Under the pieces are notes generated by a model, which did no database searches, was not told the DNA's origin, and saw nothing but the letters and a program-made list of their open reading frames with translations. 52,400 nt of DNA from a virus. Lineage: Duplodnaviria > Caudoviricetes. The position numbers were made by a program, and so were the translations under genes. The DNA lies in the IMG/VR virus record IMGVR_UViG_3300019360_000102, positions 1 through 52,400 of that record, one strand, 5' to 3'. This document shows, piece by piece, positions 1 through 52,400 of the stretch (position 1 is the stretch's first letter; the number at the start of each line of letters is the position of its first letter).

Positions 1-2
1 CC

Positions 3-230
3 ATCCCGGGGACGTTCGAGCTCGGCACCGGATGGGGTGAGGCGCAAAAGGACGAGGTCAAGGAGGTCGACTTCACGCGCGGCCCTCAGTGCGGAGTAAT
101 GACGATCTTCTACAGCGTCCGAAAGGCCCTGCAGAGAGCGGGCGTTCGTTTCGATAACGACGCGGCAGTACCGGCCTTCCCGGAGCCATTTAAGCGAAAA
201 TTCTGCGAACCTCCAAGTAGGAAGAAATAA
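3..230 (+). CDS. 3' end of a hypothetical phage protein (partial)
   Basis: Open frame from the window edge, IPGTFELGTGWGE...PAFPEPFKRKFCEPPSRKK, TAA at 228-230, followed by a terminator hairpin; absent from the ORF track. Confidence 0.65.
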   Translation: MPGTFELGTGWGEAQKDEVKEVDFTRGPQCGVMTIFYSVRKALQRAGVRFDNDAAVPAFPEPFKRKFCEPPSRKK

Positions 231-236
231 AACCTG

Positions 237-266
237 AAAGGCCGTTCCGTAAGGTACGGCCTTTTT
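237..266. terminator. Probable bidirectional intrinsic terminator between convergent genes
   Basis: AAAGGCCGT-TCC-GTAA-GGT-ACGGCCTTTTT hairpin with A and T tracts, between stops at 230 (+) and 265 (-). Confidence 0.8.
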
Positions 267-864
267 AATTACCACCCGTGATGTCGACGTGCTCCTTGTA
301 CGTCGCATGCACTATCCCGCCAAGACTTGTGAAAACAAGTAGTGCATTCTTGAACGCCGTTATAGACGCCGGTATGGCGTTGTAAAATATAACGCCGTCC
401 GGGAATGTCAGATTGTGAGGAGAGCCGTCGCTAAATAAATGCACAGTCATCAGCAAGACGCGGTCGCTGGGAACGAGATTTGAAAACGTAAACGTCAAAT
501 CGCCGATCACCGTGATGGTTCGATAACCTGGAACATCAAAGTCCAGGTCGACCGTGGCGGCGTAGGGGACTGTGATTAAGTCCTGCTGGGCCTCAAGCGC
601 GTCAACTCCGTCCTGGGCTGTATTCGCCGTAGATTGCGCGGCGATTGCGGTACTGTTCGCCGCAGCCGCATCCGTTAGTGCCTGGTCGGCGTCTGTCTGG
701 GCAGACGTGGCCGCCGAGATGGCAGCATTGGCAATAGTCTGGATTGAGTTCGTCAGGGCATAAAGCTCCGAGAAATTCATGTTCGACTTCTGACTGGCCG
801 CACGAAGATTATCGCCCGTCCCGTCATTGGCCGAATTACCAGTGTTGATCTGCTGCTGTGCCAT
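265..864 (-). CDS. Short fibre/baseplate protein with gp9/gp10-like N-terminus and coiled coil
   Basis: QQINTGNSANDGTGDNLR..SNMNFSELY motif, Ala-rich heptads, C-terminal domain paralogous to 8467..8982. Confidence 0.7.
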   Translation of the reverse strand: MAQQQINTGNSANDGTGDNLRAASQKSNMNFSELYALTNSIQTIANAAISAATSAQTDADQALTDAAAANSTAIAAQSTANTAQDGVDALEAQQDLITVPYAATVDLDFDVPGYRTITVIGDLTFTFSNLVPSDRVLLMTVHLFSDGSPHNLTFPDGVIFYNAIPASITAFKNALLVFTSLGGIVHATYKEHVDITGGN

Positions 865-2165
865 TACGCCGGTAAAGTTCGACCCCAGGTGTATTTGAAC
901 GTGAGGTTGAGCGTGTGCGTCGAGAGCTTGGTTTGGAACTCATCGAACACAAACACGATGCCTGAGTACCGAGTGGTCTTATGATCCACGGTGGCGTCAC
1001 TGGCCGAGTCGTGGGCGCCGATGCCCATTGCTCGCCAATCGACACGATTTGCAACCGTAAGGCCATACGTGGCGCTCTTGTTGCGGGTGAACGAATCAGC
1101 GACGTAGCTGCTCAAGGTGACCGAGATGGTAGCACGATCGCCGTTGCGGTTAACCGAGCTTGCAAAAGCCGCCGGGGCGTTGGCACTGTTCGACAAGAAC
1201 AGCCGGGCTCCGTCGACCGAAAATGACTGAGTGAACGGTGGCGCGTCGTTGCCGGTCGGAGCCGAAATGCTCGTGAAAGTGTTGGCAAAAGGCTCGTTGC
1301 AATATCCCCCATTGTCGTAAGGTGTTGAAGGGCCGGACGTAGATACAGACGAGAGCCCGATCATTTGCCAGGCGAACACACCGCCATCGGTAACGGACGG
1401 GGCAATCGGCCAGCCGGATATATTGGGATCGGGAACCGTTACAGGGCTGAACGGGGTAATGGTCAAGACTAGCTCGTAGGACACCCGGAGTATTTGGCCG
1501 GCGATCAGGGATACGGGACTGGTAAGGACAACGCGGCTAAACAAATTGCCAATCCCTACTCCGTTGTAGCTGACACCCAGCTCGCGGTAGGTCACCGGGC
1601 CGGCTTCCGTCGGGAAGTCCCAGGTGCGACGATGCGTCAAGACGTTACTGACACGTGTGGTCTGACAGTTGCCGGCACCGGTGACGAAATTATTGGTACG
1701 CTGGATCTCGGTGTAGAGGGCGATCTGGTTGGCGCGATAGAGCTTAAACGTTGTGGACGCGACCGTTTGGCTGCGGTCTACGGTCACCTGAGTGGCACTG
1801 ATGTAGGCCGTAATCTTGGCTTCCTCCCCGGTGAAAAACTTGATCCATTTACCCTCGTCGCCAACGTCCAGGCCGCCTGCTGTGAAATTGAAAGAGCCGC
1901 TGGTGATGGTTACGGTAAAGCCAGATTGACTGGCCGTAGAGACCCCGCCATCATCGACAGTCGGCTCGTTGTTCGTGCCGACGCAGGCCACCAAGAAGTT
2001 GTCGCACCAAGCCCGAACGGCCACTTGGTTAAGTCCTTGATCCAGAATGAGATTGTTCTGCCAGCCATGATCGCGCACAATCTCACGGGTCGCGGCGTCG
2101 ATAATCATGCAGCGGAAACGACCCGTGGCCGATTGACTTTGTGCTGACGTCTTAACATGTCGCAT
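864..2165 (-). CDS. Putative virion structural (baseplate/tail) protein
   Basis: 433 aa, rich in Thr/Ser/Val beta-strand sequence, NLILDQGLN motif, inside the tail cluster, TAATG coupling. Confidence 0.55.
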   Translation of the reverse strand: MRHVKTSAQSQSATGRFRCMIIDAATREIVRDHGWQNNLILDQGLNQVAVRAWCDNFLVACVGTNNEPTVDDGGVSTASQSGFTVTITSGSFNFTAGGLDVGDEGKWIKFFTGEEAKITAYISATQVTVDRSQTVASTTFKLYRANQIALYTEIQRTNNFVTGAGNCQTTRVSNVLTHRRTWDFPTEAGPVTYRELGVSYNGVGIGNLFSRVVLTSPVSLIAGQILRVSYELVLTITPFSPVTVPDPNISGWPIAPSVTDGGVFAWQMIGLSSVSTSGPSTPYDNGGYCNEPFANTFTSISAPTGNDAPPFTQSFSVDGARLFLSNSANAPAAFASSVNRNGDRATISVTLSSYVADSFTRNKSATYGLTVANRVDWRAMGIGAHDSASDATVDHKTTRYSGIVFVFDEFQTKLSTHTLNLTFKYTWGRTLPA

Positions 2166-2171
2166 AACGAA

Positions 2172-2200
2172 ACGATACTGGATATGGGTTAGCTTTTCAA
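2172..2200 (-). promoter_or_regulatory. sigma70-like promoter, predicted leaderless
   Basis: TTGAAA-N17-TATCGT-N6-ATG(2165). Confidence 0.65.
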
Positions 2201-2204
2201 GCCC

Positions 2205-3572
2205 TCAACTGATTGGGGATACGGTGTCGGTACCGGCCGTGTCGTCCGAAGCCCAGACATTGTCGGTTGATGGAACGTAGCACAGCGCCTTTGGCGATGA
2301 GAATCCGGTCACATTAGCCACAATGCTGCCGGTCAGTGGATTTACCAGCTGAACTTGGGAGCCGTTCGACGGGCTGACGTAGATTCGATTCGTGGTCGGG
2401 CAATAGGCCGTGCCCTCTATGGCCGTAGAACCCATCGTGATCGTGGCAGCCAAAGCATGCGTCACTGGGTTATAGACTATCAAGCCAGTACCACCAGAAG
2501 GCCCTCCGCAATATAGGCGATTGTTGATCGGACAGTAAGTCATACGACCTTCCACGTTTGCCCCCAAGCCGCTAGAAGTCGTGACGACCGTATTGGTAGT
2601 CGGATCAATCTCCCTTAAGACCGATCCGCCACTAGCGTAAATGATCCGATCCGTAGTCGGGCAATAAATGATGTCATTAGAGACGGACGTGGCCGAAATG
2701 GTGGTCAAGACCGTATCGGTGGCCGGGTTAATGACTGAAACCGAGTTAGCGCCCTGATTGGCCACGTACAATCGGTCGTTGGACGGGCAGTAGCATATAC
2801 CACGAGGAGTGGAGCCAACCGTGATCGAACCCACCAAGGTGTTGGTATTGGGGTTAATGACGCGCACCACGGTGGCGCCCTCGGCGGTGTGGTAGATCCG
2901 GTCGTTGGACGGAGAGTAACAGATTGAGCGTGGATTGAGACTGGTGGCCAGAGTGGTCACAACCGCGCCCGTATCCGGCCGGACAACCGTGATGGAGTTT
3001 CCGGAGCGATTGGCGATGTAGATTCGATCCGAACTTGGTGCCCAGGCGATAGCGCGCGGGTCATTGCCAACGTTAGTGGTGGAACCCCGGACGGGCGTAC
3101 GGACCGTCAGGGGAAACGTGAAGGAACGGACCAGATTGGTATTGCCGAGAACCCGAAGGTAGTAGGTGGTACTGAACGCCAAGGTCAAGTTTGGCATCAT
3201 GGTCACGTCCCCAGAAACTAAGCGATCATCGTGAATGATTGTGTTGAACGCAGAATCAGTGGCGATCTGAAATCGGTAACGAAAAGAGCCATTGTCGCTA
3301 ACCCTGGCTGGCTGCCGTGGAGTCATCGGCGTGGGCTGCACGTTGTCGTCGAAGTAAATGTAATCACTGGCCACCGGGGTCCCGTTGGCCCGGTGGGTGG
3401 CCGTAAAAGGCGTCATCACGGTTGATGAGTAACCGTCGACGACGGAGAGTCCGTCCCCGCCGCCCGCATACAGCTCGATGAAGTTGTCATTCACTTTGTC
3501 GAACGCCGCCCGCATGGTGTCTCCAGTATTGTCATTAGTCCGGGCGCCCGTGTTGATGGTCTGCTGGCTCAT
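2205..3572 (-). CDS. Receptor-binding-like protein: gp9/10-like N-terminus plus YVTN/YncE-type beta-propeller
   Basis: NDNTGD..VNDNFIELY N-terminus; ~41-aa repeats of the type PRGICYCPSNDRLYVANQGANSVSVINP. Confidence 0.8.
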   Translation of the reverse strand: MSQQTINTGARTNDNTGDTMRAAFDKVNDNFIELYAGGGDGLSVVDGYSSTVMTPFTATHRANGTPVASDYIYFDDNVQPTPMTPRQPARVSDNGSFRYRFQIATDSAFNTIIHDDRLVSGDVTMMPNLTLAFSTTYYLRVLGNTNLVRSFTFPLTVRTPVRGSTTNVGNDPRAIAWAPSSDRIYIANRSGNSITVVRPDTGAVVTTLATSLNPRSICYSPSNDRIYHTAEGATVVRVINPNTNTLVGSITVGSTPRGICYCPSNDRLYVANQGANSVSVINPATDTVLTTISATSVSNDIIYCPTTDRIIYASGGSVLREIDPTTNTVVTTSSGLGANVEGRMTYCPINNRLYCGGPSGGTGLIVYNPVTHALAATITMGSTAIEGTAYCPTTNRIYVSPSNGSQVQLVNPLTGSIVANVTGFSSPKALCYVPSTDNVWASDDTAGTDTVSPIS

Positions 3573-4963
3573 TGGTACACCTGCATGGTATTGCTAGTAG
3601 CGCACGCCACCCACATGCGATCCACATTGGGCACATACGGGCTAACGCGAGGACCAGTAGCCGCGCCAGTCGATATAGTCGTAACGGTGGCAAGCGTAAC
3701 AGGATCAATCACCCGGACCTGATTATTTGTACCGTCCGACACCCATATCTGGTTCGTAGTGGGCATCCAGCAAATAAAATTGATGGCCGCCAGGGTTGTG
3801 AGCGTGTTGGTGACTACGTTGGTTGCGGGGTCGATGATGCTAATTGTGCCAGCAACGTTATTGGCCACCCATACACGATCCGTCGGCGGGTGATAGCAAC
3901 AGTAAACCGGTGTGTCGCCGACCGTGACGGTGGCGACGACCGTGTTGGTGTTAGGGTTGATCACCGAGACGTTGTCCGATGTCTGGTTGGTCACGAAAAG
4001 ACGATCACTCGTAGGGCAATAGGCCGATTGATTAAGTCGAGGTCCGGTGCCCACCGTGATGGTGGTGACTACGGATGCCGTGGCGGGATTGATCACCGAC
4101 ACGGTAGTTCCCGCTCCGGCGGCTCCGTTGTTGGCCACATAGACTCTATCCACGGACGGCACATAGCAACATCCCACCGGCGTGGAGCCTACCGTGATGT
4201 TGTCGACCAGGGTATTGGTCGATTGAGCAATGGTGCGAACGTTACTCGAACCTTGACAGGGGAAGAAGATCTTGTCGACCGTCGGGGCATAACAAGGGTC
4301 GTTGGGCGTAGTCGTTACACCTGTGACGGTAACGGCAATCGTGTTCGTGGCCGGGTTGACGATCTGTACCGTATTGGCGGTCTGATTGGCGCAGTAGACG
4401 TGTTGGTTTGTGGGGACATATACGCCTGGGCGAACACCAGAATTGAAGCCCGTGATGGTGGTCTGCAGAGCAGGTGTCCTGACCGTAAGGGGGAATCTGA
4501 ATTGCCGCATGTAAGATCCTCGCCCCACTATGCGCAAGTAGTACACGGTGTCATAATCAAATTTAGCTCTGGTGATCAAGCGTGCTGGCGTGCCGACTCG
4601 ATAATCCACCAATATCTTGGTGAAGCCAGAGTCTTCGGCTACCTGCAAGACTTGACCGTATGTATCGGTCACGTCCGTGAAGTGAAATCCACGCCGAAAG
4701 GTCTGGTTGGTTGGCTGGGTCACCGTGGCGTAAACAAAATCACTGTAGATCGGCGAGCCATCTAGGTAACCAACGGCAGTCGGGAACGTGCCGATGGATG
4801 CCGGGGTAATGGGCCAGCCAAATATAAGCGATGACGCCTGCCCGGTGCCTGTCTCCAGGTACAATTCCGAAAAGTTGGAGTTGACCTTAGTGAAGGCCGT
4901 GCGGACGGTGTCACCCGTACCGTCGTTGGCGACCGTGCCAATGTTGATGTGTTGACGGCTCAT
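3569..4963 (-). CDS. Receptor-binding-like protein: gp9/10-like N-terminus plus YVTN-type beta-propeller
   Basis: NDGTGDTVR..VNSNFSELY; seven blades such as YVPSVDRVYVANN..VSVINPAT. Confidence 0.8.
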   Translation of the reverse strand: MSRQHINIGTVANDGTGDTVRTAFTKVNSNFSELYLETGTGQASSLIFGWPITPASIGTFPTAVGYLDGSPIYSDFVYATVTQPTNQTFRRGFHFTDVTDTYGQVLQVAEDSGFTKILVDYRVGTPARLITRAKFDYDTVYYLRIVGRGSYMRQFRFPLTVRTPALQTTITGFNSGVRPGVYVPTNQHVYCANQTANTVQIVNPATNTIAVTVTGVTTTPNDPCYAPTVDKIFFPCQGSSNVRTIAQSTNTLVDNITVGSTPVGCCYVPSVDRVYVANNGAAGAGTTVSVINPATASVVTTITVGTGPRLNQSAYCPTSDRLFVTNQTSDNVSVINPNTNTVVATVTVGDTPVYCCYHPPTDRVWVANNVAGTISIIDPATNVVTNTLTTLAAINFICWMPTTNQIWVSDGTNNQVRVIDPVTLATVTTISTGAATGPRVSPYVPNVDRMWVACATSNTMQVYQ

Positions 4964-6321
4964 TGCAATACACTGACCGCGTTACCTGAAGACTTCGAGA
5001 CATACATTCGGCCGTTCGTTGGAGAAAATATAGCATACGCCGGCCCAGATCCAATGGTGACGGTCGCGACGCTGGTGTCGGTGACAGGGTTAATGGAGGC
5101 CACCTGTCCGGACGTATTATTGCAAATGTAGACGCGATTAGTTGTTGGGAAGAACGCGCACGCGAAGGCGCCACTCATGCTGCCGATGGTTGTGCTTACC
5201 GTGTTGGTGGCCGAATCGATGACGGATACGTTACTGGTACCATTATTGGCTACGTAGAGCCTATTGTTTGTCGGGCAGAAGCAGATGCCAAACGGGGTGG
5301 TGCCCACCGTGATGGTGGTGACCACATAATCGCCCAAGGGGTCAATCGCCGAAACAGAGGCGCTGCCACTATTGGTGCAGTACAGCAGACCATTGGACTG
5401 GCAGAACCACATATCGCGAGGGCTGGAGCCGACCACGATTGACCGAAGCAAGGTGTTTGATGACGGGTCGATGACGGCGACGCGGCCGTTGGTGGTGGTC
5501 GAGACATAGATGCGATTATTCAGCGGGCTGAACACCGGCGAGATCGGCCCCGTACTGGCACCCGTGGAAATTGTCGTCGTAACCGCATTAGTCCCGGGGT
5601 TGATGACCGCTACATTGTTGGGTGTCGTCTGGGCGACATAGATCCTGTCATTGGACGGGCAGTAGACGGCACTGTTGGGGGCCGATATGCTGGTGGTGAT
5701 AGTTGCAACAACCGTATTGGTATTCGGGTTGATGACCGAGATCGAGTTGCCGCCAAAGTTACACTGGTAGATCCGGTCGTTGGACGGAGAGTAACAGCCG
5801 CCGCGAGGATTGGACCCAACCGCGATACTGGTATCCTCAACGGGACTGCGGGTGACCGTGTTGAACTGAAACTGTCTAATGTTCTGATTTGAGCCGTTGA
5901 TACGGGCATAATAGGGCGTGCCGGCCGCATGGTTCCAGGCGGCAAAGATGCGACTGTACGCGGCATTGCCATCGGCCGTCAGAGTGGTGAAAATTCCTGA
6001 AGTAGCGACCTGCACACGGTAACCCACCCGGACCACCACGGACTCATCGATACTGAAGATTTGCCGGGGTGTCTGGATGGTGGGGGTGGTTCCGTCAAAG
6101 TATACGAAATCGCTGGCCACCACGGTACCGTTCAGGTACGCCGCGGCAGGGAAGCCTGTCATGTAGGCCGCCGGGTAGTTGAACCCAAATTCCAGAGGGT
6201 TTGCGATTGTCGCGCTGTCGTACAGTTCGTCGAACATCAAGTTGGTAAACGTGAACGAATCACGGAAGGGATCTCCCGTGACGTCATTCAGCGCCGCCCC
6301 GACATATATGGTCCTTTGCAT
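4960..6321 (-). CDS. Receptor-binding-like protein: gp9/10-like N-terminus plus YVTN-type beta-propeller
   Basis: NDVTGDPFR..NLMFDELY; blades such as FCPTNNRLYVANNGTSNVSVID. Confidence 0.8.
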   Translation of the reverse strand: MQRTIYVGAALNDVTGDPFRDSFTFTNLMFDELYDSATIANPLEFGFNYPAAYMTGFPAAAYLNGTVVASDFVYFDGTTPTIQTPRQIFSIDESVVVRVGYRVQVATSGIFTTLTADGNAAYSRIFAAWNHAAGTPYYARINGSNQNIRQFQFNTVTRSPVEDTSIAVGSNPRGGCYSPSNDRIYQCNFGGNSISVINPNTNTVVATITTSISAPNSAVYCPSNDRIYVAQTTPNNVAVINPGTNAVTTTISTGASTGPISPVFSPLNNRIYVSTTTNGRVAVIDPSSNTLLRSIVVGSSPRDMWFCQSNGLLYCTNSGSASVSAIDPLGDYVVTTITVGTTPFGICFCPTNNRLYVANNGTSNVSVIDSATNTVSTTIGSMSGAFACAFFPTTNRVYICNNTSGQVASINPVTDTSVATVTIGSGPAYAIFSPTNGRMYVSKSSGNAVSVLQ

Positions 6322-7214
6322 TACACGTACTGTCCGCCTGTGGCCGTAGTGCCGGCGGCATTTCCAGGAAAGAAGTTTGCTCCGCCACCGGCGGTCTGGA
6401 TCACGGAGTTCTCGCTGACAACATATCGAGTGCCGGTAGCCGCCCCGGAGAACGTCGATCCCGTGGCGTTTATGACACCCAAGTTGGTTGCACGAGCAAA
6501 GGCCGCCGAGAAGGCAGGAGTACCGGAGACCGTGACGGTGTGACTTATCCGCAGGGCCCCCGTGCTGGTGACATGGAAGTGTGTGGTAGCCCCGCCCGAA
6601 ACCGTGTAGTTCGATAGCGATACGGCGCTGCCCCCAAGATCTAGCTCGATCTGGTTAGTCAAGCCGCTCGCAAAAATCAGGTTACCATATTCCAGTCCGG
6701 CCTTATTCGACACCTGTATGCCCGGCTTAGCGTTAGCGGTCGATTGGATCTGCAGCGCAGTAAGCCGCCACCTGGCATGGCTGGGAGCCAGCTGTTGGAA
6801 CATGGCCGCGATGGCAGTAGAACTGGTAAAGATGACGCTGGCCGGCGTGCCAGTATTACCCTGGATCGAAACCGTCCCGCCGCCCACCACGGGGTACAAG
6901 ACAACCGGGGTGGTGAGCGTGTAGGTGCCGTTGGCGATCGAGATAGTGACCGTGACGCCCTCAGCGACCGTGAGCCCGCGACTGATGACGCTGACGGCTT
7001 TCTGGAGAGTCAAGAACGCGACCCCTGGACTAAGCCCGGTGTTGGAATCATTGCCGGCAGGGTCCACGTAGTAGGTACGATTGGTAGTTAGCAGCTCGCG
7101 GTAGCTGGCGTACAATTCGGTGAAATTAGCATTGATCTTGGTCGCAGCTGTACGGGGTGCGTCCCCCGTGCCGTCATTTGCGACTGTTCCTATGTTGATT
7201 GTCTGCTGGGCCAT
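6321..7214 (-). CDS. Tailspike-like protein: gp9/10-like N-terminus plus beta-helix-like domain
   Basis: NDGTGDAPR..INANFTELY, then TYYVDPAGNDSNTGLS..AFLTLQKAV..ANGTY, a typical beta-helix cap motif. Confidence 0.7.
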   Translation of the reverse strand: MAQQTINIGTVANDGTGDAPRTAATKINANFTELYASYRELLTTNRTYYVDPAGNDSNTGLSPGVAFLTLQKAVSVISRGLTVAEGVTVTISIANGTYTLTTPVVLYPVVGGGTVSIQGNTGTPASVIFTSSTAIAAMFQQLAPSHARWRLTALQIQSTANAKPGIQVSNKAGLEYGNLIFASGLTNQIELDLGGSAVSLSNYTVSGGATTHFHVTSTGALRISHTVTVSGTPAFSAAFARATNLGVINATGSTFSGAATGTRYVVSENSVIQTAGGGANFFPGNAAGTTATGGQYV

Positions 7215-7215
7215 A

Positions 7216-8463
7216 TCAGTATTCTTCGTCCATAGTGTACAACGTGTTATCCATTGAGGGCGAGGCCAAGTTGTCGTCGAAGGTCAGCTTGCCGTTGTCG
7301 GCTTGGAACGCCGTAGTATCCACCGTGGCGGCCGAATCCGCAAACGGATGTGCGCCGCCTGGGTATTCGTGGACGCCCGTCAAAAAAGTGGCCGTAATGG
7401 TGCTGTTCTCGGCGTCTTCGTCGACGATCAGGATAATCTCCTCATGGTCGCCAGACAAGAACTCCGCCGTGGCGGTACCGTTGTCGCTAACGCTAAACGT
7501 AACAAGGACTGCCAGATGCACGCCGTCCAAAAACTCCGCGGTGGCCGAACCGAAGTCCTCGTCTACGGTCGGAGCAATAATCAGCTTTTCAAAGTGTTCC
7601 CCGTCCAAAAACTCACAGGTGACGTTAGACCTATCGGCGTCAGACCCAGTGGCGCCGCCGCGATTGATGCCCCCGGGGATTCGGACGTTTTCAGGGAATG
7701 CCAGAGTGAAGATCAGGGCGTACAGCTGGTCTACGGCGCCGCCCAGGAATGGCTGATCGGTGGTCAGTGTCGAGCCAAGATCGGATGTAATTTGATAGTT
7801 GATCGACGGCTGATAGACAAACGGCTGGTCAAACGTGGCCTCGGAAACAAAGTCAATGGTTCCGTACGTTACGGTCAGTACGGACGAGTTGTTCGACGCA
7901 GTGAAGCGAATAATTGCCTCGTTGTCCTCCAGGCCCGTGCCGGGCAGTACCATGTCGTAAGAGCCGCTCAGGAACTCGGCCGCATGGGTAGCAAAGTCCT
8001 CATCCGCGTCATTAGCCAGCTGAATCTCGCGGTGCTCACCTTCCAGGAACTCCGCGGTACCGGTGACGTCGTCGCTGGGCGCACTACCGGGCTCGAACTG
8101 CGGGTCAATGATCAGCGTCAACAGATGATTGCCGGACAGGAACTCCGCGGTCTGGCCGGCGCCTTGATCCAGCAGGCTGGTCGTGGACGGCAAAGCTAGA
8201 AAGTGCCGGCCCGAAAGGAACGTGCAGTCGAGACTGCCGTCCAGCTGAACTTCGCGGGTTATGAGCGCATCGAAGTGGTTGCCGGTCAGAAACTCAGAAG
8301 TATGTGTGGCCTGATGCTCGTTCGGAGGGGGTTCGGCGAAAGGCTGAAAAGCATGATCGCCGGAAAGGAACGCGCAGAGAATATCGCCGGGTTCCGTGAA
8401 CCTCGGCGTGTCATCTTCCGTGAAGCCGTAAATCGTCGGGTCGCGAAGCGTGAGATTGTTCAT
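7216..8463 (-). CDS. Acidic repeat protein with ten FLxGxH-type motifs; putative tail adaptor
   Basis: Repeats AFLSGDH, EFLTGNH, TFLSGRH, EFLSGNH, EFLEGEH, EFLSGSY, EFLDGEH, EFLDGVH, EFLSGDH, TFLTGVH; Asp/Thr-rich tail. Confidence 0.6.
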   Translation of the reverse strand: MNNLTLRDPTIYGFTEDDTPRFTEPGDILCAFLSGDHAFQPFAEPPPNEHQATHTSEFLTGNHFDALITREVQLDGSLDCTFLSGRHFLALPSTTSLLDQGAGQTAEFLSGNHLLTLIIDPQFEPGSAPSDDVTGTAEFLEGEHREIQLANDADEDFATHAAEFLSGSYDMVLPGTGLEDNEAIIRFTASNNSSVLTVTYGTIDFVSEATFDQPFVYQPSINYQITSDLGSTLTTDQPFLGGAVDQLYALIFTLAFPENVRIPGGINRGGATGSDADRSNVTCEFLDGEHFEKLIIAPTVDEDFGSATAEFLDGVHLAVLVTFSVSDNGTATAEFLSGDHEEIILIVDEDAENSTITATFLTGVHEYPGGAHPFADSAATVDTTAFQADNGKLTFDDNLASPSMDNTLYTMDEEY

Positions 8464-8466
8464 GCC

Positions 8467-8982
8467 TCATGACTGAAAGATGGCTATGGCTTTCACGTCT
8501 GACAGGCTTGGCCCGAACGCCGTGAAGCTGATCAAGATGGAGGAACTTTGCGGCAGAAGTGCCGGCGGTCCAAGTCCATACCACTTGATCAAGGGATCGA
8601 AAGTAAGGTTATGATCCGAGAGGCCATCACTCTCCAGCACCACCGTTATTCCCTTGGTGAACCCAGACTCAAACGGGATAGGCTCCAGAATCGAAATGTC
8701 AGTGGCCCCAATCACATCAGTCACTTGATAGCGAGCGCCGTCGAGATCGTAGTCGATACTGCTCGACCAGGGTATAGCGGCAAGCGTAGGAGTCAGGGTT
8801 TGTGCAAGTTCCAGCGCGGACGAGGCCACAATTTGAGCGGCATTGGCCGTAGCTTCCACGGCGGTAAGGTCTATGTCGGCCTTGCCGAAATTCTGGTTGA
8901 CCTTGCGCATGGCAGAGCGCAGCGGATCGCCCCCGCCGTCGTTTTCGACCTGACCGATACCTATTGACGTGAAACGGCTCAT
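8467..8982 (-). CDS. Short fibre protein, paralogue of 265..864
   Basis: ENDGGGDPLR..VNQNF N-terminus; HNLTFDPLIKWY versus HNLTFPDGVIFY in 265..864. Confidence 0.65.
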   Translation of the reverse strand: MSRFTSIGIGQVENDGGGDPLRSAMRKVNQNFGKADIDLTAVEATANAAQIVASSALELAQTLTPTLAAIPWSSSIDYDLDGARYQVTDVIGATDISILEPIPFESGFTKGITVVLESDGLSDHNLTFDPLIKWYGLGPPALLPQSSSILISFTAFGPSLSDVKAIAIFQS

Positions 8983-9269
8983 TTTGACTCAGCTTCCCTG
9001 GCGGACTTCAGAGAAAGCAAAAGTTGACCTTTCGAGAGCGCCGGGAGCATTTCGCAGCTTTCGACCAAACTTTTGAGCGTGTCGTGGCCGGTGGTGTCCA
9101 GACATAGTTCCTTGTTTTGATGGAGCGACATGGCCCATTCAAGAAGCTGAATGGCGTTGCCTTTATTCTGATTGGCAAGTACTTGAGCCAAAAGTTTGCC
9201 TTGTGTGGGTTGACCCTCGACGGTATTGCCATCGAGGTCTTTGAAAGGAATGTTGAGATTAAGCGTCAT
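8979..9269 (-). CDS. Small helical protein, possible fibre assembly chaperone
   Basis: 96-aa ORF between fibre genes with its own promoter and ATGA overlap; function inferred from context only. Confidence 0.55.
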   Translation of the reverse strand: MTLNLNIPFKDLDGNTVEGQPTQGKLLAQVLANQNKGNAIQLLEWAMSLHQNKELCLDTTGHDTLKSLVESCEMLPALSKGQLLLSLKSAREAESK

Positions 9270-9277
9270 ACACCAGG

Positions 9278-9306
9278 ACCATATTACAAGTCATTTCGTT
9301 AGTCAA
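9278..9306 (-). promoter_or_regulatory. sigma70-like promoter
   Basis: TTGACT-N17-TATGGT-N8-ATG(9269). Confidence 0.6.
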
Positions 9307-9312
9307 ATGCCG

Positions 9313-11322
9313 TCAGTACAAGCGAACGTATTTGATCGTTGTGGTCGTCGACTCGACGGTGCCGCGGGCCGACGTTGCGTTATGGCCGAAGATCTGAATG
9401 GTCTTGCTGGCCGTGATGGTGACAACCTCGTCGAGCATGATGATCTCGCGCCCGGAGTTGGTGGACATTGTGACCAGCTTCTCGGCGCCCACGTCGGTCG
9501 AGTCGGTGCTGTTGCGGAGCTTGGCCCGCAGGCTGTCGCCAGCGCCGGCCGCGTCGCCGATGAAGCTCACGCAAGCAAGCACCAGATAGGTACCGGCGGT
9601 CGGAAGCGATACTTCAGCGTCCGTAGTGCCGAAATCTATACGGGCCGTCGTGTTGGTCAGGGTATAGTTGGTGCCAGAACCGGTCACCTGGGCTGAGCGA
9701 TTATGCACCCGGTTGGTTTGACCTGCGCCCTCATTGGACGCCGCGGTACGGTACATCCACTCACTGGAACCAGACCACTGGACCACGCCGGCTGACGGGT
9801 CGGCCGTGGGCGCCGCGGAGCCGGAGATCCAAAAAGTCTGAGTCGCGCTAGCCGGGGCCGCCGATGAAATACCGACCCGCGCATTGCCGGTAACGTCAGT
9901 CGCAAACATTGAGTTGCCGCCTACCGTGAGGTTCATCAGCAACGAGGCCGCGGCCGAGGCCGTATTGGTAACGGCCAGCGAAATGCCGGTAAAGGTGACT
10001 CCAGAGTTATTCCATGTGACCGTTCCGGTGTAGTTTGAGCCGTTCGTATTGGACGTTATGGTTCCGAGTGCAGTCGTAATCTGCCCGGTAGCGAAGAAAG
10101 AAGCACGGGCGGTGGTACTGATCTGGAACTCCATGAACTTGGAGTTTGCGTTGGAAGCTGTGTTGGTGACGTTGACCAGAATATCCGTAAACGTGACACC
10201 GGCGCTGTTCCACGTGACCGTACCGCTGATTGAGGGGGTATTGGTCGTAATGGTGCCACGCGTGAGAAGTAACTGCGGCCCCAACAGTGTGTAGGATGTT
10301 GCATCCCAAGTAGCTAAAAGGACAGCGTTAATCGACAATCCGATGGAGTTGACCGTCGGAAAATAGAGACCGCAGTCAACGTTATCCTCGTACGAAATAG
10401 ACGGCAGCGCAGTCGTGCCTGCCCGGAATCTCAACTGCCCTTGCGTGAAAGTACCGCATGAACCGCCCACGCCGGAACTGAGAGTTTGCACTTGAAGCGA
10501 CGAGGTACGAGTCGCCGTGGTGGGATCAGTCCATAATGCGATTAAGGCGGCAGCCGTCTGGACCGTCGTGTCCGTGGTGGTAAATCGAAAGCGAAGAATA
10601 CCACCAAACAAAGTCGCAGGCGTGGCCGTCGTAGCATGCACCAACGATATTATGTGCAACTGGGTATTGGTATCCGTGCTGTTATGCTGTAGGTACGCAC
10701 CGTTAAGACCAGCGCCGCGTTCTGTTCCGGTAGTAATGGCGCCATCCTTGCGCACGGAAAACTGGCTGGTCCCACCAACCGTCAAATCGATCAGCCTGGA
10801 TTCTGTAGCGGAAGCCGTGTTGGTGACGGCCAGTTTCCAGCCAGTAAAAGTAACTCCAGCGTTATTCCAGGTGACGGTGCCGCTGATGTTGGTCGCCGCC
10901 GAAGTAATAGTGCCTTGAGTGGCCGTGAGAGAAGTGACCAGCAGATCGCCAAAGGCGGCGTCGGTCGGAGCACCGATGAATACTTGAGCATCCGTGCTGG
11001 TGCCGGTCACCAAGATCGGCACTACAAACTGACCAGCCCCGGAAGGTTTGGTTGTAGTGATCGCGCCCGCCGTAGTGGCGGAAAGGTAGTACTGGACGAC
11101 AGGTGTTAGGCCCGTAAGGGTGATAGGCCCGCCGGAAACCAACATAAACGTGTTGGTAGCAGCAACTTCTACTACGCCAGCAACATAGCTCGTACCTATG
11201 GCATCGGCTTTGGCTTTGACGTAAGTGCCATCATTATCGTAAAGAACATCACCAGCAACGAATCCATGCGATGCTTGTGTCACCAACTTCTTTAAGCTTA
11301 GATCTTTGAGAAGATAGGCCAT
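9313..11322 (-). CDS. Tail fibre protein
   Basis: N-terminal VTQASHGFVAGDVLY module; three repeats of GTIT..SGTVTWN.AGVTFT....VTNTAS; Thr/Ser/Gly-rich. Confidence 0.75.
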   Translation of the reverse strand: MAYLLKDLSLKKLVTQASHGFVAGDVLYDNDGTYVKAKADAIGTSYVAGVVEVAATNTFMLVSGGPITLTGLTPVVQYYLSATTAGAITTTKPSGAGQFVVPILVTGTSTDAQVFIGAPTDAAFGDLLVTSLTATQGTITSAATNISGTVTWNNAGVTFTGWKLAVTNTASATESRLIDLTVGGTSQFSVRKDGAITTGTERGAGLNGAYLQHNSTDTNTQLHIISLVHATTATPATLFGGILRFRFTTTDTTVQTAAALIALWTDPTTATRTSSLQVQTLSSGVGGSCGTFTQGQLRFRAGTTALPSISYEDNVDCGLYFPTVNSIGLSINAVLLATWDATSYTLLGPQLLLTRGTITTNTPSISGTVTWNSAGVTFTDILVNVTNTASNANSKFMEFQISTTARASFFATGQITTALGTITSNTNGSNYTGTVTWNNSGVTFTGISLAVTNTASAAASLLMNLTVGGNSMFATDVTGNARVGISSAAPASATQTFWISGSAAPTADPSAGVVQWSGSSEWMYRTAASNEGAGQTNRVHNRSAQVTGSGTNYTLTNTTARIDFGTTDAEVSLPTAGTYLVLACVSFIGDAAGAGDSLRAKLRNSTDSTDVGAEKLVTMSTNSGREIIMLDEVVTITASKTIQIFGHNATSARGTVESTTTTIKYVRLY

Positions 11323-11332
11323 GTTTCTCTAT

Positions 11333-11386
11333 TTGACTCGCTGCCCGGCCAAGAGCAATTTACTCCAGGCCGGGCCGATTGGTCAA
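11333..11386 (-). promoter_or_regulatory. sigma70-like promoter inside an imperfect inverted repeat
   Basis: TTGACC-N18-TAAATT; arms TTGAC/GTCAA and GCCCGGCC/GGCCGGGC flank the -10 box. Confidence 0.5.
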
Positions 11387-11395
11387 GATTGTGGA

Positions 11396-13129
11396 TTATA
11401 CCACCAGCCAGGTTGACCCATCAGAGATTAGCGTGACAGCTTCACCTTGAGATAGATCCAGAGTGTTGACAGCTTCATTGCTGTAAATTTGGCCCAGACT
11501 CGTCGCATCGATCGTAACTACCGCGGCGTTCTTGTTCTTGAACGTAAGGGTGACCCCAGTGTTACTGGAGGCCGCGATGAGTGTGATTGTGAATGGAGTA
11601 GTAGCATGATTGCCGATTATCACCCGATCAGCAGCCGTGACCGTATAGGTCGTAGTCTTGATCGAGGTTGTCTGCACCAAGCCTGTCGAGACAGACAAGG
11701 TACCGCCGGCCAGGGTCAGGTTTGAGCCAATCGAGATTTGCTCGACGTTGCCCGTACCGGCAGTGCTACGACCAAGCAAAACTCCCGTCGAAATCTGCTG
11801 AAACTTGGCGAACGTTACGGCATTAAGCGCAATCGTGGTTGCTGAATTGCTGGTGGAAACCGTGGTGACATCGCCAGTTAATGGACCTGCCTGCTTCTCA
11901 GAGTCGAGTTCGTTAATTGCAGCCTGAACCGTTATGGCAGCTATGTTACCCGCTGGCGTGTTAGTGACCTGTGCTGCGGTGTAATCGCCAGATTGCGCCG
12001 TAACCGTGCCTATACGGCCGAATACCGACATGACCGCATCGGAATTGTCGACCTTTTGCCAGAGTGATTCCGTAGCCGAGTCGGTAAAAGTTACATTGTT
12101 GATGACCCAGTCGCCGACCTCAAATGAAATATCGCCATCTCCGAAATCGACCGTGCCGGCCACGGACACGACATAATAGTACCCGGGTTTGTCGGTGTCA
12201 GTATTGTCCAGCGCGGGCGTGTTGGTGCTTGCGTTCCAGAGGCCCCGAAAGTTCACCTGTCCGACCGCGAAGTCGGGCAGTTGCGACACCGGCAGCTTAC
12301 CGCCAGCGTCCAATGTGGCCACACCACTCGGATCACCATAATCAGAAAGTTGCGTCGATCCGACGATCAGAATGTCCTGCTGGCTTGCCGCCGTGATGAG
12401 ACCTTTGGCATTGACCGTGAAGGTCGGCGTCTTGGAGGCTGTGCCGAATGTGCCGACGTTCGCATTGACCGTCGCCAACGTAACCGTGATTGCGCCCGTA
12501 CCGGAACCTGAAGCGTCACCGCTCAACGTGATGGTTTGGTCACCCGTATTGGTACCCGTGATGCTAGCTGTGCCAGTCACCGTCAAGGTGAATGTGCTAA
12601 GCGTCAGGGTGCCAGTGCCAGTCGTGATCGTATTGCCATTAACGGACGACGGCGTAATAGCGCCAAGTGACAGCGTAATCGTGCCAGAAGTCGTGATGGG
12701 CGAGCCCGATACACCAATACCGTTGTTACCGGCCACGGCAACGCTGGTGACTGTGCCGGACACGCCGGCAGGTTCCGGGGTCTCGATGTTGACGTACGCC
12801 CTGGTGGACGTTCCGGTGCGGTACACTGGCACGACGAACTGCCCGGCCGTTGTGGGCTTAGTCGTGGTGGTCGTGCCGGCCGTGGTGGGCGATAGGTAAT
12901 AGGCAACGCCGGCGGTTAGGCCGGTTAGCTTGATCTCACCATTGGTAACCAGTACGAAGCTGTCTGTTGATGCAGATTCAACGACGCCGACTGGCACAGA
13001 AGTGGCCAAAGCATTGGCTTGTGCCTTTGTCCATGTTCCGTCGGCGTTGTACAAGACATCGCCAGCCACGAAGCCGTGGGCGGCCTGCGTGACACGTGTG
13101 ATGCTGCGGGGTGTGGGTAGAAATGCCAT
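11396..13129 (-). CDS. Tail fibre protein
   Basis: VTQAAHGFVAGDVLY module; fibre motifs GTVTSVAV, FTVNAKGLITAAS, GVATLDAGGKLPVSQLP, SVFGRIGTVTAQSGDY; C-terminus shared with 13136..15142. Confidence 0.85.
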   Translation of the reverse strand: MAFLPTPRSITRVTQAAHGFVAGDVLYNADGTWTKAQANALATSVPVGVVESASTDSFVLVTNGEIKLTGLTAGVAYYLSPTTAGTTTTTKPTTAGQFVVPVYRTGTSTRAYVNIETPEPAGVSGTVTSVAVAGNNGIGVSGSPITTSGTITLSLGAITPSSVNGNTITTGTGTLTLSTFTLTVTGTASITGTNTGDQTITLSGDASGSGTGAITVTLATVNANVGTFGTASKTPTFTVNAKGLITAASQQDILIVGSTQLSDYGDPSGVATLDAGGKLPVSQLPDFAVGQVNFRGLWNASTNTPALDNTDTDKPGYYYVVSVAGTVDFGDGDISFEVGDWVINNVTFTDSATESLWQKVDNSDAVMSVFGRIGTVTAQSGDYTAAQVTNTPAGNIAAITVQAAINELDSEKQAGPLTGDVTTVSTSNSATTIALNAVTFAKFQQISTGVLLGRSTAGTGNVEQISIGSNLTLAGGTLSVSTGLVQTTSIKTTTYTVTAADRVIIGNHATTPFTITLIAASSNTGVTLTFKNKNAAVVTIDATSLGQIYSNEAVNTLDLSQGEAVTLISDGSTWLVV

Positions 13130-13135
13130 AAAATA

Positions 13136-15142
13136 TTACAATACGAGCCATTGAACTCCGTCCGAATAAAGATCTAAGGACTCGCCGAGGTTGAGATTTA
13201 CGGACGACACAAAAGAAGTAGTCAAGATCTGTTCCGCCCCATCAGCCGCGACAGTGACCGTCGCATTGTTGCGATTCTTGATCGATACGTATTGCTTGTT
13301 AGCGCCAGCCACAGGGGGCAACGTAATGGTGAACGCGACCGTAGCATGATCTCCAATGACGATACGATCGGTAGCCAGGACCGTGTAGGTTGTCGTGACA
13401 ACCGTAGCCGTCAGATAGACGCCGCCAGTCAAAGTCAGCGTACCCGTCGAGATATTGGCTGGAGAAAATGTCCCTGCGACCGTCAGGTTGTTACAGAAGA
13501 AATTCGCGTAGGCCGAATCGTCGGCCAGGCGGGCGTGCAAGTCCGCGCTGCTACGCTTCAAGGCCGGGAAGCTGGATGTGGTGCCGCCAAACTGGAGGCG
13601 GCCGAAGTCGGTGCCAGCGTTATCGGTCAACATGATCCGACCGTCAGCCGGAGACTGTATCTTGGTCCGGCTCGTGAAGGTATAGAAATTGGACGAGTCG
13701 ACCGTGACGTTCAGGGCTTCTAGCGCCGCGTAGTTCGAATCGTTGGCCAGCCGAACCTGCAGAATCGTAGTGCTGCGCTTCAGGGCCGGGAATGAAGCTG
13801 AGGTACCTCCAAACTGGAGGAGCGAGAAGTCAGACCCCGCGTTGTTGACCAGCAGGATGTTACCGTCGGCGGGGCTTTGCAGCTTAGAGCGGCTGGAGAA
13901 TATGAAGCTGTTCCCGGACTGGACCGTGAGATCTAGGGCCACCAGGGGAGCGAAGGCCGAATCATCGGCCAGTTTGACATGCAAGGCAGTCAGTACACGT
14001 TTGAGCGCCGGGAAGCTGGACGTGGTGCCGCCAAACTGAAGGCGATCCCAGTCGTTCTGGGCAAAGTTGGTGAGCTTTGCGCAAGCGGCCGTGGTGGCCG
14101 CCAGAAAGACTTCGGTACTGTCGCCGAGGTATATGCCCTGCGGGGACCAGGTCTTACGGGTGTCGTCAACCTGAAAAGCCACGATGCCTGCAACCCGAAA
14201 CTCGCAAGGGTCACTGGCAGCCTCCACATCAATCGTCATGCCGACGTTGGAACTACCTGAAGCAAAGATCCCAACGCGGCCAGTGGCGTCTATGGTGAAG
14301 TTGAAATTATCGTCTTCGTCGTTAACGACAAAAATTTCGGCAGTCTGGCCCGTAACGGCATCTACCCGTAACTGGTTAACGTCGCTAATACCGTTGATGA
14401 AGGTATCGGCGGCATCAAGGCCAGCCAGGGCAGAATCGTTAGCCAGCCGAACCTGGAGACGGGGACCGCTGTGCTTAATGGCAGGGAAGCTGGCCGTCTC
14501 GCCACCGAGCATGATTCGGCCGGCGTTGAATAAATGACCTGTGTTGTAGAACTGCTGGATCGTAGTACCCGCGTTGTTGGCAACCTGGGTAATCGCTGCC
14601 GTCTGGGTCGTGTGGGCCGCCACCTTCAGCTGGAGGACGTCCGCGCGACCAGTGACTTCAACGCCACTAGTGGCATTGACCCGGAACATACTGGCGCTCG
14701 CGTTAGTGGCGACTTGAAAAATCGGAACCGACTGGCCCACTGCGGCCAGGACACGGAATTGCACCGCATCGGCGTAACCAGTTATCGCCGTGCCGCCAGT
14801 TGAACCGGACGTGAAGAAAGGGGTGGTGTCGCCAGCTCGAAGCTCGAACACGATTCCGGCAGTCTGTGTAGAATGCTCCCGGACAACGAGTTGTCGAGTG
14901 TCTGCCGAGCCATTGACGACCAGCGCACCAGTCATGGTGTCACCAGTCTTGTTAACCTTATTGGCAACAGCGGCCAGGGCGGCCGTGGCTACCACGTTAG
15001 CATTGTTGGCCGTCGTAAGGGCGGCTAACGCATTGTCGCGAGCCTCCTGCAGACTATCAATCAGATCTCCAAACTGTTGCTGGGTAGGCTGATCGTTGGT
15101 CTCAAAATAGCTTTTAAGGACTGTGGCGTTTTGAGCCGGCAT
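13136..15142 (-). CDS. Tail fibre protein
   Basis: LKSYFETNDQPTQQQFGDLIDSL N-terminus, KTGDTMTGAL motif, four FGGTTSSFPALKR..LADDS-type repeats. Confidence 0.85.
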   Translation of the reverse strand: MPAQNATVLKSYFETNDQPTQQQFGDLIDSLQEARDNALAALTTANNANVVATAALAAVANKVNKTGDTMTGALVVNGSADTRQLVVREHSTQTAGIVFELRAGDTTPFFTSGSTGGTAITGYADAVQFRVLAAVGQSVPIFQVATNASASMFRVNATSGVEVTGRADVLQLKVAAHTTQTAAITQVANNAGTTIQQFYNTGHLFNAGRIMLGGETASFPAIKHSGPRLQVRLANDSALAGLDAADTFINGISDVNQLRVDAVTGQTAEIFVVNDEDDNFNFTIDATGRVGIFASGSSNVGMTIDVEAASDPCEFRVAGIVAFQVDDTRKTWSPQGIYLGDSTEVFLAATTAACAKLTNFAQNDWDRLQFGGTTSSFPALKRVLTALHVKLADDSAFAPLVALDLTVQSGNSFIFSSRSKLQSPADGNILLVNNAGSDFSLLQFGGTSASFPALKRSTTILQVRLANDSNYAALEALNVTVDSSNFYTFTSRTKIQSPADGRIMLTDNAGTDFGRLQFGGTTSSFPALKRSSADLHARLADDSAYANFFCNNLTVAGTFSPANISTGTLTLTGGVYLTATVVTTTYTVLATDRIVIGDHATVAFTITLPPVAGANKQYVSIKNRNNATVTVAADGAEQILTTSFVSSVNLNLGESLDLYSDGVQWLVL

Positions 15143-15148
15143 GTCCCA

Positions 15149-15177
15149 ATCTTACGCGATGGGGTAGTCGACGTCAA
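15149..15177 (-). promoter_or_regulatory. sigma70-like promoter, predicted leaderless
   Basis: TTGACG-N17-TAAGAT-N6-ATG(15142). Confidence 0.75.
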
Positions 15178-15182
15178 CGCTG

Positions 15183-15506
15183 TTACGTCGGGTTGACCGA
15201 CACAGGATTACGCTGAGCTTTTTCGTTAAACAGCGCGCTATAGCGGTTCAGTATGCGAACCGCCGTCCACAGGATTTCGGAGTCATGACACCAGTTACCA
15301 TACTCGCCGCTTTTATGGTCATCTTCCGTGGCTCGTTCAGCCAGCGTGTTTATCATGACCGCCATGCCAGTGCATTCATCGATTGCCGCCACTACTGACC
15401 TCACGGCCTTGATGGAGCCGTCAGGCTGTAGCTGTATTTTTAGCGGCTCTCCACTTGCCAGCATTCGCTCCAGTTCTTCGATGGTCGGCCTACGTTCATT
15501 ACTCAT
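15183..15506 (-). CDS. Hypothetical protein
   Basis: ORF track; start moved to MSNERR, downstream of GAAAGGAAAC. Confidence 0.55.
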   Translation of the reverse strand: MSNERRPTIEELERMLASGEPLKIQLQPDGSIKAVRSVVAAIDECTGMAVMINTLAERATEDDHKSGEYGNWCHDSEILWTAVRILNRYSALFNEKAQRNPVSVNPT

Positions 15507-15531
15507 AAGAGTTTCCTTTCGTCTTGTTGCA

Positions 15532-16242
15532 CTACACACCCATAGTCACGGGATTGCGCTGAGCTTCAAGCCATTCTACGAAGCCGTCAACAGTCCAGAG
15601 CTCACGGCCCTCGGGCTGGGGGCGGGTATCGTTCCAAATGACCTCGCTGTCAGGACATTCGCGGTCTAGCCTGATGGCCATCTGTTCCGATGTATCATTG
15701 TCGGCGGCTTCATCGTAGTGTTCAATACGCGCCCGACGAGTCTCGGGGCTGCACTGCACGTGAAAGTGGCGGAAGCCCGCCGCGGCGAGCGGGGCAAACT
15801 CATGGTCGAATCTGGCATTGACGATCCCGACGCCGGTCTTGACGTAGGTATCGTCTCGCATGTCAGGCCGATTTAGCGCGATGTCCACCCAGAAAGAGCG
15901 GACGCGACCATAGTTGTCCCAATTGACCCCTTGGAACAGACGCTCGCTGCGGAATATACTCGGACCATCTTTACGAAGACGATCAACCCACATGGCTCGC
16001 TCGGGCGTCAAGGGATACTTCTCATTGACGGCACCCCATCCCCATTGGCCAACGGCTTGCATGAACGGTCGCACACCGGGGAGGGACTTATCAGCACTGC
16101 CGAAGTAATGCTTGCAGATTATGTAGATCGGATCAGCGAAGCCAACAATCGAAAGGCCAGAACGGCCGGCAACGAAGTCTTTGCCGGCGCGAAGCCGGCC
16201 GCTGAAGGCGATTTTTAACATCGAAATTTTGGTGTTGCTCAC
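15532..16242 (-). CDS. Deoxynucleoside monophosphate kinase
   Basis: P-loop IAFSGRLRAGKD, FADPI, R..MQAVG and NARFDHE motifs of T4 gp1-like dNMP kinases; GTG start chosen from promoter spacing. Confidence 0.8.
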   Translation of the reverse strand: MSNTKISMLKIAFSGRLRAGKDFVAGRSGLSIVGFADPIYIICKHYFGSADKSLPGVRPFMQAVGQWGWGAVNEKYPLTPERAMWVDRLRKDGPSIFRSERLFQGVNWDNYGRVRSFWVDIALNRPDMRDDTYVKTGVGIVNARFDHEFAPLAAAGFRHFHVQCSPETRRARIEHYDEAADNDTSEQMAIRLDRECPDSEVIWNDTRPQPEGRELWTVDGFVEWLEAQRNPVTMGV

Positions 16243-16248
16243 GGTGTG

Positions 16249-16290
16249 AAAATAGCACAACGCCATCTGCTGTCAAACAGATGGCGTTGT
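16249..16290 (-). promoter_or_regulatory. Extended -10 promoter overlapping a 13-bp perfect inverted repeat
   Basis: TTGACA-N16(..TGC)-TATTTT-N6-GTG; ACAACGCCATCTG-N8-CAGATGGCGTTGT (16257-16290) holds the -35 in its loop. Confidence 0.6.
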
Positions 16291-16305
16291 CTTCTTGTGG
16301 AAAAC

Positions 16306-17547
16306 TTACGCGTGTAGCTTTTCGGCTTCCTTGACCGAGCGGATCTTCGCTTCGGTGTCTTCATCGTTGTGGAACCGAAGCGCCTTGTCGGCCAGAACCT
16401 TGACCGCAGGACCGTTGTCGTAGCGAATGTCCTGAACGGCATGGACCAGCGTGGCCAACGTCTTCTCGGACACGGCATGAACCTCGGCACCAACAACCCC
16501 GGCGGCCTCTCTGGCCTTCGGGGCCACACGGAAGATCATTCGACCAACTCCACCGAGTACGCCGTCAACGACGGCACTGAGCGGGGCGAGCGCCGGGAAG
16601 AACAGGGCGGCAACCTTGAGTCCTACGCCAAGTAATCCAACGAACAACGCAAGGAAGAATAGTTTCTTGACGAATTTCCAAAGATCGTGGAACGGATTGA
16701 TAGAGTTGAGGAAAGAATTTTCTTGATCCCACTTGGCGGCCTTGTTGGCATTAGAGATGAACTTCTCGTCGCGGGCCTCCTCAACCTTTTTGAGCTTCTC
16801 CTCCAATTCAAGGTTGCGCCGCTCCAGAGACACAATATCCTTTTCGCGTCGAGCCAGCTCGGCCTGCCCGTTCCGCTGAAGCTCGGCGTTGGCGCTGAGC
16901 AGGTCGTCGACCATCCGCTGCAGCTTCAGGGCTTCCTCGACCGGCGGGTTACCAAGGGCCAGGTTCGCACGATCATTCAGGACCTTGGCTACCTTAACTT
17001 CAGGGCTTGGGTTGGGAACGCGGCTTAGGGCCTCTTTGGTGCCATACACGAAGTCTCGGCCCTTGTCGGTGCGTTCCTGCTGGTTTTCGACCAGCTGGGT
17101 CTTGGCCTTGTCGACTTTAGCCAGTTCTTTCGACTGGCGGTATTGGGTCAACATGCCGCCGCAGCCTGTAAAAGTAAAGAGCACGGTGGCTACCGTGGCA
17201 GTGCCGACAAACTTACGCCACCAAGACTTCTTAGGTACAGGGGCCGGTGCTGGGGCAGCAACGGGCACCGTTGGGGCTTTGGGGATGGTTGGAGCCGGAG
17301 GCGGCTCGGTAAGAGTTAGCTCTTTGAACTGTCGCATACCTAGTAGGTTATAGATGAGGTTGACCTGTCGTTCTGCTTTGCGGAAGTAATCACGAGCCGC
17401 AATCAGGTCTCCGTTCTCGATAGCGTCAGAGCAGCGCTCCAACAACTTCTCGATAGGTGAAACGGCGTCTTCGAGGCGGACCTCAAGAGCCGATAGGCTT
17501 TTGCTCAGCTCCGTTTCCAGCGGATGCGGTTTTGGACTTTGACTCAT
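16306..17547 (-). CDS. Membrane coiled-coil protein with internal lipobox (spanin-like topology)
   Basis: KKSWWRKFVGTATVATVLFTFTGC signal/lipobox, long coiled coil, hydrophobic LFFLALFVGLLGVGLKVAALFFP segment. Confidence 0.5.
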   Translation of the reverse strand: MSQSPKPHPLETELSKSLSALEVRLEDAVSPIEKLLERCSDAIENGDLIAARDYFRKAERQVNLIYNLLGMRQFKELTLTEPPPAPTIPKAPTVPVAAPAPAPVPKKSWWRKFVGTATVATVLFTFTGCGGMLTQYRQSKELAKVDKAKTQLVENQQERTDKGRDFVYGTKEALSRVPNPSPEVKVAKVLNDRANLALGNPPVEEALKLQRMVDDLLSANAELQRNGQAELARREKDIVSLERRNLELEEKLKKVEEARDEKFISNANKAAKWDQENSFLNSINPFHDLWKFVKKLFFLALFVGLLGVGLKVAALFFPALAPLSAVVDGVLGGVGRMIFRVAPKAREAAGVVGAEVHAVSEKTLATLVHAVQDIRYDNGPAVKVLADKALRFHNDEDTEAKIRSVKEAEKLHA

Positions 17548-17649
17548 GTTGCTTCTTTGCGGGTTTCTGCTGTTCCCGCTCGATGTTAACGAGAGCAGGC
17601 TGCAGCGCAGCACAAAGTTGCATCAAGGTTGAGGTTTTGGCAAGAGCTT

Positions 17650-18099
17650 TCATTTCGGCTGAGTATGCTCATGATGTGGTTTGTTGTCGTCCCACAGAAA
17701 CTTCTTCTCAGCCCACGCCCAGCCAAGTCCAATAGCGCCAGTCACTAAGGCGCCGATGATTAACCATCTCCAGTGCTTAAATCCTTTCTTCAAGTCACTG
17801 CGAGTTTCCTTCAGGGATTTCACGTCGTCCGTGATGGAGACTAGCGAAAGATCAACAGCATCCATGCGGCCGTCACCGGTCTTGAGCTGCGCCTGGATCT
17901 CAGATAGCGTGACCTTCGCGGCATCGATGGCAGCCTCAGCCAAAAGCACCCGGGCCAGCAGCCCTTGTTGAGAGCCGTCTTCGGTGCCGACTAGCGCCTG
18001 ACGCACACGCTCCAGGGTCTCTTTGATCGGTCCTTCGATTTCCATGAGCCGCTGCTTGAGTAGCTCGATCTCGGTGCCGTTTGATAACTTGCGGGGCAT
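17650..18099 (-). CDS. Coiled-coil protein with C-terminal TM helix (possibly lysis-related)
   Basis: Heptad pattern followed by WRWLIIGALVTGAIGLGWAWA. Confidence 0.5.
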   Translation of the reverse strand: MPRKLSNGTEIELLKQRLMEIEGPIKETLERVRQALVGTEDGSQQGLLARVLLAEAAIDAAKVTLSEIQAQLKTGDGRMDAVDLSLVSITDDVKSLKETRSDLKKGFKHWRWLIIGALVTGAIGLGWAWAEKKFLWDDNKPHHEHTQPK

Positions 18100-18103
18100 A
18101 GTC

Positions 18104-19063
18104 TTACGGAATGTAACCTATTAGCGATAATGTGCAGCTGCTATAGGAGGACGTATTTTGAATCTGCACGGATTTCGGCGCCCCGGGATCGACGGGATGG
18201 AAAAATGAATAACCAGACGTGTCAGGCGCGGTAGATGCTTCGATGTACGAACAAAGATGCGCAGGCGAAGATGAATTTGTGCGCATGAAAAATCGTGGGC
18301 CGTTACTGCCAGTAGCGCGTACATCGAGCTGAAAAATGCCAAACCTGAATGGCGTGCCGGCCAGCGCCGGTACGAGCGCGTCTATGTCCAAGGTGGTGAA
18401 TGCGGCGTGATCGCCTGTCGTGAGTGTGACCGGAGACGCCAGATATACCGGATCGAAAAAGCTACTTCCGGTATTAACCGAAACGGCTTTTTGCAGCATG
18501 ATTAGTCCGCTATTGGCAGAAACGCCAAAGAGAACGGGGGTGACGTATTCGCCGCCACTGCTTGGAACTGTCGTGGTGAGATCGCCAGCAGTGGTTGGTG
18601 ACACGTAGTGCCAACTGCCGGGCGTTACCGCAAAGGGCAGACTCGTAGCCAGGCCCGCTGTTGACAAGATGAACTGGTTGACCGTGACAGACTCCTTGAC
18701 CATGCCGACGGCCTGGGCGGTGGCCAGCGCGTCGGCCCTGGCCAGGACGTACTGCCCGGATACATTTACTGATAAAACATCACCGACCGCAAAACCGTGG
18801 GACACTTGGGTGATAGGGATCTGAAAAGACAAGGCGTCAAACCACTGGGTAGCAAATCCATCTGCAGTTGTACGCATCAACTGGAATGGACTCCCGGGCG
18901 TGAGCTTGGTGATAGGTAGTGCGCCGTTCGGGACTTTGTCGGCCGTAACGGAGGAGTCCTCGATCTCCAGAAGGGTGTCGATTAAGTCGACAAAGTCGGC
19001 ACCGTCCGGCTTGTCCGCATTCTGGAACCGGCTCTTGAGTTCTGAGATGGGGCGGATGGGCAT
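18104..19063 (-). CDS. Fibre-like virion protein
   Basis: LKSRFQNADKPDGADFVDLIDTL N-terminus plus ITQVSHGFAVGDVL module. Confidence 0.7.
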   Translation of the reverse strand: MPIRPISELKSRFQNADKPDGADFVDLIDTLLEIEDSSVTADKVPNGALPITKLTPGSPFQLMRTTADGFATQWFDALSFQIPITQVSHGFAVGDVLSVNVSGQYVLARADALATAQAVGMVKESVTVNQFILSTAGLATSLPFAVTPGSWHYVSPTTAGDLTTTVPSSGGEYVTPVLFGVSANSGLIMLQKAVSVNTGSSFFDPVYLASPVTLTTGDHAAFTTLDIDALVPALAGTPFRFGIFQLDVRATGSNGPRFFMRTNSSSPAHLCSYIEASTAPDTSGYSFFHPVDPGAPKSVQIQNTSSYSSCTLSLIGYIP

Positions 19064-19065
19064 AA

Positions 19066-20601
19066 TTATTGATTACCGTGGCAGATGATCATGATATTAC
19101 CTGAGTCTCGTTCGGCCAGGCCGGCGCCACCGGCGCTGGCGCCCGTGGCAACTTGCACATCGTACGGCCGCAGGAAGTCGATCCTATGGATAACCTCTTG
19201 GTCGTCGGGATTGGCCGTTCCATTTCCAATGGTTGCAGACGCATTCATGTTAACCACATAGTCGTTTGAGACAAAAGGAATGCGAAACCAAGCGCGATAG
19301 ACGCCTTGATTCAGCCGCTCAACGAAATCCACATTGTAACTACTCCGGATGGTCTGCCCAGCGTCGACCGTAAATGGTCCGGTGACGCCCGTAGTGGTGA
19401 GGTCGATCCGGTTGTTGTCCAATATTGCGTCCTGCTCGGAACCGTAGAATGCGACCGTGTTGGCGTCTATACTTTTGAGCCAATACAGAACTGTGGAGCT
19501 CACCAACGGCGCCGGTAATGTACCGGTACCGTATAGAATAACCGCCTGGATGCTGGCGAACGGATGGCCGGTGAGCGTGACTTCGTCGGTGGACGTGTTG
19601 ACATCTGCGGTCGTAAAAGTATCAGTCGTATACGAACGATTGTTGCGAGTTATCGTGCGCGTGCCGGAGCCCGCAGTGGTCAAGTCGATCTTGTTGGTGC
19701 CAGCCAGCGCGTCCGCCTTGGTCGTATGTATCGTGTAGTTAGCGACAACTGGGTTGACGATACTGGTAGGATTTGCCCGCAACCAATACGTCGTGGCGGC
19801 AACAAGCGGCGCCGGGAGATCGGCGCCAGTGAGTTGCACCGCTTCAACTCTGTCAAACGGGTTGGTACCGCCCGTGTCGATCGTATCTGCCCCGGTGCTA
19901 ACCGAGGCGATATTCGCGGAGATTATGGTTCCGCGACCGTCAAAATTTACCCAGCACTTGGACACTGACTCAACTGAGATCGTATTGGCGCCGACAATAG
20001 ACGCAGGCTGCTGCATCACCAATGCGACGGTGGGGGAGATCGCCAGAAGTAACGGTAGTACAACTTCTCCTACCGTGGCAGGAGCGACAGTGGTGTAACC
20101 GGCCAACGTGGTGTCAGATAGGTAATACAGAGTTCCAGCGGCGAGACCGCCAGAACCGCCGGTGTGTGCATCCCAGTCGCCCGTGCTGGCCGTGATCTTG
20201 CCCCCGACATGAATGACGAAAATGTCTGCCGACACGACAACGCCAACGACGCCAATGGCCTGCCCGGTGGATGCGATGTTGGCCTGAGCCTTCAGGAAAG
20301 CACCAGAACTGTCGACGTAGACAGCATCGGCCACGGCAAGACCGTGAGCAACTTGCGTGACCACCATAGCGGTCTGCTCGTCATTGGCCCACTCTGCCGT
20401 GTTACCTGCCGTATTGGTTCTTATCTTCTGCAGCAAAGCGCCCGTAACAAGACGACTCAGCGGAATCGACCCGGGCAAGATGGAGGCGCCATTGATGTTG
20501 GCTGCCGCCGACAGCGTATCGATCAAGTCGACGAAATCTCCGCCGTCCGGCTGGTCGGTCGTCTGAAACCGGCTCTTAAGCTCTGCGAGTGTGCGGATCA
20601 T
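19066..20601 (-). CDS. Fibre-like virion protein
   Basis: LKSRFQTTDQPDGGDFVDLIDTL, VTQVAHGLAVAD module, two LPAPLV..YWL..IDLTT.G repeats inserted into a CWVNFDG...IRSSYNV C-terminal domain. Confidence 0.75.
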   Translation of the reverse strand: MIRTLAELKSRFQTTDQPDGGDFVDLIDTLSAAANINGASILPGSIPLSRLVTGALLQKIRTNTAGNTAEWANDEQTAMVVTQVAHGLAVADAVYVDSSGAFLKAQANIASTGQAIGVVGVVVSADIFVIHVGGKITASTGDWDAHTGGSGGLAAGTLYYLSDTTLAGYTTVAPATVGEVVLPLLLAISPTVALVMQQPASIVGANTISVESVSKCWVNFDGRGTIISANIASVSTGADTIDTGGTNPFDRVEAVQLTGADLPAPLVAATTYWLRANPTSIVNPVVANYTIHTTKADALAGTNKIDLTTAGSGTRTITRNNRSYTTDTFTTADVNTSTDEVTLTGHPFASIQAVILYGTGTLPAPLVSSTVLYWLKSIDANTVAFYGSEQDAILDNNRIDLTTTGVTGPFTVDAGQTIRSSYNVDFVERLNQGVYRAWFRIPFVSNDYVVNMNASATIGNGTANPDDQEVIHRIDFLRPYDVQVATGASAGGAGLAERDSGNIMIICHGNQ

Positions 20602-20604
20602 GGG

Positions 20605-21282
20605 TTATATGTATTTGCTGGCCACAACCTTGAATCTGAAGTTCAGGGCCAGGTTGGCCGCGTTCACCGCAAGTATATCGCCGGTGCGTTTCGTAATGTA
20701 GAAGCTCCCTTGGGCTGTCCACGCTACTTCTATTTGGGCACCGGTGGCGGACAATGCTCTGGTGTGCTTCTCGAGATTGTCGCCTTCCGCGGAACGAATA
20801 GAGAAGAAATCAAGTTGCTGACCAACTGCCCAACCGTGTGCCACCGTAGTGGCAATGCACTCCAGATAGACAGTCCAGAAGTCGGGGAACGTCCAGGGCA
20901 TAACGCTGAACTGGACAACACTGTTGACTGTAGGAATCGGGGCAGTCTGCGTGAAGGTCTGCAGAGTCGGAGCGCTAGTGATGTTGTTGTACGAAACCTG
21001 GTATTTACCGCCGATCTTGGACTCGAAAAAGCTATCCATCTGCGCACGGCTGTATGTGTCCGGGAGACTTACGCCGCTGGATACGATCTTCCCGACCGTG
21101 CTGGAGTATGTCAAGAACTCACCATCGTTAAACGTCTTGTTACCGGTGCCGCCGGCAGCCACCGGAATGGCGATGGTCGTGTTGGCTAGACCTTCCGCGA
21201 TGGCAGTAGCATTGAGCACGGACATGAAGTCCGGCGTAACAACGTCGTCGATTCCAAAGCGGTATGTGATTCCTCGACTCAT
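20605..21282 (-). CDS. Putative tail structural protein
   Basis: IPVAAGGTG fibre motif; coupled to neighbouring genes. Confidence 0.55.
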   Translation of the reverse strand: MSRGITYRFGIDDVVTPDFMSVLNATAIAEGLANTTIAIPVAAGGTGNKTFNDGEFLTYSSTVGKIVSSGVSLPDTYSRAQMDSFFESKIGGKYQVSYNNITSAPTLQTFTQTAPIPTVNSVVQFSVMPWTFPDFWTVYLECIATTVAHGWAVGQQLDFFSIRSAEGDNLEKHTRALSATGAQIEVAWTAQGSFYITKRTGDILAVNAANLALNFRFKVVASKYI

Positions 21283-21797
21283 CAGCTCACCACGAAGTCA
21301 TCGCCAATGACCCAGAAGCCTATGCCAGTTTCAACCAACGTGAACGCAGCTTGTGAATTGGTCACCGGTCCGTTTGCGTAACTGAACCGGTAGGTCAAGG
21401 TTAAGCCTTCCGGCGCAAATTCAGCAAACGAGTCGTTGAAGTTAATGCGAGCCTTCCAGAAAGAACCGGCGGGCATCGCGATCGCAGGTCCAAAGTTTAC
21501 TTCTGCAAAAGGAGCAGAGCCGGCAAGCGTGAGCGTCGAGCCAGCCACCAGATCGTTCTCTCCCGTGTAAAGGTCAATCGTCAGGTTGATTGAATTCCGC
21601 GAAATTGGCACGCGGGTTTCAAGCAACATACTGCGCAGCAAGACATCGCGGCCCGCAATCTTCACAACTGCGAATTCGCGCTCGTTCACGGCCATACCCT
21701 CGTAGTAGAAGGGAACCTGCATGACTTCGCGATCAGTCCAGACCACGTGTCCGCCAATGCCTTTCAACTTACTGTACTGTTTGTTGTGGCTGCTCAT
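21282..21797 (-). CDS. Putative structural protein ending GIGFWVIGDDFVVS
   Basis: Beta-rich 171-aa ORF at the head of the fibre operon. Confidence 0.55.
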   Translation of the reverse strand: MSSHNKQYSKLKGIGGHVVWTDREVMQVPFYYEGMAVNEREFAVVKIAGRDVLLRSMLLETRVPISRNSINLTIDLYTGENDLVAGSTLTLAGSAPFAEVNFGPAIAMPAGSFWKARINFNDSFAEFAPEGLTLTYRFSYANGPVTNSQAAFTLVETGIGFWVIGDDFVVS

Positions 21798-22027
21798 GAC
21801 GGCTTAACAAGGTCACTCCGAAGGATCTCCATAGGAGAGAACCGCACGCCAAACATACTAGCATACCGCGCGGCGTCCACGGTACCAGGTACGATCCGAA
21901 TCATCATGTTAACGCTCTGCTGAAACCAGACAGACCCAACTGACTGATCATGCGGATTCACAAGTTCAATAAACGTACCCTGGGGTATGTCCTGAACGGT
22001 CCCGTCAGCATTTCGGATTCGAAGCAT
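21794..22027 (-). CDS. Hypothetical protein
   Basis: Start moved to MLRIRNADG (GAGGA 4 nt upstream); ATGA overlap with the next gene. Confidence 0.55.
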   Translation of the reverse strand: MLRIRNADGTVQDIPQGTFIELVNPHDQSVGSVWFQQSVNMMIRIVPGTVDAARYASMFGVRFSPMEILRSDLVKPS

Positions 22028-22049
22028 GTTATCCTCGGAATTTATCGAA

Positions 22050-22460
22050 TCACTCTTTAGAATTAGTCTTGTGTGCATTGGACCGCAGACCAGCCCACCC
22101 ACCAAAAGCACCCAGGGCCAGTGCCGGCAAGGCAATCTTCCCGGGCATCGTGCGCACAATAGCCGGCACCAGATGCCTATGTATGTCCAAATATCCGGCG
22201 AGCCCGCCCTTTAGGGCGTCGCGCCAAAGATTTGGCTTATCTACCAGGAGTGTCATAACGTCACGGTACTGAAGCGGATTCGACGAAACCTGCTTAGCTG
22301 CGTTGAAGTACCCACCGGCAGCGCCAAGTCCCGCGCCGAGCCCCCCGAATGTCAAAGCTCTGCGTGTACGCGCTGTGGTATCTGACTCTGTTGTGGTATT
22401 TAACCTATCCTGTAGTTTATTTAGGAAGCCGGCGACCTTAATTAGTTCGGATGATTTCAT
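22050..22460 (-). CDS. Glycine-zipper protein, paralogue B (K-x-A motif)
   Basis: MKSSELIKVAG; GGLGAGLGAAGG; colinear with 22544..22975. Confidence 0.65.
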   Translation of the reverse strand: MKSSELIKVAGFLNKLQDRLNTTTESDTTARTRRALTFGGLGAGLGAAGGYFNAAKQVSSNPLQYRDVMTLLVDKPNLWRDALKGGLAGYLDIHRHLVPAIVRTMPGKIALPALALGAFGGWAGLRSNAHKTNSKE

Positions 22461-22544
22461 ATTTGGATCTGCGTTGTCTGCAAAGTCTGTAGGCCCTGCG
22501 CCAACTGCTGCACGACTTGGGAAAAGCTCCTCCAGTCCTTGAGT
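22461..22544 (-). pseudogene. Frameshifted remnant of a homologue of 22978..23481
   Basis: Spacer translates TQGLEELF(+1 C)QVVQQLAQGLQTL versus TQGLEELFQVVQQMGQAIQQL. Confidence 0.75.
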
Positions 22545-22975
22545 TAGCCTCGGAATTTATCGAACCTCTCTTTCAAAGTAGTCTCATGCGTGCTGGGCAA
22601 CAGACCAGCCAGCCCACCAAGACCGCCCACGGCCAGTGCAGGCCAAAGAAGCTTCCCGGGTGTCTTGCGCGCAATGAGCGGAGCCAGATGACGATGTAGG
22701 GCCAAGTCATCGGCTAACCCGCCCTTCAGGTTGTACAAAGCCTTCAGAGTCTTTTGGTGCTTTGCCAGGCGCGTCAGATTTCTAGTGGACGCAACTGGAT
22801 CCGCCACAAAATTCCTGAGCTCGTTGAGGTAACCCCCTGTGGCACCAAGACCGGCGCCAATTCCGCCGTATGTTAAAGCCCTACCTGCACGTTCCGCGAC
22901 CGGACTGTCTGGTTCTGTTGCGTCGTGCAGCCTGCTCATGAAGCTGGCGATTTTAGCTATTTCCGATGGTCTCAT
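22544..22975 (-). CDS. Glycine-zipper protein, paralogue A (K-x-A motif)
   Basis: MRPSEIAKIAS; GGIGAGLGATGG; hydrophobic C-terminus. Confidence 0.65.
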   Translation of the reverse strand: MRPSEIAKIASFMSRLHDATEPDSPVAERAGRALTYGGIGAGLGATGGYLNELRNFVADPVASTRNLTRLAKHQKTLKALYNLKGGLADDLALHRHLAPLIARKTPGKLLWPALAVGGLGGLAGLLPSTHETTLKERFDKFRG

Positions 22976-22977
22976 AA

Positions 22978-23481
22978 TTAGATCATTTGTGGTTGCACCG
23001 CGCCAGCCATTTGGGCCGCCGCGGCGTTAGGATCGACGATCGGAGCCTGCTGCAGGGCAGCAGGGGCAGGAGCAGGCTTGCTGAGTTCATTGACAATGAT
23101 GCTGATCTTCTGGTCGGCCTCCTGACCCTTAACTGAAAGTTGTTGAATGGCTTGACCCATCTGCTGCACGACTTGGAAAAGCTCTTCAAGTCCTTGCGTG
23201 ATCTGATCAAGAACCTGCTGCGTGTCCGGCATGGCCCCGGGATCCTGGGCCGGCATTCCCTGAGATGGGTCTTGCTGAGGAGGCATTTGCTGAGGCGGCA
23301 TTTGCTGAGGCATCGGACCTACCTGTGGGGCAGCAGCTTGCATTTGAGCGTTGGGGTCGCCTTGAGGCATTTGCTGCATCGGCTGGGGCATATCACCGGG
23401 CATCGGGAGAAACGCCGCTTTGGTCATCTCCTCGCGGAGTGCAACGAGCTGGTCGCGGAAAGCTTTCAGGTCAGTGGCCAT
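22978..23481 (-). CDS. Gln/Pro/Met-rich low-complexity protein with coiled coil
   Basis: EEMTKAAF, PQQMPPQQMPPQQ (15-bp repeats near 23273-23312), heptad segment. Confidence 0.65.
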   Translation of the reverse strand: MATDLKAFRDQLVALREEMTKAAFLPMPGDMPQPMQQMPQGDPNAQMQAAAPQVGPMPQQMPPQQMPPQQDPSQGMPAQDPGAMPDTQQVLDQITQGLEELFQVVQQMGQAIQQLSVKGQEADQKISIIVNELSKPAPAPAALQQAPIVDPNAAAAQMAGAVQPQMI

Positions 23482-23499
23482 ATCGATAGTAGGTTACAG

Positions 23500-23715
23500 T
23501 CATTCAGACTTGTGATCAAGGTCATTTGGAGAAGGCGCAGTGCCCTTAGAGACGAATACAAGTGCCGCGTTGTCCTCGGAAAGTTCAATGAAGCACGCGA
23601 CAACACCGTCATGCATGCCGAATTTGATGTGCTCGCGTTCAACGTTACCATTCAACCAGTCCACTAGCGCAATGGTCGCGACGGCCTCTATCTGCTCGAA
23701 GTTCGGCTCACTCAT
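23500..23715 (-). CDS. Hypothetical protein
   Basis: 71-aa ORF with ATGA overlap onto the beta' gene stop. Confidence 0.5.
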   Translation of the reverse strand: MSEPNFEQIEAVATIALVDWLNGNVEREHIKFGMHDGVVACFIELSEDNAALVFVSKGTAPSPNDLDHKSE

Positions 23716-26700
23716 CCAATTTTGACTTCGTCACTGAGGTTGACCTTGCCGGCATTGATGGCCGACAAGGCATGCTGCTCCGTCGGAAAGCTGTGGACCT
23801 GCTTGGGTGCGCGGTTCTTTGCCTGGTAGAGGCCGAGCACGAACTCATGCTTCGGCACCGGGACAACCTTCTCATGATCCTTGATGCTGAATAGCATGCG
23901 ACTAGGCATGAGGCGCTCTCGGACATCTTTGACGGCATCCGGCAGGGCGGGAACATGGACGTTCATTGTGTCCTGAACCACAATACCTTCTGAAGTGGCG
24001 AAGGTGAACGGGCCCGGGATGGTGACATCGTAAGCTTCCATTCTGCCCGGCAATTTTCTTGCACTGACCACGGGCAGCCAATCAACCGTGGTGTCCTCGA
24101 CGAGCTCGCAATATTCTCGGCAATCCGCACGATCTATGGCGGATTTACGCCACTCATCCGTGTATTGCCGGGCAAGTGTGCGTGTCCAGTAACCTCGGGT
24201 CTTGGAGGTCGAAAGCTCGCCGGCCTGAAACTTGTTAGTACCCCGCTGTTTCGCATCAGGCCAGAGTGACTTGAAAGTCTCGATCAATACCTTGTGCAGA
24301 TGCCAGGGATATGGAACTAGGTCGCTGGCCTGGTACTTGGATTCAAGATCCACGTGCAGCAATCCTTCCGCCAGGGTAGCTTGCTTCCGCGCTAGGCTTA
24401 CACGGAATCCAGTCCTGGCTACCATGCGGGCGAAATCCGGCGTGCTAAAGTGACATAACCAGGCGGCCTTGTGGCTGGACGAACTTCGATAGTGTGTCAC
24501 GCCGACACGAATCCCGAGCCGCCGACCGAGTAGCCGGACGTTATCCACCAAGTCCGGGCTAGAGGTCGCGTAGTTGATCTGCAATTGAGGCTTCTTCTTT
24601 CCGCGGGTGATCGCGACGGTCCCGTCGGTGGACAGGAGGCCGTCCAGGAGGCCAAGCAGATGCTCTTCCGGGGCGTTGAGGCTGAAGCTTGGAATACGCT
24701 TGCTCAGCGCGCCTTCGCCAATCTGCTGCTTGAGCCAGCGGCCAAACCATGCACAACTGACCCGCACCTTGGCCATTTTGTGTTCAGTGAACCCCTTGGC
24801 GACATGACGTATGAAATCTCCGTGGGTCAGAAAATTCAAATTGTCGGTCTTGGTCAGATCCATGAGGGTCTGCATATTGTCATCCTCGGCGCCGCACAGA
24901 TATATTCCGTCCTGATTGTCTACCCAGCCATCCCCGATTATCAGGCCAAGGAACTGGCCGAACTGCCGATCCAAAGCTACAGATCTTTCATGCGGCAGCT
25001 TGGCGCTACCCACGCCTTTCATGCCAGTTACCAAAATGTTTGAAACGACTCGATCTCCGGTATGAACCTTTCTAATCTTGGGTACGCACAGACGGTGAGC
25101 CGCCTCCGGGTTAACCGTGACGAGGGTACCCTCTCGGTACGCCACCAAGGAATGGTCTGACGAAACCACGAGGTTGGTCTTGTTGTATAACCCGATGTCC
25201 CACATCTCCAGGTCTCGGTGTACTGAAAATTTGGTGACCGGGAACCACCCGTGTTGGCCGGTCTGACGATCCAGACCGTACATCAGGACGCCCGCCGGAA
25301 CGTCCCATTCTGAGACCGTGGCGGACTTCTTGATCTCGGATCCCGGGACTATGGGCATGTCTTGGATATTGATGTTACCCTCGAACGTCATGATCTTTTG
25401 ATTTGTAATCATGGCACCACTGTAGGTGGTCACAGAAGACAAGTCAAGATTTGTTCGTATCAATGTCGAAGTCAGCAGCGAGTCTCCGTCGTGATCGGCC
25501 GCCAGACCTGTGCCTACCAACGGGTTAATAAGAATAGTCTTGCCAGAAATGATCTTGGCGGTGCCGCCGACCACGTTGAACTTGTGCCAGGCGGGCGCGC
25601 GGCTGTACATTGTGGGGCGATCCACTATCTCCATGTCAAGATACTTACGAGCCAAAGTGTTACGGTCATTGATCGCCTTGACGGCGTCGGCCGGCGAATG
25701 ACCAGCGCGAACCAAACGGCGCTGGACGTGCGGGGCGTAAAGCTTCCAAGCCATGTCCTCCGGTAGACCGATCTCGTCTAGCTGAAGTGAGGGGTCTAGT
25801 CCGATGACGCCACGGCCAACGTAATCAACCGGTTTCGATATGAGGGTACGGGTCAGCGCGGAAAATTTCGGGCTCGTGCCTGTAATTTTGCGAAGAAAGC
25901 CACTGACGCCGCGCTCCAGCGTCTTGGCCTTGACGGGGTCGCCGTAGCCGTAGACGGCCTTGATGGCATCATAGACGTTGATCCGGTTGTGCCCGGCGCC
26001 CTGGGAGCCCAGCTCGGCCTCCAGATGACCGTGGGCATCCCGGATGTCCACCAGGTCCCGGTACAGCTCATTGGCGTCGCCGGGAATGAAGGTGTCGCCA
26101 GCTACGTTGAATGGGCGGAACTTCGGTGGGATTACCGGTATCCTGGAAAGCATCAAGTCCTTGGGGTGTATGCCCGAACGGCGGAAACCCTCGACGAGTC
26201 CCAAGATCCTGATGGCGTCCGGCCGTCTGGTCTTCTTGCCGGAACGTACGACCGCCATATTGGTCTCATGAAGATGATCAAGATCGAGCATGTTGAGTGC
26301 GTGCTCGATAGCCTCCGGACCGGTCGCGGGCGGAAGGCCCACTGCGGCTTCGGGAAGCCGCGATGACTTCTTGACCGTGGGTAGCCGGTTGGTCAGGACG
26401 TTCATGACCGAGTTACTGAACCCGGCGTTCACCGGGCTGCTGATGACGCGCTGATACCATTTCTCGGCGGGACCCGATGGGTTCTTTAGCTGTTTGGCCA
26501 CGTCGCCGATAGCGGCCGCGTAGTTAGTGCCGGCGGACTGAAGGCCGGCCTTGAAGTCGGGAAGTGCGTTCCGGTTGGCCCAGTCCTGCGGACGGCCGGC
26601 CAGGGGCTTGGAAAAGGGGTTGATCTTGTCGCCGATCACCTGCGTCGTGGAAGGAGCCGTAAGCGGGGCGTCGATCTTCATGAGGTCGCCCACCACGCTG

Positions 26701-26816
26701 GACTGCGTAACAGGATCGGCTAAAGCTAGCTGCTGCAGCTTACCGACCAGATCGGGAGCCGCAGGCTGAGTAGCGGCCCATTTGACCAGGCCGTCAATGA
26801 TCTCAACATCGTTCAT
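23712..26816 (-). CDS. RNA polymerase beta' catalytic fragment containing an intein
   Basis: RpoC-like motifs IPVIPPKFRP, NELYR, KPVDYVGRGVI, GLPEDMA, RAPAWH and ADHDGD...TMNVHVP. Confidence 0.93.
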   Translation of the reverse strand: MNDVEIIDGLVKWAATQPAAPDLVGKLQQLALADPVTQSSVVGDLMKIDAPLTAPSTTQVIGDKINPFSKPLAGRPQDWANRNALPDFKAGLQSAGTNYAAAIGDVAKQLKNPSGPAEKWYQRVISSPVNAGFSNSVMNVLTNRLPTVKKSSRLPEAAVGLPPATGPEAIEHALNMLDLDHLHETNMAVVRSGKKTRRPDAIRILGLVEGFRRSGIHPKDLMLSRIPVIPPKFRPFNVAGDTFIPGDANELYRDLVDIRDAHGHLEAELGSQGAGHNRINVYDAIKAVYGYGDPVKAKTLERGVSGFLRKITGTSPKFSALTRTLISKPVDYVGRGVIGLDPSLQLDEIGLPEDMAWKLYAPHVQRRLVRAGHSPADAVKAINDRNTLARKYLDMEIVDRPTMYSRAPAWHKFNVVGGTAKIISGKTILINPLVGTGLAADHDGDSLLTSTLIRTNLDLSSVTTYSGAMITNQKIMTFEGNINIQDMPIVPGSEIKKSATVSEWDVPAGVLMYGLDRQTGQHGWFPVTKFSVHRDLEMWDIGLYNKTNLVVSSDHSLVAYREGTLVTVNPEAAHRLCVPKIRKVHTGDRVVSNILVTGMKGVGSAKLPHERSVALDRQFGQFLGLIIGDGWVDNQDGIYLCGAEDDNMQTLMDLTKTDNLNFLTHGDFIRHVAKGFTEHKMAKVRVSCAWFGRWLKQQIGEGALSKRIPSFSLNAPEEHLLGLLDGLLSTDGTVAITRGKKKPQLQINYATSSPDLVDNVRLLGRRLGIRVGVTHYRSSSSHKAAWLCHFSTPDFARMVARTGFRVSLARKQATLAEGLLHVDLESKYQASDLVPYPWHLHKVLIETFKSLWPDAKQRGTNKFQAGELSTSKTRGYWTRTLARQYTDEWRKSAIDRADCREYCELVEDTTVDWLPVVSARKLPGRMEAYDVTIPGPFTFATSEGIVVQDTMNVHVPALPDAVKDVRERLMPSRMLFSIKDHEKVVPVPKHEFVLGLYQAKNRAPKQVHSFPTEQHALSAINAGKVNLSDEVKIG
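23970..25481 (-). mobile_element. Intein (504 aa) with LAGLIDADG homing endonuclease
   Basis: Insert splits ADHDGD|TMNVHVP; block B VSSDHSL; FLGLIIGDG and LLDGLLSTDG; blocks F/G AYDVTIPGPFTFATSEGIVVQD. Confidence 0.9.
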
Positions 26817-26920
26817 GTTTTAGCAGCCTTCATTATGTTGTCCAGCTTCCACAATGGTCGCAGATTTATCCAGTGTAAGCAAGTCTGCTGAGCAGACTCG
26901 ACACGGCAAACGAGACTTGA

Positions 26921-26966
26921 TAGCAAAAGAAAAGACGAAGCCCCGGGCACGTGGCCCGGGGCTTCG
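26921..26966 (-). terminator. Intrinsic terminator
   Basis: CGAAGCCCCGGGC-N5-GCCCGGGGCTTCG followed by TCTTTTCTTTT on the minus strand, after the stop at 26972. Confidence 0.8.
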
Positions 26967-26971
26967 CACGA

Positions 26972-27385
26972 TTAACCTTTATTCTGCAGCGCGTCCAGAA
27001 TGGCGCGGCGCTCCCGCTCGACCTTATCCAGATCGATCTCAAAGAACTCGGCCAATGTACGTTCGATCTGAACCTGCTCCGGGACGAGCTCACCCTCATG
27101 CATACAGCACTTGGCGTCGTCGAAGCGGCCCGCTACCAGTTCGTGGGCCTTGGCCTTCGGTGTCATGATGCCAAGCGTGCCCTTGCGTTTACCCTTGTAG
27201 GCTTCGCGGAACTGAGTCTTGGTCATACCGAGGGTGAAGCAGTGGGCCACGTGCTGATGATACCGGGAGAACACGATGTGTTTCTCGGACACTAACCAGT
27301 CCAGAAACTCGCCGATCTTCTGACTATACTCCTTGGCCTCGGACATCTTGTCCAGTTCGGGAGTGTCGGGCATTTTGATACTCAT
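26972..27385 (-). CDS. Hypothetical phage protein
   Basis: SQKIGEFLDWL...LAEFFEIDLDKVERERRAIL; ATGA coupling sets the start. Confidence 0.65.
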   Translation of the reverse strand: MSIKMPDTPELDKMSEAKEYSQKIGEFLDWLVSEKHIVFSRYHQHVAHCFTLGMTKTQFREAYKGKRKGTLGIMTPKAKAHELVAGRFDDAKCCMHEGELVPEQVQIERTLAEFFEIDLDKVERERRAILDALQNKG

Positions 27386-27681
27386 ACGGGAGTCTGGTTT
27401 TCCATGAGCCCCTCGTACAGCGTTTGACCGTCGAGGATGGTTTGCTTGCACGTGTCGTGCAAATGCGTGACCAGCTGTAACTGTTCCTGCAACAACTTAC
27501 GTTCGCGCTCGATGACGATGGAGCGCTGCTTCAGGTCGTACTGCATTCCAGAGACGGCAGTTATGTGACGTCTGGCATCTTCGCTGGGCAGCTTGAAGAT
27601 CCCATCTTCGCATTGTCCCGAAATGCCGTCCAATCGACCTTTGATCGCATCGAGGAAGTTTTGAGTTTCGGTGATATTCAC
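27382..27681 (-). CDS. Hypothetical coiled-coil protein
   Basis: GTG start overlapping the upstream TGA. Confidence 0.55.
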   Translation of the reverse strand: MNITETQNFLDAIKGRLDGISGQCEDGIFKLPSEDARRHITAVSGMQYDLKQRSIVIERERKLLQEQLQLVTHLHDTCKQTILDGQTLYEGLMENQTPV

Positions 27682-27821
27682 TTGAGAGTCTGTTTGATTG
27701 TGCGCTTGACGCTGGCGCGCTCGTGCTGGTTAAAACGCAGATATTTTTTCTTTACACTACGTACACTGGCGCCTTCAGTCCTGGCAAGTTTACGCAAGCA
27801 CTTTACCGTCTTTCCGTTCAT
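27678..27821 (-). CDS. Small basic protein (47 aa)
   Basis: MNGKTVKCLRKLARTEG...KQTLK; below the ORF-track cutoff; fills the gap with a GTGA overlap. Confidence 0.55.
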   Translation of the reverse strand: MNGKTVKCLRKLARTEGASVRSVKKKYLRFNQHERASVKRTIKQTLK

Positions 27822-27845
27822 CTGTAAGCCTTTGTCCTGATCAGC

Positions 27846-28106
27846 TTAGTGACTTTTACCACCGACCTTGCTGCGACAAGTAACCCGGTACGAATTGGCC
27901 ACGATGGCCTCGTGTCGGGTAATGGATGTCTTCTTACCGTCGGAGCCGACATTGTGATAGACGACCTGAGCGCCGTGCTCGTATCTGCGATGCGCGACAG
28001 TCGGATTGTTACACGAGATAATCATCCTGCCATTTTTGGCAGGGCTCATCTGGTCGACGGTCGCCTGACGGCGAAACTTCAAACGAGATTTGGAATTTTT
28101 GTTCAT
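27846..28106 (-). CDS. Hypothetical basic protein
   Basis: Start moved to MNKNSK to avoid overlap with 28174..28389. Confidence 0.45.
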   Translation of the reverse strand: MNKNSKSRLKFRRQATVDQMSPAKNGRMIISCNNPTVAHRRYEHGAQVVYHNVGSDGKKTSITRHEAIVANSYRVTCRSKVGGKSH

Positions 28107-28173
28107 GCTGATAGATGTTACTTCTTCAATGAGAAAACCCGCACGGGTCTGACAAAAACTTATTCGGTCACGG

Positions 28174-28389
28174 TTAGTTGCGTTTAGTTGCAGATATGAA
28201 GTAGACGTTACCGTTATGCGCGGTAGCGTGCAACTTCGTACCCGGCTTAGACTTAAGCTTCTTGTAAGCTTCAGAGGCAACTTCGTCCCGGGCGACCCGG
28301 AATGATACTGTGGGGAAGCGTGTATGGACGATAACCTTCTCCTTGGTCGACTGGTCCTCTACCAGCCATTGACCTGGTTCAAGCTTCAC
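28174..28389 (-). CDS. Hypothetical protein
   Basis: GTGA coupling with the upstream gene. Confidence 0.5.
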   Translation of the reverse strand: MKLEPGQWLVEDQSTKEKVIVHTRFPTVSFRVARDEVASEAYKKLKSKPGTKLHATAHNGNVYFISATKRN

Positions 28390-28865
28390 GGGACGTATTG
28401 CACCAACTTGACGACGCCGGCCTGCAGGAAGCCTAGTACTCGCTCGGGCTCGCCTACCTTCACGTAAGTCTCGCCGTTGATGACTTCGTACCCGTGATAG
28501 ATCAGCGGGTTGGGGAAGCTGGTGAGAGATTCGAGAACGCGGACATGCAGCGTGGCAGGGTTACCCAGACCCACGGCGGCGTCCCAGTGTTGGGGAGGGA
28601 AGATCTCGACACGCCCTTCCTGGTCGACGGAGGGCTCCAAATCGACCTGGTCAAGGAGAACCGTGCGGGGTTTGACGATGCCGGAACCGTCTAAGACGAC
28701 GGCGGGGCTTTCGTCCAGCCAGGCTTGTTCGAGGAACCAGTATGTACCTTCAGGTAGGGATGATTTTTCAGCGGGGACCAACAGGTCACCCTTGCGGAGT
28801 TTGTAGAATTGTTCCGGTTGCATTTGAGTAAAAGCGTTGACCGCAGCGACGGCATTGTATGTCAA
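28386..28865 (-). CDS. Hypothetical protein
   Basis: 159-aa ORF coupled to the downstream gene. Confidence 0.5.
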   Translation of the reverse strand: MTYNAVAAVNAFTQMQPEQFYKLRKGDLLVPAEKSSLPEGTYWFLEQAWLDESPAVVLDGSGIVKPRTVLLDQVDLEPSVDQEGRVEIFPPQHWDAAVGLGNPATLHVRVLESLTSFPNPLIYHGYEVINGETYVKVGEPERVLGFLQAGVVKLVQYVP

Positions 28866-29019
28866 GATGCCGTTCGGGGCAAACCTTGCATTCGTTGACC
28901 ACGCTGTGCGGCATGGTCACGCCGCACTTGGGGTTGCGGCAGGTTTCTTTGAGGAATCCGACATGTTCGGCGCTGAGCGGTAACGTGGCAGGGACCAGTC
29001 TGGCAAGCAGATCAGCCAT
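28786..29019 (-). CDS. Small Cys-rich hypothetical protein
   Basis: CRNPKC, CKVC and CRRC motifs; the 80-bp overlap with the next ORF lowers confidence. Confidence 0.4.
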   Translation of the reverse strand: MADLLARLVPATLPLSAEHVGFLKETCRNPKCGVTMPHSVVNECKVCPERHLDIQCRRCGQRFYSNATGTILQTPQG

Positions 29020-29084
29020 ACTTTACGAAGACCTTTTTGCGACCGTCGCCCACTTCTGCGACGGCGCACTTTGGTGCAGCGAGA

Positions 29085-29300
29085 TCACGGTTGAATGGCG
29101 ACGACCTCGGGCTTCGCACGAAGGATGCTGAGGATGTCTTCGGGAATCAAGGTAACGGGTATGATCCGGATGGTCCGACCTTCGTGGTTTACCAGACAGT
29201 GCTGCCGTAAGGCGGCGTACGTCTGCAGGACCACACCTTCGACGACAAAGATCTCAGGCCAGACTTCGTGGACCGTCACGTTCAAGGCGCGCAAATACAT
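29085..29300 (-). CDS. Hypothetical protein
   Basis: 71-aa ORF co-oriented with neighbours. Confidence 0.4.
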   Translation of the reverse strand: MYLRALNVTVHEVWPEIFVVEGVVLQTYAALRQHCLVNHEGRTIRIIPVTLIPEDILSILRAKPEVVAIQP

Positions 29301-29338
29301 AGGGAAATAGTATCAACCTTCTGTGGATCCCGGCAAGC

Positions 29339-29527
29339 TTACGCGTCCCATCCCTTGTACTTGCCGTACATCGGCTGGGTCTCGGGGTCGCGCTTGGCGG
29401 CCTGGCGTTCGGCGCGGTTCTTGCGCTTGCGGAGGAAGGCGTTACTCTTCCGGATCGAGAACTGCTTGCCATCGGCCTTGTTGATAGCAGGGACCTTCCG
29501 CCGACGCGGTTCAGAGTCATCGTTCAT
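29339..29527 (-). CDS. Small basic protein
   Basis: FLRKRKNRAERQAAKRDPE...YKGW. Confidence 0.55.
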   Translation of the reverse strand: MNDDSEPRRRKVPAINKADGKQFSIRKSNAFLRKRKNRAERQAAKRDPETQPMYGKYKGWDA

Positions 29528-29550
29528 GGACTACCATAACTGTTGTAAGT

Positions 29551-29586
29551 GAAAGCAAAAAGCCCGCCGGTTATGGCGGGCTAAAA
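29551..29586 (-). terminator. Intrinsic terminator
   Basis: AGCCCGCC-N6-GGCGGGCT followed by TTTTGCTTT on the minus strand. Confidence 0.75.
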
Positions 29587-29602
29587 GACGAGATCGAGAA
29601 GA

Positions 29603-29707
29603 TCAGCGCTTTTTTGAGAACAGCTTCGCCTTAACGAGAGGCCAAACCCAGCGGTGCAAAGCAGCACCGGCTACGAGACACAGTGAATGAGTAATGAGTT
29701 CTTTCAT
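29603..29707 (-). CDS. 34-aa membrane micropeptide
   Basis: MKELITHSLCLVAGAALHRWVWPLVKAKLFSKKR, flanked by its own promoter and terminator. Confidence 0.6.
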   Translation of the reverse strand: MKELITHSLCLVAGAALHRWVWPLVKAKLFSKKR

Positions 29708-29715
29708 AGGTCAAC

Positions 29716-29744
29716 ATTATGAGTCTTGGGATCTCAATGATCAA
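29716..29744 (-). promoter_or_regulatory. sigma70-like promoter
   Basis: TTGATC-N17-CATAAT-N8-ATG(29707). Confidence 0.6.
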
Positions 29745-29824
29745 GATGAATTTGAAATCTAAAGTTTCTGTATATTAGTACTTTAGGAAGCCAAATCAGA
29801 CGAAGAAAAGATAGCCGATGGTAA

Positions 29825-30496
29825 TCAGAATTGGACATGCCGGGCAGCAACGCTGGCGATCAGACGAGCGAGCGGCGTGGCTCGGAGGGACGCCATCTTC
29901 TGAGGCAGTCCCCAAAGGGCGGACGTATCGAACGTGCTGTTTAGATTCACCGGACTAACCAGCGGCATGGGTCTGTAAATGTTCGACGGCTGCGTGATCT
30001 GCGCAGGGGGCTGCACGGGTCGCATACCAGGCGCAAGGGCCGGCACGCTGCCGGGGTTCGGGGCGATCGGACGGGCCGGTACCTTGGCGGCCTGGCGCAT
30101 TTGCGAAGCCAGGCTTTGTCCGCCACCGCCGACGCGGGCCACAATGGGAGCCTTCCTGGACAAAGCTTTACCGGCCATAGGGATCATGCGTGATACGCCC
30201 ATCAAGGCTGCGGCCTTGAGGAGATTTGCGTTTCCGACAGGGGCCTGCTGAAGTTTACCGCGGTTATTGACAACTCTCTGATACCAGGGATGCGAGGGTG
30301 CAACACGACGGCCCTGCAGCTCTTGAACGAGCCCGGCGGCCATGCGGTTGCCGGGAGCGCCGCGCTGCATGCCGACGATACCTTTTCCGATCGATCCGGT
30401 GGGCAGCATTTCGGCCGTAGCCTGTAGTGGACGACGGGATAGTCCGCCGCTGAGGAATTTGGCGATCATGTCGCCGCGACCAGCATCTTTCAACAT
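29825..30496 (-). CDS. Basic low-complexity protein with K-x-A motifs (putative head-internal protein)
   Basis: LLKAAA and QKMAS; WYQRV also occurs in the N-terminal extension of the beta' gene. Confidence 0.55.
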   Translation of the reverse strand: MLKDAGRGDMIAKFLSGGLSRRPLQATAEMLPTGSIGKGIVGMQRGAPGNRMAAGLVQELQGRRVAPSHPWYQRVVNNRGKLQQAPVGNANLLKAAALMGVSRMIPMAGKALSRKAPIVARVGGGGQSLASQMRQAAKVPARPIAPNPGSVPALAPGMRPVQPPAQITQPSNIYRPMPLVSPVNLNSTFDTSALWGLPQKMASLRATPLARLIASVAARHVQF

Positions 30497-30502
30497 GGGA
30501 GA

Positions 30503-30531
30503 AGTTTACGCGAGCCTTGGCGGGCTGGCAA
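30503..30531 (-). promoter_or_regulatory. sigma70-like promoter, predicted leaderless
   Basis: TTGCCA-N17-TAAACT-N6-ATG(30496). Confidence 0.75.
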
Positions 30532-30534
30532 GTC

Positions 30535-30858
30535 CTACACGATGCGACTTTTGGCCGTGAAGTGCTTGTCCTGGTATTCGACGGCCCCCGGCTCGTCGAC
30601 CCTGACCACAATACCCTTTCGGCGCGTTACGCCGTATCCATCGTCGTAAGACCATAGGGCCAGCCTAGTCTTGACGGGGCCGACATCCGTGAAGGCGGTG
30701 CATTCGTGCAAACCGTCTTCAACATCCGATAATTCCACTCCGGCACGAACCAGATTACAATCACCCATCTGCCGTTTGAGCAGGCCGTGGAAGTAGACGA
30801 AGGGCCATGAGAAGCCCTGCCCGGCTGACTCGGTGTAGAGTTTAATCAGTTTTGACAT
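30535..30858 (-). CDS. Hypothetical protein
   Basis: 107-aa ORF with short overlap onto the RNAP gene. Confidence 0.55.
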   Translation of the reverse strand: MSKLIKLYTESAGQGFSWPFVYFHGLLKRQMGDCNLVRAGVELSDVEDGLHECTAFTDVGPVKTRLALWSYDDGYGVTRRKGIVVRVDEPGAVEYQDKHFTAKSRIV

Positions 30859-32803
30859 TTTTCTTGGGTGGCGCCATCAGCAGATGTGGAGGCATTGCCT
30901 CCTGTCCGGCCAGGATCGCCCTGAACTGCTTTTCGGTAAGGCCCAGCAACTTCCGAATGGCCGTCTCGGCCGCGGGGTTGGGAACCTTGAACGGAAGATG
31001 AATGGCGCCCCACCGGTTATTACCGGTCATGGCGTCATCGAATAGACCACCCTTCACAGACTCGAGAGTCTCAGGATTAACCAATTCTCCGTTCTTCACT
31101 TCGATCGGGTCTACTGCATCCAGATCCTTATCGGTCCAGAATGATAAACGTTGCACCCCATCGGGAAGCTTGCGAGCATGGAATCCTGCCCCATTGAGCA
31201 AGGCTTGAAATTTATTGAAGGCGAACGGCACGCCGGGATTCTTGGGCTCGTGGCCGGAACGTAGAGCTCGCCAGTACTCGTCGTTACGCTGTCCACGAAG
31301 CGTGGCGGCATCGCGCAGCACCCCGTAGGCGCCGGCCGACAAGAGCGAATGACTTTCAAGTCCCGAGAGACGCTTGGACTGGGCCAGCTGGGAGCCGCCC
31401 TTGGTTGGTTGCTCGTTTGCATCGTAACTTCCTTGTCCCCTGATACTTATCTTTGAAGATGACGTGTGATGCAGCTTCAGGACATGACCGACGCCGACCG
31501 TGATCGGATTCTCTAACTTGCGGTTCTCCTGCGGGTCGAAGACTTCTTCGGTCTCGGACAGACCATGCTTGTCCAGCTCGCCTTTGACGAAGTCATGCCA
31601 TTTGTCCCCGTTCATGTTAAAACCTGGCAGCCTATAGGGGGCGCCGGCCTTGTGGGCCGCCTTGCCGAGCAGCAGCTCATACAAGAGCGAGTTGTTCACG
31701 CGACTGGGAAGGCCCAGCGGATTGAGCAGCATGTCAAGGGAGCCTCCGTCTGTGGTGCGGGGCATGTGGTCGTCCGGGATGATGAGGCTGACCACGCCCT
31801 TCGTTCCACTACGTAAGACGAGCTTGTCACCGACCTTGGTGGGCTGCTGAACTTTGACGTTAACCCTGACGCCCTTGGCGAGCTTCTTCACGTCCGTTAC
31901 GATCCCATCCTCTTCCTCGTCCCAAGTGGTCGAGGCGTCGGCGCGGGCGTTCTTCATGTGGCTAGATAGCTTACCCAGTTGAGCCTGCTGACTGGAGATG
32001 ATCTTCGGACGGGTGGCTAGTATGAGGGGGTGACCGTGCTTGACCGTTTGCCCAGCCTTTACGACGCCGTCATCGTCGAGGGTGTCGAGTTGCTCCTTCG
32101 TGAATTTGTTTGGGAAGACGCCGATGTGGTGACCCTTGCCACCCGTGACGCCCCGCTTGTATTCGGCGTCGAATCCGTACATGGCCTCCTGAGATAGTCG
32201 CTTAGCAAAAGCTTGGCTGATCACCACGGAGTCATCCATCGACCATCCTTTATAGGGGACCAAGCCAATACGGGCGTTAGCTCCCATCGCCAAAGTGCCC
32301 TTATCATCCGTGAAGTTGCTGACCGATATGGGCTGGTCTTTACGCACCATGTCGCCGGCCTTAACGATGGCACGACTGGTTAGACCAGTCTTCCGGTTCA
32401 TCGGGAAGTTGTCGTACAGGCCGACCCGGCGGCGCTTGCCATCCTGGTACTCCAGCTCAATATGCTTGTCAGTCACCCGGTGTACCCGGGCATCTTGATC
32501 GGCACGGAGGGCACCCATGTGCTGACCATAGTAATCGTCAAATGACCGCCCGTCTGGGTCCTGATCGATGGCGTTCTGGACCAGGGGTGCCTCGCGGTTC
32601 ACGATCGGCATAGCCTGGTTGATGAACCTGGCGCCGTAAAAGAGCCGCGGCCCGGCAACCGCGTTCTGTAGGGGGATCATGTTGACATGACTCCCAAAGA
32701 ACTTGGACGGGCTATCTAGCTCGTAGTCAATCTCGTGGGGGTCTTGTACCTCCTCGATCTTACTGTTGCGGATAACCGCGCGTTTAGGCACAGGGCTCTG
32801 CAT
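30842..32803 (-). CDS. RNA polymerase beta C-terminal half fused to beta' N-terminal segment
   Basis: RpoB-like MIPLQN..NQAMP, GTLAMGAN, GWSMDDSVVIS, GDKLVLRSGTKGVV, LNPLGLPSRVN, LKLHH, QPTKGG; then RpoC-like EVKNGELVNPETLESVKGGLF..RWGAIHL. Confidence 0.93.
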   Translation of the reverse strand: MQSPVPKRAVIRNSKIEEVQDPHEIDYELDSPSKFFGSHVNMIPLQNAVAGPRLFYGARFINQAMPIVNREAPLVQNAIDQDPDGRSFDDYYGQHMGALRADQDARVHRVTDKHIELEYQDGKRRRVGLYDNFPMNRKTGLTSRAIVKAGDMVRKDQPISVSNFTDDKGTLAMGANARIGLVPYKGWSMDDSVVISQAFAKRLSQEAMYGFDAEYKRGVTGGKGHHIGVFPNKFTKEQLDTLDDDGVVKAGQTVKHGHPLILATRPKIISSQQAQLGKLSSHMKNARADASTTWDEEEDGIVTDVKKLAKGVRVNVKVQQPTKVGDKLVLRSGTKGVVSLIIPDDHMPRTTDGGSLDMLLNPLGLPSRVNNSLLYELLLGKAAHKAGAPYRLPGFNMNGDKWHDFVKGELDKHGLSETEEVFDPQENRKLENPITVGVGHVLKLHHTSSSKISIRGQGSYDANEQPTKGGSQLAQSKRLSGLESHSLLSAGAYGVLRDAATLRGQRNDEYWRALRSGHEPKNPGVPFAFNKFQALLNGAGFHARKLPDGVQRLSFWTDKDLDAVDPIEVKNGELVNPETLESVKGGLFDDAMTGNNRWGAIHLPFKVPNPAAETAIRKLLGLTEKQFRAILAGQEAMPPHLLMAPPKKNVKTD

Positions 32804-32809
32804 CCCCAT

Positions 32810-32838
32810 AGGGTACCAGGAGACCTGTACCCACGCAA
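32810..32838 (-). promoter_or_regulatory. sigma70-like promoter, predicted leaderless
   Basis: TTGCGT-N17-TACCCT-N6-ATG(32803). Confidence 0.65.
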
Positions 32839-32899
32839 CAGCGTTCAGCCGCAGGCTTGGGGAAGCTCCAGCACGGTGTGGTGGGTCTTCTGCATATTC

Positions 32900-33139
32900 T
32901 TACCTATCGAGTAGTATCTGGGCCGCGCGCTTGTCGATCGGGAGGCAACTACGCTCCGGGTCAATTGGCACCAGCTCACCTGTATCAAGATCCTGCATCC
33001 TCATGACACCCGGACCCTTGGGGCGAACTTGATAAACCGTACCGTTAATGGTGAAGTAGCCGCCTGGCTTTACGTCACGGATTTTCTTGGGATTCATTTC
33101 GCTGAAAGTTAGATATTGCGCGATTGACTGATTCTGCAT
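32900..33139 (-). CDS. Small hypothetical protein (SH3-like pattern)
   Basis: IRDVKPGGYFTINGTVYQV..DLDTGELV. Confidence 0.5.
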   Translation of the reverse strand: MQNQSIAQYLTFSEMNPKKIRDVKPGGYFTINGTVYQVRPKGPGVMRMQDLDTGELVPIDPERSCLPIDKRAAQILLDR

Positions 33140-33310
33140 CGTCGACTTCTCCGGGTTCAGTGTCCTGCTGTTGGGAGCCGATAAGAGCCCAGGACATGAA
33201 TAGGAGACAGAGCCAAAAACGTAGCCGCCTTCTGTTGACCTGCGAACGAATATCCATCGGATAGCCGATGAGATTCATAAAAGAAAACCTGCCAGTTTAG
33301 CCAGAGCGCG

Positions 33311-34852
33311 TTAGCGGTTTGCTAAATCAAACGCGCCTCCAGGCCAACCCTGAATCTGTCTAGCCACAGCTGGAGCTCCTGCGCCGCCAGCGTTGCTCAA
33401 TATGGCGGCAAGCTGACTGGACAATGGCATGTGCCACGGCCCATGAGTTTCGCTGGCCTGGAGCGGGCTATTACTCGTCATCCAGTCACGATACTTACTA
33501 TCGTCGCGCATGGTGCCCATAGAGGCTAAAGGAAGTCCAGCGGCGGTTGACGAGATATAGGGATGCCGACGTATAAAGGTATAGCCGCGGCGCCCAAGCT
33601 CCCTGGCGCCATGCAGGGCACGCCCGCCAGCCTGGGCAGCTTCGCCCAAGAGCGTTGTAGGCGTTCGACCCGGAACGTACGCCCTGGGCGTATACTGGAA
33701 TTTTAGGTCCCGCATTTTGTCAATAAGATGACGATCGCCTCCGAGCGTACCGCGCAAAGCCTTAAATGTCGCGGCGCGTGTCGCCGGGTTCTCCAGCGCT
33801 GCATGCTCGGCCGCAGTAAGGGCACGGCCGGCAATAGTGCTGGATAGTAACTCAGAGACGTTCGGCAGGCCAGTTACCGGATACCGCAACGTCTTGCCGA
33901 GCGTGTCCGGCCTAGCCATACGGGCCAAGCGGCCAGCCCCGACCAATTTCGCCACCACGGGAAGGATGCCAGTCTTGAGGGCCGCCCCTGAAAGGAGCGC
34001 GCCCCCAAGACCAGCAGCTAGGTATCGACCTCCCCCACGATCGTTACCACCCGCTTGGCTGCCCAGGCCGAGTGATATGTCCTTGACGGTCCGACTTGCG
34101 GTCGGTAAGCCTGTGAGCTCAAAACCTAACTCGCCGATACCGCCGGCAGTCTGTACTGGTGCAGACCCAGTGATCGCCCCAGGGATGCGTTTAGCGCCGC
34201 CCCAGAGACGACCAAGGAAGCTGTCGTCGAAAGCCTCGCCCACGCTTTCGCCGCCGTTATAGGTGGCGGCTTTTTCCATTACGCGCACGCGAGATCGCGG
34301 TGTGTCATCGGCATGGACGAGAGAGCTAAAAAATTCGGGAGGTAGCGCCGAGGCCGGAACATCGATCTTAACTTTGCGGGCAGATCCGCTACCGCTGCCG
34401 CGTTGTCCGATCGTCGTATAACCTTCGGGCCGCTTTTTCTTGCGCTGGCTGTACGCATGGTAGGCCAGCGCGCCACCGCCGAGGAGCGCCGGTATCAGGA
34501 ATGCAGCCATGAGTCTGTTACGACTGCCGGCATTCTCGCCCTCAAGTGCTGCGGTCTGGCGATTGATCTTGGCGGTCGCCAGATTGGTGTCGATCAAGCC
34601 TTGTTGCTGTCGACGAAACTTATCGAGGGAGCCAATACCAAACAGACCTAACTGCTTGAACGGTAAAGATGATAGCGCGGCGGCTCGATGCACGGGACTG
34701 GCAGCCAGCAAGCCTGTAACGCCGCCAATACCAAGATTCACGTGCTTAAGCGCATCCGGGAGATTCTCGCCAACGAGCTTATTCTCAAGCGCGGCCACCC
34801 CCGTTCCGCCCAGGATCCAGGGGAGTAACTTAATGATGTCTTGATCCGGCAT
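33311..34852 (-). CDS. Gly/Ala-rich protein with hydrophobic helices and K-x-A motif (putative internal/ejection protein)
   Basis: Several glycine-zipper segments; VMEKAAT; start at MPDQD after TTGCTT-N17-CACCAT-N7. Confidence 0.6.
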   Translation of the reverse strand: MPDQDIIKLLPWILGGTGVAALENKLVGENLPDALKHVNLGIGGVTGLLAASPVHRAAALSSLPFKQLGLFGIGSLDKFRRQQQGLIDTNLATAKINRQTAALEGENAGSRNRLMAAFLIPALLGGGALAYHAYSQRKKKRPEGYTTIGQRGSGSGSARKVKIDVPASALPPEFFSSLVHADDTPRSRVRVMEKAATYNGGESVGEAFDDSFLGRLWGGAKRIPGAITGSAPVQTAGGIGELGFELTGLPTASRTVKDISLGLGSQAGGNDRGGGRYLAAGLGGALLSGAALKTGILPVVAKLVGAGRLARMARPDTLGKTLRYPVTGLPNVSELLSSTIAGRALTAAEHAALENPATRAATFKALRGTLGGDRHLIDKMRDLKFQYTPRAYVPGRTPTTLLGEAAQAGGRALHGARELGRRGYTFIRRHPYISSTAAGLPLASMGTMRDDSKYRDWMTSNSPLQASETHGPWHMPLSSQLAAILSNAGGAGAPAVARQIQGWPGGAFDLANR

Positions 34853-34889
34853 CACGTTTATGGTGCCACGGCGAGTGCCCGCAAGCAAG

Positions 34890-35498
34890 CTAGAATCGCG
34901 CAAAGAAGCAAGATTGGATCTCCGTAGCGGAAAGACATATAGGCTTACCGAACTGCGGCTCAATGAATTGCACGCCTAACTTTCCGCCTACCCATACACC
35001 AACCATAACGACCGCATGGCGATCAGGCACTTCCAACGGTAACAGCGCGTCGGGGTGGTACCAAAATTCCCCGATCAGGATTGTGTGCTGGAGATCCCTG
35101 TAGTGCAGGCTGAATACATGACATGCGGTAGTAGCGTAAAAACGTGCGAAGTCGTCACAGTCTTCCTTGTCCGGCTTGTACAGAAACCCGGCAGCCTTGA
35201 GGATAGAAGGCCATCCCGAATTGAACTTCTCCCACCAAGGCGGCGCGACCACGAAATATGACATGTCCGCAATAATTATGGCCCTGGAGGGTATACCGAG
35301 AGCTCGCATCGATTTGTACAGATCCTTGTACGCTATCTGGTTGGTTGGCGCCGGAGTGAACGGTTTGCGAAGGTGCTCCCAAGGACTGATAGCCGGTGGA
35401 GAGTGTATGACTTCCCGAGACGCAGAGACGGACAGGTAAGACTGTAGGAACAGTATTGTCGCAGCGGCGGCTATCATCCAAGGGAGGCGCGGGCGCAT
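34890..35498 (-). CDS. Exported papain/transglutaminase-fold protein
   Basis: Signal-like N-terminus; YKPDKEDCDDFA, HAVV and FIEPQ give a Cys-His-Glu pattern. Confidence 0.65.
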   Translation of the reverse strand: MRPRLPWMIAAAATILFLQSYLSVSASREVIHSPPAISPWEHLRKPFTPAPTNQIAYKDLYKSMRALGIPSRAIIIADMSYFVVAPPWWEKFNSGWPSILKAAGFLYKPDKEDCDDFARFYATTACHVFSLHYRDLQHTILIGEFWYHPDALLPLEVPDRHAVVMVGVWVGGKLGVQFIEPQFGKPICLSATEIQSCFFARF

Positions 35499-35504
35499 TG
35501 CGCA

Positions 35505-35533
35505 ATATTCGCATCGCCCCCTGTAATTGACAA
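35505..35533 (-). promoter_or_regulatory. Extended -10 promoter, predicted leaderless
   Basis: TTGTCA-N17(..TGC)-GAATAT-N6-ATG(35498). Confidence 0.5.
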
Positions 35534-35553
35534 GGCTAATCGAGGATGCGCCG

Positions 35554-36108
35554 TCAGAACCGGACGTTGTAAGCCTGCTCGGGCTGGCCGAGGCGAGGGA
35601 ATACGGGACGGTTACTCCTTGGGTTCCACAAGTGGAGTTCGAGGGCACCGGCCGGGGTGCGGGTGACGTAGAAGTTGAACTGTAGATCCTGACAATAGAC
35701 CTCCCCGAACGCCACGCCGTAGAACGGATAGGTGCGAAACTGGTCGCCGAACCGGATGACCTTCTTGGGGTATTGCTGGCGAAACGCAAAGTCCGCACAG
35801 ATAGAAGCCATACGGACCAGGTCGTTGGTTTCCCCGGTCAGCAGTAGGGCCTGGTGGAACTGGTCACCGTATACCTTCAACCAATCCTGAGTCAAGACCG
35901 TGTAACGCTTCCGGGTTGATTGTATGGCGCCGGCCGGAAAGTGGTGTTCGACCAGCAGGTCCTTGATGTAGTGGTCGGGGACGGTATCCTCCAGGTTGAG
36001 CGCCGGTAGTTTAACCCGAGGCGCTTCGATTACTTCAGGAGCGGCGTGCCGGTTACTCGCGCACCCGACAAGGCACAGGATCGAGACGAGAAGAGTGAAC
36101 AATTTCAT
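35554..36108 (-). CDS. Lipoprotein
   Basis: MKLFTLLVSILCLVGC lipobox; promoter TAGACA-N17-TACCGT-N7-ATG at 36116-36144. Confidence 0.65.
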   Translation of the reverse strand: MKLFTLLVSILCLVGCASNRHAAPEVIEAPRVKLPALNLEDTVPDHYIKDLLVEHHFPAGAIQSTRKRYTVLTQDWLKVYGDQFHQALLLTGETNDLVRMASICADFAFRQQYPKKVIRFGDQFRTYPFYGVAFGEVYCQDLQFNFYVTRTPAGALELHLWNPRSNRPVFPRLGQPEQAYNVRF

Positions 36109-36155
36109 GGTCAATACGGTATCGAGCCGAAAGGGCTCTGTCTACGCGTGAGTAC

Positions 36156-36581
36156 TTAGCGAAGGAGCCAGGAGGCTTTCTTCAAGATGGTTCGGACGCC
36201 AAGGGTGTCGGCCAACTTACGCGAGGCGCTATTGGACTCAACGATCAGGGCGCGCACTTCGTCCACGCCGGCCGATTTGCGAGTGATCAGCTGGGAGATG
36301 GCTTGCTTGGCGTAACGGTTCTGACGAAACTCCGGCAAGATGCCGATGCTGTAGTAGCCGACCTTTATAGGCTCACTGCCACGAATCTCATTTCGCTCCT
36401 GCCAGCCGCAAAAGCCGACGGGCGTACTGGCCTGCTTCTCCCGAATCAGGTAAAGACCTCCGTCAAAGCCGTCTGGGCTAAGTCCATAAGGCCAATACTT
36501 CGGATTCTCACGGTAAATCCGATCCATGATCTCAACCGTAGCCTTCTTGGAGGCCGGGCTGTAGGCAGCGACCTTGAACAT
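36156..36581 (-). CDS. GNAT family N-acetyltransferase
   Basis: SIGILPEFRQNRYAK (motif A) and NSASRKLADTLG (motif B). Confidence 0.8.
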   Translation of the reverse strand: MFKVAAYSPASKKATVEIMDRIYRENPKYWPYGLSPDGFDGGLYLIREKQASTPVGFCGWQERNEIRGSEPIKVGYYSIGILPEFRQNRYAKQAISQLITRKSAGVDEVRALIVESNSASRKLADTLGVRTILKKASWLLR

Positions 36582-36587
36582 TGCGAT

Positions 36588-36616
36588 ACGATAGCAAAAG
36601 GAAAGGCAGGATGAAA
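36588..36616 (-). promoter_or_regulatory. Extended -10 promoter, predicted leaderless
   Basis: TTTCAT-N17(..TGC)-TATCGT-N6-ATG(36581), directly after a GC hairpin at 36624-36650. Confidence 0.55.
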
Positions 36617-36749
36617 GGGGAAACCGGGGGCAGCTCCACGCCGCCCCCGGATCTGCATTAGTAAGTCGTTTTCGTCACCGGGACGTCTGGAGTGCTCCAG
36701 AACCAGCTCATGACGAAGAAGACTGTCACCACGATTGCGATGGTTGTAA

Positions 36750-37505
36750 TCACTTGAGTTTGAGGTCGCCCAACACCGCACGGAATGCGTTGTTGAGAGG
36801 ACCGCGGATGCGGGTCGGCTTACCGCCATGTTTATGTTGCTGATGTTGCCGAACATCAGGGCCAGGCTTACTGGCCGGTGCAGGCGCCGGAGCGCCAGTT
36901 GCTTTGATGGCTACTGCCGCCTTGTGCTGTTTCGACACCGGAGCATTACGTCCTGGATCGACATTAGTCGCAGCCGGACGCTCCCGACGAAAACTTGGAC
37001 GCCAGCCCGATGTGTCTATCCTGTCAGCATCGGCAAAGTTCCGAAGGATCTGCCCTCTGGCTGGACGATAATTGCGATTTCGGTAACTCAGGCCGGTGAT
37101 GATCGACAGTTGAACACCAACGGCATCATCGAATCTGAATCTCGACAAGTCCAGCTTGGACCAGCTGGCCTGTACGGGGGAGCCGTCCAGGTTTTCGACC
37201 GTGTAGACAGGGTCGGTGACAGAGTCAACAGCCACATCAATAATCACGTAGGTCCACTTATTCAGACAATTGCGATCCGGCATGAACGGCCGGGTTTGCC
37301 AGGCAAGCGGGTGGGTCGTGAAGTTTTTGCGAATGCTCTCCGGAAGGAAAGCCCGTTCCACAACGATCGGAGCAGTCCGATCAGTCAGGTGCATGCGTCC
37401 GAGCATCTGACCACGGCCGAAGCCGGGGCCACACGCTCCGCGGAGCTGGATCGTTTCAGGTATGTCGATTAGCGGCATCGGGCCGCAGAACTGAGTCTCT
37501 GTCAT
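36750..37505 (-). CDS. Hypothetical protein
   Basis: 251-aa ORF with low-complexity C-terminus ending NNAFRAVLGDLKLK. Confidence 0.55.
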   Translation of the reverse strand: MTETQFCGPMPLIDIPETIQLRGACGPGFGRGQMLGRMHLTDRTAPIVVERAFLPESIRKNFTTHPLAWQTRPFMPDRNCLNKWTYVIIDVAVDSVTDPVYTVENLDGSPVQASWSKLDLSRFRFDDAVGVQLSIITGLSYRNRNYRPARGQILRNFADADRIDTSGWRPSFRRERPAATNVDPGRNAPVSKQHKAAVAIKATGAPAPAPASKPGPDVRQHQQHKHGGKPTRIRGPLNNAFRAVLGDLKLK

Positions 37506-37522
37506 AGTAGTCTATATAGGTT

Positions 37523-37586
37523 CCGGCAAAATGACCGGCGGCCGAAGCCGTCGGTTGCTGGTGGCCGGGCACCAGAAATTTACCGG
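37523..37586 (-). promoter_or_regulatory. Candidate structured 5' leader (three-way junction with cUUCGg loop)
   Basis: P1 CCGGUAAAU/AUUUUGCCGG, P2 CUGGUG/CACCAG, P3 ACCGACGGC-UUCG-GCCGCCGGU. Confidence 0.4.
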
Positions 37587-37615
37587 CTATGCCTGCGCGT
37601 AAATGTGCTTCAATT

Positions 37616-38146
37616 TCATTTCACTATAGTCAGGTATTTGAGGATCGGGGGATGAAGCAAGGTCTCGACGTCCTGGGGCTGTGCCCATTCGGCCGTAGTC
37701 CAATTTTGCATGCGAACCACATACTGACTGAACTTCCTACAAAGTTCCAAATCAGTTTTCCCCGTAACCTTCTTAGGCTTATCGCACACGTTATCCATGA
37801 TCCAGTATGAGCCGTCTCGCTCAAACAACACCACGGCGTGGAGACCGCGATTACCGTCCGGGGTGACCCACTCGTACGCAAGTTTTTGGTTCGTTATACC
37901 TTTATCGTCAAGCGCCTGAGAAAGAGCCACCGCGTAAGGCTCGCACTGATTGTACCCGTAATGTCCGGGGAGTATGCGCCCCGCGATAGATTCATCGAAC
38001 CGGTTACCTTTGCCGAGCATCTCACGGCGCATGGCCGAGGAGCAGCCGGTTGCCAGCAGGACAAGCACTACGGCCATCACGAAGAGAATGAACGTGCGAA
38101 ACGCGCGCCCACTATTAAAAGTTTGAACTGAGGGATGTACTTTCAT
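37616..38146 (-). CDS. Lipoprotein with transglutaminase-like Cys-His-Asp triad
   Basis: Hydrophobic signal ending LATGC; NQCEPYA, LHAVV, WIMDN. Confidence 0.7.
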   Translation of the reverse strand: MKVHPSVQTFNSGRAFRTFILFVMAVVLVLLATGCSSAMRREMLGKGNRFDESIAGRILPGHYGYNQCEPYAVALSQALDDKGITNQKLAYEWVTPDGNRGLHAVVLFERDGSYWIMDNVCDKPKKVTGKTDLELCRKFSQYVVRMQNWTTAEWAQPQDVETLLHPPILKYLTIVK

Positions 38147-38180
38147 TATTTGTCTTTTTGTTAATTGTTTAGTAATGGCT

Positions 38181-38221
38181 AAAGAAAAAGTAGACCGCCC
38201 AGCCGATTTCAGGCTGGGCGG
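38181..38221 (-). terminator. Probable intrinsic terminator
   Basis: CCGCCCAGCC-N7-GGCTGGGCGG followed by TCTACTTTTTCTTT on the minus strand. Confidence 0.6.
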
Positions 38222-38665
38222 CACATGCTGGGCCTATCGTTCATGAATGACAGAGCCAAAGCCCAACGTGGATCGTCTACAGGCGCGGTCTAGCGACCAT
38301 CTTTTGGTGAGTCCGAAAACCTGTAACCGGTCGGGGAGGGTCGGGGGAAGCTGACTGCCTGGTCGTCCTGAAGCCAGGCAGTTGGGCGGGAGGCGCGTTA
38401 TCGCTTCTCAACCGCGGGCGACGGACGCAAGGAAATGACGCGCGTCCGTCGTACTGTGTCGAGCCGTACTTGTAGCCACGAACGAGGTACTGCTTGTAAT
38501 GCACGGTGACCGGGATGATGGTCACGGCAGCAGCCTCAAGTTCTTGGGCAACTTTCGGATCGGACACAGAGATTAAGGTAATTATCGCGCGGTCCAACTC
38601 CTGACCGCGCGATGTGAGGGACGGGGCGTGTGGAGCCAGTCTGGCTGGTGAGTTCCCCGCCAGCT

Positions 38666-39199
38666 TTAGGCGATGGCGACCTGAACGTTGGCCTCGGCCG
38701 GTGCAGCCTGAGCCTTGGCGGCATCAAACTGGGCGCGGTAGCTGTCAAGCGCCGCAGCGATCACCAGATCAACCTGACGCACATCGGCCCGGCTCAATGC
38801 CTGTATGTCGCGATACGCCTGATTGAATCCGATGGCGACCAATTCCGCCCTGGCAATAGCGGCCTGCAGATCGAGCTGGGTGACTTCCGAGTCCAGCGTG
38901 ATCAACACGCGCCCCGGCACCGATCCCGGAACCGCAATGGTTTCAATGATTGACACCGTGAAGGTTTTGTTCGGCCCGGCCGTTCCTTCATTGGCCGAGT
39001 AGTGGACCTTGGCAAACGTGTTGGCTGCGTAATGACGGATGTCCATACCGCTCGGCCGGCGCAGGGCCTCGCCTACGCGGCGGCCGAGACCGAAGCCGAA
39101 GATCTCGCCAACAGCCGACATGAAGCGGCTGAATGTAGTGGATGTTTCAATTTCATTGACACCAGCCGCGAAGGCCGGTCCGACAGGATATTGGTTCAT
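38666..39199 (-). CDS. Hypothetical protein
   Basis: 177-aa ORF preceded by a GAAA-tetraloop hairpin leader (39231-39252). Confidence 0.6.
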   Translation of the reverse strand: MNQYPVGPAFAAGVNEIETSTTFSRFMSAVGEIFGFGLGRRVGEALRRPSGMDIRHYAANTFAKVHYSANEGTAGPNKTFTVSIIETIAVPGSVPGRVLITLDSEVTQLDLQAAIARAELVAIGFNQAYRDIQALSRADVRQVDLVIAAALDSYRAQFDAAKAQAAPAEANVQVAIA

Positions 39200-39278
39200 A
39201 GATGTACTTGTACTTGTGGTTAACGTTAACGAGCGGACCTTTCGGTCCGTTCAAAACCTTATAGCACAAGGACTAGCT

Positions 39279-39794
39279 CTATTGCGCCTTAACCAGGCGG
39301 TCCGTGAACAAGATACCATCAAGATGGTCAACCTCGTGTTGTATAACCCGGGCGATCATACCAGTGAAGACAGCCTCGTACGGCGCGCCGGAACGGGCGA
39401 GCCATTTCACCTTTATACTAAGGGGGCGATCAACTTCCCCGGTGATACCGGGTTGGCTGAGGCAGCCCTCCATCATCCTGGAGGTCGGCGAGTCCACCGC
39501 GGTGATCTCGGGGTTGATCAAGACCATTGGCAGCCAGTCATTTAGGTCGTCAACCTCACGGCCTTCCATTTCCATCTTGGAGGAACGCCTCGAATTGCGT
39601 GGATCAATCACCGCAATACGGGTGGCGACGGCAACCTGATTTGCAGCCAAGCCGATACCTCGTGCCTCGTACATGGTTTCGAGCATGCTATCGATGAGAT
39701 TCTGCACTTCAGGCGTATGTGGATCCGCGACGGGCGTCGCACGTTGACGAAGTACAGGGGCCCCCTTGAGCACAATCGGAAGGAAGTTTGGCAT
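39279..39794 (-). CDS. def: Peptide deformylase
   Basis: All three signature motifs: GIGLAANQV, EGCLS, QHEVDHLDG. Confidence 0.97.
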   Translation of the reverse strand: MPNFLPIVLKGAPVLRQRATPVADPHTPEVQNLIDSMLETMYEARGIGLAANQVAVATRIAVIDPRNSRRSSKMEMEGREVDDLNDWLPMVLINPEITAVDSPTSRMMEGCLSQPGITGEVDRPLSIKVKWLARSGAPYEAVFTGMIARVIQHEVDHLDGILFTDRLVKAQ

Positions 39795-39828
39795 AGTTTC
39801 GGTTCAATAGTTCAAGCGTGGCTTTAAC

Positions 39829-39861
39829 AAAAAGCCCCATCCTAAGCAAAGGACGGGGCTT
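39829..39861 (-). terminator. Intrinsic terminator
   Basis: AAGCCCCGTCCT-N6-AGGATGGGGCTT followed by TTT on the minus strand. Confidence 0.75.
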
Positions 39862-39877
39862 CAAGGTCAGGACTGGC

Positions 39878-41080
39878 TTACACTTCGCCGTCTTGACGAT
39901 AGTAGTACTTGCCGCCCACGATGGCGAAGTCACGAACATCCACGTAAGAGAACACGGTGTCCTTCTGTTGCGTATCGACGTCGGCAATGATGAAACCATT
40001 ATTCCATTTCTGAGCATCCGTGTAGCTGGCGCTACGACGGTGCATGGCGCCGCACTGGTGAAACTCGTACGCGCCGTAGGCGATCGACGTGTTCGACCAG
40101 ACAATGTGCTTATGGTGGTGCCCACAGAACCCAGGGAGCCCGAGCTGGGCGCCTTCCGGGAAGTGATGGGCCACCAGGGAGTTCCAGTACACCTTATAGT
40201 TGCGCGCCTGTTCCTTCTTTATGTCAACTTCCCGCCAGGCGGCGAGATCGGCCTTGCCGATGTAGTTGATGTGGAACTTGTCCAAGCCAAGCAGAGTCGA
40301 GACGGACATACCGTGCAGATCGGCCAGCACGACGCGCATGGCCGGCGAGTTGTCCGCCAAATGCCGAACCAGGCGGAACTCATGGTTACCTTCGACCAGG
40401 TCGATCTGGGCATTCGGCGCCGCCTTGCGAAGTGGAGCCAATACGTTCTCGTGTACGAACTTGATGCGACCGACCACGTCCCATTCGCGAGGATCGACGG
40501 TGTACTTGCCGAACTCCGGGAGGTCAAACAGGTCGCCGTTGATGCAAATCACGTCGGGCTGGATACGCTTGACAGCGTCAAGTGCAACTCGCAGTACAAA
40601 TGGATCGCAAGAGCGATCGTGGATGTCGCACAGGCCAATGAGGGTCTGGTATCTCGACTTGTTGACCCTGACGAAACGCTCGGCGTAGTCCGCGCGTATC
40701 CGGTTCAACTCACGGTAGTGATCGTGCGCCGCGTGCTTCGCGGTCTCGCGTTCCAGCTTATGCTGCTGGCGCGTGAGGACAATGCCAGCTTGCCGTTTGA
40801 ATTCGTGAAATGTCCCGAAGAATCGATTCCATACCGACTCGGAATACTTACCGACGTTGCGGTAGTAGTTCCGCGAGATAACTTGTTCGGGATCTGCGAG
40901 TGCAACCCTGCGCAGGTCGTTGATACAATCCTGCGGCGTAGCCGAGTAGTCCTGCTTGTCCGATGATTCCGACATCGGAATCTTCGGACCTTGGTACGCG
41001 AGCGTGCGACCTTTGGGTTGGTGAGGGCGCTGAGGCTTGACGGGAGGTTCGACAATAGCTGTCGTCTTCTTTGATGCCAT
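39878..41080 (-). CDS. Calcineurin-like metallophosphoesterase with N-terminal helical domain
   Basis: DIH, NGDLFD, GNHE, AHH and GHHH motifs. Confidence 0.88.
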   Translation of the reverse strand: MASKKTTAIVEPPVKPQRPHQPKGRTLAYQGPKIPMSESSDKQDYSATPQDCINDLRRVALADPEQVISRNYYRNVGKYSESVWNRFFGTFHEFKRQAGIVLTRQQHKLERETAKHAAHDHYRELNRIRADYAERFVRVNKSRYQTLIGLCDIHDRSCDPFVLRVALDAVKRIQPDVICINGDLFDLPEFGKYTVDPREWDVVGRIKFVHENVLAPLRKAAPNAQIDLVEGNHEFRLVRHLADNSPAMRVVLADLHGMSVSTLLGLDKFHINYIGKADLAAWREVDIKKEQARNYKVYWNSLVAHHFPEGAQLGLPGFCGHHHKHIVWSNTSIAYGAYEFHQCGAMHRRSASYTDAQKWNNGFIIADVDTQQKDTVFSYVDVRDFAIVGGKYYYRQDGEV

Positions 41081-41086
41081 AACGAG

Positions 41087-41116
41087 AATTTAACCTGAAG
41101 TTGTCGGCCGTGTCAA
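41087..41116 (-). promoter_or_regulatory. sigma70-like promoter, predicted leaderless
   Basis: TTGACA-N18-TAAATT-N6-ATG(41080). Confidence 0.75.
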
Positions 41117-41145
41117 CTCGACGACTTCTGATGCGTAGTGTTCGT

Positions 41146-41379
41146 TTACTTGACAGCTGCGGGACACGTGTGCTTTGTCGAGTTGAGAGGTTTGTGAATG
41201 AAGTGCCGGGCGGTGCAGGACATGCACTCGTATCCAGTCTCGATGGTGTTTACCTTCGGGTCGAATCCGACCATATACTGCCCCATGAAGCGCCACTCCG
41301 GCTTCTCTCCACAGGCAGGGCAGACTTCGGGGGCTGGCGGGACGCCAAAGGGGTGGTACGGCGGAGTTGGTTCGCTCAT
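41146..41379 (-). CDS. Small zinc-ribbon protein
   Basis: CPAC...CMSC; ATGA coupling. Confidence 0.6.
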   Translation of the reverse strand: MSEPTPPYHPFGVPPAPEVCPACGEKPEWRFMGQYMVGFDPKVNTIETGYECMSCTARHFIHKPLNSTKHTCPAAVK

Positions 41380-41807
41380 ACGGTATTAACTTTCCGAAAA
41401 GCAGCTTCGCCGTTGCTGAACGTACCGATTTTCAACACCGAGCCGTCGGGGAAGGATTTATGGATCAGCTCTTGAAACCCGGCGACCAGATTCTCACACC
41501 AGGCTTTGGACATCTCCGGGTGTCTATTGGGGTATTCGTCGAACGGGACGAGTGACACGGCCACTAGCCCGTAGTACTCGCTGACGGTGACGAAGCCGTG
41601 ACGGTTTTCAAGTATGACGCGACACTCACAATCGACCCAGCGTTCCTGGTTAGGCACGCTGAAGGATTTGTATCTGCCCTGGATAACCTGCGCCAGGTCT
41701 TCTGTGAAGTCATCCCAGGCAAGCTCATGGTCGTCGTGAACGTCGGGTTGGTAGATGAGGTACACGTCAGCGACGGAACCTCGGGGAATCATTACGGAAC
41801 GGCCCAT
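41376..41807 (-). CDS. Hypothetical phage protein
   Basis: MGRSV...VSEYYGLVAVSLVP...GTFSNGEAAF. Confidence 0.65.
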   Translation of the reverse strand: MGRSVMIPRGSVADVYLIYQPDVHDDHELAWDDFTEDLAQVIQGRYKSFSVPNQERWVDCECRVILENRHGFVTVSEYYGLVAVSLVPFDEYPNRHPEMSKAWCENLVAGFQELIHKSFPDGSVLKIGTFSNGEAAFRKVNTV

Positions 41808-41810
41808 ATA

Positions 41811-41838
41811 GAAAAGGAAAAGCCCCATTGCTGGGGCT
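41811..41838 (-). terminator. Terminator-like hairpin abutting the next start codon
   Basis: AGCCCCA-GCAA-TGGGGCT followed by TTTCCTTTTC, then TATATG. Confidence 0.55.
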
Positions 41839-41894
41839 GACTGATCCGAACTGGTGCGCCTTTCGGCGTTACGGATACTGTTGAATAAAGCGCG

Positions 41895-42290
41895 CTACTT
41901 CACGATCTGCTTCAAACAGAACGCAACCTGGTGTTCAGCCAATCCGTAGAACTTGCCTAGCTCGTAGATGTCGGTGAAACAGGGAATGCCGCGCTCCTTG
42001 GCCCGACTAAATTCTTCACGGGTGCCGGAGCTGCGTTCCCAATCTGGAGTCAAGAAAACCGCGTCACAGACATGCAACATAGACAGATCGCCATTAAGCC
42101 AGACTTGATCAGGAAGGGAGTCCTGAAAATGAGCAGTATTGGCGTGAGGACATACCGCGGCCAGCCCGGGATATGCGATTGCGAGCGACCAGACCTGAAG
42201 GGCGGCACGTTCGGCATTACGCACGTTTTCCGCAACCGCAAAGTGTGATTTGCCCCGAAAGGGGCCGGCAATATAGACGAGACCGTTCAT
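41895..42290 (-). CDS. DUF4406/nucleoside 2-deoxyribosyltransferase-like protein
   Basis: VYIAGPFRG, CPH, CDAVFLTPDWERSSGTREE; start moved to MNGLVY. Confidence 0.75.
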   Translation of the reverse strand: MNGLVYIAGPFRGKSHFAVAENVRNAERAALQVWSLAIAYPGLAAVCPHANTAHFQDSLPDQVWLNGDLSMLHVCDAVFLTPDWERSSGTREEFSRAKERGIPCFTDIYELGKFYGLAEHQVAFCLKQIVK

Positions 42291-42294
42291 GAGT

Positions 42295-42906
42295 CTATGG
42301 AGTTTCCTTCCGCCTGAAGTAACTGGGCGGAAGTACGTGAAATACCCAAGGTACCCCAAGGCTGTCGGATCCGCCCTTATCGCCTCGGTCGCCCTTATCG
42401 CCGCGGCCGTTACCTTGAGTACCCTTACCGCCGTTGCCATTCCGGTTGCCCTGATCCTTACCGTTACCTTCGCCCTTGGTGAGTTTGCCGGTAACGGTCT
42501 GTCCGTTGTTGAGCTGACTCATTACAGCCTGCAGCTGCTCATGCAACTCACGGCTGTACGGTAGCTTGAACAAGCGGGGCTCCGGGTGAGCGGCGTTATA
42601 GCCGAACGTATGCAGGAAAAGATTGTGGCGTGTGGGAGGATGTTCGATCAGGATGTAGATACCGCCGGGCGACCCGATAGAAGGGCTTGGCTCTTTAATC
42701 ACGATATGCCTAATCGTAATAACCGTGGGCATATTCTTGTGCGCTGCCCACCCCATAATGGAATCTAGCGACAAGGACATAGCGACGCAGAATCCGAAGA
42801 ACCCGGCGATGATGCCGGTCCGGACCCAAATGTGCTTGGTGTCTCGAATGACCCAGAATACAGCCGCGAACAGGAGCAGCAAGAAAATAGGGAACGCAAT
42901 CAGCAT
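42295..42906 (-). CDS. Membrane protein, third gene of the MotA/TolQ-type module
   Basis: Two N-terminal TM helices, EPRLFKLPYSRELHEQL, Gly/Asn/Lys-rich tail. Confidence 0.65.
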   Translation of the reverse strand: MLIAFPIFLLLLFAAVFWVIRDTKHIWVRTGIIAGFFGFCVAMSLSLDSIMGWAAHKNMPTVITIRHIVIKEPSPSIGSPGGIYILIEHPPTRHNLFLHTFGYNAAHPEPRLFKLPYSRELHEQLQAVMSQLNNGQTVTGKLTKGEGNGKDQGNRNGNGGKGTQGNGRGDKGDRGDKGGSDSLGVPWVFHVLPPSYFRRKETP

Positions 42907-42909
42907 AGA

Positions 42910-43521
42910 TCAATATGGTGATTCGCCATCCTGGTGCTGGCCGTCATTGAGGATACGGGCAGGCAGCCGATTGATGTCGGCGATGGTGACGTGGTTGTTC
43001 TGATTGGCGAGCGTAAACCGAAAGAAAGTAATTTCTTCTCCAGTGCGAGTGAACTCGTGTTCCTCGGATGCCGGCATCGCGTAGGGTTTGATCTTGATGA
43101 GCCTTACCTTGGCCTTCAGCGGAGTGGGCGTCTTGTTCATATTGTACGAATGCACGTTGACGACGAACTCCCCGGGGACGAAGCCACGCACCGTTGCGAT
43201 CTCCTCGTTGACCGGATTGACCACCTTACCTTCGGCGTTGACCTCGGTACGTCGGGCGCCAAGGCAATCGCGGTTAAGGCTGCAGAGACTTCCGTCGCCA
43301 CCTTCGCGGCTGGAGAAGCCGATGCGACGACCCTGGGGATCTTGAATCCACAGGTCCAGATCTGCATCGCCCTCCCAGGTCAACACGATCTCGTAGATCG
43401 CGTTCGGCTTGTAGGCTGATTCCGTCGGGGTGGTGTGACGGATCAGGCTGGCGATCACCACGAATACCATCAAGAAGCAGAACAGCGCGTCCAGGTAGGA
43501 CGTTGCGTATTTATTGTTCAT
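42910..43521 (-). CDS. MotB/ExbD-like TM anchor plus YfaP/DUF2135-like domain
   Basis: YLDALFCFLMVFVV (Asp at TM start); LTWEGDADLDLWIQDPQG; NEEI..GEFVVNVHSY. Confidence 0.65.
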   Translation of the reverse strand: MNNKYATSYLDALFCFLMVFVVIASLIRHTTPTESAYKPNAIYEIVLTWEGDADLDLWIQDPQGRRIGFSSREGGDGSLCSLNRDCLGARRTEVNAEGKVVNPVNEEIATVRGFVPGEFVVNVHSYNMNKTPTPLKAKVRLIKIKPYAMPASEEHEFTRTGEEITFFRFTLANQNNHVTIADINRLPARILNDGQHQDGESPY

Positions 43522-44002
43522 GGTTGGTGTGCAACAGAATATGGCGTTGCAGTGTAAGCGGAATAGCTGCGCTCATGCCAACCACGGTCGTGTAAAGTGC
43601 GGTACAGCAACCGGAGTACAGCTGCTTCACGATCATGCTCACGTCGGGCGCGCTTGTTTGCGTACCGAGGGCCTTGTCCATCATGATGCAGAATCCGATC
43701 AGGGTGCCGAGCAAGCCTAGACCCATAAAGGTCTGCGCCGCGTACTCGATGTGCTCCATACGCTGTGCGAGCCAGTCAAAACGACCGGATCTACAAGCTT
43801 CGCGGAAGCCCCGGCGATCAAACTGACGGGCAACCCAGAGCAGGTAAACTGACACCGGGAGATAGGTCGCCATGATGGTCACGCAGATGTATGACGCATC
43901 ATTCTTGATGATCTTTGTGAAAAGCCCCTGGGTGCCGGCAAGAACACATGCGGTCATCACGACAGCCCAGACGATGAAGCACTTTAGGAAGTTAGATTTC
44001 AT
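43511..44002 (-). CDS. MotA/TolQ/ExbB proton-channel family protein
   Basis: FMGLGLLGTLIGF and TALYTTVVG motifs; four hydrophobic segments. Confidence 0.85.
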   Translation of the reverse strand: MKSNFLKCFIVWAVVMTACVLAGTQGLFTKIIKNDASYICVTIMATYLPVSVYLLWVARQFDRRGFREACRSGRFDWLAQRMEHIEYAAQTFMGLGLLGTLIGFCIMMDKALGTQTSAPDVSMIVKQLYSGCCTALYTTVVGMSAAIPLTLQRHILLHTNHEQ

Positions 44003-44055
44003 TTCAATATAAGAGGTCTCACACAGAAGCGCCACTGTCAAACCCCGGCCTGCAG

Positions 44056-44760
44056 TTAGTCGGGTATGCCCAGTGTCTTACCGTGAAGGTCCTCGGGACT
44101 TAGCCAGCGATAGACGCCCTTCTTCCTGTCCTTGAAGCGTTGGTATATCTTCCCGTCCGAGCCGATCTTGGTGCCCCAGGCCGCACGGGTGTCGACGCCG
44201 GCCCTAGAAGATTCTGGTCCAGAGATCACGTCGATGAACCCAAAGCTACTCGGATGAAGTGCTTGTGCTTCTTGCGATATAGACTCCTCGCTGGGTAGCC
44301 CGCCAGGCCCCATTTGGGTGATCCGGCGGGACTGCTCTACCAAGTGCATCGGGTTGATTTCTTCGAGCGGACTTGAAAGTGGGTTACCGATCAGCAACCC
44401 GGTGGCATAACCGTCGAAGTGGCTTGGCTGAAGAGCTTTGAGATTACGCATCCGCGAAAGTCGCCTCATGGCATTTAGTCGCAACTTGCCGGCGTCCAGA
44501 TCGACACGCTCAGCCATGAGCTTATCGGGACCCAAAATGGTGCGGTACATGAGTGCGTCCCGCTCGTCCGGGTCGGCCTCGCCGCGGTTGACCGCGATAA
44601 GCTTGCGGGTTGCATGCAGGATGGTGTCAATATCTACGGATACATCCGTAGGGTCATGCGCCAACTGCTTCATCGGCTTCGGGAGGGCCGATGACTGTTT
44701 CACCGCGGGTTCCTCTTTGAGGCCGAGGGCCGTGATGAGCTTCTGTCGAAGCTTGTCCAT
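44056..44760 (-). CDS. RNA polymerase beta middle fragment (fork/rifampicin region)
   Basis: DERDAL.YR and NPLSSPLEEINP..SRRITQMGPGGL..HPSSFGFID..PES..GV align to RpoB DDIDHL and SQLSQFMDQNNP..KRRISALGPGGL..HPTHYG. Confidence 0.92.
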   Translation of the reverse strand: MDKLRQKLITALGLKEEPAVKQSSALPKPMKQLAHDPTDVSVDIDTILHATRKLIAVNRGEADPDERDALMYRTILGPDKLMAERVDLDAGKLRLNAMRRLSRMRNLKALQPSHFDGYATGLLIGNPLSSPLEEINPMHLVEQSRRITQMGPGGLPSEESISQEAQALHPSSFGFIDVISGPESSRAGVDTRAAWGTKIGSDGKIYQRFKDRKKGVYRWLSPEDLHGKTLGIPD

Positions 44761-45296
44761 TACAGCGCGGTAGAAGGTCCGCGTGCTGCATTCATCCGCG
44801 CCTGGTTACCCCAGGATTCCCAAAATCCTCCCGGATAATTCCACCATCTTGGAAATTGTCGCTTGAAGTCCTCATAACCTTTACCAGAGTGCCGCTGTAT
44901 CGATTTAGACCAAGCCCCGCGGGCGTCGAAGGGATTGATGTCACGGCCCAATTGGCCAATACTTCGGCCAGCGCCCTGCCAGTTACCCTGGATTACATTG
45001 CCTAGTGCGTCAACGGCAGATCCGGCGGCACCGGTAATACCGCTCTCGCGGCCAGTCCCTTTACCGCCAGCGCTGACGAGACCTAGCAGGGGAGAGAGCA
45101 CAGTACGCGCAGCCCCGCCGAGTGTGCCGCCAACTGCTCCCATGAATGAAGGTTTGACGCCGGGGGAGAACTGCCGCTCGCCAGTCAAGTAATGCGTTAT
45201 GCCCGCCGGCTGCTGGGCTGCTGGCCTAATGGCCGGCACGCCCATGTCGGGGACGTTGATTACGTTGGCCAGCTTGAGCATCTGAGAACTGCGCAT
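44760..45296 (-). CDS. Gly-rich protein with K-x-A motif
   Basis: MRSSQMLKLAN; TAATG coupling to the beta-middle gene. Confidence 0.6.
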   Translation of the reverse strand: MRSSQMLKLANVINVPDMGVPAIRPAAQQPAGITHYLTGERQFSPGVKPSFMGAVGGTLGGAARTVLSPLLGLVSAGGKGTGRESGITGAAGSAVDALGNVIQGNWQGAGRSIGQLGRDINPFDARGAWSKSIQRHSGKGYEDFKRQFPRWWNYPGGFWESWGNQARMNAARGPSTAL

Positions 45297-45302
45297 GTCA
45301 AG

Positions 45303-45331
45303 AGTTTAACTCAGCCGTTTATGAGTTTCCA
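45303..45331 (-). promoter_or_regulatory. sigma70-like promoter, predicted leaderless
   Basis: TGGAAA-N17-TAAACT-N6-ATG(45296). Confidence 0.6.
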
Positions 45332-45807
45332 GCGGAATTCTCACGCACGTTTTGTAGTGCATGTACCTTTCTTGCACGATACAAGACAGGCTTCCTGCCG
45401 ACATGTACCTTTCTTGCATGATACAAGACAGGTTTTCTGCTGAATCGCCTGGTATCCACTAGGTACTGCAGCCACGTAGAAAGCCTAAGATACGGTCGCC
45501 AGAACCAATACGGTCTGCGGGTCATACAGGCGACATTATTCATGCCGAGCAGGTTGAAGTGATAAGCGCGTGTCGCCTGGTGCCCACCCGTACAGTCGGG
45601 GAAGCAGCCAAATACCAGCATGCCGCGTATGCCACACCAGGAGTCCGATGTGGTCAGGCCGGCCGCAAACAAGACGGTCCGAGATGCTTCGGAGTCGGGG
45701 TACATGCGGTTAGACCGATAAAGGTAGATCGCCTTGCTAGAGGCGTTGACCCACCGCGTAGACACGAAGAACCTAATGCGTAGCAATGATTTGAGATACT
45801 CGATCAT
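45319..45807 (-). CDS. Hypothetical protein
   Basis: Fills the gap in the operon; contains an in-frame 14-aa duplication. Confidence 0.4.
   Translation of the reverse strand: MIEYLKSLLRIRFFVSTRWVNASSKAIYLYRSNRMYPDSEASRTVLFAAGLTTSDSWCGIRGMLVFGCFPDCTGGHQATRAYHFNLLGMNNVACMTRRPYWFWRPYLRLSTWLQYLVDTRRFSRKPVLYHARKVHVGRKPVLYRARKVHALQNVRENSAGNS
45360..45440. repeat. 42-bp tandem duplication (about 2 copies)
   Basis: CATGTACCTTTCTTGCA(C/T)GATACAAGACAGG at 45360 and 45402; encodes RKPVLY(H/R)ARKVH twice. Confidence 0.9.
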
Positions 45808-46276
45808 GGAAAGGATATTGGATGGTGACCACCGGGGACTTCGGGCGATCAAGCTTGGCTAATCCCATCTCCATAAGCCATCGGATGTTGTCCAGGCATC
45901 GGGCATGGGTACGGGCGAACTCTCGGCCGAGGACATGTATCGGCTCGCCGCCCGGTTGGCTGTATACGCTGGCGACCGCCGTTGTGTCGGCCATAGCAAA
46001 GCAGTGAACCGCCGTACCGTTCTGGAACGACATGGTGGCGAACTTTAGCCACTGATCGGGTAAGGTCACAACCCCAGTTTCCTCGCGAAACTCGCGCGTC
46101 ATGGCATCGATCGGAGACTCGCCGACCTTAGTGTGCCCGCCGACACCGTTAAAGCGATCTTGTTGCCAGTCTGGGCGCTGCTTTTCAATCAGTACGACGA
46201 ATCTGTTACGTACTTCCGGACCCTCGAAACAGAATCCGAGAACGTACTCTTTGTCATTGTCGGGAATGTCAGACAT
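45773..46276 (-). CDS. Nudix hydrolase
   Basis: Nudix box GGHTKVGESPIDAMTREFREETG. Confidence 0.92.
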   Translation of the reverse strand: MSDIPDNDKEYVLGFCFEGPEVRNRFVVLIEKQRPDWQQDRFNGVGGHTKVGESPIDAMTREFREETGVVTLPDQWLKFATMSFQNGTAVHCFAMADTTAVASVYSQPGGEPIHVLGREFARTHARCLDNIRWLMEMGLAKLDRPKSPVVTIQYPFHDRVSQIIATH

Positions 46277-46361
46277 TGTAGTAAATAAGGTATGGTTTAA
46301 CGGACACTATGAGGAATTTGATACCGGTATTGCTTATACCGCTGCGGATCCGAAGGAGTCG

Positions 46362-46712
46362 TTAGTGTGTAGGCGCTGGCTTCGGCTTGCGCATGAAGAA
46401 CTTCACGTTCTTGACCCAATTAGAATGCCCTACAGGATCGGCCGTGTATGGCACATAGCGGTTGGCCATGAACTGCGTGAACTCTCCGGGCTGGCCGGCC
46501 CGCTGCCATCGATTGAAGTTGTTCGATACGGACTGGGAGGCTAATAGCCTGGCATGCGCTGGGCTGTCTACCTTCTTGGAAAGAATACCGTATGGGGATT
46601 TGGCTTTGGGACCGCCCTCTACCCAGTAGATGGCATCGGTCATGCTGGTCAGTTGCTTGGGGTCGATCGGCTTGATCGACCCTGCCACTTTCAACATGTC
46701 CGAAAACTTCAC
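46362..46712 (-). CDS. Lysozyme/transglycosylase-like small protein (K-x-A motif)
   Basis: AIYWVEGG (putative catalytic Glu), PYGI, ANRYVP..DP..NWVKNV; MLKVAG. Confidence 0.55.
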   Translation of the reverse strand: MKFSDMLKVAGSIKPIDPKQLTSMTDAIYWVEGGPKAKSPYGILSKKVDSPAHARLLASQSVSNNFNRWQRAGQPGEFTQFMANRYVPYTADPVGHSNWVKNVKFFMRKPKPAPTH

Positions 46713-47170
46713 CTAGCTACTGTAACCAGCGGTGAGTAGAAGAGCAAGCCCGGATAGACTTTGTACGACTCAACCCTCGTGAGCACTTGAACGCCAACAG
46801 CCTTTAGCCCAGCATGGCAGAATTCAGAGCAAAACCAGCGATCATCAGCATCAGGTTTATTACGTGTCAAAAAAGACAAGATGCTAGGCCAGTCATATTT
46901 GGCGCCGACCTTGGCCTCGGCCCAGGCAAAGAGCCTGAACCATTGATCCGAGGTCATCGATGGAATACTGCAGACCGTGATACCTTCCCAAGACTTCACG
47001 TAGGTTTGCTGTACGCCGCGCCCCGGGTAGGACTCGATGATCGTTCGGTTGTCAGGGTAGAGGAAGGCGCAATGCGCGAAGGCTGAGCGAGTGTACCATC
47101 GCACGAATCCGCCCTGGAGTCCGTGCCCCCGCATCAGAAGAAGTTTGCCACCTTCTTTCATAGCTTCCAC
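46709..47170 (-). CDS. Permuted papain-like amidase (YiiX/YebB-like NlpC/P60)
   Basis: His before Cys: FAHCAF, GAKYDW, WFCSEF. Confidence 0.85.
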   Translation of the reverse strand: MEAMKEGGKLLLMRGHGLQGGFVRWYTRSAFAHCAFLYPDNRTIIESYPGRGVQQTYVKSWEGITVCSIPSMTSDQWFRLFAWAEAKVGAKYDWPSILSFLTRNKPDADDRWFCSEFCHAGLKAVGVQVLTRVESYKVYPGLLFYSPLVTVAR

Positions 47171-47254
47171 AGTTTGACATCATGGTCCGGGTGAAGCCAG
47201 GAAAATTTGGGATAATCGGGCAGGATATGACGAAGGAGGATCCTTGGCTGACGC

Positions 47255-48910
47255 TCAGCGAGAGCCAGGTTCAGGCTGGTAGGCTCGGGTGAGGTCCATG
47301 TCGGGGAGCCGCTTCCGGAAATCGTGAATGTCGATTCGGTATATTGACTGCAATCCTCGCCACCCTGGTTGGTAGTTGGATTCGTAGAGGTCACGGGCGC
47401 ATTCCTTTGTTGGGCAGCCAAGGATGATCTTGTGCTCGTCGAAACGGCCGGTCGTAGGGTCGACCTGGTTTACGATCCAGACATTGTCCGTATGAAGATC
47501 AGGTCCGATGAACACGTCCAGGTGATCCCCGTCGGCGCCTTCGGTCTTTTTCAAATAGCCGTAATGGGCCTTCATCTTGATCGCCCACTTGACGCCTTGG
47601 CGGTCCACGCCTCGGCGCCATGATCCCTTGGGGTTCTCGATGGCGATGTCCAGGCCGTGTAGACGTACATGCCCCTTCCGATAATTTCCAGAATGCTGCT
47701 GCGGCTTGGTCGGTAGCTTCTGACGGTTTTTCTCAGAAGTGGCTGCGCGATGGGCAGCTAGGTCGAGTTCCTTCTTGGTCCGTACGGCCGCGGCCATCTT
47801 GCCGAAGCTGCCCGATAACGCGGTCGATACCCCGGGGTTGATGCCGGGCATCTCGCTATGGATGACCGCACGAATGTCGTCGGCCAGCTGCTCCAAGGAT
47901 TCGTTGATGTCGATGCCGGCGTCGAACTGCTGGTTGAGGAACAGCGCGATAGCGATCAGGTCCTCTTTGGAGAGATCCTGGCCAGCCTGGTCGGCCGCGC
48001 TGCCCGGCGGGGGTCCCAGGTCGGGCGTGTCTTGGAAGGCGGTGTCAGGGGCAGGTCCTTGGGCGGTACCACCGAACTGTTCGCTGGCGCCCGCTAGGCT
48101 GCCGGCCTGAAACGCGCTGGCCATCTTCCTGTGGGACAATAGATCCGGCATGGTCTTCTGGACCGTACTCAGATGCAGGTATGTATCCTTCAGGGCAGTC
48201 CTGATGGATTCCTGTTTCTGAGTGTGTGAGGCACCGGGATCAGGCTTGCGTACGAGACGTTGATATGCCTTGTCGAACACGCGGCGGTCGTAGCCATCCT
48301 GGTTGGCCTTCAGGATCTCGGACCCCCAGAGTTGCTCCAGCTCCTTCTCGTCGACGCCCAGGTCCTTCATGAGGCTATGCAGTCGCAAGCTGGCCTGTCC
48401 GATGTCCATCTTGAACAACCCGGTCTCCGGCTCCAAGCGAATCCGAAAGCTGTGGCCAGCACCTCGCTTGGTATTAAAATGAGTCTCCAGTTCGCCAGAG
48501 TCTTTCCGGCGCGTGTAGGCGCCGGGCAGTAGGCGGGCCTGGTGGATGGTAGCGTATTCATTTCCGCCGTGAATGAATGTTCCGCGGTTGGTCAGATATG
48601 GAACTTTGGCGACTGTTTGATGTTGTTCATCCAGAAGATTTCCTGTCTTATCATCAAACAGGCGAAAAGTCCCACGGAGCTTGCGATGCAAATAGTCTCC
48701 CTTTAGGAGCGCCTCTTTCTGCTCGTCGATGGTGAACGGCTCTTCGCTATCATATTTAAGATCATGCAGTTCGAGACGAACTCCACCATAGGATTGGGGG
48801 AACTGCCGCAATACGGCTTCATGCATCCCTTTGAAGATGTTGCCGCGAAGCGTGTCATGATCCTCCCAGTCACGCAGCTCGGCCCCATGTGGGTAGATGT
48901 CATCAGCCAT
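47255..48910 (-). CDS. RNA polymerase beta N-terminal fragment fused to an inorganic pyrophosphatase-like (InPase) domain
   Basis: RpoB-like KVPYLTNRGTFIHGGNEY..HQARLLPG; C-terminal GNYRKGH..IENPKGS..HYGY..DGDHLDVFIG..DEHKIILG. Confidence 0.88.
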   Translation of the reverse strand: MADDIYPHGAELRDWEDHDTLRGNIFKGMHEAVLRQFPQSYGGVRLELHDLKYDSEEPFTIDEQKEALLKGDYLHRKLRGTFRLFDDKTGNLLDEQHQTVAKVPYLTNRGTFIHGGNEYATIHQARLLPGAYTRRKDSGELETHFNTKRGAGHSFRIRLEPETGLFKMDIGQASLRLHSLMKDLGVDEKELEQLWGSEILKANQDGYDRRVFDKAYQRLVRKPDPGASHTQKQESIRTALKDTYLHLSTVQKTMPDLLSHRKMASAFQAGSLAGASEQFGGTAQGPAPDTAFQDTPDLGPPPGSAADQAGQDLSKEDLIAIALFLNQQFDAGIDINESLEQLADDIRAVIHSEMPGINPGVSTALSGSFGKMAAAVRTKKELDLAAHRAATSEKNRQKLPTKPQQHSGNYRKGHVRLHGLDIAIENPKGSWRRGVDRQGVKWAIKMKAHYGYLKKTEGADGDHLDVFIGPDLHTDNVWIVNQVDPTTGRFDEHKIILGCPTKECARDLYESNYQPGWRGLQSIYRIDIHDFRKRLPDMDLTRAYQPEPGSR

Positions 48911-48916
48911 GCCGTA

Positions 48917-48946
48917 AGGGTAGCACCTACTTGGTTTGCAGGTCAA
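48917..48946 (-). promoter_or_regulatory. Extended -10 promoter, predicted leaderless
   Basis: TTGACC-N18(..TGC)-TACCCT-N6-ATG(48910). Confidence 0.7.
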
Positions 48947-49013
48947 TATGCAGTCGCTCATCAGACACGGCCAGATGGGCGACCAACACGGCGAGTTTCT
49001 CGTCAGGGCGGGG

Positions 49014-49820
49014 TCATTCCGGGAAGGAGTCGGAGAATTCCGAGCCAGAGTCGCCGGACACCGCCGGGGTGGCGGGCTGGTTTAGTGTTCGGAGCCTGGC
49101 CTTGCGCATGGCGTCTAGCAGACGATCTCCGACCGTGGGGAAAAGTGTGCCAGCCACGACGGTAGTCGCAAGACCAAACAGTTCCAGCCCAAGATCCCGG
49201 ATGACACTATCCAGCCGATTAGCCACGTTGTTGCACGCGCGTATGTATTTATCATGCTCGGGAGTGCCGACCGGCGGAGGTCCGCTAAGACCGGAAACCG
49301 CAAAGTCTAGTGCAGACTCCAACGCCGTAGTGTTTTGCAGGTGTTGAGAGGTCAAATGAGTCTGCTGGGCCTTGACTATTGCGGCAATCACGTCATCTGC
49401 AGTTTCGCGGCCATTATTAAACATGGCCGGCGACAAATCTTGCGACAAGCAATCCATGCAGAGTTTAGCATGCAGATCCAGATATACCTCTGAGTGAAGG
49501 GAAGTTCGCAACTCCATAGACGTTCGACATTGCCCCTTCCCGGCGGTCAAAGTACCGGCTACTCCTTGCAAGACGTTCTCATACCAAACTTCCACGGTTA
49601 AATCTGGGTGCGACGGCTGGCGCGTAAAATCTGTGAGTAGATCCAAAAGATCCTCCATGCGACCAAACCATGAGACAATGAGGTACTTTCGCGAAGTCTC
49701 GGCAAGTAAAAATTTGAGTCTGCCGAACATTCCGACATCGAACGGAAGCGATGCCGAAGTGCCGAAATTTGCGAATTCGATGGCTACTTGCCACTCTCCG
49801 AACGATTTGAGGTATTGCAT
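49014..49820 (-). CDS. Hypothetical protein
   Basis: 268-aa ORF with no recognised motif. Confidence 0.55.
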   Translation of the reverse strand: MQYLKSFGEWQVAIEFANFGTSASLPFDVGMFGRLKFLLAETSRKYLIVSWFGRMEDLLDLLTDFTRQPSHPDLTVEVWYENVLQGVAGTLTAGKGQCRTSMELRTSLHSEVYLDLHAKLCMDCLSQDLSPAMFNNGRETADDVIAAIVKAQQTHLTSQHLQNTTALESALDFAVSGLSGPPPVGTPEHDKYIRACNNVANRLDSVIRDLGLELFGLATTVVAGTLFPTVGDRLLDAMRKARLRTLNQPATPAVSGDSGSEFSDSFPE

Positions 49821-50167
49821 GCTTCCAGAACTTTCTTACCGATTAGATCATAGTCAGGTTTGTGGCCAGGTATAAGCTTGGCATACTTGTTGATCTTGAG
49901 ATCTCTACCGCCGGTGACTTGCCCAAATACCGCTACATTGAAATTAACAATCAGGCCCCAAAATACCGCAGTGGTGCCGGGTATGGCGGCCGATACCTCC
50001 ACGGCGATGTCAGTGGCAAACCCCAAGCATTTATCCGTTTGAACCCGTACTCCGCATTCGCCGCCCACAGGGACAAAGACTACGTCGGCGCGACGGATAA
50101 GCGCCTCGGCGTACTGCAGGGCCGTATTGGCCCTGTCCCCTCGGAATGCGAACCGGAACAGATTCAT
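49784..50167 (-). CDS. Hypothetical protein
   Basis: Start MNLFRF after AAAAGGGTGAC. Confidence 0.5.
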   Translation of the reverse strand: MNLFRFAFRGDRANTALQYAEALIRRADVVFVPVGGECGVRVQTDKCLGFATDIAVEVSAAIPGTTAVFWGLIVNFNVAVFGQVTGGRDLKINKYAKLIPGHKPDYDLIGKKVLEACNTSNRSESGK

Positions 50168-50285
50168 GTCACCCTTTTGGTTGCACGGTGTATCCCGTAC
50201 CCTCCAAAATCTTAATGGCGCGTTTGGTAGCGTGCAAGATCCGTTTTCCAACTACCGGCAGCGGTCACACCTTTTGGTGCCCCCG

Positions 50286-50924
50286 TCAAGCAGTATGGTT
50301 GTTTCCATTCTTGCTCCTTTCATTCCAGATCGCGAGGTCCATCTCGGCTGGACTTTTACCTTCACGGTCGCAGTAGTACAGGAAGCGGTTCTCCCAAAAC
50401 GTGTACTTGGCCCGGTTACCCGGCGTCACCTTGGGCACCGACTTGCACTTCTTCACTTCACGCATCCAGGCAAGGATATGGGTATCCAGTACTGCGAGAC
50501 GCAAGCCGGGCCGTGAGTGCAGCAGGAAGAAGCGCGCCGTCTTGGGGCCCACACCGAACAGGCTCTCCAGGTTAGCAACCTTCATGTTGACCAGCGCCAC
50601 GTTCTGTGTGTCCCAGGCCAGCTGTCGGAAGCAACGCGCGAGGCGATTGTACTGCCCGAGCTTATGCTGCTTCATGGCGGCGACCAAGGTCGGCGGGGTA
50701 TTGCGGTCCCACTCGCCGTCACAAAGTTGCCGCAGGTAGTCTAACGGCCCCAGGGGCGTGCCGACCAGGTGGGCCAGGAACGCCTTGGTTTTCTCCTGTT
50801 GGACCTTGGCGTTCTTGCCGGCGACCAGGACGGCCAGCAGGAAGAACGCTTCCAGTTCATGCGGGGTGCGATCGAACCGCGTGATCTCCTGAACGTTCAG
50901 GCTGTCGAGTTCTTGATGTGTCAC
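50286..50924 (-). CDS. HhH-GPD superfamily DNA glycosylase/AP lyase (OGG-like)
   Basis: HhH motif LESLFGVGPKTARFFL with catalytic Lys; LAVLDTHIL with catalytic Asp; DLAIW. Confidence 0.85.
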   Translation of the reverse strand: MTHQELDSLNVQEITRFDRTPHELEAFFLLAVLVAGKNAKVQQEKTKAFLAHLVGTPLGPLDYLRQLCDGEWDRNTPPTLVAAMKQHKLGQYNRLARCFRQLAWDTQNVALVNMKVANLESLFGVGPKTARFFLLHSRPGLRLAVLDTHILAWMREVKKCKSVPKVTPGNRAKYTFWENRFLYYCDREGKSPAEMDLAIWNERSKNGNNHTA

Positions 50925-51178
50925 CCGAGTCTCTTATGTTTCATACTCTTGCTGCATGGCCAGGTTAACTTTCCGTCATGGGGCCAGCGGACGCCGATGA
51001 GGACGCCGCCGCAGCCTTCCAGCCGGCACTGCTTGAAGCTTCCGGTGGTTTTACCCTTCAGCTCGCCGTCTCTTGAACGTATGACGGTACCTTTAGGATA
51101 AGCAGTGCGGATATTCATGGTAGGTCGGTTGAGTCGTTGATAGCCGTACGGATGGTTTCCCGGGCGTCGAGGAATCAT
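50921..51178 (-). CDS. Small hypothetical protein
   Basis: CRLEGCGG..VRWPHDGKLTWPCSK; ATGA coupling; true start may be 51118. Confidence 0.55.
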   Translation of the reverse strand: MIPRRPGNHPYGYQRLNRPTMNIRTAYPKGTVIRSRDGELKGKTTGSFKQCRLEGCGGVLIGVRWPHDGKLTWPCSKSMKHKRLG

Positions 51179-51262
51179 CGAATGAAGAACGGCTCGGGCT
51201 GTTCACCGCACGGTGAACGGAACCGGGCTGCTCGTCCTCGTACCGCTCGTAATCGGTGTGGT

Positions 51263-51667
51263 TCATTTGTTGGCGGCTTCGAGGGCTTTGTCCAGCTGGA
51301 GTTGCAGGTTCGCAAGCTGCTGTGCGAGCTCCATCAACGTGGAATGATGCAGCTGCATAACCTTTTGCAGGACTTTGACAATCTCCTGCCAAGCTTCTTG
51401 CTCGGTCAGGTGGATCATGTCGATGCAGCAGCGGTATTGGCTACCATCAGCGCTACAAAGGACCGTCGGTATCAGGGCCTCGGCGTGATCTGCAAAACCG
51501 TACGAGCAAATCGTGACGATTTCAGGTTCGGAAGTATTATAGTTGATCTGCCAAGCATGCCAAGGATACTGCTTGTTTGAGAACAGATTGTGCTTGGCAA
51601 CCTCGGCATCTGGTAAACGCGATAGGGCTTCAGCTCGCTGCTGTTCTAGGCTCTTGAGATTTGACAT
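51263..51667 (-). CDS. Hypothetical protein with C-terminal coiled coil
   Basis: 134-aa ORF with A/C-rich leader. Confidence 0.55.
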   Translation of the reverse strand: MSNLKSLEQQRAEALSRLPDAEVAKHNLFSNKQYPWHAWQINYNTSEPEIVTICSYGFADHAEALIPTVLCSADGSQYRCCIDMIHLTEQEAWQEIVKVLQKVMQLHHSTLMELAQQLANLQLQLDKALEAANK

Positions 51668-51700
51668 AACGTTTGATTTGTCGTGTGTGGTGTAAAGCTG

Positions 51701-52126
51701 TCAATGATCATCGTCATTGTAAACTAAGTCGCGCAGCCCGGCCCAAGGTGGCGATGGTGTTACCACGTGGCAATCTTCCGGCAATGGCGGCAGGTCAGAC
51801 ATTTTCAAAACGAAGAAGTCTTCCCTGGAGGTAATCAGGTTTCCATTACCAAGCTGCATTTCAACGACGACGGCTCCCATTTTTTCAGCATACCGCATGG
51901 CTGTGCCACGTTTGGTCTTACTGGGAAAGCACTTAAGGTATTTTAGAGTATACCCGTTGGACAGCCTCGTTTCCCCAGCAGGCTTCACTGGCCTATAGTT
52001 ATATCCGCCCCAATTTGTGAATCGGTCGGCTATTTTCTGTCTCCTATAATCGCGTTCGCGGTAGTATTCTCTACAACGATAGTCCCAACTGTCCCACGAT
52101 TCATATTTTCCGGGGTATGGTAACAT
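51701..52126 (-). CDS. Hypothetical protein
   Basis: Start moved to MLPYPG, 4 nt after the TAA of the repeat gene. Confidence 0.55.
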   Translation of the reverse strand: MLPYPGKYESWDSWDYRCREYYRERDYRRQKIADRFTNWGGYNYRPVKPAGETRLSNGYTLKYLKCFPSKTKRGTAMRYAEKMGAVVVEMQLGNGNLITSREDFFVLKMSDLPPLPEDCHVVTPSPPWAGLRDLVYNDDDH

Positions 52127-52130
52127 AAGC

Positions 52131-52400
52131 TTAGCTGAGGTCGAATGGTTCAAGCTTTCCGCCGTTGCGATCTCTCCCGTTGACGTCAAAGCCACGGCGA
52201 TCAAAGCCATCGCGATCAAAGCCACGGCGATTAAAGCCATAGACATCAAAGCCACGGCGATTAAAGCCATCGACATCAAAGCCACTGCGATCAAAGCCAC
52301 TGCGATCAAGGCCACGGCGATTAAAGCCATAGACATTAAAGCCACTGCGATCAAAGCCACTGCGATCAAGGCCACGGCGATTAAAGCCATAGACATTAAA
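52131..52400 (-). CDS. 3' end of a G-F-(D/N)-x-x pentapeptide-repeat protein (partial)
   Basis: Frame reads FNVYGFNRRGLDRSGFDRSGF...GFDVNGRDRNGGKLEPFDLS*, a different frame from the ORF track. Confidence 0.75.
   Translation of the reverse strand, partial: FNVYGFNRRGLDRSGFDRSGFNVYGFNRRGLDRSGFDRSGFDVDGFNRRGFDVYGFNRRGFDRDGFDRRGFDVNGRDRNGGKLEPFDLS
52186..52400. repeat. 15-bp tandem repeat array with 60-bp higher-order unit
   Basis: About 14 units of the type ATCAAAGCCACGGCG, running off the window edge. Confidence 0.95.

What the first reader, a model, noticed from the sequence alone, without database searches (positions are those of the whole stretch)
23712..48910. Bacterial-type RNA polymerase split into at least four dispersed genes at non-cellular boundaries
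Seen: RpoB/RpoC motifs in 47255..48910 (beta-N), 44056..44760 (beta-middle), 30842..32803 (beta-C plus beta'-N) and 23712..26816 (catalytic beta'). They are colinear with rpoB-rpoC in transcription order but separated by unrelated genes. Established: phiKZ-like jumbo phages encode split two-barrel RNAPs. Inference: the motifs are readily alignable to bacterial RNAP, and the pieces look like a fused beta-beta' ancestor cut at new places, suggesting a distinct phage RNAP lineage. The beta' C-terminal part (bridge helix, trigger loop), alpha and sigma are not in this window.
Basis: partly seen in the sequence, partly recalled or inferred. Interest (0 to 1): 0.85.

Follow-up and report, generated by a model that had tools for sequence, protein, structure and literature searches.

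The report
Fragmented phage RNA polymerase with intein
A phage carries a bacterial-type RNA polymerase whose once-single giant gene has broken into separate, scattered genes, one interrupted by a self-splicing intein and one fused to a pyrophosphatase, which shows that split polymerases can arise secondarily.

Summary
Four minus-strand ORFs (47255-48961, 44056-44760, 30842-32809, 23712-26816) encode colinear pieces of a two-barrel RNA polymerase: beta N-terminus, beta fork, beta C-half joined to the first ~70 residues of beta', and the beta' catalytic barrel. In Salmonella phage Arash all four are one 1525-aa protein (gp206), as in 18 of 28 IMG/VR relatives. The ten closest loci are split, and a tree nests them among fused forms. 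Piece 3 still carries the beta::beta' junction, so the fragmentation is secondary. dN/dS of about 0.06 against a 90%-identical relative shows the pieces are functional.

First, a 501-aa LAGLIDADG intein sits directly after the catalytic DxDGD and is absent from that close relative. Second, the beta-N piece ends in an InPase pyrophosphatase domain. Homologous pieces elsewhere carry InPase, NUDIX or 2H phosphoesterase domains.

The beta' C-half and sigma are not in this 52-kb fragment. Both occur in relatives: beta'C in all three searched, sigma clearly in one.

This lineage is not phiKZ-like. It is sequenced and annotated but uncharacterised. In Arash the enzyme is abundant in virions. Verdict: a new variant of a known kind, with fairly high interest.

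The parts
47255..48961 (-). Piece 1 (P0001, 568 aa): beta N-terminal fragment, then linkers, then an InPase domain
   Evidence: The AF2 model has three confident blocks (aa 30-265, 330-370, 430-565) joined by low-confidence linkers (269-329, 372-429).
48167..48874 (-). Beta1/beta2 (protrusion/lobe) part of piece 1, aa ~30-265. Corresponds to about E. coli beta 50-~245 and Arash gp206 aa 24-203.
   Evidence: PDB phmmer E 6.7e-7. Family profile E 5e-8, all 36 of 36 hits RpoB. Foldseek hit to 4kbj (Mtb beta B1-B2) E 2.8e-11. tblastn to gp206 E 2e-19.
47309..47701 (-). InPase (type I inorganic-pyrophosphatase-like) domain, aa 421-551 of piece 1
   Evidence: PF18823 E 4.8e-51, 172.6 bits against a 26.8-bit cut-off. 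It resembles the C-terminus of a solved portal protein, 9b41 (E 3.9e-30). The same domain lies under DarB-like, portal, minor-head and other virion-protein annotations among the 40 listed of 462 matching phage records.
44056..44760 (-). Piece 2 (P0002, 234 aa): beta fork region. Corresponds to E. coli beta ~420-620 and gp206 aa 265-469. Its ATG overlaps the stop of the upstream ORF 44760-45296.
   Evidence: Rpb2_3 E 6.9e-8. PDB E 8.5e-7 to E. coli beta 420-569/422-571. The junction alignment shows it ends at the conserved 'FPD' loop.
31094..32809 (-). Piece 3, beta part (P0003 aa 1-~572): flap/SBHM, beta double-psi barrel (GDKLVLRSGTKG) and beta C-terminus
   Evidence: Rpb2_6 E 1e-55. PDB E 7e-49, aligned to RpoB 625-1144 and to T. 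thermophilus beta 511-907.
30842..31093 (-). Piece 3, tail (aa ~573-655): the first ~70 residues of beta' joined covalently to beta. The Zn ribbon is missing (read by eye).
   Evidence: Colinear with gp206 up to aa 1104. An HMM of this tail hits Salmonella RpoC aa 34-61 (9.4 bits, E 1.4e-4 in a 2-sequence search).
26328..26816 (-). Piece 4, N-terminal extension (aa 1-163) specific to the split form. No family recognised.
   Evidence: Fused and joined relatives pass from P3 aa ~639 to P4 aa ~165 within a few residues. No Pfam hit. The extension is conserved in close relative L074.
25476..26327 (-). Piece 4, N-extein core (aa 164-447): beta' clamp and catalytic barrel, ending in AADHDGD
   Evidence: Rpb1_2 E 4e-13 and a sub-threshold Rpb1_1 match. 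PDB E 1.4e-33, aligned to E. coli beta' 179-471.
23973..25475 (-). Intein with a LAGLIDADG homing endonuclease (aa 448-948, 501 aa): Ser1 ... Gln-Asp, followed by Thr+1
   Evidence: PF14528 E 3.2e-8. The insertion is absent from Arash and from L074, whose empty site reads DHDGDQMNVHVP. Inteins occupy the same site in 5 other relatives.
23712..23972 (-). Piece 4, C-extein (aa 949-1034): TMNVHVP... to the end. It ends where Arash gp206 ends.
   Evidence: 87% identical to L074.
45773..46276 (-). Free-standing NUDIX ORF between pieces 1 and 2. NUDIX is fused to pieces 1 or 4 in relatives.
   Evidence: PF00293 E 2.7e-7. NUDIX fusions in relatives: 3 of 120 piece-1 homologues and 17 of 120 piece-4 homologues.
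26935..26967 (-). Strong terminator-like hairpin (14 pairs, 11 GC, T-run) just upstream of piece 4
   Evidence: The total count of such sites is not above shuffles (23 against 18.0 +/- 4.4).

Best explanation
The window holds four of at least five genes for the large subunits of an Arash-type, bacterial-like two-barrel RNA polymerase of a large phage.

Inferred history:
1. An rpoB-rpoC-like pair fused into one beta::beta'N gene. It remains a single ORF in phage Arash and in most relatives, and some relatives have a complete beta::beta' fusion.
2. In the window's clade that gene later broke at three points, and the pieces drifted apart as variable accessory genes accumulated between them.

How it most likely works:
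- The polypeptides are translated separately and assemble non-covalently.
- The beta' catalytic piece becomes active only after its intein, inserted directly after the third catalytic Asp, splices out.
- The beta' C-half (bridge helix, trigger loop) and a sigma factor are encoded outside this 52-kb fragment.
- The enzyme is probably packaged in the virion and ejected with the DNA for early transcription.
- The InPase domain on the beta-N piece probably removes pyrophosphate at the polymerase, or acts on a nucleotide signal.

Shown here: homology, colinearity, the retained fusion junction, the derived position of split forms, purifying selection, and intein presence/absence polymorphism.
Inferred, not shown: assembly, splicing, virion packaging and InPase function.
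For: Identity of the pieces.

One ORF in relatives: Arash gp206 covers P1 aa 19-221, P2 42-234, P3 26-636, P4 178-447 and P4 949-1034 in order and in one frame. In IMG/VR, 18 of 28 loci are fused or colinear in one frame and 10 of 28 are split.

Direction of change: P3 contains the beta C-terminus plus the beta' N-terminus. In the tree the phage lineage is monophyletic (SH-aLRT 100). The split forms lie inside a 97-supported clade whose sister group, and both other clades, are fused.

The split is real and conserved: the three relatives read in full (G001 and G004 complete, G002 86% by CheckV) keep the order P1, P2, P3, P4, beta'C over up to ~60 kb. Stand-alone P3 homologues number 594 at E<=1e-10.

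Function is retained: NG86 dN/dS against L074 is 0.073/1.22 for P3, 0.085/1.46 for the P4 core and 0.085/2.09 for the C-extein. The catalytic GDK...GTKG and DHDGD motifs are intact.

Clean cuts: P2 ends and P3 begins at one variable loop with no residues lost.

Intein.

Beta'C and sigma in relatives: Rpb1_5-bearing ORFs of 758-1018 aa in G001, G002 and G004. A 230-aa sigma ORF in G001.

Virion link:
- In Arash, gp206 is the most-detected protein in virion mass spectrometry, with gp216 and a sigma factor (passages of PMC10585845).
- InPase was described as virion-packaged and proposed to clear PPi for early transcription (passages of PMC5512222).
- InPase is fused to P1 in the window and to P4 in G002.
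- InPase occurs in 12 of 120 listed P1 homologues and 11 of 120 listed P4 homologues.
Against: - No assembly, splicing, activity or packaging was tested.
- The window lacks beta'C and sigma, so a complete enzyme is not shown for this phage.
- The intein ends in Gln-Asp rather than His-Asn, which could mean slow or impaired splicing.
- InPase was not found in Arash, D69, G001, G004 or G005 (whose positive control rang nowhere; also tblastn for G001 and G004), so it is not a core part of the enzyme.
- The tree is a quick search with SH-aLRT support only and is rooted on two bacterial sequences. YerA41 beta sits on a 2.9-long branch inside the split clade, and its place is unsure.
- dS is near saturation (pS 0.60-0.70), so omega is approximate.
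- Promoter- and terminator-like sites are not enriched over shuffles, so transcription units are not established.
Confidence: 0.8

Rival explanations
1. The pieces are decaying remnants of a broken RNAP gene and no longer make an enzyme.
For: The gene is fragmented. The catalytic motif is interrupted by a 501-aa insertion whose C-terminus is atypical. Beta'C is absent from the window.
Against: Each piece is an intact ORF with clean boundaries. dN/dS is about 0.04-0.09 against L074, as low as or lower than neighbouring genes. P3 is the most conserved gene of the syntenic block, at 90% against 33-88% for the others. The same pieces persist in the three diverged relatives read in full, while almost all intervening genes differ. 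There are hundreds of stand-alone homologues. The window is only about 49% of a genome by CheckV's estimate.
Confidence: 0.03
2. The pieces are rejoined covalently after expression, either by trans-splicing with split inteins or by an RNA-level event, and so regenerate one gp206-like chain.
For: Inteins are rife in this gene family: up to about five in-frame insertions in L026 and inteins in beta'C of G001 and G002. In the sister group (G004) beta' is cut exactly at the intein site, with an endonuclease ORF and the C-extein 6.6 kb away.
Against: There are no Hint or intein halves at the ends of P1, P2, P3 or the start of P4. P2 ends and P3 begins flush at a loop with no extra sequence. P1's extension is linkers plus InPase. 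The pieces are 2.5-11 kb apart with many ORFs and terminator-like hairpins between them.
Confidence: 0.04
3. It is a working split RNAP made only inside the infected cell (for middle or late genes) and is not packaged. The InPase, NUDIX and 2H fusions then serve transcription or nucleotide housekeeping rather than injection.
For: No virion data exist for this clade. InPase is sporadic. phiKZ-like phages have a non-virion RNAP as well (passages of PMC7824862).
Against: The orthologous Arash enzyme is the most-detected protein in virion mass spectrometry. The fused domains (InPase, 2H, lysozyme-type GH108/glucosaminidase/LysM) match the repertoire listed for phage polyvalent, virion-delivered proteins. 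The InPase domain recurs under portal, minor-head, internal-head and virion-protein annotations. Only one RNAP set per genome was seen in G001, G002 and G004.
Confidence: 0.25
4. After fission the beta-N::InPase protein took on a separate job, for example as a decoy or binder of host RNAP or a free effector, and is no longer an RNAP subunit.
For: P1 homologues carry very varied C-terminal enzymes. P1 is the piece least similar to bacterial beta.
Against: The beta-N part is conserved with 35 invariant columns across 18 homologues, including the PxLTxRGTFIxxGxE motif. It keeps its place just upstream of P2 in all three relatives read in full. No second beta-N copy that could supply the enzyme was found in G001, G002 or G004.
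Confidence: 0.06

Closest known systems
Salmonella phage Arash RNAP (gp206 'beta', gp216 beta', sigma factors); likewise Vibrio phage D69 VPHD69_0261
   Same: Orthologous lineage. All four window pieces are colinear with gp206 at about 30% identity, and piece 4 ends where gp206 ends. Beta'C is a separate gene. Sigma is encoded by the phage.
   Different: Arash has one 1525-aa beta::beta'N chain with no intein, and no InPase was found. The window has four genes over 25 kb, an intein, an InPase fusion and a 163-aa extension on piece 4. The Arash paper annotates the proteins and reports virion mass spectrometry. In the passages I saw it does not analyse the architecture.
phiKZ / AR9 split multisubunit RNAPs of jumbo phages
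   Same: Phage-encoded two-barrel RNAP made of several polypeptides, with no alpha. One version is packaged in virions. The beta cut after the fork lies within about ten residues of the end of the AR9 beta-N chain 7s00_c, if a weak alignment (E 0.14) is right. Beta' is also cut after the catalytic barrel (passages of PMC7824862).
   Different: No phiKZ-like phage was hit at E<=1e-5, whereas bacterial RpoB was hit at E down to 4e-35. Relatives of the window encode sigma, while phiKZ-group phages have none. Here beta and beta' are joined in one piece, there are extra cuts inside the beta lobe region and the beta' N-terminus, and the split is demonstrably secondary.
Cellular split or fused large subunits: cyanobacterial/plastid gamma|beta', archaeal B''|B' and A'|A'', Helicobacter/Wolbachia beta::beta' fusion; E. 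coli RNAP reconstituted from subunit fragments
   Same: They show that the large subunits tolerate both fission and fusion. Piece 4 aligns to cyanobacterial gamma 183-475. The P2|P3 cut at about E. coli beta 620-630 is, by my recollection of B'' and B' lengths, near the archaeal B''|B' cut.
   Different: Piece 4 would end about 60 residues before the end of gamma. The beta-N|fork cut and the cut at about beta' 130-150 have no cellular counterpart that I know of. The Helicobacter fusion, the archaeal cut position and the E. coli fragment experiments are recalled from memory and were not checked here.
Inteins in RNA polymerase subunits (archaeal A'/A'', eukaryotic RPB2/RPA2/RPC2; crAss-like phages)
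   Same: A LAGLIDADG intein at a highly conserved site next to the active site, which must splice for function (passages of PMC1635734). The crAss-like phage paper was seen only in a search listing.
   Different: This intein sits directly after the Mg-binding DxDGD of a phage beta', starts with Ser and ends in Gln-Asp before Thr. Five of the six same-site inteins aligned end in Asp. It is polymorphic between 90%-related phages.
Phage polyvalent proteins (Iyer et al. 2017)
   Same: InPase, 2H, NUDIX and lysozyme-type domains strung on one virion-delivered polypeptide. Homologues of pieces 1 and 4 carry exactly such domains. One example is P0340 (1759 aa), with InPase, weak classical-PPase and MazG matches, NUDIX and beta'N.
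   Different: The anchor module here is a fragment of a multisubunit RNAP. I did not see that described in the passages read. The window's own protein carries a single extra domain.

Membership tests
Two-double-psi-barrel multisubunit RNAP (bacterial type) | Beta barrel with the two conserved lysines (GDK...GxKG) | tested here: met
   P0003 'VGDKLVLRSGTKGVVS' aligns to 'VGDKMAGRHGNKGVIS'. Rpb2_6 E 1e-55.
Two-double-psi-barrel multisubunit RNAP (bacterial type) | Beta' barrel with the DxDGD Mg-binding triad | tested here: met
   P0004 reads 'AADHDGD' at aa 441-447, aligned to NADFDGD. The motif is followed directly by the intein.
Two-double-psi-barrel multisubunit RNAP (bacterial type) | Beta N-terminal beta1/beta2 domains and fork | tested here: met
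   (piece 1). (piece 2).
Two-double-psi-barrel multisubunit RNAP (bacterial type) | Beta' C-half (bridge helix, trigger loop; Rpb1_4/5) | tested here: not met
   Absent from the window: Pfam on 64 ORFs and tblastn with four beta'C queries, best E 0.10. Present in relatives G001, G002 and G004. The window is about 49% of a genome.
Two-double-psi-barrel multisubunit RNAP (bacterial type) | Alpha dimer, omega, sigma | tested here: not met
   No alpha, omega or sigma family among the window ORFs. No Sigma70_r2 or r4 match. Sigma is present in G001, Arash and D69.
phiKZ/AR9-type phage RNAP | Closer in sequence to phiKZ/AR9 subunits than to bacterial beta/beta' | tested here: not met
   None of the 21 records hit is phiKZ-like. 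The AR9 chain 7s00_c scores E 0.14 against 8.5e-7 for E. coli beta.
phiKZ/AR9-type phage RNAP | No sigma; a phage-specific fifth subunit (gp68-like) | not testable with these tools
   The window is a fragment. Relatives encode sigma, which argues against membership.
Arash-like phage RNAP lineage | Colinear homology to gp206 over all pieces, and monophyly with Arash and D69 against bacterial RpoB | tested here: met
   Tree branch with SH-aLRT 100, using only two bacterial rows.
Arash-like phage RNAP lineage | Enzyme present in virions | not testable with these tools
   Known only for Arash (virion mass spectrometry). YerA41, on a more distant and unsure branch, also packages RNAP subunits and a sigma factor.
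Intein (class 1 with LAGLIDADG endonuclease) | In-frame insertion absent from orthologues | tested here: met
   Absent in Arash and in L074, whose empty site reads DHDGDQMNVHVP. L029 and L030 are also empty.
Intein (class 1 with LAGLIDADG endonuclease) | Nucleophile at position 1 and at +1 | tested here: met
   Ser448 and Thr949. The other five same-site inteins start with Cys or Ser and precede Thr.
Intein (class 1 with LAGLIDADG endonuclease) | C-terminal His-Asn | tested here: not met
   The window reads Gln-Asp. Five of six same-site inteins end in Asp and one ends in Ser-Asn. That Asp-terminated inteins can splice is my recollection, not checked here.
Intein (class 1 with LAGLIDADG endonuclease) | Homing-endonuclease domain; block B TxxH; block F | tested here: met
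   PF14528 E 3.2e-8. Two LAGLIDADG-like motifs, 'SSDH' and 'YDVTIPGPFTFAT', were read by eye (motif names recalled).
InPase (PF18823) | Profile match over the gathering score | tested here: met
   172.6 bits against 26.8, covering profile positions 3-133 of 135.
InPase (PF18823) | Four acidic metal-binding residues; pyrophosphatase activity | tested here: inconclusive
   'IENPKGS' and 'DGDHLDVF' are present and resemble the type I PPase signature as I recall it. There is no residue-level check against a solved PPase and no assay.
Phage polyvalent protein | Several unrelated effector domains on one virion-delivered chain | tested here: inconclusive
   The window protein has one extra domain. 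Homologues have up to five or more. Delivery was not tested.

The most novel reading that the evidence does not exclude
In this clade the RNAP fragments double as carriers of a polyvalent, virion-ejected protein system. The beta-N and beta'-N pieces carry pyrophosphate-, nucleotide- and cyclic-signal-hydrolysing domains (InPase, NUDIX, MazG, Acb1-like 2H, LigD phosphoesterase) and cell-wall domains into the host together with the polymerase.

Insertion of these effector cassettes at permissive surface loops is what broke the ancestral beta::beta' gene apart. The enzyme would then be both the early transcriptase and an anti-defence or takeover delivery platform. It would also be a natural demonstration that split phage RNAPs need not be primordial.
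Probability: 0.3. Interest if true: 0.85.

Novelty: new variant of a known kind. Interest (0 to 1): 0.7.

Why it matters
1. It defines a second family of phage multisubunit RNAPs that is abundant in metagenomes. This family is closer to bacterial RNAP than the phiKZ/AR9 type is. At least some members (Arash, D69, G001) encode sigma. It has been studied only as annotation plus one virion proteome.

2. It is a natural series running from full beta::beta' fusion, through beta::beta'N plus beta'C, to five dispersed genes. The series maps permissive cut sites in the large subunits. Because piece 3 keeps the fusion junction, it proves that a split phage RNAP can arise secondarily. That bears on the published argument that phiKZ-type split subunits are relics of pre-LUCA multi-subunit enzymes (PMC7824862).

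3. An intein lodged at the Mg-binding triad, polymorphic between close relatives and ending in Asp, offers a splicing-dependent switch on a polymerase.

4. Recurrent fusion of InPase, NUDIX and 2H domains to RNAP fragments gives the first direct architectural support for the 2017 proposal that virion InPase domains aid early transcription. It also suggests a new way of delivering effectors.

Tried and rejected
- Possible remnant of beta upstream of P3: a tblastn alignment of gp206 ran through a stop into the in-frame 79-aa ORF 32900-33139. On inspection it is noise.
- Split-intein or trans-splicing at the three junctions: no Hint or intein halves.
- InPase as a constant part of the lineage: not found in Arash, D69, G001, G004 or G005 (whose control rang nowhere, so this is weak; tblastn agrees for G001 and G004).
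- Beta'C or sigma hidden in the window: tblastn with Arash gp216 and with beta'C of G001, G002 and G004, and with G001 sigma, gave a best E of 0.10. Pfam on all 64 minus-strand ORFs of at least 50 aa found none.
- Homology of the 163-aa extension of piece 4 or of P1's linker to anything in G001, G002 or G004: none.
- Function of the conserved 550-aa ORF 33311-34963 upstream of P3: no Pfam or PHROG hit. The Atlas search gave scores of at most 0.81 and TM of at most 0.22, so nothing usable.
- Shared promoters for the pieces: sigma-70-like sites number 11 against 10.1 +/- 3.6 in shuffles and terminator-like sites 23 against 18.0 +/- 4.4, so no claim is made.
- AR9 and phiKZ chain boundaries by profile search: those chains did not reach the 60 rows shown.
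- Earlier findings of this scan were not open.
- Complex prediction was not used. A pass for halves of a split gene would only reflect likeness to solved RNAPs and would not change my odds.
- Print searches for a description of this lineage or of intein-bearing phage msRNAPs found only the Arash and YerA41 genome papers and reviews of phiKZ-type enzymes. Supplements were closed. The YerA41 and Arash supplementary tables may hold more on which subunits are in virions.

Full report
**What the window is**

The 52.4-kb window is a whole IMG/VR virus record, estimated by CheckV to be about 49% of a genome. All substantial ORFs lie on the minus strand. G+C is 53-59%. Tail and baseplate genes occupy the low coordinates.

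**Checking the observation**

- P0003 (30842-32809, 655 aa) matches Pfam Rpb2_6 at E 1e-55. It aligns to bacterial RpoB from the region after the fork to the C-terminus, for example T. thermophilus beta 511-907 and another RpoB at 625-1144. The alignment includes the barrel motif GDK...GTKG.
- P0004 (23712-26816, 1034 aa) matches Rpb1_2 (E 4e-13), with a sub-threshold Rpb1_1 match. Its aa 164-447 align to E. coli beta' 179-471 and end in AADHDGD. Its aa 949-1031 resume the alignment at ...MNVHVP.
- P0002 (44056-44760, 234 aa) matches Rpb2_3 (E 6.9e-8) and E. coli beta 420-571.
- P0001 (47255-48961, 568 aa) has no Pfam RNAP hit. Its aa 32-263 match RpoB N-termini (E 6.7e-7). A profile of 18 homologues hits only RpoB, 36 of 36 sequences, best E 5e-8. 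An AlphaFold model (mean pLDDT 69; confident for aa 30-265, 330-370 and 430-565) finds the M. tuberculosis beta B1-B2 domains first (Foldseek E 2.8e-11).

The pieces are colinear with beta then beta'. They are separated by 2.5, 11.2 and 4.0 kb holding 5, about 24 and 9 other ORFs.

1. P0001 aa 421-551 is an InPase domain (PF18823, E 4.8e-51).
2. P0004 aa 448-948 is an intein. It carries a LAGLIDADG_3 domain (E 3.2e-8) and sits between the third catalytic Asp and TMNVHVP.

**The single-gene relatives**

tblastn against phage genomes found 21 records. The best are Salmonella phage Arash and three Vibrio phages, and none is phiKZ-like. Bacterial rpoB in mislabelled records scores down to E 4e-35.

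In Arash, all four window pieces map in order and in one frame onto gp206, a 1525-aa protein annotated 'RNA polymerase subunit beta':

| Window piece | gp206 residues |
|---|---|
| P1 aa 19-221 | 5-203 |
| P2 aa 42-234 | 265-469 |
| P3 aa 26-636 | 493-1104 |
| P4 aa 178-447 | 1164-1440 |
| P4 aa 949-1034 | 1438-1525 (its end) |

gp206 has no intein. A separate 606-aa gp216 is the beta' C-half, and sigma factors are encoded. Vibrio phage D69 has the same layout, with a 1527-aa 'hypothetical protein'.

P3's last ~80 residues correspond to gp206 ~1043-1104. An HMM of that tail hits Salmonella RpoC aa 34-61, the very start of beta'. The score is weak (9.4 bits) but the position is right. By eye, the Zn ribbon that follows in bacteria is missing. 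P3 is therefore the beta C-half joined covalently to the beta' N-terminus.

**Distribution of fused and split forms**

A scan of IMG/VR returned 28 loci.

- 18 loci have the four parts contiguous in one frame. ORF sizes are 1484-1545 aa (beta::beta'N), 2065-2115 aa (complete beta::beta') and up to 2659 aa with inteins. L026 is colinear in one frame, but its ORF is broken inside an insertion.
- The other 10 loci are the window's closest relatives, with best-segment P3 identity 43-58% against 31-41% for the fused loci. None has P1 or P2 within 10 kb. In L003 and L004, P3 stands alone. In eight loci, P3 is still joined to P4's N-extein.

I read the whole records behind three split loci.

- G001 (185.7 kb, terminal repeats): P1 at 103 kb, P2 at 107 kb, P3 at 131.5 kb, P4 at 162 kb, beta'C at 1.7 kb.
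- G002 (167.6 kb): the pieces lie at 5.3, 7.6, 20.7, 78.8 and 95.7 kb.
- G004: P1, P2, P3+P4N, P4C and beta'C.

The order along the coding strand is always the same, and beta'C carries Rpb1_5.

The split is therefore a conserved property of a clade and not an assembly fault. Stand-alone P3-type proteins are common in public data, with 594 at E<=1e-10. Most of the 120 listed are about 640 aa, and all are at least 54% identical.

**Direction of change**

I built a tree from P3 positions 13-575. It had 29 rows with query-anchored columns, used a quick IQ-TREE search, and was rooted on Salmonella and Staphylococcus RpoB.

- The phage lineage is monophyletic (SH-aLRT 100).
- Two of its three clades are wholly fused.
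- In the third clade (support 97), a fused group (L005, L026, L029, L030) is sister to the split forms (support 88).
- YerA41 beta falls with the split forms on a 2.9-long branch and is unreliable.

Independently of any tree, a piece that contains the end of beta and the start of beta' can only descend from a fused gene. Fission is therefore derived. The P1|P2 and P2|P3 cuts are shared by the split clade, and the P3|P4 cut is confined to the window's subgroup.

**Anatomy of the cuts**

- P2|P3 is clean. P2 ends '...GIPD' at a conserved FPD loop of variable length, and P3 starts directly after it. The junction profile aligns without a break to E. coli beta 422-776, which puts the cut near beta 620-630. 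A weak hit (E 0.14) places the end of the AR9 beta-N chain within about ten residues of it. From memory, archaeal B''|B' lies nearby. This boundary is therefore not new.
- P3|P4 lies between '...ILAGQE' and 'TGPEAIEHALNMLDLD'. By eye these correspond to E. coli beta' ~130 and ~151-168. Joined relatives bridge this gap in a few residues. P4 has instead gained a 163-aa N-terminal extension with no recognised family. The extension is conserved in the near relative L074.
- P1|P2 lies after the beta2 lobe part. P1 has gained about 300 residues of linkers plus InPase.
- P4 ends about 85 residues after DxDGD, roughly 60 residues short of where cyanobacterial gamma ends.

**Are the pieces functional?**

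The metagenome scan found L074, a 19-kb contig whose P3 is 90% identical and which is syntenic with window 41080-22978. Nei-Gojobori dN/dS against it is as follows:

| Region | dN / dS |
|---|---|
| P3 | 0.073 / 1.22 |
| P4 N-extein | 0.137 / 1.55 |
| P4 core (last 283 codons of N-extein) | 0.085 / 1.46 |
| P4 C-extein | 0.085 / 2.09 |
| Neighbouring genes | 0.078-0.19 / 1.4-2.1 |

dS is close to saturation, but omega is clearly far below 1. P3 is the best-conserved gene of the block.

Against G001, G002 and G004, almost nothing in the window is conserved at E<=1e-5 except the RNAP pieces and a GNAT gene that always lies a few kb upstream of P3. The pieces are thus conserved islands in fast-changing accessory DNA. 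The decay hypothesis is rejected.

**The intein**

L074's P4 homologue (612 aa) reads ...SADHDGDQMNVHVPALPDAVKDV.... The window reads ...AADHDGD[S...501 aa...VVQD]TMNVHVPALPDAVKDV.... The element is therefore an insertion with exact boundaries. It is polymorphic between close relatives, and the +1 residue is changed from Gln to the nucleophile Thr.

Inteins at the same site occur in G001, G002, L008, L021 and L026. All six start with Cys or Ser and precede Thr. Five end in Asp and one in Ser-Asn. The window's copy has Ser1, an 'SSDH' block B, a 'YDVTIPGPFTFAT...GIVVQD' C-terminal region and two LAGLIDADG motifs, all read by eye.

It departs from the His-Asn rule. I recall, without having checked, that Asp- and Gln-terminated inteins can splice.

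Because the intein separates the Mg triad from the rest of the barrel, the enzyme cannot work unless it splices. RNAP inteins at conserved sites are known in archaea and eukaryotes (PMC1635734, passages).

The gene family is heavily invaded. Examples are P3 of G002, beta'C of G001 and G002, and up to five in-frame insertions in L026. In addition, 33 of 120 listed P4 homologues carry intein or endonuclease families.

**The InPase fusion and its relatives**

- The window's domain matches the C-terminus of a solved portal (9b41, E 3.9e-30).
- It matches 462 phage records. Among the 40 listed, it lies under annotations such as DarB-like, DNA methylase, portal, minor head, internal head and virion protein.
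- In G002, the window's nearest whole relative, InPase is fused to the N-terminus of P4 rather than to P1.

Fusions among homologues of the two pieces:

| Fused domain | P1 homologues, of 120 listed (174 at E<=1e-5) | P4 homologues, of 120 listed (304 at E<=1e-10) |
|---|---|---|
| InPase | 12 | 11 |
| 2H phosphoesterase | 17 | 2 |
| NUDIX | 3 | 17 |
| DUF6624 | 1 | - |
| GH108 | 1 | - |
| Rpb2_3 (P1 joined to P2) | 2 | - |
| Glucosaminidase or LysM | - | 3 |
| Rpb2_6 (P4 still joined to P3) | - | 26 |

One P4 homologue (P0340, 1759 aa) strings together InPase, weak classical-PPase and MazG matches, NUDIX and beta'N. G001's P1 homologue (1401 aa) adds an Acb1-like 2H domain and DUF6624.

The window also has a free NUDIX ORF (45773-46276) between P1 and P2. 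InPase itself is sporadic in the lineage.

**Virion link**

In Arash, gp206 is the protein detected most in virion mass spectrometry (3516 spectra). gp216 (1210 spectra) and a sigma factor are also present (PMC10585845, passages). YerA41 also packages RNAP subunits and a sigma (PMC7354516, passages).

Taken together with the polyvalent-type fusions, this makes packaging and ejection of the window's enzyme likely, though unproven. I put it at about 0.6.

**Missing parts**

Neither beta'C nor sigma is in the window. G001 has a 230-aa sigma-70-family ORF (r2 E 4.8e-9, r4 E 1.2e-5). Arash has two Sigma70_r2 matches, one above the cut-off and one weak. G002 and G004 show none at threshold.

**Comparison and novelty**

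This enzyme works like a phiKZ/AR9 virion RNAP, being several polypeptides with no alpha. It is not a member of that family by sequence, and it probably uses sigma. It belongs to the Arash-like lineage.

Searches of the paper library found no description of that lineage's architecture, of its fragmentation, of inteins at this site or of RNAP::InPase fusions. Two reviews of jumbo-phage RNAPs (PMC7824862, PMC13282480; passages) discuss only the phiKZ type, and one of them argues that split subunits are primordial.

The present case is a clear secondary split. I rate it a new variant of a known kind, with interest 0.7.

Noticed in passing
window 265-7214 (-): Five of six consecutive ORFs (199, 455, 464, 297 and 453 aa; the 433-aa ORF 864-2165 interrupts them) look like swappable receptor-binding modules on one adaptor. 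Four start with a T4 gp9/gp10-like N-terminal domain (PF07880) and then differ, carrying beta-propeller, NHL or beta-helix domains. The fifth (4960-6321) has propeller repeats only.
   Followed up: partly
window 41087-41116 (-), also upstream of ORFs 9313-11322, 13136-15142, 8979-9269, 864-2165: TTGAC(A)-N17/18-TAnAnT motifs end only 5-8 nt before the ATG, and Shine-Dalgarno sequences are mostly absent. This suggests leaderless mRNAs. The overall count of sigma-70-like sites is not above shuffles.
   Followed up: partly
G004 (L067:395-11984; record coordinates 131395-142984): In the sister group, beta' is cut exactly at the intein site. The P3+P4N ORF stops 13 codons after DxDGD. A separate 518-aa LAGLIDADG ORF follows, and the C-extein sits in a 323-aa ORF 6.6 kb further on. 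This may be a split or disrupted intein.
   Followed up: partly
G001 P4 homologue (L045:2107-5493): The residue before the intein reads DFDGN, not DFDGD, which would replace the third catalytic Asp. Its N-terminal extension has a CxxC...CxxC Zn-ribbon-like motif, while the usual beta' Zn ribbon is missing from P3's tail.
   Followed up: no
L026:7568-18043; L030:8477-16006: Single RNAP genes carry several in-frame insertions of 300-440 aa each: about five in L026 and three in the P3 part of L030. This is an unusually intein-dense gene.
   Followed up: no
window 36156-36581 (-): A GNAT acetyltransferase (PF13302, E 7.4e-8) is, apart from the RNAP pieces, the only window gene conserved in all of G001, G002 and G004. 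There, and in L074 (82% identity), it lies upstream of P3: directly upstream in G004 and a few kb away in the others.
   Followed up: partly
window 33311-34963 (-): A 550-aa ORF with no family lies upstream of P3, conserved in G002 (35%) and L074 (74%). Atlas and Pfam gave nothing.
   Followed up: partly
window 39279-39794, 39878-41080, 41895-42440, 43511-44041 (-): Accessory genes between pieces 2 and 3: peptide deformylase (E 1.3e-47), a metallophosphoesterase (phrog_20266, E 1.8e-104), a DUF4406/DUF7768 protein and a MotA/ExbB-like protein.
   Followed up: no
L008:8462-16441, L012:8585-16525: Complete beta::beta' fusion ORFs of 2646-2659 aa with the same-site intein. Intein-free full fusions of 2065-2115 aa occur in L007, L009, L010, L015, L022 and L027.
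   Followed up: partly
phage collection hits H5-H12, H19-H21: Records labelled as Staphylococcus, Listeria, Enterococcus or Salmonella phages (several 'unverified', unannotated), and two Salmonella bacterial contigs in the phage collection, hold what look like host rpoB genes. This is likely bacterial contamination of the collection.
   Followed up: partly

Follow-up and report, generated by a model that had tools for sequence, protein, structure and literature searches.

A three-gene MotA/TolQ/ExbB-type membrane module in a phage genome is a copy of a widespread bacterial chromosomal cassette

Introduction

Why does a tailed phage carry three consecutive genes that resemble a bacterial ion motor, and where did it obtain them? 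The window analysed here is a stretch of 52,400 nucleotides (positions 1 to 52,400 of the IMG/VR record IMGVR_UViG_3300019360_000102). A first-pass annotation, made from the sequence alone, described a phage-encoded three-gene membrane module in it. The window is indeed a viral record, and all three open reading frames were confirmed on the minus strand at the position noted. Ion-driven 5:2 motors power flagella, Ton uptake, Tol-Pal envelope maintenance, gliding and Zorya defence, and to our knowledge each newly characterised member of this group has revealed a new output. A literature search on phage-encoded ExbB/ExbD and MotA-type cassettes returned none described at the level of titles and abstracts.

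Results

The module consists of three tightly packed genes, here called A, B and C. B overlaps A by 11 nt and C begins 3 nt past the end of B, with no internal promoter or terminator above chance within the module. The features discussed below are the following.

44056..44760, minus strand: upstream neighbour, outside the module; split RNA polymerase beta subunit fragment (Pfam RNA_pol_Rpb2_3, 33 bits against a cut-off of 21)
42295-44002 (44041 if the TTG start is used), minus strand: the module, genes A, B and C
43511..44041 (TTG) or 43511..44002 (ATG), minus strand: gene A, minimal MotA/TolQ/ExbB-family channel subunit (Pfam PF01618)
43691..43717, minus strand: channel-helix motif GLLGTLIGF of A, residues 96-104 in ATG numbering (alignment of 27 A homologues)
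42910..43521, minus strand: gene B, 203 aa, ExbD/TolR/MotB-like N-terminal helix with an Asp, then a predicted TerD-like beta-sandwich
43489..43491, minus strand: codon of Asp11 in the transmembrane helix of B, invariant in 109/109 family members
42970..43395, minus strand: predicted TerD-like beta-sandwich of B, residues 43-184, with the invariant acidic cluster D54, D56, D85 and E107
42295..42906, minus strand: gene C, 203 aa, two transmembrane helices, small conserved external domain, linker and C-terminal motif (hydropathy, alignments)
42367..42471, minus strand: low-complexity G/K/D/E/N-rich linker of C, about residues 146-180 (alignment, AF2)
42307..42366, minus strand: conserved C-terminal motif of C, SDSL..PWVFHVLPPSYF..K (alignments)
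41895..42440, minus strand: downstream neighbour, outside the module; nucleoside 2-deoxyribosyltransferase-like (phrog_355, E 1.9e-22; DUF7768 and DUF4406 matches)

The gene preceding the module had been named as the middle part of an RNA polymerase beta subunit, and since the frame at 44056-44760 matches RNA_pol_Rpb2_3 we agree that it encodes a beta fragment. On the other side the downstream frame as listed overlaps C, so that its true start is probably internal. A lysin-domain protein is encoded at 47255-48961, 4 kb from the module. Comparison of the module region with phages by blastn gave no match, and no sequencing runs are listed for the module.

Gene A encodes 163 aa from the ATG at 44002 or 176 aa from the TTG at 44041, and both starts are possible. 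Its assignment as a MotA/TolQ/ExbB channel protein was upheld by the Pfam family MotA_ExbB (PF01618), which matched residues 91-173 of the 176-aa form with 33.7 bits, above the gathering cut-off of 22.9; A homologues at other loci scored 23-44 bits with the same family. MotA_ExbB also matched the gene picked upstream of B in 20/27 homologous loci (E<=1e-4), and a search with an A profile found the partner gene in 36/36 loci. Hydropathy and charge analysis predicted four transmembrane helices and a short K/R-rich cytoplasmic loop; the fourth helix lies below the hydropathy threshold and was placed from the alignment of homologues. Among the 27 aligned homologues G96, G99, G103 and F104 were invariant and T139 and G142 nearly so, and we take the GLLGTLIGF motif together with T139/G142 to be the counterparts of the pore helices of ExbB, TolQ and MotA. 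The same alignment showed that phage A proteins lack the cytoplasmic insert of 60-90 aa and the C-terminal tail present in most bacterial A proteins; at 141-176 aa the phage copies are small trimmed versions of the family. A alone was too divergent to give a tblastn match in phages.

Gene B had been read as a single-helix partner with the characteristic Asp, and this was borne out. Hydropathy gave one hydrophobic helix (residues 9-27) that includes Asp11, and the residue was invariant throughout the diverse set of 109 aligned family members and in 35/36 B homologues derived from the loci, the remaining row having a gap. One K/R residue lies at the N terminus and three just after the helix, so the positive-inside rule alone gives no support to an N-in orientation. 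The AF2 model of B (pLDDT 83.6) has a helix at 3-30 and strands at 43-184, and in it the beta-sandwich and a short disordered tail fill all the residues after the helix. On the basis of this model the external domain is predicted to have a TerD-like fold. Eight residues of B (D54, D56, D85, E107, R112, N122, E163 and T165) were invariant in 36/36 homologues.

Profile comparisons placed B in no Pfam or NCBIfam family. Pfam detected no domain in the B protein of the window at E<=1, OmpA-type domains included, and at E<=0.01 seven families were matched by any of the 109 members, with no TerD or OmpA-family match among them. The latter result agrees with the first-pass view that B carries no OmpA-like peptidoglycan-binding domain and is not a canonical MotB or ZorB. 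Weak matches were obtained to Pfam ExbD in 2/109 members (best E 0.001) and to MotB_plug in 2/109. A B-profile sequence search of solved structures gave only insignificant matches, with E values of 0.085 and above. The domain fused to the helix had also been called YfaP-like, and here the presence of an extra domain held, but its label is weakly supported. The YfaP/DUF2135 label had a lead score of 0.85 in the ESM Atlas, DUF2135 (PF09906) matched 2/109 members at E<=0.01 (best E 0.0021), and 3 of the 120 bacterial B homologues listed at JGI are named YfaP (DUF2135 family), none with a precomputed Pfam domain; against this, the B protein of the window has no DUF2135 match and its predicted fold is TerD-like. 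A literature search on DUF2135/YfaP returned nothing relevant. When a narrow B alignment was compared with genome contigs, only partial domain matches were found, in large proteins of Planctomycetota and Myxococcota; the motor helix was present in none of these and vWA and TPR domains in one. They are a different architecture that shares the beta-sandwich of B.

The third protein was likewise found to have the two transmembrane helices ascribed to it, at residues 2-20 and 32-50 with a K/R-rich loop between them according to hydropathy, and C is conserved as the putative third partner. The linker of C occurs only in the phage clade of the window and is missing in bacterial C homologues, and residues 146-185 had pLDDT values below 50. 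At the C terminus F189, L192, P193, P194, S195 and K200 were invariant in 13 close homologues, and a pattern F..LP...LP.K with a near-invariant K200 extended across 37 homologues, bacterial ones included. The AF2 model of C was poor (pLDDT 57.5), and a fold search with it matched a generic helical hairpin only. C had no Pfam match above noise and, taken alone, was too divergent for a tblastn match in phages; of the three proteins, B alone found relatives.

A survey of gene neighbourhoods in phages and bacteria had been proposed as a check on the module. In all 36 homologous loci examined (9 phage, 27 bacterial) the order A-B-C was identical, with C directly after B each time, which marks the three genes as a module far beyond chance. 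The bacterial copies lie in housekeeping neighbourhoods, next to relA/spoT, rpoZ, folK, ctaA and cox genes and not among prophage genes, and the cassette also occurs in very small genomes. A fourth gene, encoding a lipoprotein, follows C in 12/27 bacterial loci and has no counterpart in phages. Searching with the B profile gave full-length homologues in 55/401 sampled genomes of one proteobacterial class, and B was present in 14/401 genomes of a phylum sample; a bacterial B query retrieved 3801 homologues at E<=1e-10, and the B family comprised 1677 representatives at E<=1e-3. Azospirillum brasilense has two chromosomal copies of the cassette. In PLSDB, B of bacterial type 2 had no match in Rhizobium or Sinorhizobium plasmids and matched Azospirillum chromids only. 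The phage cassette is thus no phage invention: it is a copy of a widespread bacterial chromosomal cassette and bacterial in origin. This shifts the question from phage invention to the function of the cassette in bacteria and the reason why phages carry it.

The bacterial homologues bear directly on a reading in which the three membrane proteins form a lysis or egress module, as a holin or spanin set. A run of three small membrane proteins, of which one spans towards the outer membrane, would suit such a set, as would the lysin-domain protein 4 kb away (47255-48961). However, A has significant MotA_ExbB homology, the invariant Asp and the acidic cluster play no part in models of holins or spanins, and homologous cassettes occur in bacterial chromosomes in non-phage contexts. 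Because of these chromosomal homologues we rejected the holin/spanin reading, and a lysis function appears highly improbable.

The gene order invites another comparison. In tolQRA and exbBD-tonB the order is motor A, motor B and an anchored third protein, and the cassette resembles both. It might therefore act as a helper of Ton-type nutrient uptake, an ExbB-ExbD-TonB analogue whose genes would be auxiliary metabolic genes that energise outer-membrane transporters, for example for iron uptake, during infection. A virome study counts exbB/exbD among the viral auxiliary genes related to iron (PMC13065750), in line with this reading. Against it, the NCBIfam models for ExbB and TolQ scored A at only 12-13 bits, with cut-offs of 135-221, B has a predicted TerD-like fold in place of the ExbD periplasmic domain (the weak ExbD matches being confined to 2/109 members), no TonB-like feature was detected in C, and no TonB-dependent receptor gene lay beside the bacterial cassettes in 14 larger annotated loci. 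We consider a nutrient-uptake role quite unlikely.

Among 50,697 cultured-phage records B was found in Rhizobium and Sinorhizobium phages only. In the tree the phage sequences formed three clades, one of which, the 16-3-like phage clade, was nested within bacterial type 2 with support of 97/93, and a single phage clade was rejected (AU p 0.00058). Phages captured the cassette at least twice. The trees of A, B and C contained the same clades, which indicates that all three genes move together. The carriers are unrelated phage lineages with one common host group, a distribution that fits a function directed at the host envelope, and strictly lytic-type large phages are among them. In temperate rhizobiophages a trypsin-like peptidase adjoins the cassette; no homologue of it was found in the window.

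The first-pass annotation had suggested superinfection exclusion, envelope remodelling or interference with host ZorAB or Ton, and parts of the phage distribution are compatible with a motor-like complex that blocks other phages or disturbs the host's ZorAB, Ton or Tol. In the temperate rhizobiophage RHph_TM3_3_14B the cassette is found immediately past the annotated attL site, and positions of that kind often hold cargo genes. Carriage by unrelated lineages of one host group points the same way, and the PADLOC ZorA model weakly matched the transmembrane core of A (22.6 bits, E 1e-5). Yet B and C had no PADLOC match, the NCBIfam ZorA2 model gave A 21 bits against a cut-off of 700, and A, at 163-176 aa, has no ZorA-like tail. 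The bacterial homologues, moreover, are found in housekeeping neighbourhoods and very small genomes and not in defence islands, and carriage by the strictly lytic-type phages also speaks against a role in exclusion or counter-defence. On balance such a role seems unlikely.

Discussion

The explanation that we prefer, with a probability of roughly 0.6, is that the three genes are a phage-borne, trimmed copy of a bacterial cassette that most likely encodes a motor of the MotA/ExbB-ExbD class, driven by protons and directed at the periplasm, similar to Ton and Tol. Motors of this class assemble as five A and two B subunits. By analogy, A and B of the cassette would form a 5:2 complex to which C would bind. 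A would be the channel ring in the inner membrane, with the Asp-bearing helix of B in its centre. The predicted TerD-like beta-sandwich of B would sit just above the membrane, probably on the periplasmic side, and is probably metal-binding. C would be anchored by its helical hairpin and would expose its small domain, flexible linker and C-terminal motif on the side of the B domain, where it may serve as output or anchor partner in the way that TonB serves ExbBD or TolA serves TolQR. We infer the membrane topology, the partnership of C and any role in infection. The near absence of a cytoplasmic part from phage A makes it probable that the motor acts in the envelope. During infection the phage copy probably maintains the corresponding envelope function of the host, or redirects it.

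A bolder version of this motor reading, which we regard as possible but doubtful, is that A-B-C represents an unrecognised class of periplasm-directed 5:2 ion motors, with a metal-binding TerD-like B head and a dedicated C, captured independently by unrelated phages. Such a class would be widespread in Pseudomonadota, very small genomes included. Its B head would replace the domain that contacts peptidoglycan or TonB, and the C-terminal motif of the two-helix C would be a docking motif. The unit would have been captured whole because running or hijacking the motor is needed for productive infection or for lysogen fitness.

In either case the three-gene family, whose members number in the thousands, is conserved in bacterial chromosomes, has been captured more than once by phages and is uncharacterised: Pfam and NCBIfam hold no curated model covering B or C, and in the source records most members are called "hypothetical protein". 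Tractable systems in which the role of the family as a whole could be worked out are phage 16-3 of Sinorhizobium meliloti, where the cassette corresponds to p038-p042, the RHph rhizobiophages, and Azospirillum brasilense.

Several known systems can be compared with the cassette. The generic ion transporters (GIT clade) are described as non-flagellar MotAB relatives of unknown function that carry assorted DUF domains on an Exb/Tol scaffold (PMC12505986, mBio 2025), which is the kind of system found here. In the passages that describe them, a TerD-like B, a C protein and phage-borne copies go unmentioned (PMC12505986).

Zorya systems differ from the cassette in several respects. The cassette A lacks the long tail of ZorA, a peptidoglycan-binding domain is missing from B, partners of the ZorC, ZorD or ZorE type are absent, and the bacterial context is housekeeping rather than defence. 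The MotAB/PomAB stators share with the cassette a four-helix, MotA_ExbB-homologous A and an Asp-bearing B helix, whereas the cassette B lacks the OmpA-like peptidoglycan-binding domain and the cassette A lacks the large cytoplasmic torque-generating domain.

The TerD family comprises tellurite-resistance proteins with a calcium-binding beta-sandwich. The predicted domain of B shares this fold, but its sequence is not matched by the Pfam TerD profile. TerD proteins are soluble, and they are not known to be fused to a motor-type transmembrane helix.

The cassette departs from the ExbB-ExbD-TonB and TolQ-TolR-TolA systems in each of its proteins. B has the predicted TerD-like beta-sandwich where those systems have the ExbD/TolR domain; no TonB or TolA features were detected in C, which has two transmembrane helices; and A is predicted to have four helices, with hardly any cytoplasmic domain in its phage versions. 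The transducers TonB and TolA consist of a single N-terminal anchor helix, a periplasm-spanning spacer and a C-terminal TonB/TolA domain. C has two helices and a disordered linker, and its poor model allows a fold comparison of the hairpin only. With the Ton and Tol systems the cassette nevertheless shares the Pfam family of the A subunit, a B subunit with a single N-terminal helix and a conserved Asp, a third inner-membrane-anchored protein encoded directly after B and, probably, a periplasmic output.

Structure of the three-gene module

Three adjacent, tightly packed ORFs were confirmed where the first-pass annotation had placed an ion-motor module:

A, 43511-44041 (TTG start) or 43511-44002 (ATG start), minus strand, MotA/TolQ/ExbB-family protein; both starts fit the sequence
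B, 42910-43521, minus strand, Asp-containing helix and TerD-like beta-sandwich; 11-nt overlap with A
C, 42295-42906, minus strand, two-TM third protein; start 3 nt past the end of B

No promoter-like or terminator-like sites above chance were found inside this block of the window. The family assignment of A held, with Pfam MotA_ExbB scoring 33.7 bits against a cut-off of 22.9. The narrower models ZorA2 (21 bits, cut-off 700), TolQ (12.5, 221), ExbB2 (12.7, 135) and MotP (13.8, 373) were all far under their cut-offs, and PADLOC ZorA matches were weak and confined to the TM core. Topology was read from hydropathy and charge alone, which suggested four helices in A with a short, K/R-rich loop between helices 2 and 3. 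Across 27 aligned homologues the motifs GLLGTxIGF and, later, YTT..G were invariant or nearly so, and the first external loop had an invariant Asp. The 60-90 aa cytoplasmic insert and tail typical of most bacterial A proteins were missing from the phage proteins and from a few bacterial ones.

B has a single helix (residues 9-27) with Asp11 inside it, in agreement with the motor-type helix claimed earlier. Asp11, W49, D54, D56, D85, G88 and E107 were invariant among 109 diverse family members, and the acidic cluster together with R112, N122, E163 and T165 was invariant in 36 locus-derived homologues. The OmpA-like domain was indeed absent, as was an ExbD/TolR domain, and no Pfam, NCBIfam or PADLOC families were found in the window's B. 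Weak Pfam contacts in the family were to PPC (5/109 members), ExbD, DUF2135 and MotB_plug (2/109 each). The YfaP-like label given to B was weak; JGI also applied the name YfaP to 3 of the 120 bacterial homologues listed. An AlphaFold2 model built with 21 homologues as input (mean pLDDT 83.6) placed a helix at residues 3-30, a short linker of low confidence and a beta-sandwich over residues 43-184. The sandwich resembled TerD structures (Foldseek, 3ibz, E 3.3e-5), and among predicted structures of viral proteins it also matched ones with a TerD-like annotation. When 1.84 billion representatives were searched with a profile, 1677 proteins reached E<=1e-3, 1007 of them E<=1e-10; among the best 150 of the 1677, almost all were about 170-280 aa long. 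In two loci from Planctomycetota MAGs (L019 128-4756, L025 1644-2687) the motif of the B-type beta-sandwich, W.GDADLDL..., ended large secreted-type proteins, both without the motor helix and one with vWA and TPR domains.

C was correctly described as a two-TM protein. Its two helices are joined by a positively charged loop, so the remainder would lie outside the cytoplasm. Four features were kept in 13 close and 37 wider homologues: a GW(A/P) motif past helix 2, an E-P...G-I-Y hairpin, P-R-x-(F/Y)-x-L-P-Y-S, and F..LP...LP.K at the C terminus. In the window's clade, C also contained a G/K/D/E-rich insert of about 40 aa. The predicted structure of C was poor (pLDDT 57.5), and a generic hairpin was the sole match in the fold search with it.

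Distribution in phages and bacteria

Three different B queries were run with tblastn against 50,697 cultured-phage records. B was found in 27-29 of these, only in Rhizobium or Sinorhizobium phages, which spanned unrelated groups (Pootjesviridae of about 154 kb, 68-kb and 171-kb phages, and temperate 16-3-like siphoviruses). In Rhizobium phage RHph_TM3_3_14B, A and B were separated by an inserted gene for a Seg-like homing endonuclease (L064 1725-2483), and the 16-3-like phages had small extra ORFs (61-96 aa) at both junctions, A/B and B/C. A Trypsin_2 (trypsin-like) peptidase gene was located directly upstream of or near the cassette in rhizobiophages (locus coordinates); no homologue was found in the window.

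L064 593-1303, Trypsin_2 peptidase
L065 569-1291, Trypsin_2 peptidase
L003 1247-2146, Trypsin_2 peptidase
L002 5585-6277, Trypsin_2 peptidase

The cassette is not phage-only. Among 401 genomes sampled from the class to which a Beijerinckia MAG belongs, 55 had full-length B homologues (profile search, E 1e-79 to 1e-12), and a phylum sample of 401 genomes yielded 14 at E<=1e-8, of which two were partial and inside very long ORFs. One bacterial B had 3801 homologues at E<=1e-10; the 120 listed had no precomputed Pfam domain and were named 'hypothetical protein' or, in three cases, YfaP. NCBI labels of the bacterial homologues included both Alpha- and Gammaproteobacteria MAGs. At 14 bacterial loci with wider flanks (148 ORFs annotated), the neighbours included relA/spoT, rpoZ, folK, an NYN-domain gene, ctaA, PAPS reductase, cytochrome oxidase genes and ABC transporters, with no prophage genes among those annotated. 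A was short (173-187 aa) on two short MAG contigs, which were judged bacterial from the neighbouring genes.

The ORF picked upstream of B matched MotA_ExbB in 20/27 loci (E<=1e-4); in six of the other seven the wrong ORF had been picked, and one (L006) was divergent. With A and C profiles run over all ORFs, A, B and C were on one strand and in the same order in 36/36 loci (9 phage, 27 bacterial), the A profile having been built from 19 Pfam-confirmed seeds. The C profile was refined on that ORF set itself in four rounds, so that the counts for C are somewhat circular. E-values for C were 1e-27 or better, with a single exception of 2e-8. A lipoprotein-like fourth gene (about 231-264 aa) lay 3' of C in 12 bacterial loci of one subclade and in none of the 9 phage loci compared:

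L043 8167-8961, fourth gene
L044 8160-8951, fourth gene
L045 8752-9540, fourth gene
nine further bacterial loci, fourth gene

Its product has a signal-like N-terminus followed by a lipobox-type Cys; a weak DUF3108-like match came from one ORF that was fused or over-extended.

Maximum-likelihood analysis of 36 B proteins separated two deep bacterial types and placed the phage rows in three well-supported clades. The window clustered with two IMG/VR contigs (support 100/99) and the lytic rhizobiophages with one another (100/98), and the 16-3-like temperate phages (100/100) sat inside bacterial type 2 (97/93). Forcing all phage rows into one group was 39 log-likelihood units worse (AU p 0.00058, for a grouping chosen post hoc after tree inspection). 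Quick trees of A and of C had the same clades, which indicates that the three genes are transferred together and that phages acquired them on at least two occasions. Some bacterial genomes held both deep types, and Azospirillum chromids carried two copies.

The phage and its other genes

The window is a linear IMG/VR virus record with an estimated completeness of about 49%, and essentially all its genes lie on the minus strand. Among these are tail and baseplate genes, a metallophosphoesterase, a NUDIX hydrolase and a multisubunit RNA polymerase beta subunit in two pieces. The larger piece has about 30% identity with proteins of Vibrio phage D69, Salmonella phage Arash and Yersinia phage YerA41; the split subunit and this identity assign the phage, which has no close cultured relative, to a lineage that encodes its own multisubunit RNA polymerase.

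44056-44760 and 30842-32809, RNA polymerase beta-type pieces, about 11 kb between
39279-39794, phage-encoded peptide deformylase (phrog_2890, E 2e-34)
2205-3572, 3569-4963 and 6321-7214, neighbouring genes with a common N-terminal segment matching phrog_677 (baseplate wedge / tail fibre connector family)
about 45300-45450, peptide stretch directly repeated in ORF translations of both strands (e.g. HVPFLHDTRQ twice)

The phrog_677-type genes suggest that a single adaptor takes several alternative receptor-binding proteins. The repeated peptide suggests that about 40 nt of DNA are repeated in tandem in the gap upstream of the 44760-45296 gene, a gap that is probably non-coding.

Proposed function

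Support for a motor of the MotA/ExbB-ExbD class comes from the family to which A belongs, the Asp invariant in B and the strict co-inheritance with C. In solved members of this class an A pentamer surrounds a B dimer, and proton flow at the Asp drives relative rotation. By analogy, A would assemble as a pentamer round a B dimer, and proton flow via the B Asp would make the two rotate against each other. C is the best candidate transducer or anchor; the TerD-like head of B, whose acidic cluster is invariant, is a candidate for metal binding.

Two recent surveys of the motor superfamily describe, in their available text, many non-flagellar relatives that have no assigned function and carry DUF appendages, and new force-transducer classes, with no mention there of the TerD-like-B architecture or of phage copies (PMC12505986, PMC12204202). 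In a virome paper, exbB/exbD are counted among the auxiliary genes of viruses (PMC13065750). A targeted literature search, supplements aside, found no published description of the A-B-C cassette.

We favour the reading that the phage cassette would maintain or redirect the host's own version of the motor function. Its rivals are superinfection exclusion or counter-defence, as first proposed for the module, Ton-like uptake, and lysis. Given the near lack of a cytoplasmic part in phage A and the conserved external parts of B and C, the output of the motor most likely lies in the envelope, as it does in the Ton and Tol systems.
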